This document shows, piece by piece, positions 1-34,488 of a stretch of DNA of 34,488 nucleotides. Within the stretch, counting starts at the first letter, position 1. Every line of letters begins with the position of its first letter. The notes under the pieces were generated by a model. That model was not told the DNA's origin, ran no database searches, and saw only the letters and a program-made list of their open reading frames with translations. This stretch comes from an uncultured Deinococcales bacterium (GTDB taxonomy: Bacteria > Deinococcota > Deinococci > Deinococcales > JAAFIG01), in NCBI GenBank assembly GCA_964247135.1, contig CAXTTL010000021.1, positions 1 to 34,488 of the forward strand. The letters run 5' to 3'. A program made the position numbers and the translations under genes.

Positions 1-402
1 GAGCATGGTCTGGTTTGGCAAACCCGTTAACGCATCGTAGTAAAAAATATACTCGAGTTCGTCCTGGGCGCGTTTGCGATCTGAAATGTCCTCGAAGGTC
101 AAAATACTCTGCGCGTCCACGGCTTTGGAGGCGGTGACCCGCGCCCAGAACAACCGCCCGTCGCCATGCAACAATCGCAACTCGTAGACGCCGCCTTGAT
201 GCAGCAAATCTTTGAGCTTCGCGGCATCGTCTTGATGCACCAAGTCCACCATCGAACGAGTCCGCCACTGATCGTCTGAAAAACCTGAAAGTTGCTCGAA
301 CGCGGCATTGACCTCGAGCGCGTTGGCATCGCTGCCAACCACCACCATGCCGATGGCGGCATGTTCAAAAGCGGTTTCAAAAGGAGATGGGGAGGGCTTC
401 AT
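1..402 (-). CDS. PAS domain + start of GGDEF domain signalling protein (diguanylate cyclase/phosphodiesterase family), 3' end outside window
   Basis: Not in the ORF track; translated by hand from ATG at 402: MKPSPSPFETAFEHAAIGMVVVGSDANALEVNAAFEQLSGFS...DLVHQDD...FEDISDRKRAQDELEYIFYYDALTGLPNQTML. PAS/PAC motifs are followed by the DxLTGLPN motif that opens GGDEF domains, and the frame stays open to base 1. Confidence 0.88.
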   Translation of the reverse strand, partial: MKPSPSPFETAFEHAAIGMVVVGSDANALEVNAAFEQLSGFSDDQWRTRSMVDLVHQDDAAKLKDLLHQGGVYELRLLHGDGRLFWARVTASKAVDAQSILTFEDISDRKRAQDELEYIFYYDALTGLPNQTML

Positions 403-497
403 GATGCCTTGTATCCTAACGGTTTACGGCGACCCGAGCGAATTGTGAATTGAAAGTATTACATCACCATGCCCGAACGGTTAGGATGGGCAAACGT

Positions 498-1793
498 GTG
501 AATCCTCCAGTCGATCAACCCCTCAACCATTCCATGCCACGTTCCGAATTGATTCGTGCCGCGATTGCGGTTTTGATTGGCACGGCGCTGCTACGCCTTG
601 CCGGCGGCGTGGCACTCTCGAGCCTGGGATTGTACCTCAAATCTTTGGGTTCTCAGGGCGCTGAGGTGGCTTTTGTCGCGGCGGGCTACTACATTGCCGA
701 GTTGCTGCTCGCACCCGTCTTTGGGGCGCTCTCAGACCGCGTGGGGCGTAAAATCTTTTTGGTCGCCGCCCCGCTTTTGGGCGCGGTCGCGTTAATGCTC
801 TATCCCTTAAGCTCGAGTTTGCTGATTTTGTTCTTCATTCGATTGATCGAAGGCGTCTCGGCTGGCGCCGCCGCCCCCGCGACGCTGGGTTACTTGTCCG
901 ACCTGACCGACGGCTCAAAATACCGAGGTCGAATCATGGCATTCTTCGAGATTGCCACGCTGTTCGGACTGCTGCTCGGCGGTACGGTGCTTGGACCTCG
1001 AGTCTGGGACGCGTTTCACACCTCGAGCTACCCAATTCTGGCAGGCATTTACCTGCTGGGCGCGTTGGTCTTCTGGTTTTTCTTGCCCAACGTCGGCTTG
1101 CGCGTCCAACACCGCCGCAAATTCGCCGATTACACCCGCGTCCTCTCGAGCAAACGCCTGCTGCGCTTCATGCCCGCCTGGATTGCCGCCACCGGCGTGA
1201 TCGGCTTGTGGCTGGTGCACGTCCAAAATCAGTTGTACGCCGGTAAAAACTCGAGCGTCGCCGGTCAGGCATTGGTCGGATCACTCAATGGTGCGGGCAT
1301 CAGCTTGGTGCTCGGTGGGTTTGGCGTGGTGTTTTTGGCAGGTTTGTACTACGGTTCGCGCTCGACCGAGCGCCGCAGCACCCCGATGCTTTACGCGGGC
1401 TTTGGATTGCTCTGGCTGAGCTTTTGCATGTTCGTGCTCAACCATCCAGAATGGGGACTCGAGTTTGGCTTCAACATCAACCTGGGCTTTACTCAATTTT
1501 ACGCTCGAGGTTGGTTCTTGCTGCTCTTGATCGGTGCGTTTTTTCAGGCAGGATTTACCCCCGTGGCGCTGGCGTACCTTGCCGATATTTCCCAAGACTT
1601 CCCCGAAGACCGAGGCGTGGTCGTTGGCTTGTACAGTATTTTTCTGGCAGGCGGAAATTTAATCGGCGGTTCGTTCCTGGGCAGTATTTTTGTCGGCTTC
1701 TTCAAATTTGATGGGATCGCCATGCTGACCCTGTTGTTCACCTTGGTTGCCTTTGCCAGCGTCACCATCATTCGTCGGAACTCGAGCGATTAA
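498..1793 (+). CDS. MFS transporter
   Basis: About 12 hydrophobic segments and MFS motif A (GALSDRVGRK). Start is uncertain (ATG 486, GTG 498 or ATG 534). Confidence 0.9.
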   Translation: MNPPVDQPLNHSMPRSELIRAAIAVLIGTALLRLAGGVALSSLGLYLKSLGSQGAEVAFVAAGYYIAELLLAPVFGALSDRVGRKIFLVAAPLLGAVALMLYPLSSSLLILFFIRLIEGVSAGAAAPATLGYLSDLTDGSKYRGRIMAFFEIATLFGLLLGGTVLGPRVWDAFHTSSYPILAGIYLLGALVFWFFLPNVGLRVQHRRKFADYTRVLSSKRLLRFMPAWIAATGVIGLWLVHVQNQLYAGKNSSVAGQALVGSLNGAGISLVLGGFGVVFLAGLYYGSRSTERRSTPMLYAGFGLLWLSFCMFVLNHPEWGLEFGFNINLGFTQFYARGWFLLLLIGAFFQAGFTPVALAYLADISQDFPEDRGVVVGLYSIFLAGGNLIGGSFLGSIFVGFFKFDGIAMLTLLFTLVAFASVTIIRRNSSD

Positions 1794-1797
1794 AACC

Positions 1798-2619
1798 ATG
1801 AAACGCCTTGCCTTCAGCCTGATTATACTCGCCTTCGGTGCGCTGGCAAACTCGAGTCCCAAGCAAACCATCCTCGAGCCTCGCATGTACCTACTGTACG
1901 GTTTTGAAACCGGCGACCCTGTGAATGTGTACTTCGAGCGCAAACAAAAACCCGAGTTTAAAACCGTGCGCGTGCCAGGTTTGACTTTAAAACATTGGGG
2001 TTACTTGACCGCCTTTGGCAAGGATTTGCTCGAGCTTGAATTCAACATCACACCCAACATGGACGCCGAATTCAATTCGATTGTGGTGACCGACAGCAAA
2101 AACCTGACTCAAAAAATTGATGTTGGACCCAACCGAATCATGTACCTCAAGCCCAAAAAAGACTACGAAATCAGCTTTGAATTGCTGGAACAAATCCCAA
2201 ATCAACGCCTGTTTTTAAGCATCAACATGTTTAATGATTCTGCCAAACCCGTCACCATCGAACAACTGATTTACGCACCTCGAGCCGCCAGCACGAACCA
2301 GATTCTCTTAAATCCAAAATACGACCCCAAATGGTTTAACAAACTCGAGGCATGGTCAAAAACCAACGACAGCGCCGCGCTCCCCGCAGGTTCACACTTT
2401 GCCAACTCGAGCGATCTGAATTTAAAACTCGAGCCAGGAAAAGGCTTTTCTGCGGCTGTGGTCGCCGCCTCGTTTCAAGAAAAGTTGCTCTGCAAAAAAG
2501 GATTGACGGCAAAACTCGAGGCGGTGTTTTTGCAGCCTGTGGTGAAATACCGGGTTGGAAGCGGCAAATCGCAGTTGTACCCGATACCCGATAATGTGCA
2601 AGCCAATGTTTGCTTGTAA
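1798..2619 (+). CDS. Hypothetical secreted protein
   Basis: ATG 4 nt after the MFS stop; N-terminus MKRLAFSLIILAFGALA looks like a signal peptide; no family recognised. Confidence 0.75.
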   Translation: MKRLAFSLIILAFGALANSSPKQTILEPRMYLLYGFETGDPVNVYFERKQKPEFKTVRVPGLTLKHWGYLTAFGKDLLELEFNITPNMDAEFNSIVVTDSKNLTQKIDVGPNRIMYLKPKKDYEISFELLEQIPNQRLFLSINMFNDSAKPVTIEQLIYAPRAASTNQILLNPKYDPKWFNKLEAWSKTNDSAALPAGSHFANSSDLNLKLEPGKGFSAAVVAASFQEKLLCKKGLTAKLEAVFLQPVVKYRVGSGKSQLYPIPDNVQANVCL

Positions 2620-2623
2620 AAAA

Positions 2624-3184
2624 TTAATCTGCTTTGATAATGCTGACAGGTTGTTCGACACGCATATGAACTCGTGCAAACGCCTGTGAAAATTCTTGAC
2701 GATATGGATGAAGTAGACGTAAAGGTTTTTGCTGTTTGGCGATTTCTAGAGCGACATTGGTTGGTAAAGTCCAAATATCCAATAAATCCACTACTGCACG
2801 GTTAAATCCTAGCGATTCAAGTGTACATGTGTGTAAAGGGAAAACAGTTTTACGTTTTCCAGACACAATTCCGTTCCAAGTGCTTTTAAGAAAGAATGAC
2901 TCTGCTGTGCCATCACCTTCAAAAGACACAGCGCAAAAAAGGATGTGCTGCGCGTCTCTGATACCGCCATTCTCGGCAATATCACAAGAATGAGAAACAA
3001 CTATGGCTGGTCGAAGACGTACTTGAATGGCTGTAAATTTGCTTGGCTCAACGTAAGATTCAAGTGTGGTTGGCAGAACTGGATACGGCACATTCCTTAA
3101 AATATCGCCCTGGTCTAAATCCTGGCCATCTGAAAATTCGTACCAATCCCACATTCGAGGGGCAAGCGTATCATTCATCTTCAC
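2624..3184 (-). CDS. Conserved hypothetical protein with QGDIL...SHSCD...RLLHPYRQEFSQAFARVHMRV motifs (possible PemK/MazF-like fold)
   Basis: 186-aa ORF overlapping the upstream ORF by 14 nt. The spacing GD-hydrophobic...RPAIVVS recalls PemK/MazF toxins; the fold is inferred. Confidence 0.7.
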   Translation of the reverse strand: MKMNDTLAPRMWDWYEFSDGQDLDQGDILRNVPYPVLPTTLESYVEPSKFTAIQVRLRPAIVVSHSCDIAENGGIRDAQHILFCAVSFEGDGTAESFFLKSTWNGIVSGKRKTVFPLHTCTLESLGFNRAVVDLLDIWTLPTNVALEIAKQQKPLRLLHPYRQEFSQAFARVHMRVEQPVSIIKAD

Positions 3185-3563
3185 TCAAGGGGCGGAGTTC
3201 TCGGAATTTCGGGGCATCACCAAGGGTAACTTGAACCGGCATTTCAATGACTTTGCCAATCATTTGGATTCGAGGCAATGGTTTTAAGTCTTCCTCGAAG
3301 GCAAACATAGACGACTCAAGCAAATGCTGTTTGAGAGCTGCATTTTCACGTTCTAATATTTCAATTCGTTCAGACATAACAAGCATTTCATCAAGCATAC
3401 TGGCATTTGCTGATAAAACGGGTGATTCTTGACCATAGAGATCAATGAAAACATCGTTAGCGATTTCAACAGGTTTTACGCTGATATCAAGCTGAGGTCT
3501 TTTACTGTAGGGAATAACTTTGTTGACAACAGAAGTTACTCCAGATAATAAAACGTAACTCAT
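3171..3563 (-). CDS. Hypothetical protein with short coiled coil and acidic tail
   Basis: 130-aa ORF with ATGA overlap on the upstream stop (3560-3563); coiled-coil-like ERIEILERENAALKQHL. Confidence 0.6.
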   Translation of the reverse strand: MSYVLLSGVTSVVNKVIPYSKRPQLDISVKPVEIANDVFIDLYGQESPVLSANASMLDEMLVMSERIEILERENAALKQHLLESSMFAFEEDLKPLPRIQMIGKVIEMPVQVTLGDAPKFRELRPLSEDE

Positions 3564-3871
3564 CGTTCCTCCAAAAGTGGCTTTTGCTCAAATTGTCCTA
3601 AAATTTCGTTTAGATTATCACGCAAGTTGATTGCGTCATTTACGCCAAGTACGAGTCGAGTAATTGGTGATGCTAGAACGTTCACCTTGTCTGCATTGAG
3701 TAATTTCTCTGCGGTTAAAGCATCGGGGTCAATAAAGCCAAAATTGAGGTAAATTTGAGCGTTAAGATGTTGGACAGTTGCAACATTGGCAAATACGGCT
3801 TGTCTGACACCCTCTGGGAATACGACCTTCACTTCGAGTTTTCCTTGCGACGCTCTATTTTCTGAACCCAT
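3560..3871 (-). CDS. DUF3467-like small protein
   Basis: 103 aa with GAGG RBS before ATG. The pattern VFANVATVQH..IYLNFGFIDP...ITRLVL....A..L...L..IL..FE resembles DUF3467 proteins. Confidence 0.65.
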   Translation of the reverse strand: MGSENRASQGKLEVKVVFPEGVRQAVFANVATVQHLNAQIYLNFGFIDPDALTAEKLLNADKVNVLASPITRLVLGVNDAINLRDNLNEILGQFEQKPLLEER

Positions 3872-3979
3872 GTTTTAATTCCTCTCAATTGAAATTCATC
3901 GTATATCAAATACCTTGACATGAGTGTAACTTCATTTGATGAAGAGACCAAAACACGTGAATCACGGTGCTACGGCAAT

Positions 3980-6331
3980 TCACAATCGAAAACGCCTGTA
4001 CGCCAACTCGAGCACCAACAACAATGCACCCAACACCGCCAACCACGGCGCAAGCGAGAATCCCGAGGTTTTGCGGCTGGCTTCGTACCCAGTCAAATTC
4101 TCGAGCACACGCCCACCCGAAGCTTGGGCAATACGCCGTAAATTCTCTAAACCGTTGCCCGTCTCGAGTTCACGGTTTTTGCTTTGCAAGGTGGTGCGAG
4201 CCAGCACCGCCCCAGATTTGACGAGCACCAAACTGCCCGTGGTGTTTTTTGGAATTTGCGCCTCGTAACGCCCTGGCGCGGTTTGGGTCATGTTTAAACT
4301 CTTGCCGCCGACCCGCAGCTCGAGGCGTTGATTGTTGAGGTATCGGTTGCTGTCCACCGCGTCCACAATCGCGCTACCGCCATCCTGCGAGACCGAAAGC
4401 GCGTAAGGTGTGGGTGCAAGCTCGAGCCAGCGCGTGATTGTGCCGAGCAGATTTGGCAGTTCTGCCCAGCGCGTGAAGGCATCATTCCTCGAGAGGTCGG
4501 CGGTTAAGGCAGCCGTGCGTCCCAAACCTTTGCGGGTCACCGCCAGCACGGGTTCGCGGTCCAAGCCCACCAGAATCGCTTCGGCGTCGGGGTGCAAGGT
4601 CGTGGCAATATATGCGCTTAAAGCTGGTGGAAGGCTGGAAACCCTTGCCAGAGGATGCCGCACCAAAGTCGGTTTGAAGACCTCAAGCCGCACCACGCTG
4701 CGGGTTGCGGTTAAAGCCTCGGTGGTGAAAATTCTGGGCAGCGTGTCAATTTGCAGCGCCTCGTAATAGCGTCCCTTGCCCGCCTTGGCAATCGCTTTCA
4801 AACGTGGCACGTCCGCATCCGAACCAACGGCGATGCTCGAGGTGGTGATGCCCGCGTCGTTGGCGGCTTTGGCGATGCCAGGAAAATCTGGGGGCGTGGC
4901 GTTGGTTTCCTCCGCATCGGCGAGTTGTCCGTCGGTCAGCAAAATAATGTGCTTGATCGAGGCTTTTCGCTCAATTAATGCCTGAATCGCCTGACGGTAC
5001 GCAGGCTCGAGAATCGTGCCGCCCTCGGGCTGGACATCCTGCACCGCACGAAGCATTTGCAATTTGTTGTTGTCGGTTGCGCGGATTGGTTTAAAAACCC
5101 ATTTTGCCGTGTCCGAAAAAGTAATCAAACCCAGCAAATCCTTCGGGTTCGCCAGTTCGATCACGTTGCTGACCCCCTCGAGCGCCAATTCGAGTTTTTG
5201 CGCGTTGCCGCTCGAACCCATCATCGACAAACTGCGATCCACGATCATGACCATTGCCACCAGCGGCACATCGACCCGCGTGCGCAAATCGCTGGCGACG
5301 GGCATCAATTCCTCGAGTTTGGTCCTTGCCCAACCGCCCAAACCAAAACTTTTTGCGCCGCCCGTGAACATCAAGCCGCCGCCGTCGTTGACAAAACGCT
5401 CGAGCAACTGCAATTGCCCCCGCGAGTAATCGGTTGCCGCGCCCCGAATGATGATCGCGCTGGCGGACAGCGGCTCGAGGATGCTGGCGGGCGTGCCCTC
5501 GCGCACCACAAAACCCTGACCGCGCAAGAGTTTGGACATGGCTGGATCGCCGATCACCAGTACATTGCCGCGACCCTCGACCCGCAAGCTGAGGGTTTTG
5601 CTGTCATCGAGTTTTGGTTGCTCAAAATTCGGTTCGATCTTGACTTCCAGCGCCGCCTCGCCAGGGTCAGGCACGACAAAATCAATGCCGACACTCGAGC
5701 GACCCGCCGGCAGGGTCAAGGTTTGCACGGGCAGCGGCGCACCGTTCAAACTTGGCAAGATTCGCACCCGAGCCGCCTGAGACAAGCCAATCACCGCCGT
5801 CGCTCGAGCCGTTGCGCCCTTGCTTAAAGAATTTGGCGCGATCAACTCCGCCACGCTGGCGTTCTGGCGCGAGGTTAAAGGCAGGACGTCCACTGGTACG
5901 CCAGGCAGCCGCTCGAGCGCGTTGGCGGTGGTGCTGTTGCCATCCGAAACCAACAGCACCCGCGTACCCTCGTAAGCCTGCGCCACCTGAAGCGCATTGC
6001 CAATATCGGTTTGGCTCGTCTCGAGCGCATCCCTCGGCGTCCCAGCCACCCCCGCCTGACCCGCGAACTCGAGCCTCGCACTGGCAGAAATACGCGCCAA
6101 CGTTTGCGGCGGGGGACTGGCGGAATCACTGACATCCGTCAAAATCACCAAACCCGCCCGAGCCGTCTCGAGGTTCGGGCTGGACGCCGCAAACGCCAAA
6201 ACCAGCAGAGCGATAGACCGCAAAACACCCGTCACGCCGCGAACGATTTGCGCTCGAGAGACGATCAACGCCGCAACAAAAATGATGAGCGCCAAAATCA
6301 AAATCCAAGGTTGCTCGAGGTGCAAGATCAT
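3980..6331 (-). CDS. Membrane-anchored vWA domain protein with central glutamine-amidotransferase-like domain
   Basis: N- and C-terminal TM helices; MIDAS motifs DVSDS and DRSLS...GGT...LLTDG; FVNDGGGLMFTGGAKSFGLGGW segment. Start at ATG 6331 or GTG 6340. Confidence 0.88.
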   Translation of the reverse strand: MILHLEQPWILILALIIFVAALIVSRAQIVRGVTGVLRSIALLVLAFAASSPNLETARAGLVILTDVSDSASPPPQTLARISASARLEFAGQAGVAGTPRDALETSQTDIGNALQVAQAYEGTRVLLVSDGNSTTANALERLPGVPVDVLPLTSRQNASVAELIAPNSLSKGATARATAVIGLSQAARVRILPSLNGAPLPVQTLTLPAGRSSVGIDFVVPDPGEAALEVKIEPNFEQPKLDDSKTLSLRVEGRGNVLVIGDPAMSKLLRGQGFVVREGTPASILEPLSASAIIIRGAATDYSRGQLQLLERFVNDGGGLMFTGGAKSFGLGGWARTKLEELMPVASDLRTRVDVPLVAMVMIVDRSLSMMGSSGNAQKLELALEGVSNVIELANPKDLLGLITFSDTAKWVFKPIRATDNNKLQMLRAVQDVQPEGGTILEPAYRQAIQALIERKASIKHIILLTDGQLADAEETNATPPDFPGIAKAANDAGITTSSIAVGSDADVPRLKAIAKAGKGRYYEALQIDTLPRIFTTEALTATRSVVRLEVFKPTLVRHPLARVSSLPPALSAYIATTLHPDAEAILVGLDREPVLAVTRKGLGRTAALTADLSRNDAFTRWAELPNLLGTITRWLELAPTPYALSVSQDGGSAIVDAVDSNRYLNNQRLELRVGGKSLNMTQTAPGRYEAQIPKNTTGSLVLVKSGAVLARTTLQSKNRELETGNGLENLRRIAQASGGRVLENLTGYEASRKTSGFSLAPWLAVLGALLLVLELAYRRFRL

Positions 6332-6699
6332 GAGGGACACCCAGTCATCATTTGTCGCATAGACATAAGATCGTTACGCTGTTTCCCTCTCATCCCCAGC
6401 CCTTCTCTCCCAGGAGAGAAGGGAGTTTTATTGCTTCCTAAAGGGATGAAAATTTTGTTTTTCATTCTTTTTTTAAAGCAGGCGAAAAAATTTTTAGGAA
6501 GCGATATTTCGGCATCTCGAGATTTGCAGGCAGCTCCCTTCTCCTGATGTTGGGAGAAGCGGTTTCGCCCGAAGGTGCGTCTTGAAATCAAGAAGGGTCG
6601 GGGATGAGGGTAGAGAGGGTCGCTGCTGATTTTTGCGTCCATGAAGGAAAATGCGATTGAGTTCGAGTCTTCACCAAAAACCGTTTCTCGAGCTTTCAT
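6328..6699 (-). CDS. Putative repeat-derived ORF (123 aa), translationally coupled at both ends
   Basis: ATGA overlaps with both neighbours (6696-6699 and 6328-6331). The sequence is largely built from palindromic repeats; coding status uncertain. Confidence 0.3.
   Translation of the reverse strand: MKARETVFGEDSNSIAFSFMDAKISSDPLYPHPRPFLISRRTFGRNRFSQHQEKGAACKSRDAEISLPKNFFACFKKRMKNKIFIPLGSNKTPFSPGREGLGMRGKQRNDLMSMRQMMTGCPS
6385..6610. repeat. Inverted pair of REP-like palindromic elements (CCCTC.TCCCC.GCCCTTCTCTCC..GGAGAGAAGGG type)
   Basis: Copy 1 at 6385-6425 has hairpin CCCTTCTCTCC-CA-GGAGAGAAGGG (6400-6423). The inverted copy at 6534-6610 (CTCCCTTCTCC...GGGAGAAG...GGGTCGGGGATGAGGG) is interrupted by about 35 bp. 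An AT-rich spacer lies between them. Confidence 0.7.
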
Positions 6700-8408
6700 G
6701 ACACACCCTTTGCACGCCAGAAATTCAAATCAATTCTCCCGCCACCTCGCAAGAACGCCTCGAGCGCCAAAGCGATGACAGACAGCAGCAACAACCAAGC
6801 CCGAGCGCTCGAGTCTTGAATGGGCGCGGCACTTAAATTTGAGGGTTTGGCTTTGCCGATTTCAAAAATTTTACTTTCACCGTTCACGATTTTGGTTTGT
6901 TCGCTCGAGTTGAGGCTGGCGGTGTAACGCCGCCCCGCAACGTTGTACACCCCTGGAACGAGCGCTCGGGTTAAGCCTGGTGCGCTCGAGTTGTTTAAAA
7001 TAACTTCAACGTCGTTGCTGGCGGGCAGGTTCGCGCCGAGTTTGAGGGTTTCGACGCCAATAAATTCCTCGAGCGCGTTGAAGATCAAAACTGGAAAGGC
7101 AGGGTTGGAACGCAAGTCGCTGTCGAGCGGGTGGGCGGCAATGTAGACGGCTCGGACGCCTGGCGCGTCGCCGCGTTGAATGAAAGCACTCGAACCAACC
7201 CGAGCCAGAACGTTCCAACCGCCATCGAGCAATTCTGGGGCTGGCACGCTCGAGATTCTGGCACGCACGCCCTCGAGGTTGGCAAAGCGCAACAGGTTGT
7301 TGGTGGCATCCCAGCCCGATACGACCTCAAGTTTGGGCAGCGTTTGCCCTTTGATTGGATTTTGTGGCGCGAGCGGCGCGAAAATGATGTAATTGCCAGC
7401 AGGTAAACTCTTTGGCACAACCCCAACCAGCACCATCGCGTCAAAACCGGCACTCGAGGCTGGCGGCAGGTTTTGAACGGCGGCACGAACGCCAGGCACG
7501 CTGACCACGGCGCGAAGCACGTCGTCTTGTTGCGGGCTGACGAGCACCCGCCCCGCACCTTGTACCGCATAGGCGCTGTCGTCCAGCTCGAGCGCATCCT
7601 GATTTTTGGGCAAACTGAGTTTGTACTCGCCTGGTTCGACCTCGACCTGTGGCGTCCAAATCGCCCGTGTGCTGCCAGAAACCCGCAACGCTTGGCTGGC
7701 GATCACGTTCCCGTTGCGCTCGAGTTTGACCTGCACCGTTTTGGGGCTGTTCGCGTTGGATTCAATCGCGGCAAACAACTGCTTGCCGCGCACCTGAAAC
7801 GCCGTAATGCCAAGGTTGTCGCCGTTGCCGCGAATGGCATGAAAAACCCCAGCAAAACCCGTCGGCGGCTCGAGGCTGGAAAAAACGTGCGCCTCGGCGT
7901 TGGGCAACAATGCCGCCGCCAGTTTGATCGCCCCCTCGAGATCGCTGCCCGCATCGCCCGCTTGAAGTTTCTCGAGGTTTACACGGGCATCGGACACGCT
8001 GGCGCTGGAAACCACGGTTGCACCCAAACCTGCCCGCACGATCACCACGCGCCGCGCACCAGACAATAATTTTTTTGCCTCGAGCAACGCCGCCTCAAAA
8101 CGAGACGGTTTGACATCCGTGCTGCGCATCATCGCGCTGGCATCCACAATGATGGCAATGTCGCGCCCTGGCAGCTCGAGCCGAGGGCTGGCGGCGCCCA
8201 AACTGGCGGCGATCACGGTTAAAAGTTGCAACAACAACAAAATGTTCGGCGAGAACCGCGCTTTGCGGCTGGGGGCTTCCTCCCGCGACCACAACCACAA
8301 GGCACTGACGGTACGTTCACGGCGGGCTTGCCGAATAAAATGCAAGGCAATCACCACGGGTACGAACAGCAACCCCAGCAAGAACAATGGCGCGGCAAAA
8401 GTCAGCAT
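6696..8408 (-). CDS. BatA-type N-terminal domain + vWA domain membrane protein
   Basis: MLTFAAPLFLLGLLFVPVVIALHFIRQ...VSALWLW...LLLLQLL...ASPR is the BatA/aerotolerance N-terminal pattern; vWA motif IIVDASAMM; C-terminal TM helix. Confidence 0.85.
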   Translation of the reverse strand: MLTFAAPLFLLGLLFVPVVIALHFIRQARRERTVSALWLWSREEAPSRKARFSPNILLLLQLLTVIAASLGAASPRLELPGRDIAIIVDASAMMRSTDVKPSRFEAALLEAKKLLSGARRVVIVRAGLGATVVSSASVSDARVNLEKLQAGDAGSDLEGAIKLAAALLPNAEAHVFSSLEPPTGFAGVFHAIRGNGDNLGITAFQVRGKQLFAAIESNANSPKTVQVKLERNGNVIASQALRVSGSTRAIWTPQVEVEPGEYKLSLPKNQDALELDDSAYAVQGAGRVLVSPQQDDVLRAVVSVPGVRAAVQNLPPASSAGFDAMVLVGVVPKSLPAGNYIIFAPLAPQNPIKGQTLPKLEVVSGWDATNNLLRFANLEGVRARISSVPAPELLDGGWNVLARVGSSAFIQRGDAPGVRAVYIAAHPLDSDLRSNPAFPVLIFNALEEFIGVETLKLGANLPASNDVEVILNNSSAPGLTRALVPGVYNVAGRRYTASLNSSEQTKIVNGESKIFEIGKAKPSNLSAAPIQDSSARAWLLLLSVIALALEAFLRGGGRIDLNFWRAKGVS

Positions 8409-8508
8409 GAACCGAACCAAATCCTACACCTCGAGCATGGCAAAACCGTGACGAAAGCATTTTTTATCAGGCTTTGCACTTTCGCGCCCAAAGCTCGAGA
8501 ATGAGGGT

Positions 8509-10446
8509 ATGAAGCCCGTTTCCAAAGTCGTGGTGGTCATCAACGACCCCAGTGTGCTCGAGTTGTTCGTTCAAGGTTTTAACCACGCCGCGCAAAGCCT
8601 CGAGAATCCGTTCGGGCTTGTGTTCGTCGGGGCTTCGAGCACAAGTCAAGCGCTGGCGTTCCTCGAGTCTGACGGCGATCTGCAATGCGTGATCTTGGAT
8701 GACAAACTGCTCGAGGCTGGCGGGTCGCTGGCGTTGATTGCCAAAATTGGCGATGACCGCCCAGAGTTGGACGTGTTCGTGCTTATCAGCAAAGAGCGCG
8801 AAGATGAAGTCATCAAAGCCCTGTTCGACGAAGCCGTGAGCGGTTATTTTTACCGCGAAGAACAAGATTACCGTGGCATTTACCGTATCGTCAGCGCCCA
8901 AATTGGCGAGCGTTTTGAAACCCCGTTTTATGACGCCCTCAAACGTTACGTGCTCAAAGCCATCGATTCCTGGCATACCCCAGGTCACTCGAGCGGCGAC
9001 AGTTTACGCAGCAGTCCGTGGGCGAACGATTTTTACGAGTTTATGGGCGAACACGCCTTTGATGCCGACCTCAGCGTGAGCGTCAAAAGCCTGGACAGCC
9101 TACTCGAGCCGACGGGCGTAATCCTCGAGGCGCAACAGAAGGCGGCGCGGGCGTTTGGGGCGAAGAAAACTTTTTTTGCCACCAACGGCACGAGCACCGC
9201 CAACAAAGTGATTTTTCAAAGCATTCTCGCGCCAGGGGACAAATTATTGCTGGATCGAAACTGTCACAAAAGCGTCCATCACGGCGTGGTGCTTTCGGGC
9301 GCAAACCCCATTTACCTCGACTCGAGCATCAATTCGCGTTACGGCATGTTCGGACCGATCCCGAGAAAAACCTTGCTCGAGGCTATTCAAAACCATCCCG
9401 ATGCGGAGGCGCTGATTCTGACCAGTTGTACCTACGACGGCTTGCGTTACGATTTGCACCCGATTATTGAGGCGGCACACGCCAGCAACATCAAAGTCAT
9501 CGTGGACGAAGCCTGGTACGGTTTCGCACGATTCCACCCCGCTTTCAGACCCACCGCGCTCGAGGCTGGGGCGGATTACGCCACGCAAAGCACCCACAAA
9601 ACCCTGTCTGCACTCTCGCAAGCCGCCATGATTCACGTTGCAGACCCAGATTTTGACGAGCATCAATTCCGCGAGAATTTCAACATGCACACCAGCACCA
9701 GCCCGCAATACACCATGCTCGCCAGTCTCGACGTTGGGCGGATGCAAGCCGAACTCGAGGGTTTTAAAATGCTCTGCAACGTGCTCGAGTACGCCAAAGA
9801 ATTGCGCGAGGACATCAACGGCACAGGCGTTTTTCGGGTGCTCGAGTTACAGGATTTGCTGCCAGAAATTGTTCTCGAGGACGGGATTCGGCTCGACCCG
9901 ACCAAAATCACGGTGGACATTTCGCAGGGCGGGTACACCGTCGAAGAACTGCAAGAACTGCTGTTTGAGCGGTACAACATTCAAGTCGAAAAAAGCACCT
10001 TCAACACCATCACGTTGCTCCTGACCATCGGCACAACGAAAAGCAAATGCTCGAGGTTGTTCGATGCCCTGGCGCGAATTGCCCGCGAAAAACGCACTCC
10101 AAAACGCGCCATCTCGAGTCCTGAAATTCCGCAATTCACCAGCCTGAAATTTCTGCCTCGAGATGCGTTTTACGTTGAGGGTGAACTCGTGCCGCTCCTT
10201 GACGACTTTGACCATGTGAACGCCAGCTTGCAAAACCGAGTCAGCGCCGACCAGATCGTGCCGTACCCACCAGGCATTCCGGTGCTCGTGCCAGGGCAAG
10301 TCGTGACGCTCGAGATTGCGCAGTATTTGGCGCGGATGCTGCGCTTGCAAAAACGCATTGAATTGCACGGCGTGGTGTTTGACGGGTACGTGCCGTGTTT
10401 GCGGGTGGTGAAGCTCGAGGAGGAAAGGGTTTTGAAGGGGTTGTGA
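8509..10446 (+). CDS. PLP-dependent Orn/Lys/Arg decarboxylase with N-terminal receiver-like (wing) domain
   Basis: Motifs HTPGH, NGTSTANK, DRNCHKS, DEAW, PLP lysine in QSTHK, TSTSP and PYPPGIP. Substrate cannot be assigned. Confidence 0.93.
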   Translation: MKPVSKVVVVINDPSVLELFVQGFNHAAQSLENPFGLVFVGASSTSQALAFLESDGDLQCVILDDKLLEAGGSLALIAKIGDDRPELDVFVLISKEREDEVIKALFDEAVSGYFYREEQDYRGIYRIVSAQIGERFETPFYDALKRYVLKAIDSWHTPGHSSGDSLRSSPWANDFYEFMGEHAFDADLSVSVKSLDSLLEPTGVILEAQQKAARAFGAKKTFFATNGTSTANKVIFQSILAPGDKLLLDRNCHKSVHHGVVLSGANPIYLDSSINSRYGMFGPIPRKTLLEAIQNHPDAEALILTSCTYDGLRYDLHPIIEAAHASNIKVIVDEAWYGFARFHPAFRPTALEAGADYATQSTHKTLSALSQAAMIHVADPDFDEHQFRENFNMHTSTSPQYTMLASLDVGRMQAELEGFKMLCNVLEYAKELREDINGTGVFRVLELQDLLPEIVLEDGIRLDPTKITVDISQGGYTVEELQELLFERYNIQVEKSTFNTITLLLTIGTTKSKCSRLFDALARIAREKRTPKRAISSPEIPQFTSLKFLPRDAFYVEGELVPLLDDFDHVNASLQNRVSADQIVPYPPGIPVLVPGQVVTLEIAQYLARMLRLQKRIELHGVVFDGYVPCLRVVKLEEERVLKGL

Positions 10447-10473
10447 AGAGGTTTGGAAGCTCGAGAAAAGGAT

Positions 10474-10692
10474 ATGACCATGATCCCCCAACGAGACATC
10501 AAATCCTTATCCACGGACGAGATCACTAATTATTTGTGTGAAGCTGGGTTTGGCGGCTACCTCACAAAACCCGAATACCTCGAGATCATGGCAGAACTCG
10601 AGGCTCGAGCCGTGCAACCAGAGGTGCTTGCGGATTTAGCTACGTTTGGCAAGCCCGAATGGTACAAGCACAAATTTCAATTTGGTTTGTAA
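10474..10692 (+). CDS. Small hypothetical protein (72 aa)
   Basis: AAGGA RBS before ATG 10474, directly downstream of the decarboxylase; protein-like composition. Confidence 0.6.
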   Translation: MTMIPQRDIKSLSTDEITNYLCEAGFGGYLTKPEYLEIMAELEARAVQPEVLADLATFGKPEWYKHKFQFGL

Positions 10693-10991
10693 TTGTGCCA
10701 AATCTCGAGAATCGCAGCATTCACCGCGTTATGCTCGAGAAAATCTTTTTGGTACTGGCTTGGCACGTGTTCTGTGTTTGTTTTCAAAACCCAGTTCACC
10801 AAGCTTTCCAAGTGCTGTTTCGCTTCAGGTTCCTCGAGCGTCACTAAAATTCTGGCGTGCGTCCACCAAGTTTCGGCGCAGTAAAAGTTGGTGCAATCGT
10901 AGGTTTTTGGAAGTTCAAACGCTTGGCTGCCGTGGTCAAACGCAAGACTCGAGCCATCAAAAAGCCGGAAGGGAAAATCCCTTCCAGCCAA
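10677..10991 (-). CDS. Hypothetical protein or gene fragment
   Basis: 104-aa ORF with TTG start filling the gap downstream of mdh; no family recognised. Confidence 0.4.
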   Translation of the reverse strand: MAGRDFPFRLFDGSSLAFDHGSQAFELPKTYDCTNFYCAETWWTHARILVTLEEPEAKQHLESLVNWVLKTNTEHVPSQYQKDFLEHNAVNAAILEIWHNYKPN

Positions 10992-11007
10992 GTGTCGCTC
11001 GAGCTTT

Positions 11008-11994
11008 TTAAATCAAGCCAAGTGCTTTGACCGCATCGCGCTCTTCAATCAATTCGGCTGCCGTGGCATCCATTTTGGCGCGGCTGAAGGCATCAATCGC
11101 CAGTCCTTGCACGATGCTGTACCCACCGTTTTTACAGGTCACTGGAAAGCTGTACATCAAACCTTCGGGAATTCCGTAACTGCCGTCGCTGGCAATGCCC
11201 ATGCTGACCCAGTCACCGTCTTTGGTCCCCAATGCCCAATCGCGCATGTGGTCGATGGCGGCGTTCGCGGCACTGGCGGCACTCGAGAGTCCTCGAGCCT
11301 CAATAATCGCTGCGCCGCGTTTGGCAACGGTTGGAATAAACGTTCCCTCGAGCCAAGCTTGATCGTTGATGGTGGCGGCAGCGCTCACGCCCTCAACTTC
11401 GGCGTGGAACAAATCTGGGTATTGGGTGCTCGAATGGTTGCCCCAGATCGTCATTTTGGACAGGCTCGAGACTGGTTTGCCCGTTTTGGCTGCCAGTTGC
11501 GAAAGGGCGCGGTTGTGATCCAGGCGCGTCATGGCACTAAATTGCTTGTTGTTCAGTTTCGGTGCGTTGTTCATGGCAATTAAAGCATTGGTGTTCGCGG
11601 GGTTACCAACGACCAGCACTTTGACATCTCGAGCCGCGTGCTCTGACAGCGCTTGCCCTTGAGGTTGGAAAATTCCGCCGTTCGCCGCCAGCAAATCGCC
11701 GCGTTCCATGCCTTGCTTGCGCGGCATCGAACCGACCAGCAAGGCGTAATTCACGTCTTTAAACGCCACATTGGCATCGTCGGTTTGCAACACGCCAGCC
11801 AGCAGCGGAAACGCGCAGTCTTCAAGCTCCATGACCACACCGTTTAAGGCTTTTAAAGCGGGCGTAATCTCGAGCAAGTGCAGAATCACGGGTTGATCCG
11901 CGCCGAGCATGGCTCCGCTGGCAATGCGAAACAACAAACTGTAGCCAATTTGACCGGCGGCGCCAGTCACAGCAACACGAACGGGGGTTTTCAT
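11008..11994 (-). CDS. mdh: Malate dehydrogenase
   Basis: [48 protein letters not shown] and [20 protein letters not shown] before ATG 11994. Confidence 0.97.
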
Positions 11995-12112
11995 GAATCC
12001 TCCAATAACAACTCGGGCACTGTCTGCGCTCGAGATCATGTCAAACCCAGCCATGATAGTCCTGCATGACTGGGCTGGACAAGCGTTCGGAGTTTTGTGT
12101 CTTTGAAATTTC

Positions 12113-12138
12113 GTAGGGGCGCTGCTTGCTGCGCCCCT
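12113..12138 (+). repeat. GTAG-type REP-like hairpin
   Basis: GTAGGGGCGCTGCTTGCTGCGCCCCT: a GTAG tetranucleotide leading into an 8-bp GC stem (AGGGGCGC/GCGCCCCT), in the intergenic region. Confidence 0.6.
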
Positions 12139-12197
12139 GCATACAACGATTTCTGAGGTTTAAGCCAAATGTCTCGAGGTTTTTGTTACGACCCGAG

Positions 12198-13177
<980 letters not shown>

Positions 13178-13181
<4 letters not shown>

Positions 13182-13594
13182 ACCGAACCTCCAACGCCTC
13201 TCGAGTTTGATCTCGAGTCTGGGATGATTTGATCGTGTTTGCGGTAAATTTTGATTTTGTTCTCAATCGCCTCTAAATTGGTTTGCAACTCGAGAATCCT
13301 TTGACGCACGGTTTTTTGATGCTGCTCGAGTAATTTCAAGCGCTCACCAATGGCGCTGTCACCTTGCGCTAAAAGTTCGGCAAAACGTTTCATGCCCTGA
13401 ATCGGCATTCCAGTATCGCGCAGGCGCAACAAAATGTTCACCGCCCCAAGATCACGCTCGGAATACCGTCGTTGTCCGTTGGCATCTCGAGCGATGGGTG
13501 GCAGCAAACCGATGCGTTCGTAATAACGCAAGGTGTGCACGCTGACGTTGCTGTGGGTTGCGGCTTCTAAAATGCTGAGGGTCGGAGCGCTCAC
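13178..13594 (-). CDS. MerR-family regulator (AdhR/NmlR-like)
   Basis: [12 protein letters not shown]...[11 protein letters not shown]...[12 protein letters not shown]-coupled to the reductase; likely leaderless GTG start at 13594. Confidence 0.92.
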
Positions 13595-13601
13595 AAGGGG
13601 A

Positions 13602-13632
13602 AGCTTAAACCTTCGAGTGCGCTCGAAGTCAA
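13602..13632 (-). promoter_or_regulatory. MerR-type promoter with 19-bp spacer and dyad operator
   Basis: Minus strand TTGACT-19 bp-TAAGCT, with inverted repeat CTTCGAG-N4-CTCGAAG (13611-13628) across the spacer; the -10 box lies 7 nt before GTG. Confidence 0.85.
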
Positions 13633-13711
13633 ATTGAAAATAATAATCTCGAGATGTCCCGGCAATTTTTGCGAACAACGATTCACATCTGCGGTGCTCG
13701 ATAATCGGGTC

Positions 13712-15301
13712 ATGCCTACTCGAGCGTTTCCGGTGATGGTCTTGATCGTGCTTTTTTCAGTGGTCTTGGCAGATGCTCGTCCTGACCCAAACCCCGCCGG
13801 ACAGACCTTGATGCCGGAAGGCAGCACCAAGGTTCAGATGTTGCACGAAACCATCAAACTCGAGGTAAAAGCCACCGGCTCAAGCCATCTTTCGCCAGAT
13901 GTGGCGTTGGTCACGGGTGATTTTGTTTTTAAGAATCAAGGCAAAAAGGACGAGCTGATGCAAGTTTTATTTCCCAGCGCCTCTGAAAGATCGCGTTTTT
14001 ATGTCGGGCGTCAATTTCGGGTCTGGCTGGACGGCAAAGAAATTCCCAGCAAAGAAATCAAAAAATCTGAAACAGACGGCGTGATGTACACCTGGCGAGC
14101 CTTCACGGCGCGTTTTGGGCTGGGTCGTGAGGTGAAGGTTCGGGTCAAGTATTTGACCGATTCGCTCAATTTTGACTTTGATGCTCGAGGTTCTGTGCCA
14201 CCTTCAGCCGTGAACGATTTTATGTACACGTTCGCCACAGGCGCGGCTTGGTTTGGCAAGATTGGCGCGGTTGATTTGATCGTGAAATTGCCCTACGCAG
14301 CCTCGAGCGAAAACCTGTTGGTCAATGCTGAAACTGTCTTTGATCAAAAAGCGCCCGTTCGTTACCAAGGCAATGAAGCCCATTGGCATTGGAACAACGT
14401 CGAACCAAGCTCGGGCAGCGACCTCGAGTTTGAAACGCCCGCAGTGTGGTTGTGGAAAGCCATTTTGGAAACAGAGCAACGTCTACGGGTTGCGCCCAAA
14501 GATTTGACCGCCAACCAGACCCTGATTCAACTCTGGGCTGAATGGTACATCACCCGCAATAACAGTTTTGGGGAAAGCGACTTGAATGGCTTGTTAAAAA
14601 CTTGTCGGCAAGCATTTGCACGCTTGCCGACGGCGCTTGGCTTACGTTTTTTGTGCGTAAAACTCTTGCCTGGCTTGTACGGAAAACACGAGGCAGGTTA
14701 CGAAGGTGATGAGGTCACCATTGAGATTTTAAAACTCCTCGAGGAAATCAACCGACTTGACCCTTACAACCGAGACGCCGAGGAAATTTACGCCCACATG
14801 GACAAATTGGGTTACGAAGCTTCAGGAGGAACGGGTTGGTCTTGGGTGACACTGCCCGCCAGCAGCCCTCGAGCGGGTTCGGCTGGGGCTAACCCAAAGC
14901 TGAGCGCCCAACAAACCATTGCGACCCTGGCTCAAAGTGCCACATTACGCTCGAGCGATACCAAAGCCTGCATTGCAATGCTCGGCAAACTGAAACCAGA
15001 GCCAAGTTTTGAGTACGTGTTTCAACCAGAACAAGCCTATGCGTTCACCGCGCCAAATGCGCCCGCCAAGACTGTCAAAGCCAGCCTCGAGCGTGCCTTA
15101 GCTCAATTTGGGCGCAGTTGGATCAGTCCGCTTTGGGGAACGGACAGTTGGTTTCCAATTGATGGCAATGACGAATGGGCAATGTCGGTGCGATTTTTTG
15201 CCAACCTCGACGGCTCGAGACGGTACGCCGTAGCCGTTCGGATCAATCCCGAGCGCGAACGCACCGTATGCTTTCTCACGTATCTGCGAAGGAAGCCCTG
15301 A
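13712..15301 (+). CDS. Secreted DUF4424-like protein with additional C-terminal domains
   Basis: Signal peptide; VQMLHETIKLEV..FVFKN..VLFP..FRVWLDG..YTFATGAAWFGKIG..DLIV pattern; start ATG 13712 preferred. Confidence 0.7.
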   Translation: MPTRAFPVMVLIVLFSVVLADARPDPNPAGQTLMPEGSTKVQMLHETIKLEVKATGSSHLSPDVALVTGDFVFKNQGKKDELMQVLFPSASERSRFYVGRQFRVWLDGKEIPSKEIKKSETDGVMYTWRAFTARFGLGREVKVRVKYLTDSLNFDFDARGSVPPSAVNDFMYTFATGAAWFGKIGAVDLIVKLPYAASSENLLVNAETVFDQKAPVRYQGNEAHWHWNNVEPSSGSDLEFETPAVWLWKAILETEQRLRVAPKDLTANQTLIQLWAEWYITRNNSFGESDLNGLLKTCRQAFARLPTALGLRFLCVKLLPGLYGKHEAGYEGDEVTIEILKLLEEINRLDPYNRDAEEIYAHMDKLGYEASGGTGWSWVTLPASSPRAGSAGANPKLSAQQTIATLAQSATLRSSDTKACIAMLGKLKPEPSFEYVFQPEQAYAFTAPNAPAKTVKASLERALAQFGRSWISPLWGTDSWFPIDGNDEWAMSVRFFANLDGSRRYAVAVRINPERERTVCFLTYLRRKP

Positions 15302-15304
15302 TCT

Positions 15305-17539
15305 TCAATGCTCGAGACTGACTTTTGGCATCAAACGCTTCAACCCGCTCGGCAACCACCAGTTCCATTCACCCGCCAGTTGCAGCACGGCTGGCACCAG
15401 AATCAAGCGTACCAAACTCGCGTCGAGCGCCACGGCGACCGCCAAGCCCAAACCGATGGTTTTGTTGGCGACCACATCGCCTTGAATAAACGCCGAAAAC
15501 ACCACCAGCATGATCAGTGCGGCGCTGGTAATCACGCCAGCGGTTCGCTCGAGGGCACTTTTCACGCTGTCGGTGGTGTTCATGCCGCTTAAATGCGCCT
15601 CTTGGACCCTCGAGAGCAAAAAGATTTCGTAATCCATGCTGAGTCCAAAGGTCACGGCGAACATCACGAGTGGCAGGCTCGAGTCGATGGCGCCAACGTC
15701 GGTGGGGATGTTGAAGAAGTTGGCGAGCAAACCTTTTTGAAAAACCAGTGTGATGATGCCGTAACTTGCGCCGACGGTCAGGGTGTTCATGATGATGCTT
15801 TTTAAGGGAATCAAGAGGCTGCGGAACGCCAGCGCCATCAAAATAAACGTGGCGATAAAAACCGTGCCGATGGAGATTGGCATGGCGCTGATCAGGGCAT
15901 TGGTGAACTCTTGCGCCCCCACGGGCGAGCCGCCGAGGTAGTGCTTTTCAAACCCAGCATTGGCAATTGCAGCGCGAATGCGGACAATCCAACCTGGAAT
16001 TTCGGCGGGATGAACCGCATTTTTCGGGATCACGCTCATGTGCAAGTATTGCCTGTCACTCGAGATGCTGCGTTTGGTCAGGGTATCGAGCGCCCCAAAA
16101 CCGTTGCCGCTGCCAGAACTCGAGTTTGAACGCCCAACCAAAAACGGCGAGATCACCACGCGCACGTCGGGCATGGCAACTAGGGCTTTGTCGAGGGTTC
16201 GCCAGTTGCGTCTGGCGGTGCTGTCAAAACCACCTGGTTTGCCCAGGTCGAGCACAATTTCAAACGAGTCCATCGCGCCGCCAAGCTCGAGCGGTTGAAT
16301 CAGCGCCAGCCCTTTGCGGGATTCGACGTGGCTCGAGAGTCCGAACGCGCCAGTGTAGCCGAGCTGCATTTGCAAGGCTGGAGAACCGAGCAGCAGGAGA
16401 AAACCGATAATCAAAAGGCTCGAGAGCCAGGGACGTTGCATGACCCTGCCCGCCCAGGCGTGCCAGAAGCCGTTGCTTTGATTGCTCGAGGTGAATTTGA
16501 ATTGGAGTTTGCGTGGGCTGTTGACACGTTCGCCCAAGAGCGCCAGCATTGCGGGGACGGCGGTGATGCTCGAGAGGACGGTTAAAATCACAACGATCAC
16601 ACCTGCCACGCCCATGCTGCGAACGAACAGCAAATCGGGAACGAGCAGTGCCGCCATGGCAATGGCAACGGTCAAGCCCGAGAACGCCACGGCTCGTCCG
16701 GCGGTGCGACTGGTGTTGGCGGCGGCTTGGCGCGGGTCTCGTCCGTTTGCCAGCTCCTCGCGGAAGCGGTTGACCAGCAACAGCGCGTAATCGATGCCGG
16801 CGCCCAAGCCCAGCATGGTCACCACACTTTGCGCGAAACTCGAGACATCAAAAAATTGCGTGACCACAAAAACGGCTGCCATCGCAATCGTTATGGACAC
16901 CATGCCGACCACGAGTGGAATGCCTGCCGCGACCAGGGCGCCGAATGCCAGCACCAGAATGATGGCGATCAGTGGTAATGCCGAGAACTCGCTGCGTTTG
17001 GTGTCCGATTCGCTCAAGTTTAAAAAATCTTGGGTCACGGCGGTTGCGCCGGTCACGTAAAATTTGGTGTCTGGAATCTGGCTGGTTTTAACAAGGTCTC
17101 GGATGCTGGCAAGCACGGGTTCAGGTTTTTTGAGGCGCGTCTCGAGGATGGTCGCGGTGATGGTCTTGCCATCAAATTCGTTGTCTTTGCTGCGAAGTTT
17201 TAAGGGGCTGTCATCGTAATATCGCGTGACGCTCGAGACGCCATCCAGTTTGCCCAGTTCGGTTGTCAAGGTCTTGTACTGGCTTTTGAAATTTGCATCG
17301 TCGCTCGAGAGGCTGCTTTGGGAGACCAAAATGGTGCGGTCAATTTGCTTTTGATCGAATTTGGTTTCAAAGAGTTTGTTGACCGTTTGCGCCTCGCTGT
17401 TTTTGGTGGCGCTGGCGCTGCCGACCAATCGTTTTGGCGCGAGCGCGGCGAAGGGCGCGGAAACCAGCAAGAGCACAGCCCAAAAGATCAGTACCCAGGC
17501 GGGGCGTTTGGAGACCAGGTCGGCAATCAATTTGAACAT
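15305..17539 (-). CDS. MMPL family (RND) transporter
   Basis: GLGAGIDYALLLVNRFREE, TAGRAVAFSG, FGLSMDYEIFLLSR and VITSAALIM motifs. Confidence 0.95.
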   Translation of the reverse strand: MFKLIADLVSKRPAWVLIFWAVLLLVSAPFAALAPKRLVGSASATKNSEAQTVNKLFETKFDQKQIDRTILVSQSSLSSDDANFKSQYKTLTTELGKLDGVSSVTRYYDDSPLKLRSKDNEFDGKTITATILETRLKKPEPVLASIRDLVKTSQIPDTKFYVTGATAVTQDFLNLSESDTKRSEFSALPLIAIILVLAFGALVAAGIPLVVGMVSITIAMAAVFVVTQFFDVSSFAQSVVTMLGLGAGIDYALLLVNRFREELANGRDPRQAAANTSRTAGRAVAFSGLTVAIAMAALLVPDLLFVRSMGVAGVIVVILTVLSSITAVPAMLALLGERVNSPRKLQFKFTSSNQSNGFWHAWAGRVMQRPWLSSLLIIGFLLLLGSPALQMQLGYTGAFGLSSHVESRKGLALIQPLELGGAMDSFEIVLDLGKPGGFDSTARRNWRTLDKALVAMPDVRVVISPFLVGRSNSSSGSGNGFGALDTLTKRSISSDRQYLHMSVIPKNAVHPAEIPGWIVRIRAAIANAGFEKHYLGGSPVGAQEFTNALISAMPISIGTVFIATFILMALAFRSLLIPLKSIIMNTLTVGASYGIITLVFQKGLLANFFNIPTDVGAIDSSLPLVMFAVTFGLSMDYEIFLLSRVQEAHLSGMNTTDSVKSALERTAGVITSAALIMLVVFSAFIQGDVVANKTIGLGLAVAVALDASLVRLILVPAVLQLAGEWNWWLPSGLKRLMPKVSLEH

Positions 17540-17636
17540 AGAGGACCTCGAGAGCGCCGATTCAGGAGACTCGAGCGCTGAGCTTTATCATAGCTTGTGC
17601 TTTTAATCGCAAGCGTGACAACTGACCCGAAAACCC

Positions 17637-17900
17637 TTAACGCATCTCGAGGTGATGGGCTTCTAACTGCGTCACAAATGCCAGCGCCTTGGCTCTGGCA
17701 ACGACCACGTTTTCAAGCTCTTGAGGCTCGAGCGTCACGCTGTAAACCTCGAGCGAATCGCCCAGTGCCACCGCCGCCACCTTGGAGCCGCAAATCTTGC
17801 CCAAACTGAGGGTCAAATCAAGTTCGGCTTGCGCTAGAACTTCAACAAAAGCTTTTACGCCGGCTGTGTCGGGCAGGTTTTTGGGAAGCTCGAGTTTCAT
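17637..17900 (-). CDS. Small hypothetical protein coupled to the FtsB-like gene
   Basis: 87 aa with ATGA overlap at 17897-17900. Confidence 0.6.
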   Translation of the reverse strand: MKLELPKNLPDTAGVKAFVEVLAQAELDLTLSLGKICGSKVAAVALGDSLEVYSVTLEPQELENVVVARAKALAFVTQLEAHHLEMR

Positions 17901-18256
17901 TTTGGTTTGGGGTTCAAGATCAGGTTTGGTTTGTTGGTCGGAATGATGACCAGCTCGCCCTTTTTGATGAATCCCAGATTTCTGGCGGCAAACTCGAGAT
18001 AGACTGGATCGGTTTTGGCTTCCTGAAAGCGCGTTTTTAAATCGTTGACTTCATTTTGCAATTTTTTCACGCGGGCTTGTTCGTTGCGAATGTTGGCATT
18101 GACCTCGAGTTGCCGAAATAAGGTCAAGCCCAGCAAGGCGCTAATTTGCAATACACCCAGGGCAATGACCAAGGTCAGGATTCCGTACAGAACGGTTTCC
18201 CGTGAAGGCAATTGAAATTTCTTGCTTCCCCGAATCACTTCTGAAGACCTTAGCAT
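17897..18256 (-). CDS. Septum formation initiator (FtsB/DivIC-like)
   Basis: One TM helix, a coiled coil, then DPVYLEFAARNLGFIKKGELVI, the DivIC/FtsB C-terminal signature. Start uncertain (18256 or 18277). Confidence 0.8.
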   Translation of the reverse strand: MLRSSEVIRGSKKFQLPSRETVLYGILTLVIALGVLQISALLGLTLFRQLEVNANIRNEQARVKKLQNEVNDLKTRFQEAKTDPVYLEFAARNLGFIKKGELVIIPTNKPNLILNPKPK

Positions 18257-18345
18257 AAAAATCGTTGTGTGTGACAACTTGCACGGTCAATGCCACATTA
18301 TATTATGTTAAAAACAAAACAAACCTCAATAATATGCTAAAAACC

Positions 18346-19281
18346 TCAAATATGGTGGCTCGAGGCTTCAATTACGGTGTCCTCGGCAAAAAGCGCGGTG
18401 CTCAAGTACCGTGCGCCGGTGTCACAGGCTATCGTCACCACGCGCTTGCCTGCGCCCAAGGTTTTTGCCACCTCGAGCGCGGTGTAAATCATGCCGCCGC
18501 CGCTCATGCCGACAAACAAACCCTCCTGTTTGGCAAGTTGCCGCGCAAACGGAAATGCGTCTTCCTCGAGCACGGTTTTGATCTCGTCGAGCAAGTCGAG
18601 CCTGAGGTTTTTGGGAATAAAACCGGGTCCCATGCCCTGAAAACCGTGCTCTCCCCTTTTCCCGCCTGAGAGCACATTGGAGCGCTCGGGTTCGACGGCA
18701 ATGACTTTGATCTTTGGGTCTTGCTCCTTCAAAAACTGTCCGACGCCGCTGATCGTGCCGCCCGTTCCCGAGCCGTAAACGAACGCATCAATCTGTCCGT
18801 GCATCTGCCGCCAGATTTCTGGTCCGGTGGTTTGGTAATGAATGCGTGGGTTGGCAGGATTCTCAAATTGGTTCGGCATCCACGCGCCCAAAGCGTCCCG
18901 AATGCGCTCGGCTTCCTCGATGGCGGCAAGCATCCGCCGCTCTGGGTCGGTCAATACCAATTCTGCGCCGTAAGCCCGCAGCGTGCGTTTGCGTTCCTCG
19001 GACATTTGCGCGGGCAGGGTCAAAATCAGTTTGTAACCCCTTGCCGCCGCCACTTGCGCCAAACCGATGCCCGTGTTGCCCGAGGTCGGTTCGACGATGG
19101 TGCCGCCAGGTTTGAGCACACCACGTTCTTCAGCATCAAGAATCATGCTGAGCGCCGTGCGGTCTTTGATGCTGCCACCAGGGTTTTGCCCCTCGAGCTT
19201 GACCCAGACCTCCGCCATGTCGCCGTTGGTGACACGCTCGAGTTTGAGGATTGGGGTGTTGCCGATGAACGCGTCGATCAT
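18346..19281 (-). CDS. cysK: Cysteine synthase A
   Basis: IGNTP, KLEGQNPGGSIKDR (PLP lysine), EPTSGNTGIGLA, GSGTGGT and DTGARYLST motifs. Confidence 0.95.
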   Translation of the reverse strand: MIDAFIGNTPILKLERVTNGDMAEVWVKLEGQNPGGSIKDRTALSMILDAEERGVLKPGGTIVEPTSGNTGIGLAQVAAARGYKLILTLPAQMSEERKRTLRAYGAELVLTDPERRMLAAIEEAERIRDALGAWMPNQFENPANPRIHYQTTGPEIWRQMHGQIDAFVYGSGTGGTISGVGQFLKEQDPKIKVIAVEPERSNVLSGGKRGEHGFQGMGPGFIPKNLRLDLLDEIKTVLEEDAFPFARQLAKQEGLFVGMSGGGMIYTALEVAKTLGAGKRVVTIACDTGARYLSTALFAEDTVIEASSHHI

Positions 19282-19336
19282 GTCTCGAGGTTAAGGCTCG
19301 AGATGGTTTCTTGATGTGTTGAGCGCAACTTGGATT

Positions 19337-19867
19337 TTAAATGCGTTCGGCGATCATAAAACGTTCAAACCAAATCCCGATTTGATCTCGGTGCAATTCA
19401 GACCAGCGCGACCAAACTTCTCTGACCCAACGTTCAACCAGCTCTGAACGCTCGAGTGGGGTTTTGCCGGCTGCCACATCCGCAACAGTCAAACTCGAGT
19501 CAAACGAGGGCGGGGTGAGCCAGTGAAACCTCGAGTGTTTTTCGCTACTTTTGATTCGCCCTGGGCGTTGCCGCAGCCACAGGGCTTGGTCTGGCTTAAA
19601 ACCGCGCTCGAGAATTCCATAAAGCACCATCGCATGAATGGCGACAGAATTGATGGTTTGATCTGACGGTGTGCCAGGGTGTTGAACGGCGTAAGCGTCC
19701 ACGATCAGGTTGTTGAACGCCTTAGGCGCGAGGGGTCGTTCTGGGTCATTCAACGAATTGAAGATTGCCCAACACGCCGACGACGAGGTCATGTAACGGT
19801 GGGTCGCACCGTTTTCAATTCTTGGCAACACCGCTTGGCAGCCAGGGCATGTCTCGAGCGTACTCAT
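19337..19867 (-). CDS. DUF5946-like protein
   Basis: CPGC...THRYMTSSSACW...VDAYAVQHPG...SVAIH...LTVADV...W...VW..W pattern; TACATT 7 nt before ATG 19867. Confidence 0.8.
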   Translation of the reverse strand: MSTLETCPGCQAVLPRIENGATHRYMTSSSACWAIFNSLNDPERPLAPKAFNNLIVDAYAVQHPGTPSDQTINSVAIHAMVLYGILERGFKPDQALWLRQRPGRIKSSEKHSRFHWLTPPSFDSSLTVADVAAGKTPLERSELVERWVREVWSRWSELHRDQIGIWFERFMIAERI

Positions 19868-19925
19868 GCAATTCAATGTACGGGAAACCTCGAGTCGAGT
19901 CCAATTTTGAAGTCGAAGTGAGCGC

Positions 19926-19954
19926 TTGACAATTTTAATAAGTGCGCTTATTAT
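19926..19954 (+). promoter_or_regulatory. Sigma-70 promoter with overlapping palindromic operator (probable MarR site)
   Basis: TTGACA-17 bp-TATTAT; the dyad TAATAAG-TGCG-CTTATTA (19936-19953) overlaps the -10 box. Confidence 0.8.
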
Positions 19955-20038
19955 CTAACAACGGAATCAAACTCGGTTCTCAAAACACAAAGCCATTCTT
20001 TCAGCACTGCTCGAGCCACCTCGAGCCAGGAGGATTTT

Positions 20039-20458
20039 ATGTGGAGCACCCAAGCCAGCAGCATCTCGAGCGCCAGCCCTGAAACCATTTTCGCCCTGTA
20101 CGCCGACTTCCCAAACTGGAAACGCTGGGACACCCACCTGATCGCCACAAGCCTGCAAGGTGCGTTTGAAGCGGGCAGCGTTGGGACGTTGCACCCAACT
20201 GGAGCACCCGCCCCAATGCCGTTCACCCTGCTTGCCGTCACACCAAACCAAGGCTTTACCGACAGCACCCAACTTCCAGGCGCAAATGTGGTCTTCACCC
20301 ACACGCTCGAGGCACTGCCAGAAGGCACACGCATCACCCACCACTGCGAAATTGTTGGCGAGGCGTGGGAGCGTTATGTGGGTACCCTGGGTGCTGGAAT
20401 TGCCGAGCGCTTGCCAAGTACGGTGGCAAACCTTGCCAAACTTGCCGCCGAACAATAA
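20039..20458 (+). CDS. SRPBCC / polyketide cyclase-like protein
   Basis: AGGAGG RBS; ASPETIFALYADFPNWKRWD...FTHTLE...GTRITH...LAKLAAE. Confidence 0.88.
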   Translation: MWSTQASSISSASPETIFALYADFPNWKRWDTHLIATSLQGAFEAGSVGTLHPTGAPAPMPFTLLAVTPNQGFTDSTQLPGANVVFTHTLEALPEGTRITHHCEIVGEAWERYVGTLGAGIAERLPSTVANLAKLAAEQ

Positions 20459-20496
20459 ATCAAAATCACCTTGCTTAAGTCAGGTAGCATTTATCC

Positions 20497-20937
20497 ATGC
20501 CGCTTCAAACCGAATTTAGCGAACCCAACGACAACCCAGGCTTTTTGTTGTGGCGCGTGACCAATTCCTGGCAACGCCAAATCCGTGCCGCGCTCGAGCC
20601 GTTGGATTTAACCCACGTGCAATTTGTGCTGCTGGCAAGCCTTGCGTGGCTTTCCCATCAAGAAACGAGCATTCCGCAAGTCTTGCTGGCGCAGCACGCC
20701 AACACGGACGTCATGATGACCTCGCAGGTGGTCAGAACCCTTGAAACCAAGGGTTACCTGAGGCGTCAGACCGACCCAAACGACGCTCGAGCCAAACTTT
20801 TGAGCATCACGCCGGCAGGTCTGGCTTTGGTGAACATTGCCATCAAAGCCGTTGAGGCGGTGGACAAAAGCTTCTTTTCCAAGCTCGAGCGACCTCGAGA
20901 ATTTGCACTGACTTTAGGGTCACTTTTGGAGGATTAA
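20497..20937 (+). CDS. MarR-family transcriptional regulator
   Basis: PGFLLWRVTNSWQRQIRAALEPLDLTHVQFVLL...MTSQVVRTLETKGYLRRQTDPNDARAK. Confidence 0.93.
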   Translation: MPLQTEFSEPNDNPGFLLWRVTNSWQRQIRAALEPLDLTHVQFVLLASLAWLSHQETSIPQVLLAQHANTDVMMTSQVVRTLETKGYLRRQTDPNDARAKLLSITPAGLALVNIAIKAVEAVDKSFFSKLERPREFALTLGSLLED

Positions 20938-21366
20938 ATGCGTTACTGGATTGGCGTCACCCCGTATGATCATGTTCTGAACGGCGTTAAGGGTGGATTT
21001 TGCCAACTTGGACACGGCAAAAAACCGGCACTCGAGAAAATACAGCCCCAGGACTGGATCATTTATTATTCACCGCGTCAACACATGGCGCCAGACAGCC
21101 AAACACTGCAAGCCTTCAGCGCCATCGAACAGATTTTGACCCGTGAAATCTACCAAGCCGACCTGGGCGATTTCAAACCCTGGCGACGCGATGTGGGCTT
21201 TCTCGAGGTTGCGCGAATCGTGCCAATCCGCCCGTTGATTGCCAAGCTCGAGTTTATCAAAGACCCTGCACGTTGGGGCGATCCATTTTTCCGTGGACAC
21301 CTCGAGATTGGGCGCACAGATTTTGAATTGATTGCCAAGCAGTTTGAGGTTCTATCGGCTGTTTAG
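20938..21366 (+). CDS. EVE domain protein
   Basis: RYWIGV..DHV..GVKGGFCQLGHGK..L......DWIIYYSP..QAFSAI..PWRRDV.F..LEFI...WG..EI...DF..I. Confidence 0.88.
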   Translation: MRYWIGVTPYDHVLNGVKGGFCQLGHGKKPALEKIQPQDWIIYYSPRQHMAPDSQTLQAFSAIEQILTREIYQADLGDFKPWRRDVGFLEVARIVPIRPLIAKLEFIKDPARWGDPFFRGHLEIGRTDFELIAKQFEVLSAV

Positions 21367-21400
21367 ACTGGAATCCAAAAGCCTTGTGACGCCTGAAGTC

Positions 21401-21537
21401 ATACGGAATTAACGAGAACACTCCGTTATTCCGCTTCGCTCCACAACTCCGTTAACCTCGTTGATTCCGTACTTTTGCCACTCCCGTTGGTCGGGGGAAC
21501 AGTCGATAAAGCATGACTGTTCCCCACAATTTGGTAT
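21401..21537. repeat. Short structured intergenic element (MITE / Deinococcus small non-coding repeat-like)
   Basis: Imperfect terminal inverted repeats (ATACGGAATT / AATTTGGTAT); internal stems 21402-21416/21457-21471 (14 of 15 match) and 21494-21504/21515-21525 (11 of 11); CGCTTCGCTC and CTCCCGTTGGTCG motifs. Confidence 0.55.
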
Positions 21538-21558
21538 CATGGGGCTTTTGGATTGAAT

Positions 21559-21700
21559 ATGAACCTCAAAATTGACCCAAAAACGATTACCCAATGGAAT
21601 ACTATTGCCGATTCCAGCCTTGGTGCTTCAAAACCTGACTAAGAAAAGTACGCTATTCTTTGAACTTATGGTAATGTCACATTGCAATCACAGACGCCAA
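21559..21700 (+). pseudogene. Degenerate higA-like fragment
   Basis: MNLKIDPKTITQWNTIADSSLGASKPD*EKYAIL/ELM/AITDA aligns by eye, across one stop and two frameshifts, with the N-terminus of HigA at 24128 (TKTMTVW..ANQLNISPP..LEYEKLLELIQQITDT). Confidence 0.4.
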
Positions 21701-21785
21701 AATGTGCAATATTCACACAAAATCTATCCAGGAAGAGTATTGTTATTTTGAGGTTCAAGCCAACTTCTTCAAAACTTTTTATTGC

Positions 21786-21816
21786 TTGACCCTTACGTTA
21801 GGGTATACTTCAGACT
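21786..21816 (+). promoter_or_regulatory. MerR-type promoter/operator
   Basis: TTGACC-19 bp-CAGACT with dyad ACCCTTACGTTAGGGT (21789-21804), upstream of a MerR-family gene. Confidence 0.7.
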
Positions 21817-21978
21817 CGAAACGTTTAATCAGCAATAATGTGTAAAAACCAAAATTCGGATTGGGGAATTTGCGTTTTGGAATGTCTTGTCAAAGAGGCA
21901 CATTTGCCTGATTAAATCTCGCAATGCGTGTTTAAACTTTTGTTTGAAGACGTGTTAAAGAAAACGAAGGAGGCACTC

Positions 21979-22308
21979 TTGAATCTCGTTCCAATCGGTC
22001 GGTTTTCTCAACTCACAGGACTCTCTGTTCGCGCCTTGCGTCTGTACGACGCGGAAGGTTTGCTGCAACCCAATACCGTGGACAACGAAACTGGTTATCG
22101 GTATTACGACTTAAAGCAAATCCCGACCGCCGAACGCATCCGCAGTTTGCGCGAAGTGGACATGCCGCTCGATGACATCCGCGTGGTCTTGCACGAATCC
22201 AAAAAAGCCAAAGCCAGCATGGAAAAACACCGTGGTCGCCTGATCGAACGCGCAACCACGTTTAAGACCATGATTGACCGTCTCGATAAAATCATGCACG
22301 ACGCTTAA
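21979..22308 (+). CDS. Short MerR-family regulator (BmrR-like HTH and coiled coil, no effector domain)
   Basis: AAGGAGG RBS before TTG 21979; PIGRFSQLTGLSVRALRLYDAEGLLQPNTVDNETGYRYY...IRSLREVDMPLDDI; 109 aa. Confidence 0.88.
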   Translation: MNLVPIGRFSQLTGLSVRALRLYDAEGLLQPNTVDNETGYRYYDLKQIPTAERIRSLREVDMPLDDIRVVLHESKKAKASMEKHRGRLIERATTFKTMIDRLDKIMHDA

Positions 22309-22322
22309 AACAACACGATCAA

Positions 22323-22352
22323 AAAAATCCTGACCATATGGTCAGGATTTTT
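22323..22352. terminator. Intrinsic (probably bidirectional) terminator
   Basis: Perfect 30-bp palindrome AAAAATCCTGACCATATGGTCAGGATTTTT starting 15 nt after the MerR stop. Confidence 0.85.
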
Positions 22353-22444
22353 AATTTAAAGCTAAAGCCTTGATTGACCTGGGCTGAACAAGCATTGGGG
22401 TGTTTCACACAAGGCTTTCAGCAATGGCAGGCTATAGTAACCAT

Positions 22445-23683
22445 GTGAAATCTCGAGTTTTCCCTCAAATTGCTTACATCAGGCTTGCCATCATTGCACA
22501 CGTCCTGCTTGCACCCATTGTGCTCGGTTTTGGGGGTGCGCTTGCCGCCCCAACCAAAATCACGTTCTGGCATTACCTGGGTCAAGAGACAGGCTCGAGC
22601 GTTCTGGATCAACTTGCTTTGGATTTCAATAAATCCCAAAACAAATACCAAATCGACCCGCAATACATTGGTGATTTCAAAACCATTCAAGTCAAACTTA
22701 CGGCGGCGCTTCGGGCGGGTGGATTGCCTGGCATGGCAATGGTGGACAACGCTTTTTTCAGCACGCTCGCACTGACCAAACCTGGGGTGCTCGAGAATAT
22801 GAATGACGCAGTTGCAGCCCTCCCCAAAGGCACAACCCAAGATTTTTTTCCAACGTTTTGGGACAACGGCAATGTTGGGGGCGCAAGGTTGGGTTTGCCG
22901 TGGGCGTCCAGCACCTTGCTGCTGTTTTACAACGCCGATGCCTTTCGCGCCAAAGGTTTAACCCCGCCAAAAACCTGGGACGAATTTGCGACCGCCGCCA
23001 AAGCGTTAACCAACCGCACCAGCAAAGGCGCGATCTTTTTTACCGACGCCTGGATTTTTGGCTCAATGGTCTCGAGCCGAGGCGGCAACCTGCTCGGTTC
23101 AGACAACCTGCCGACTTTTGACGAGGCGACCACGATCAGCACCCTGCAATTCATTAAAGACTTGACCCCCAAATACGCGATCATTCGCACCTTCGGGCAA
23201 GCCAATTTTGCCGTGGTGGACTTCTTGCGCACCAAAGCCTTCATGGTGGTCGTGCCAACCAGCGCCTACCCATTCTTGCCCTCGAGCGCCCCGTTTCAGG
23301 TGGGTGCTGTTGCCCTGCCAGGCAAAACCATTGCCGGCGAAACCCAGTTGGTGACCTTCAAAAGCAACCCGAGTGACCAGAGTAAGGGCGGGTTTGAATT
23401 CTGGCAATACCTGGTCAAGCCAGAAAACCTGGCGAAATTCGACAAGCAAAGTTATTACCTGCCCGTGCGCAAAAGTGCCGTCAAACTGCTGGGCGATTTT
23501 GCCAACAACGCGGTCATGAAAGCTGGACTCGAGGCGCTGGATCGCAGTTACAACCTGCCGCATCTGGTCGATTTTCAAGACTGGCGAGCGATTCTCGAGG
23601 GGCAACTCGAGCGTTGTCTAATCGGTGGCGCGGACGCAAAAGCTTCAATGCTCGAGGCGCAACGCTTGAGTGTTAAAAAATAA
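22445..23683 (+). CDS. ABC transporter substrate-binding protein (sugar / UgpB-like)
   Basis: Signal peptide; KITFWH, LFYNADAFRAKGLTPPKTWDEF and YLPVRKSA; TATAGT 6 nt before GTG 22445. Confidence 0.9.
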   Translation: MKSRVFPQIAYIRLAIIAHVLLAPIVLGFGGALAAPTKITFWHYLGQETGSSVLDQLALDFNKSQNKYQIDPQYIGDFKTIQVKLTAALRAGGLPGMAMVDNAFFSTLALTKPGVLENMNDAVAALPKGTTQDFFPTFWDNGNVGGARLGLPWASSTLLLFYNADAFRAKGLTPPKTWDEFATAAKALTNRTSKGAIFFTDAWIFGSMVSSRGGNLLGSDNLPTFDEATTISTLQFIKDLTPKYAIIRTFGQANFAVVDFLRTKAFMVVVPTSAYPFLPSSAPFQVGAVALPGKTIAGETQLVTFKSNPSDQSKGGFEFWQYLVKPENLAKFDKQSYYLPVRKSAVKLLGDFANNAVMKAGLEALDRSYNLPHLVDFQDWRAILEGQLERCLIGGADAKASMLEAQRLSVKK

Positions 23684-23707
23684 GATCACTTGATCCGTGA
23701 GCACGAC

Positions 23708-23736
23708 TTGACAGGTATGGCTTTTTGTCATATCTT
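23708..23736 (+). promoter_or_regulatory. higBA promoter with operator dyad
   Basis: TTGACA-17 bp-TATCTT, 7 nt before GTG 23744; inverted repeat TGACA-N12-TGTCA (23709-23730). Confidence 0.75.
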
Positions 23737-23743
23737 GTTTTCA

Positions 23744-24055
23744 GTGAACGTCATTGCAAAACCCCGACTTAGAAAGTTCTGGACAGAGTATCCACCCGCT
23801 CAAATCCCACTGACGATATGGTTTAAGCATATGCGTCGAACGCGTTATCAAAACGCGAATGAACTGCGTGAACAATTTCCAAGTGCTGACTTGGTTGGCA
23901 GATACACCGTTTTTAACATTGGTGGTAATAAATACCGATTGATCGTCAAAATGATTTACACCTCTCAAAAAATTTATATAGACAAAATTTTGACCCATAA
24001 ACAATATGATCTGTGGACTGAGGAAATGCGGGTAAAAACTAAGAAATCTGAGTGA
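23744..24055 (+). CDS. higB: HigB-family mRNA interferase toxin
   Basis: NVIAKPRLRKFW..YP.A..PL..W...ELREQFPSADLVGRYTVFNIGGNKYRLI...ILTHKQYD. Confidence 0.92.
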   Translation: MNVIAKPRLRKFWTEYPPAQIPLTIWFKHMRRTRYQNANELREQFPSADLVGRYTVFNIGGNKYRLIVKMIYTSQKIYIDKILTHKQYDLWTEEMRVKTKKSE

Positions 24056-24127
24056 CAGTAAGTGTCAGACGCAATCAAAACCAGTTCAACCGTCTCGAGG
24101 CGGTAATAACCTCGAGGGAAAAAAACC

Positions 24128-24541
24128 ATGTTAAATACGACCAAAACCATGACCGTTTGGGCAAAACACGCCAATCAACTCAACATTTCGCCACCCTCCA
24201 CAGAACTCGAGTACGAAAAACTGCTCGAGTTAATCCAGCAAATCACAGACACCGTGGATGACCTCGAGCAACATTCGTACAGCGCCCTCCTGGACCTTGC
24301 CATGCACTATGCAAACTTGTGGGAAGATGAACACGAAGTTGTTATGGACGTTGGCACGCCAAAAGACGTTCTCGAGTTCTGGATGGATCAGCACAAGACC
24401 ACACAAAAAGATTTGGAACGCGCTGGCGTGGCAGATCAACCAACGATCTCCAAGATTTTAAAAGGCGAACGCGGCATCAGCAAAAGCATCGGCAAGGCGC
24501 TTGGAGCGTATTTTAAGGTTTCACCTGCCGAATTTCTTTAA
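24128..24541 (+). CDS. higA: HigA-family HTH antitoxin
   Basis: Follows higB; GAGG RBS; C-terminal XRE HTH (MDQHKTTQKDL...QPTISKILKGERGISK...LGAYFKVSPAEFL). Confidence 0.9.
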   Translation: MLNTTKTMTVWAKHANQLNISPPSTELEYEKLLELIQQITDTVDDLEQHSYSALLDLAMHYANLWEDEHEVVMDVGTPKDVLEFWMDQHKTTQKDLERAGVADQPTISKILKGERGISKSIGKALGAYFKVSPAEFL

Positions 24542-24561
24542 ACCCAAAGATGCTCGTGCTT

Positions 24562-25470
24562 TTACGGGTTCAGTTCGTAAACCTCGGGTTTAAAACCAAC
24601 CAGTTTGATAAATTCGGTCAATTCTTGTGCTGTTAACACACGGTTTTTACCGCTTGCCGCAACAAAAAAGGCTTCCATGACGTTCGTTCCGAAGTTGCGC
24701 CCGTTCAGTTTTGGCGTGGTGGCAATCAAGCGTTTTGTGCCAGCCGCTTTCAAAGCTTCAACATCGGCTGGTGTGATGGTGTTGGTCAAAATCGTTTTGC
24801 CTGTCAACTTCTCGGGACGGTAACGGTTGATGTACAAGAAATCGCCCGCAATCACATCCGCCCATTCGTAATGTTTAACTCGAGCGTCGCGCTCAATTTT
24901 GTCTTGTTTTTCGCCCGTCGGGTAAAACCATTTGAACGGCAATTGGGTAATCACGGGCAGCAATATTTGCGCAAAAGTTCGCAGGGTGTTAATTGAACGA
25001 ATCGGAATCGGCAAGCCCAAACCGAAAATCAGATCGCCGTACAACACATCCGCACCAGCCTCCGCCAATGCCTCCGCCATGCCAAAACGATCCACCGCCG
25101 AAACCATCAGGGTTTTACGCCCATTCCAACCAATCAGCGGCTCGAGTTGCCGAATCGCTTCACGCTCGAGGGTGTGCTTCAAACCGCCACCGTCCAAAAC
25201 GGGCGTGATTTTGGCATTCGCAACCAGCGCTTTGATGTCTTTAAAACTGTAGGTTTTATCGCCCGCCACAATGTTTAAATCCGTGCCACCCAAACCAAAA
25301 GCGGCAACCTTGCCGTCCAGTTCGCGGAAGAGTTCCGCCATTTTTTCCATGCTGCCGTCCGTGCCGATGCGCTCGAGCAGAAAGCTTTGACCCAGCACGT
25401 CGTACTGGGCGCTGGCGTTGCGTTTGCTCGAGCCGAGCGAAATGCTGACAATTCGTTTGGGTTCTGACAT
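24562..25470 (-). CDS. Conserved protein usually annotated as quinate 5-dehydrogenase-like
   Basis: VSISLGSSKRN..ERIGTDG..LDGKVAAFGLGG..DGGGLKHTLER..SAVDRFGMA..GRNFGTNVMEA; TATGAT 7 nt before ATG 25470. The enzymatic function is not supported from sequence alone. Confidence 0.75.
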   Translation of the reverse strand: MSEPKRIVSISLGSSKRNASAQYDVLGQSFLLERIGTDGSMEKMAELFRELDGKVAAFGLGGTDLNIVAGDKTYSFKDIKALVANAKITPVLDGGGLKHTLEREAIRQLEPLIGWNGRKTLMVSAVDRFGMAEALAEAGADVLYGDLIFGLGLPIPIRSINTLRTFAQILLPVITQLPFKWFYPTGEKQDKIERDARVKHYEWADVIAGDFLYINRYRPEKLTGKTILTNTITPADVEALKAAGTKRLIATTPKLNGRNFGTNVMEAFFVAASGKNRVLTAQELTEFIKLVGFKPEVYELNP

Positions 25471-25628
25471 TTGACGCATCATACGCGGAAAAGCTCGAGC
25501 GTGTTGCTCGAAGTTCACTGAAACTGAGTGACCCGCACGTATCAAGACCAAGCTTGAGGGTTGCGCTTTTAAACTCGAGCTTGATTTGTTCAATGCGCAT
25601 GAAGCCCATAAGCAAGTAAACTGTGTGC

Positions 25629-28503
25629 GTGACCCCAGCCGAATTCGTGACCAAATGGCGAGCCTCGAAACTCAAGGAACGCAGTTCTTCCCAACCACAT
25701 TTTATTGACCTGTGCCGCTTGCTGAACCTGCCCGACCCACCCACCGCAGACCCAACAGGTGAAAGTTACACTTTTGAACGCCATGTCAAAAAACTCACGG
25801 GCAGCAAAGGCTTTGCCGATGTCTGGAAACGTGGCGCGTTCGCTTGGGAGTACAAAGGCAAACACAAAGACCTGACCGAAGCGTACTTGCAACTTTTGAT
25901 TTACCGTGACGACCTCGAGAATCCACCGTTGCTGGTGGTCTGCGACATGGAAACCATTCAGGTTCACACCAATTTTACGGGAACAAACAAAGTCATTACC
26001 GTTTGGACGCTCGAGGATTTACTTGACGATGCCAAACGCGAACGCTTGCGCAAAGTCTGGACTGACCCCAATTCTTTTGACCCGACCAAAGAACGCATCA
26101 GCATTACCGAAGCCACGGTCAAACAATTTTTAAACATTGCCGAATCGCTCAAGCAACGCGAGAACAACCCCGACAAAACCGCGCACTTTCTGGTCAAATG
26201 CGTGTTTACCCTGTTTGCCGAAGACATGGATTTGCTGCCCAGAAACGGTTTTACGCAATTGCTCGAGGCTGCCAAAGAAAAACCTGAGCTGTTCAAACCG
26301 ATGGCAGAGCAACTCTTTGCCCTGATGAGCGAGGGCGGCATCTCGATTTTGGGACGCATTCCCCACTTTAACGGACAGGTTTTTAGTGACGGCGAAGCCC
26401 CAGACCTTGACGGGCGCGAAGTAAATTACCTTTTGACCGCCGCCCGTCAAGACTGGCAAAACGTCAACCCCGCGATTTTTGGCACTCTGTTTGAACGGAT
26501 CATTGACCCGCGCAAACGCGCCCAAATTGGCGCTCATTATACCCCGCCATCCGACATTTTGGACGTGATTGAACCCGTGATTCTCGAGCCGTTGCGCCTT
26601 GAATGGTTGGCGGTACGCACCGAAATCGAACCACTTATTTTAGAAGTTCAACAAAAAGAAAACGAACCCGATGCCTTAAATTTTCATCAGGAAACACCAC
26701 TCTGGCATCACGCCCGAAGCAGCGCCAAAACCAAACTCGAGGCATTTCAAAACCGTCTGGCAAGCGTGAGTGTGCTTGACCCCGCCTGTGGTTCAGGCAA
26801 TTTCTTGTACATGACCTTGCGTTTGTTGCTCGACCTCGAGAACGAAGTCCGAGCCACGATAAGATTGCTCGAGCCTGGGTACGTCGTGCCGGTCAAAGTC
26901 AGTCCGCGTCAAATGCGCGGCATGGAGTTAAACCGTTACGCCCACGAAATCGCCGGCATGGTCTTGTGGATTGGTTTTATTCAGTGGTGCGCCGAGCACG
27001 GTGAGCGGGTTGACCAAGAACCGATTCTCGAGAAGTTGGTTGGACTCGAGAATCGTGATGCGGCTTTGGATGAAGTGACGGGCAAGCCTGCCGAGTGGTG
27101 TGAAGCCGAATTTATTGTTGGCAATCCACCGTTTTTGGGAAATTATAAAATGCGTCAAGAGTTGGGCGACACTTACGCCGAAGCCATCCGCGAGGCTTAC
27201 AAAGGTCGTGTGCCTGGGTCGGCTGATTTGGTGTGTTACTGGTTTGAAAAAACTCGGGAGAACATTGAACAAGGCAAGACAAAACGAGCGGGTTTGATTG
27301 CCACAAACAGCATTCGAGGCGGCAAGAATCGGGAAGTTCTGGAACGCATCAGCGCATCGGGTGGAATTTTTAGAGCCTGGTCTGACCGAAGTTGGGTTCA
27401 GGATGGCGCGGCGGTACGGGTAAGCATTGTCTGCTTTGACGATGGTTCAGAAATTGAACGTGTATTGCTTGAACACAAAGGAAACGAAGATGATCCGACA
27501 ACCCGTGGAACGATCAAAAGGAAAGTCAACAAGATCAATCCTGATCTTTCAAGTGCTGCTGATGTGACCACCGCAAAACGTTTGCTTGAGAATGCAGGAT
27601 TGAGTTTTGAAGGCGTAAAACCTGCTGGAGCTTTTGATATTTCTGAAGCGCAAGCACTCGAGTGGTTGGATTTACCCAATCCTGATGGTGTGAGCAATCG
27701 TGATGTTTTAAAACTGTTTATTGGCGGCAAAGACATAACGGACAACCCTGACAGCCGTTGGATTGTGGACTTCAATCAGATGAGTCTCGAGGCGGCTCAA
27801 CAATTTGCAATTCCTTTTCGATACGTTCAAGAAAATGTAAAGCCAATTCGAGACAAAAATAACGAAAAAGCAACTCGAGAAAATTGGTGGCGGCATAAAC
27901 GCACTGTTCCAGCACTTCGAGCCGCTTTGGGACAGGTCAGTCGTTTCCTAGCAACACCAAGACACATGAAACATCGGGCATTCGTATGGTTCGCGCTTAA
28001 TGCGCTCCCTGGGGATGCGCTTACCGTTGTGGTTTCAGACTCTGACTATATGCACGGGCTTCTCAACTCGAGCATTCACATTACTTGGGGTCTTGCCTCA
28101 GGTACATCAATTGGACCAACACCACGTTATACCCCATACCCCCACATCTTGCTTTGAAACCTTTCCCTTCCCGCACCCAGACCCCACCCAACGCACCGCC
28201 ATCGAAAAAGCGGCGGTGTACCTCGAGCAATGCCGCGCACACCTGAAAGGCAAGGGCAAAACGCTCACGGAGGCTTACAACGCGCTCGAGGACTGCCGCA
28301 AAAATCCCAGCCCGACCCATGAGGCGTACACACTGATGGACGCGCACGAACGGCTGGACAAGGCGGTGTTCGCGGCTTACGGTTGGACGTACCCGCTTTC
28401 AGAAGACGAAATCCTCGAGAAACTGCTGGCACTCAATTTGCAACGGGCGGCATTGCAAGGTGAAAACACAAGCTCGAGCATTGAAAGCGAACCTGAAACT
28501 TAA
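25629..28503 (+). pseudogene. MmeI-like (type IIL/IIG) restriction-modification fusion gene, frameshifted near the C-terminus
   Basis: Nuclease motif GFADVW..FAWEYKG, GAHYTP, motif I DPACGSGNFL, motif IV GNPPF. ATACCCC is tandemly duplicated at 28129-28142; removing one copy restores PRYTPTSCFETFPFP and a single 955-aa frame ending at 28503. Confidence 0.88.
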
Positions 28504-28711
28504 ACGGCTTTGGCATGGTTGATGCTCGAGGTTTAACCACCAACACCAACGCTCGAGTTGTCAGTAAACTCCCACCTGCTCGAGTTTGTTGTTGCCAGTC
28601 GCCGCCCGTAAAGGAATGATGGTAACGTAAAAACCAAATTCAGATTGGTGTAAATCTAAGTCGTACTGCAAACACTAAAATTAGAATTCACTTGAATTGG
28701 AAGGTCATATC

Positions 28712-30037
28712 TCACGAGAACACTCGCTTGAGCTGCACCACCGCTCGCAAGCCACCCTCAAGGGCTTGGCTCAACTCGAGCGTTCCACCATGTTGTTCAG
28801 CCACCGCCACGACCAATGCTAAACCCAAGCCAGTTCCACTCACGCTTTGCAAGCCCAGTCCCCGTTGGAACGGTTGGGTGAGGCGCTCGAGATCAGCCGC
28901 CGCAACACCAGGACCATCGTCACGAACCTCGAGCGTCACGCGGTCTGGTTGGTTTGAGGTTTTGATCCAGACATGCCCACCTTCACGCCCGTACTTGATC
29001 GCGTTCCCAACCAGATTGGTCATCAGCAATCTCAAAGCTGCGGAATCGCCCAGTGTTGGCGCACTTTGAGTCTCGAGTACCAGTTTGATGGATTGGCTTC
29101 GAGCCGTCTCGGTCAGTGCTTCGACCACTTCAATGGCGATGTCCTCGAGGTTGATCGGTTGGGCTTGAGACACTTGATTGGTACGAGCCAATGCGAGCAG
29201 GCTATCTACGAGGCTGGTCATCTCGAGACTGGTCTGATCGACTTCACGAAAGCCCCGTCGGTATTCGTCGGGTGTACGATCTCGGGTCAAAATCAGGCTG
29301 GCTTGACCGCGCAGCAGCGCGAGTGGCGTGCGAAGTTCATGGGCGGCAGCCAAAGCGAACGCGCGTTCTCGTTCGATGGTCGCCTCGAGTCTGCCAAGCA
29401 TCGCGTTGACGGTTTGGGTCAACCGCGCCATTTCATCACCGCCTGGCGATTCAGGGACGCGTTCCCTATAGCGTCCGCTCGAGGCGATGGATGAGGCGAG
29501 TCTTGAGACTTCTTCGACGGGTTTGAGGGCACGGTCTGCAATCAAATACCCTACTCCCAGTCCAACCAGCAGCATCAATGGAATCGTCACGATCAACAAT
29601 CGTTCCGCCCTTGCAAGCGTCTCGAGGGTTTCAACCTCAGAGCGCATTGCCTGCACCCAGTCGCCTTGTGCGGTTTTGATCGTGTAGACGCGGTAACTTT
29701 TGAGGCTGGTGAACCCTACGGACAGTGGGGCTGTCAACCTGGCGCGTCCAAGTCGGTCTGTTTGTCTTCCATCGGCACCCAACACAACGAGCGTGGTTTC
29801 ACCCTGAAGTTCTTGTTGCAGGGTTTCGGTGTCTTTTTCCGAAAATTTTGGTGCGCCTTCATCGCCAGTCAATTGCGTTGCGGCAAGGGAGGCGGCATCT
29901 CGTAAGCTGTTGTCGAGTATCTCGCGCAGGCTGGCACGCAGACTCAGGTAAAACACCGCGCCAGTCACAAGCAAGATGATGCTCGAGAGGATTGCGTAAA
30001 AGAGCGTTAAACGCCAACGCAAATTCAGGCGTTTCAA
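28712..30037 (-). CDS. HAMP-domain sensor histidine kinase
   Basis: Two TM helices, HAMP, H-box AAHELRTPL, N-box NLVGNAIKY, DDGPG and GTGLGL. Confidence 0.95.
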   Translation of the reverse strand: MKRLNLRWRLTLFYAILSSIILLVTGAVFYLSLRASLREILDNSLRDAASLAATQLTGDEGAPKFSEKDTETLQQELQGETTLVVLGADGRQTDRLGRARLTAPLSVGFTSLKSYRVYTIKTAQGDWVQAMRSEVETLETLARAERLLIVTIPLMLLVGLGVGYLIADRALKPVEEVSRLASSIASSGRYRERVPESPGGDEMARLTQTVNAMLGRLEATIERERAFALAAAHELRTPLALLRGQASLILTRDRTPDEYRRGFREVDQTSLEMTSLVDSLLALARTNQVSQAQPINLEDIAIEVVEALTETARSQSIKLVLETQSAPTLGDSAALRLLMTNLVGNAIKYGREGGHVWIKTSNQPDRVTLEVRDDGPGVAAADLERLTQPFQRGLGLQSVSGTGLGLALVVAVAEQHGGTLELSQALEGGLRAVVQLKRVFS

Positions 30038-30720
30038 TTTGCCCTGCCCACCAATTCAAGCTTTCCCAAGCGGTATCCCGTTCCTCGCACGGTGTCAATG
30101 ATCCCCTCCCCGAGTTTGCGGCGCAGGGTTGAAACGTAAACATCCACGACTTTCAAATCAACTTCGGTATCTTCACGCCAGACCCGTTCGATCAGGGCGC
30201 TGCGCGAGTACGCCCGACCTGGATTGAGGGCGAAACACTCGAGCAACGCGTACTCGGTTGGGGTGAGGTTTGCACCTGGGAAACCCAGCAACTCCTTCGA
30301 GCCAATATCGAGGGTCAGACCGAGTGGCAAGCCGACAACGTTGCTCGAGCCGCCCTTGGCGCGGCGCACCAGGGCGCGAATTCGGGCGTGCAACTCGCGG
30401 AAATCAAATGGTTTGGCGAGGTAATCGTCGCCGCCCGTCTCGAGACCCGCGACTTTGGAATCCATGTCCGCACGGGCGGTCAAAAAGAGAATTGGGATGT
30501 GATCCTGACGCTTTCGCACCGCCCGAGCCAACTCGAAACCGGCATCTGCTCCCTCGGGCAGCATGACATCCAGAATGTACAAGTCAAAGGTTTCGAGTTC
30601 GGTCATGTTGAGACCAATGGTCGCATTTGGCGCGTGATCGACGATCAAACCATCCTCGCTCAGACCGCTGGCGATCAAACGGGCAAGGCGTGGGTCGTCT
30701 TCGACAAGCAGGACTCTCAT
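30034..30720 (-). CDS. OmpR-family response regulator
   Basis: MRVLLVEDD, ILDVMLP, FLTAR, DDYLAKPF, VDVYVSTLRRKL and TVRGTGY; TATCCT 6 nt before ATG 30720. Confidence 0.95.
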   Translation of the reverse strand: MRVLLVEDDPRLARLIASGLSEDGLIVDHAPNATIGLNMTELETFDLYILDVMLPEGADAGFELARAVRKRQDHIPILFLTARADMDSKVAGLETGGDDYLAKPFDFRELHARIRALVRRAKGGSSNVVGLPLGLTLDIGSKELLGFPGANLTPTEYALLECFALNPGRAYSRSALIERVWREDTEVDLKVVDVYVSTLRRKLGEGIIDTVRGTGYRLGKLELVGRAN

Positions 30721-30862
30721 GGGTGCAGGATAAGGATACAAGGTTTGGAATTGGTAAAGAACATTTGGACTCAAAACAAACTGAAAACTGAGTCTCGAGC
30801 CAGGGATATACTCGTTCTTAACCTTGGTATGGGATTTTGAAGGGCATGAGAAAGGTTTTTGA

Positions 30863-31567
30863 ATGCGTTTGTTGATCGTTGAAGATGACTCGAGTATCGC
30901 CGAATTGCTGAACGAATCCCTGACCGAAGACGGTTTCGAGTGCTCGATTGCCTCAAGTGCCAGCGAGGGTTTGGCGTTGGCGCAGTTGTTCCCATTTGCC
31001 GTATTGATTCTCGATGTTGGTTTACCGGAAGGTTTGAACGCTGGTTTTGAGCTTGGACGCAAACTGCGCGAGGCTGGTTTGAAGACACCGATTTTGTACC
31101 TCACCGCCCGGACTGCACTCGAGGATCGGGTGACAGGTCTCGAAACGGGTGGCGATGATTATTTGGTTAAACCTTTTGAACACGCCGAATTGCGGGCAAG
31201 ATTGCGGGCATTGGTGCGTCGGGCGAACGGACACACTCAGAACATCATTGAATTGCCGTTTGGTTGGCGGCTCGAGCTTTCACAACGCGAGATCAGTTTG
31301 GATCATCAGGTTTCAGACTTGACGCGCCGTGAATTTGGACTGCTCGAGTTGCTGGCTTGCCATCCAGGACGGGTGTTCGAGCGGGGCGAGATTATTGAAC
31401 GACTCTGGGCGGATGAAACGGGTGTGGAACTCAAAGTGATTGATGTCTACGTCTCAACCTTGCGCCGCAAAACCGATGAACGACTGATCGAAACCGTGCG
31501 TGGTGTTGGCTACCGCATCGCGCGACAAGCCCAATCTCTTGAGACAGTAACCCGAGCCAATTCATGA
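30863..31567 (+). CDS. OmpR-family response regulator
   Basis: MRLLIVEDD, ILDVGLP, YLTAR, DDYLVKPF, IDVYVSTLRRK and TVRGVGY. Confidence 0.95.
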   Translation: MRLLIVEDDSSIAELLNESLTEDGFECSIASSASEGLALAQLFPFAVLILDVGLPEGLNAGFELGRKLREAGLKTPILYLTARTALEDRVTGLETGGDDYLVKPFEHAELRARLRALVRRANGHTQNIIELPFGWRLELSQREISLDHQVSDLTRREFGLLELLACHPGRVFERGEIIERLWADETGVELKVIDVYVSTLRRKTDERLIETVRGVGYRIARQAQSLETVTRANS

Positions 31568-32865
31568 ATCGAATCTGGTACTCGAGCCTGCGTTGGCGCT
31601 TGACTTTCGGTTATGCCCTGGTCTTTGCCTTGACGGTGATGTTCGGCTCACTTGGCGTTTACCTGGCAACCCAAACGGCATTGATCGCCTCGCTGGACGC
31701 AACCTTGCGCGACACCGCAACGGTGGCGCTCGGCAACATTGATGATCCACCCGCGCCGCCAAAGTTCACCAAAGACCTCAAACCCATCAGCGACCTGGCG
31801 GTTGAACTGCTCGACGCTCGAGGGAAGCGTTTGGATGTGGTCGGACTGACGGGTGATGAGCGTCCGAAGTTGGTCAAGGGGTTTGCCGTCACCACCTCGC
31901 GGCGTTGGTTTACCATCCCGACCTTGGAGCATTTGTGGTTGCGGGTTTCGCGTTCAGATGAAACGCCCGAACGCCTGCTCGAGACGCTGGCTCAAATCCT
32001 GATTCTGGCATCGGTGGTGATGGTTGCCGTGGCGTGTGCATTTGGATTTTGGTTGGCAGACCGCGCCCTGCACCCAGTCGATGCCGTGGCACGGACGGCA
32101 GCACGGATTGCCAACAAGGGCAACTTCAATGAGCGCGTGCCGAGCGCCCCAGGGCAAGACGAAATGGCGCGGCTCACGGGAACGGTCAATGCCATGCTCG
32201 AGCGACTTGAGCTTACTTTGGAGCGCGAGAAAGGTTTCGCTCGAGCCGCCGCCCACGAACTCCGCACACCGCTGACCACCATCAAAGGCAGGCTCGAGTT
32301 GGCGCTCGAACGACCACGCGAAGCCAGCGAATACAGACGCCACCTCGAGATCATGCAAGAGAGCGTCCATGATTTGAGCGCATTGGTGAATCAACTCGAT
32401 ACCTTGGCTCGAGCGGACGCACCCGTTCAGCTCGAGCCAGTGGTCTTGGACGAAATCGCCAGTGAAGTTCTCAAGGCATTACAGCATTCGTTTGAGCATT
32501 CTGGCAAGCAACTCGAGTCATCTCTCAAGCGTACAAGTGTCCTCGCAGAACGTGCCGGAGTTCAACAGGTGTTGGTGAACCTGCTCGAGAATGCCCGCAA
32601 GTACGGTGGGTCAGTCGTGACCCTCAGCGTTGGTACGAATTTTCTCGAGGTGCGAGACACTGGCGCTGGACCCGCACCAGAAACCTGGTCGCAATTGCTG
32701 CGACCATTTGAGCGCGGCTCGAGCGTCCACGGTATCTCGGGCAGCGGTCTTGGACTGCCCTTGGTGGCTGCACTGATTGCCCGTTGGGATGCAAGCCTCG
32801 AGCCTGATTGGAGTGAACAGGGTTTCGCCGTGCGGGTCACTTGGGTGTCGAATCGTTCGACTTAA
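31564..32865 (+). CDS. HAMP-domain sensor histidine kinase
   Basis: ATGA-coupled to the regulator; two TM helices, AAHELRTPL, NLLENARKY, DTGAG and GSGLGL. Confidence 0.95.
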   Translation: MNRIWYSSLRWRLTFGYALVFALTVMFGSLGVYLATQTALIASLDATLRDTATVALGNIDDPPAPPKFTKDLKPISDLAVELLDARGKRLDVVGLTGDERPKLVKGFAVTTSRRWFTIPTLEHLWLRVSRSDETPERLLETLAQILILASVVMVAVACAFGFWLADRALHPVDAVARTAARIANKGNFNERVPSAPGQDEMARLTGTVNAMLERLELTLEREKGFARAAAHELRTPLTTIKGRLELALERPREASEYRRHLEIMQESVHDLSALVNQLDTLARADAPVQLEPVVLDEIASEVLKALQHSFEHSGKQLESSLKRTSVLAERAGVQQVLVNLLENARKYGGSVVTLSVGTNFLEVRDTGAGPAPETWSQLLRPFERGSSVHGISGSGLGLPLVAALIARWDASLEPDWSEQGFAVRVTWVSNRST

Positions 32866-34052
32866 CGGTAAATCCCCGTATGCCCGAGCGAGTACCGACC
32901 TGGTTGCGGAAAGAACGTCAGACCGTGCGGTCCAGCACCAACTTTGATCCGAGCCTCGAGCTTGCCTGAAGTGGTGTTAAAGACATAAACCTCACTGTTC
33001 GAGCGACCCGAAAGCCAAAGCTGCATCCCATCGCTCGAGACGCTGCCCATGTCCGGACTGCCTCCTCCAGGAATCCACCATTTCGCCTCGAGTTCCCGCG
33101 TGGCGACGTTCATGACCGAAACCGAACCTTCTCCCCTATTCGAGATGTAAAACTTCTTGGCGTCCCGACTGGGGTACAAACCATGTGCGCCTTTGCCCGT
33201 CGGAATGAACATGGTTTTTTGCATGTTCTCCAGGTCAATCACGTACACGCCGTTGGCACGCATGTCCGCCACGAAAAACGCTTTGCCTTCTGGAGAAAGT
33301 CGGACATCTTGAGGCATCCCGCCGATGTGCAATTGTCCAGTCACGGTTTGGGTCTGCGAGTCAATTCGCACCAGATCGCCGCTAAACTCGCAGGCTGCCA
33401 GAATGGTGCGACCGTCACGGCTGAAATCCATGTGATTGATGCCTCGACACGGCATTTTTAAGCTCGAGCGCAACTGCCAGGTGTGTGGGTCTTAAAAGTC
33501 CAGACGGCGTTTGGTCTCGGCAACCACAATCGCATTTTGACCATCTGGGGTGAAGTACAAATTGTAGGGTGCAATCACTGGAATCGGTGTCCCAGTTTTG
33601 CCTGTCTTGGGGTCAATCGGCGTGAGCGTGTCACCGACATCATTGGTGACATATAAGGTTTTCAGGTCAAAACTTGGGACGATGTGTTGTGGCATCCTAC
33701 CAACGTGGTAGGTGGCAATAATTTTGAAGGTTTTTGGATCGATCACGCTCAAGGTGTTGCGCTGACCATCAGGCACATAGACGCGCTCCGGAATGCCAAC
33801 AACGGCAGGGTTGAGCATTCCTTGGACGGTGTAGGCGTAAATATCGTCGCGCGAACCTGTCATCGGTCCAGTCTTTTGCGTCACTGCCGGAACATTCAAA
33901 GTTGTGGGTTTGGCGCTGGCAAGCGTGGTGGGCACAGTTGAGAGGTCTTCAGACACCGAGGACATTTGACGTGATACAAACATCACCCCTGCCACCGCAA
34001 CGCCGAGCAGTACGCTACCAGCAATAAAATTTGGTTTCACGAAAAGATTCAT
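32862..34052 (-). pseudogene. YVTN/YncE-type beta-propeller protein interrupted by an in-frame TAA
   Basis: ORFs 33492..34052 and 32862..33473 are in the same frame (RRLDF*DPHTWQLRSSL, TAA at 33492-33494); YVTN-type repeats on both sides and C-terminal PQPGRYSLGHTG. Confidence 0.85.
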
Positions 34053-34488
34053 TTTCTGGCGTACAATCCGAGCAATTTTGACTCAAGCAACTTGTGCTTT
34101 TTGATTGCGCTATGAACTTGTGCCGCGCCCGCGCCTGCGGGCAAACCGAGGCTCGAGACATTGATGGCGTAAAAATCGATGTAATACTCTCGGCGCTTCC
34201 CGTCTTTGGCGGGGCAGGGCGCACTGAACCCAGTTTGTCCAAAACTGTTGACACCCTGCTTAAAGCCTTGCACCCTCAGACCTTGCGGTACACCCTCGAG
34301 AATCGTTGTGGTCGTCACTGGAATGTCGTAGACCTCCCAGGTGGAAAGTGGCGCTGCGCTGGTGTTGTCATCCCAACCCAGAATCGCAAAACTTTTTGTG
34401 CCCACGGGAATATTTTTGATGTTTAAGTTTGGACTTACAGCGGTTTTCATAATGGTTGACGCGCCAAACGATAACCGCAATCTAAAAA
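34049..34488 (-). CDS. YbhB/YbcL (PEBP/RKIP-like) protein, 5' end probably outside window
   Basis: VSPNLNIKNIPVGTKSFAI..WEVYDIP..QGVNSFGQTGFSAPCP..YYIDFYAI; frame open to the window edge; ATGA-coupled to the propeller gene. Confidence 0.8.
   Translation of the reverse strand, partial: FRLRLSFGASTIMKTAVSPNLNIKNIPVGTKSFAILGWDDNTSAAPLSTWEVYDIPVTTTTILEGVPQGLRVQGFKQGVNSFGQTGFSAPCPAKDGKRREYYIDFYAINVSSLGLPAGAGAAQVHSAIKKHKLLESKLLGLYARK

Follow-up and report, generated by a model that had tools for sequence, protein, structure and literature searches.

CTCGAG as a HIP1-like, highly iterated palindrome in an uncultured Deinococcales bacterium

CTCGAG sites in the window and in the genome

The window, i.e. 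the complete stretch of 34,488 bp analyzed here, contains a gene for an MFS transporter, a higB-higA pair and a gene for an MmeI-family restriction-modification enzyme, all of them accompanied by copies of the palindrome CTCGAG. The features relevant to this palindrome are:

450..1793, plus strand: MFS transporter gene (MFS_1, E 4.7e-28) with 9 CTCGAG sites in three phases
2515..4007: longest motif-free stretch (1,492 bp, GC 0.42) with three ORFs without Pfam match
19281..19305: hairpin with a 9-pair stem formed by two CTCGAG copies (19284, 19297)
21301..22452: second stretch free of the motif (1,151 bp, GC 0.44), with a MerR-type gene
24056..24127: higB-higA spacer of 72 bp with sites at 24094 and 24111; the flanking ORFs match HigB_toxin and HTH_3
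25623..28503, plus strand: MmeI-family type IIL restriction-modification gene, assigned by its domains and PDB 5hr4 (E 1.5e-47)
28525..28584: three intergenic GCTCGAG copies

Altogether, 244 CTCGAG sites are present, close to the roughly 240 counted in a first-pass annotation of the sequence, while 100 dinucleotide-preserving shuffles yielded a mean of 6.46 (sd 2.32, maximum 12). The resulting density of 7.1 per kb extends across genes and spacers, with 211 sites inside the listed ORFs (31,001 bp) and 33 fully outside (3,487 bp). In the MFS gene, the sites at 617, 812, 1022, 1145, 1250 and 1781 are in phase 2, those at 997 and 1504 in phase 1 and that at 1458 in phase 0, which agrees with the three readings given at first pass (1458, 617 and 1504 in phases 0, 2 and 1, respectively). 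The two sites reported for the higB-higA spacer and the three reported for 28504-28600 are likewise present. The latter start at 28525, 28552 and 28579, exactly 27 bp apart, but do not form a tandem repeat, as the intervening sequence is unrelated and Tandem Repeats Finder reports none. The hairpin at 19281..19305 illustrates how pairs of CTCGAG form stems. The MmeI-family gene is split into an 844-aa and a 167-aa ORF, carries 17 sites in 2.9 kb and has no match (query 5814-8711) in any of five congeners. Members of the MmeI family recognize asymmetric words and the gene is therefore not a candidate for a CTCGAG reader.

The genome assembly to which the window belongs (G000; 84% complete, 386 contigs, the largest of 115 kb) contains 33,925 copies in 5.09 Mb, about one per 150 bp and 24.8 times the expectation from composition. 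Counted on both strands, 67,850 copies compare with 1,926 and 4,701 expected under first- and second-order Markov models, so the genome-wide Markov comparison suggested at first pass reveals a 14-35-fold excess. CTCGAG is the top hexamer of the genome both by count and by observed/expected ratio (O/E). The enrichment is not confined to one contig, as the word occurs on every one of the 297 contigs with a length of 5 kb or more (2.56-10.53 per kb, median 6.77), nor is it a property of TCGA-centred palindromes in general (O/E 0.12 for TTCGAA, 0.09 for GTCGAC and 0.96 for ATCGAT). The flanks show a weak preference for G(-1)/C(+1) (39%).

Compared with a geometric distribution, gaps between sites are in deficit below 20 bp (0.25-0.55) and at 300-999 bp (0.73-0.86). 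Spacing is thus somewhat more even than random, with a coefficient of variation of 0.96 that is close to the random case. Only 18 stretches of 1.5 kb or longer are free of the motif in the 5.09 Mb. Among the nine longest, seven have a GC content of 0.27-0.40 and contain genes for a STAND ATPase, an RT-protease or an O-antigen ligase or orphan genes; these AT-rich stretches are foreign islands lacking CTCGAG. Ribosomal RNA was rejected as their cause, with only one tRNA found in 47 kb. CTCGAG is less dense where proteins are most conserved (rho -0.24, p 8e-4), and pairs of the word form terminator stems at 241 of 3,445 genes, 97 of them with a T-rich tail. Gap deficits, fewer copies in conserved proteins and pairs in terminator stems are typical of DNA uptake sequences. 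Competence genes were rejected as discriminators, since ComEC and DprA are near-universal and occur together in all 15 genomes labelled motif-rich and in six of nine motif-poor ones.

Codon usage and constraint on the hexamer

Codon usage, preferred dipeptides or base composition may generate an excess of a GC-rich hexamer as a by-product. In 20 GC-rich genomes from other phyla, CTCGAG indeed reaches 0.2-2.75 per kb, with the reverse word GAGCTC similarly high (ratio 0.8-4.1), and in Thermus-like genomes it encodes Leu-Glu no more often than codon usage predicts. A scan of a genome collection for clustered triples of GCTCGAGC returned at least 120 loci, mostly from GC-rich Actinomycetota and Myxococcota, and the whole genomes behind them show only the codon-usage baseline. 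Genome G000 does not fit this pattern. It has only 52.7% GC, and CTC makes up just 24% of its Leu codons and GAG 46% of its Glu codons. Leu-Glu is the most over-represented dipeptide (2.4 times expectation), its reverse, Glu-Leu, occurs as often as expected, and CTCGAG encodes 77% of all Leu-Glu dipeptides where 11% are expected. The dicodon-preserving shuffle originally proposed as a check retains phase-0 sites by construction and is thus not a valid test; amino-acid-preserving synonymous shuffles (n=5) were used in its place. They yielded 3,719 coding sites (sd 45) compared to 26,681 observed, a 7.2-fold excess. For the three phases, 16,332, 4,167 and 6,182 observed sites stand against 2,885, 294 and 540, corresponding to 5.7-14-fold excesses with phases 1 and 2 at 11-14-fold, and DNA outside ORFs is equally dense (7.28 per kb vs 6.53 in coding DNA). 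The first-pass statement that this is not a Leu-Glu codon effect is therefore borne out, and the by-product explanation, to which we assign virtually no probability, is refuted for G000.

An alignment of 286 kb with the congener G005, at 84.9% identity, shows how tightly the word is held. Third-base divergence amounts to 65 of 892 for CTC before GAG and to 48 of 905 for GAG after CTC, as opposed to 368 of 1,000 and 321 of 1,101 for other CTC and GAG codons. The same applies to the other two frames, in which CGA diverges in 19 of 189 and TCG in 29 of 317 cases inside CTCGAG and in 135 of 365 and 194 of 792 cases elsewhere. Synonymous-site divergence is thus 5-10% inside the word and 25-37% for the same codons elsewhere, in line with the earlier suspicion that some process keeps CTCGAG. 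Identity at 239 non-coding sites is 92-94% within the hexamer, 77-85% in its flanks and 83.8% in the background; with flank conservation at background, the conserved sequence beyond the core that is a feature of REP or MITE elements is absent. Among 1,852 aligned sites, 78.7% are intact in G005 compared with 45.6% of other hexamers. Of 1,146 one-off variants, on the other hand, only 38.0% have the same sequence in G005, below the value for other hexamers, and 12.1% correspond to CTCGAG there. An alignment of six congeners (10,349 columns) contains 89 site columns, 44 of which all six genomes preserve intact, compared with 7.4% for other hexamers. The constraint is thus exact to the hexamer and operates irrespective of frame and also outside coding DNA, while one-off variants are not conserved. 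Four public sequencing runs, all from one study and kept as contigs, hold only 5-6% of the sampled words.

In the same six-genome alignment, which is a small sample from one locus, losses in single lineages (20) outnumber gains (7), most losses (14 of 20) being single C-to-T or G-to-A transitions. Gains as concerted multi-base events were rejected, as the respective hexamers are hypervariable with intermediate states in other lineages. The surplus of losses would be expected if a past drive had filled the genome, its determinant had since been lost in the genus and CTCGAG were slowly eroding, and the failure to find a reader gene in G000 points in the same direction. So does the motif-poor genome G197, where a Leu-Glu excess of 1.35 (bootstrap 1.26-1.45) with the codon pair at chance is suggestive of decay elsewhere, although this interval overlaps that of the poor genome G205 (1.04-1.35). 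Neutral decay would be expected of a dead word, however, and substitution within CTCGAG is three to five times slower than in the same codons elsewhere over the G000-G005 divergence, non-coding DNA included. All sampled genomes of the family, moreover, keep 4.3-6.7 sites per kb, so that we regard a fossil as quite improbable.

Even spacing and conserved positions may also point at a nucleoid or chromosome-organizing protein that binds CTCGAG, with density and spacing under selection. Xu et al. proposed the same for HIP1, the distribution of which is periodic over long range, at 10-90 kb (PMC5861425). No candidate protein was found in our case and, as mentioned, the coefficient of variation of the gaps is close to random. 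Nucleoid proteins rarely read an exact hexamer with zero tolerance of one-off variants, and the intolerance seen for CTCGAG would be atypical for them. Such a protein is an improbable explanation.

Across Deinococcota, richness in CTCGAG is patchy. While every sampled genome of the window's own family is rich, sampled Thermus-like and Deinococcus-like genera do not have the word, and the sister genomes G253 and G197 differ (7.0 vs 0.3 per kb). In three rich genomes, which represent two families, Leu-Glu is 2.0-2.3 times as frequent as expected; a fourth one, belonging to a third family, has a value of 1.84.

Search for methyltransferases, nucleases and repair genes

An orphan CTCGAG methyltransferase marking the word, combined with methyl- or mismatch-directed repair that restores or creates it, was put forward at first pass and is also Elhai's model for HIP1. 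Methyltransferases that target the word or its core are found together with HIP1 and alternate HIPs (PMC4390886). CTCGAG methyltransferases are documented with m5C chemistry in Halorubrum (PMC8112702) and with m6A and m4C chemistry in giant viruses (10.1101/2019.12.21.884833), and with three chemistries on record it is plausible that separate lineages use enzymes that are not orthologous. That the boundary is exact at six bases and one-off variants are not tolerated resembles recognition by enzymes of the restriction-modification type. Furthermore, the motif-poor G197 contains no C5, N4/N6 or Eco57I-type methyltransferase, whereas its rich sister G253 has many.

In G000, a search of the 84%-complete assembly with five Pfam families (PF07669, PF00145, PF01555, PF02384, PF02086) revealed no orphan XhoI-, PaeR7I- or TaqI-like methyltransferase. 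Each of the six recognizable type II methyltransferases adjoins a nuclease for another, strongly avoided word: GGCC (NgoPII type, O/E 0.016), CCGCGG (Eco29kI type, 0.006), CCSGG (BcnI type, 0.066), CAGCTG (PvuII type, 0.011), GCGGCCGC (NotI-like, 0 copies) and GAGCTC (SacI type, 0 copies). Both C5 methyltransferases belong to the GGCC and CCGCGG systems. The remaining methyltransferase-like genes comprise two of the MmeI type, one type I HsdM, one methyltransferase-SNF2 fusion and others of sporadic occurrence; the MmeI, HsdM and SNF2-fusion kinds are not known to read 6-bp palindromes. A PaeR7I-sized enzyme of the Eco57I type, not found in G000, is present in genome G009 and has no homologue in G000.

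Three candidates were rejected. The protein termed N4B on contig C36, with copies of at least 40% identity in five of 24 rich and none of 19 poor panel genomes, is a homologue of M.PvuII (PDB 1boo, E 1.5e-149) and is accompanied by its own PvuII nuclease and C protein. A methyltransferase-like protein of 466 aa on contig C4 is sporadic: its copy in G005 (89%) has two in-frame stops, and weak hits occur in G300, G009 and the poor genome G058. A methyltransferase fragment at the edge of C4 is the N-terminus of the enzyme from the NotI-type system on C207.

None of the methyltransferases compared is common to all five motif-rich genomes examined. In the case of HIP1, a correlation of methyltransferases with abundance did not reach significance (PMC13756078). 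An XhoI-family nuclease (PF04555) gave no match in the 48 genomes searched (0/1 and 0/47), but the control genomes were silent as well, which makes this result uninformative. No match to a Vsr-type repair gene (PF03852) was obtained in G000. Nor are the one-off words depleted, which would have been a signature of repair: their O/E is 0.5-1.7 with the exception of CTAGAG, and the deamination products TTCGAG and CTTGAG are at 1.74 and 1.17. From the earlier interpretation, the HIP1-like character and active maintenance of the word are supported, while the orphan methyltransferase with methyl-directed repair found no support. Given an assembly that is 84% complete and a search with five Pfam families, a methylation link is unsupported rather than excluded, and we consider the methylation-coupled explanation possible but doubtful.

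Relation to known iterated words and a putative self mark

Among the closest known systems are the HIPs of cyanobacteria, both HIP1 (GCGATCGC) and alternate HIPs (Elhai 2015, PMC4390886; Xu, Lawrence and Durand 2018, PMC5861425). Like CTCGAG, these are short GC-rich palindromes, hyper-abundant throughout the genome, frame-independent, present in genes and spacers, conserved in position among relatives and lineage-wide with exceptional lineages lacking the word. The HIP1 analogy drawn at first pass thus holds with respect to frame independence, coding and non-coding occurrence and genome- and lineage-wide distribution. There are also differences. HIP1 is an octamer in cyanobacteria, whereas CTCGAG is a hexamer in another phylum and about seven times denser (one per 150 bp, as compared to about one per 1,000 nt given for HIPs in PMC4390886). 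One-mismatch variants (HIP1*) are conserved, those of CTCGAG are not; HIP1 has associated methyltransferases, while a cognate one for CTCGAG was not found with five Pfam families in the 84%-complete assembly. Unlike with HIP1, the effect of CTCGAG goes so far that Leu-Glu ranks first among dipeptides. That CTCGAG is a real, DNA-level and actively conserved HIP-like feature appears almost certain.

Further parallels exist with uptake sequences, i.e. DUS of Neisseria and USS of Pasteurellaceae, which are over-represented in resident and scarce in foreign DNA, more evenly spaced than random, rarer in the most constrained proteins and paired in terminator stems, with uptake genes present. DUS and USS have 9-12 bases, are non-palindromic, occur about once per kb and tolerate variants. 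DUS and USS entail preferential uptake with a specific receptor, which would be putative for CTCGAG, and ComEC and DprA are found in poor relatives as well. Very-short-patch repair by Dcm/Vsr at CCWGG in E. coli resembles our case in that one short palindrome is favoured over its one-off neighbours. Its effect on CCWGG is well under 2-fold, and in the G000 assembly neither a Vsr nor a C5 methyltransferase free for CTCGAG was found, nor are TTCGAG or CTTGAG depleted. Restriction-modification systems of the XhoI/PaeR7I type read exactly the same six-base word but are expected to cause avoidance, as is seen for six other words in G000.

CTCGAG is a HIP-type word under DNA-level pressure, and we tentatively propose that it marks resident DNA as self. 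A pressure on the DNA itself and not on the encoded peptide holds the exact palindrome at about one per 150 bp, acts in all frames and between genes and has bent codon-pair choice and amino-acid sequence toward CTCGAG. We infer that there must be a sequence reader with restriction-enzyme-like precision, presumably gained and lost as a discrete determinant. As a self mark in homologous recombination or natural transformation, the word might cause CTCGAG-bearing fragments or alleles to be preferentially kept, a role that is established for uptake sequences and has now been put forward for HIP1 as well. The motif-free AT-rich islands support such a function, as does the accessory MmeI-family gene, which is absent from congeners and yet motif-rich. 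Self-marking appears the most likely function, at well below even confidence. The narrower scenario of a methyltransferase-independent palindrome with a putative self-mark reader gained or lost at least four times in one phylum is unlikely.

Several observations weigh against a self mark. ComEC and DprA do not discriminate rich from poor genomes, no CTCGAG receptor or reader was identified, and six bases offer little information for a specific receptor. Known uptake receptors tolerate variants, and the zero tolerance seen here fits an enzyme of the restriction-modification type better. The predominance of losses in the small single-locus sample is unlike an ongoing drive. Thermus and Deinococcus are naturally competent, yet the word is missing in the sampled genera resembling them.

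A published report of this CTCGAG abundance was not found in our literature search. In the literature we found, HIP1 is reported only from cyanobacteria and has been unexplained for about thirty years. CTCGAG constitutes a second, independent and denser HIP-type case outside that phylum, and with an iterated palindrome in a second phylum the phenomenon becomes a general one. It also demonstrates that a DNA word of six bases is able to reshape a proteome. In practical terms, digestion of such DNA with XhoI would produce a cut roughly every 150 bp, provided that the sites are unmodified, and CTCGAG is usable in composition-based binning and for detecting foreign DNA in these lineages. Rich and poor sister genomes together with a saturated family provide natural contrasts for finding the responsible gene. 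If CTCGAG is indeed a self mark kept by a reader, phylogenetic profiling could identify that reader and solve the three-decade-old HIP problem.

Abundance and frame independence of CTCGAG

The palindrome CTCGAG occurs 244 times in the window, in line with the roughly 240 copies claimed in the first-pass annotation, as against a mean of 6.46 and a maximum of 12 in 100 dinucleotide-preserving shuffles. In the whole assembly (GCA_964247135.1, termed G000; 5,091,702 bp in 386 contigs, completeness 84%) it is the most frequent hexamer of all, with 33,925 sites versus 1,369 expected from base composition. This 24.8-fold excess persists under first-order (35-fold) and second-order (14-fold) Markov models, while the next palindromic hexamer has an observed/expected ratio (O/E) of 3.7. 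The enrichment is neither confined to this contig, as CTCGAG is present at 2.56-10.53 sites per kb in every contig of at least 5 kb (297/297), nor shared by other TCGA-centred palindromes (O/E 0.12 for TTCGAA, 0.09 for GTCGAC and 0.96 for ATCGAT). Preference at the flanking bases is weak, with G preceding and C following the word in 39% of cases each. The first-pass details on position hold as well: CTCGAG falls in all three reading phases of the MFS gene, two copies occupy the 72 bp separating higB from higA, and 28504-28600 contains three. The higB-higA pair itself (window 23690-24541) occurs in congeners G003 and G001; the syntenic region of G005 lacks it, that of G004 lacks at least part of it, and the matches of G002 do not include it.

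The view that this is not a Leu-Glu codon effect holds, and a coding artefact is ruled out by reading phases, non-ORF density and synonymous shuffles. In a heuristic set of 3,738 ORFs (longest non-overlapping, at least 150 aa, no trained gene caller), 16,332 copies lie in phase 0 (CTC-GAG), 4,167 in phase 1 and 6,182 in phase 2, each phase exceeding the synonymous-shuffle expectation 5.7-14 times; five within-gene shufflings of synonymous codons yield 3,719 sites (sd 45), as against 26,681 observed. DNA that lies in no ORF of 60 aa or longer has a slightly higher density than coding DNA (7.28 vs 6.53 per kb). CTCGAG spells 16,332 of the 21,213 Leu-Glu dipeptides, as against 2,398 predicted from independent codon choice. 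Leu-Glu reaches 2.38 times expectation, the highest value among all dipeptides, and Glu-Leu, its reverse, matches expectation (9,060 vs 8,926); CTCGAG has therefore altered protein sequences. It is less dense in the most conserved proteins.

Placement along the genome

Gaps between sites average 148 bp; those shorter than 20 bp and those of 300-999 bp are under-represented. The longest motif-free stretch measures 2,644 bp and just 18 are 1.5 kb or longer. GC content is 0.27-0.40 in seven of the nine longest; binning may have discarded other atypical contigs. No rRNA was found in the longest stretches, and the AT-rich ones contain STAND-type ATPases, a reverse transcriptase-protease fusion, an O-antigen ligase or unannotated ORFs. 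Three AT-rich, motif-free islands of G000, C4:51606-53234 (adjoining a tRNA gene), C13:5540-9091 and C70:14265-16157, encode a reverse transcriptase-trypsin-like protease fusion and large STAND/AAA_16 ATPases, probably recently acquired defence genes.

Within 30 nt after stop codons the density rises twofold, to 12.7 per kb. Pairs of CTCGAG 9-22 nt apart lie just 3' of the stop in 241 of 3,445 genes, and 97 of these 241 pairs are followed by a T-rich tail (background 9.9%); the word has therefore been incorporated into terminator stems. The window holds one such case:

19281-19305: CTCGAG-pair hairpin of the terminator-stem kind

Further features of the window are the following:

~6380-6440 and 6532-6618: segments with dozens of matches on many congener contigs at 80-98% identity, which look like dispersed REP-like repeats
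20938-21366: stand-alone EVE-domain protein, directly following a MarR-type regulator gene; the EVE fold is linked to recognition of modified bases
32862-34480, minus strand: YNCE-type beta-propeller spread over three consecutive ORFs, which may be a broken gene

Conservation, turnover and distribution across Deinococcota

Comparison of G000 with 394 kb of G005 from the same genus (286,248 aligned bases, 84.9% identity) reveals much lower third-position divergence of codons inside CTCGAG than elsewhere.

Third-position divergence, G000 versus G005 (inside CTCGAG; elsewhere)
CTC: 7.3%; 36.8%
GAG: 5.3%; 29.2%
CGA: 10.1%; 37.0%
TCG: 9.1%; 24.5%

G005 retains 238 of the 306 sites that lie outside ORFs (other hexamers 42.7%). 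For 239 non-coding sites, identity is 92-94% across the six positions of the word, 77-85% in the flanks and 83.8% in the background. The conserved unit is exactly six bases. Hexamers with one mismatch to CTCGAG are less conserved in G005 than ordinary ones (38.0% vs 45.6%) and 12.1% of them read CTCGAG there; they are transitional states, not tolerated variants. Across 10,349 columns of the window shared by six same-genus genomes, all six retain CTCGAG in 44 of 89 site columns (other hexamers 7.4%). Twenty columns record a loss in one lineage, 14 by a single C-to-T or G-to-A transition, and seven a presence in one lineage only. The seven apparent gains are at hypervariable hexamers that show intermediate states elsewhere among the genomes; the 20:7 excess of losses is a small-sample result from a single locus.

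The phylum survey comprised 301 genomes, including one unpublished (G265), on which no result rests. The 11 genomes of the window's family that it covers carry 12,028-33,925 sites, and each of the 18 other family genomes sampled has 838-4,448 GCTCGAGC versus 0-165 of the reversed word. The RpoB segment of a family member has its best, end-to-end matches in PDB entries 1iw7, 1hqm and 1i6v, Thermus RNA polymerases, consistent with placement in the Deinococcota. One genus (n=100) has merely 26-1,010 sites per genome and in another (n=31) CTCGAG about equals its reversed control GAGCTC. The congeners G253 and G197 contain 24,536 and 683 sites, respectively, and are sisters with support of 100/99 in an RpoB tree of 23 genomes, on which rich and poor lineages are interleaved such that at least four transitions are required. 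In 20 GC-rich genomes from other phyla the codon-usage baseline is 0.2-2.75 CTCGAG per kb, GAGCTC being about as common, and the moderate values of family f2 are thus ambiguous; protein-level data tell the cases apart (listed below). The 100-genome genus, sampled through G052, shows strong avoidance of CTCGAG (0.05 per kb at 62% GC) and of GAGCTC alike; a search of it for XhoI-family nucleases gave no match, nor did the control genomes.

Leu-Glu in other genomes (O/E; share spelled CTCGAG, with that expected from independent codon choice)
G005, rich: 2.28; 0.75 (0.11)
G253, rich: 2.23; 0.70 (0.08)
G196, rich: 2.01; 0.82 (0.21)
G181, rich: 1.84; 0.72 (0.33)
G207, ambiguous (f2): 1.25; 0.49 (0.18)
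G197, poor: 1.35 (bootstrap 1.26-1.45); 0.10 (0.09)
Four further poor genomes: 0.87-1.21

The Leu-Glu excess of G197 may be a relic inherited from a rich ancestor, yet its interval overlaps that of the poor G205 (1.04-1.35).

Restriction systems, competence genes and the reading of CTCGAG

G000 was searched for five families of DNA methyltransferase, for XhoI-type nucleases and for Vsr, and neighbouring genes were annotated. No Vsr was found, and the XhoI-family search gave no match either in G000 or in the controls. Six complete type II systems emerged, each with its target word strongly avoided.

Type II systems of G000 (type; target; occurrence)
NgoPII; GGCC; O/E 0.016
Eco29kI; CCGCGG; O/E 0.006
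MvaI/BcnI family; CCSGG; O/E 0.066
NotI-like; GCGGCCGC; 0 copies
SacI (contig C320, locus L014:320-2244); GAGCTC; 0 copies in 5.09 Mb vs 1,369 expected
PvuII; CAGCTG; O/E 0.011

On C320 a D12-class methyltransferase adjoins the SacI-family nuclease; the other five systems reside on C14, C178, C189, C207/C4 edge and C36. G253 encodes a methyltransferase 74.5% identical to the SacI-type one and has only 30 GAGCTC. The reversed-word control of the survey, GAGCTC, is therefore itself restricted in many of these genomes. Homologues of restriction-system methyltransferases carry in-frame stops or splits at L106 (G019), L108/L111 (G220) and L282 (G005); such systems appear to decay in relatives while their target words stay avoided.

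For the orphan methyltransferase suggested at first pass, the five families searched offered no candidate in this 84% complete assembly, in which the recognisable type II enzymes belong to the six systems for other words. Two MmeI-family genes, a type I HsdM, a methyltransferase-SNF2 fusion and a sporadic methyltransferase-like protein are further present, none a plausible reader of a 6-bp palindrome. The fusion (G000 C112:1668-6167; 1,499 aa) combines an N-terminal Eco57I/N6-type methyltransferase domain with a C-terminal SNF2 helicase and adjoins a weak ParB-like ORF. One MmeI-family gene lies in the window:

25623-28503: MmeI-family type IIL gene, broken into overlapping ORFs of 844 and 167 aa, the shorter one with the C-terminal domain, which indicates a frameshift or sequencing error; absent from 5/5 same-genus genomes examined

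A five-genome contrast detected no C5, N4/N6 or Eco57I-type methyltransferase in the poor G197 and no methyltransferase orthologue common to four rich genomes and G000, or among the four. A methylation-coupled process that maintains CTCGAG is nearly as probable as the self-DNA mark considered below. ComEC and DprA are present in 15/15 rich genomes and both occur in 6/9 poor ones, a distribution that is compatible with a role in uptake, yet non-discriminating.

Full-text literature searches, which covered few subscription journals, returned no account of CTCGAG being over-represented or of any iterated palindrome in the Deinococcota. The constraint acts on DNA and on the exact hexamer, genome-wide and lineage-wide; foreign DNA lacks the word, and its presence is labile across the phylum. 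We infer a discrete reader of CTCGAG with the precision of a restriction enzyme. Binding by a nucleoid protein, or slow decay of a fossil word, is a less likely reading; it is conceivable, as a tentative first choice, that the word would serve these bacteria as a mark of self-DNA in recombination or transformation.
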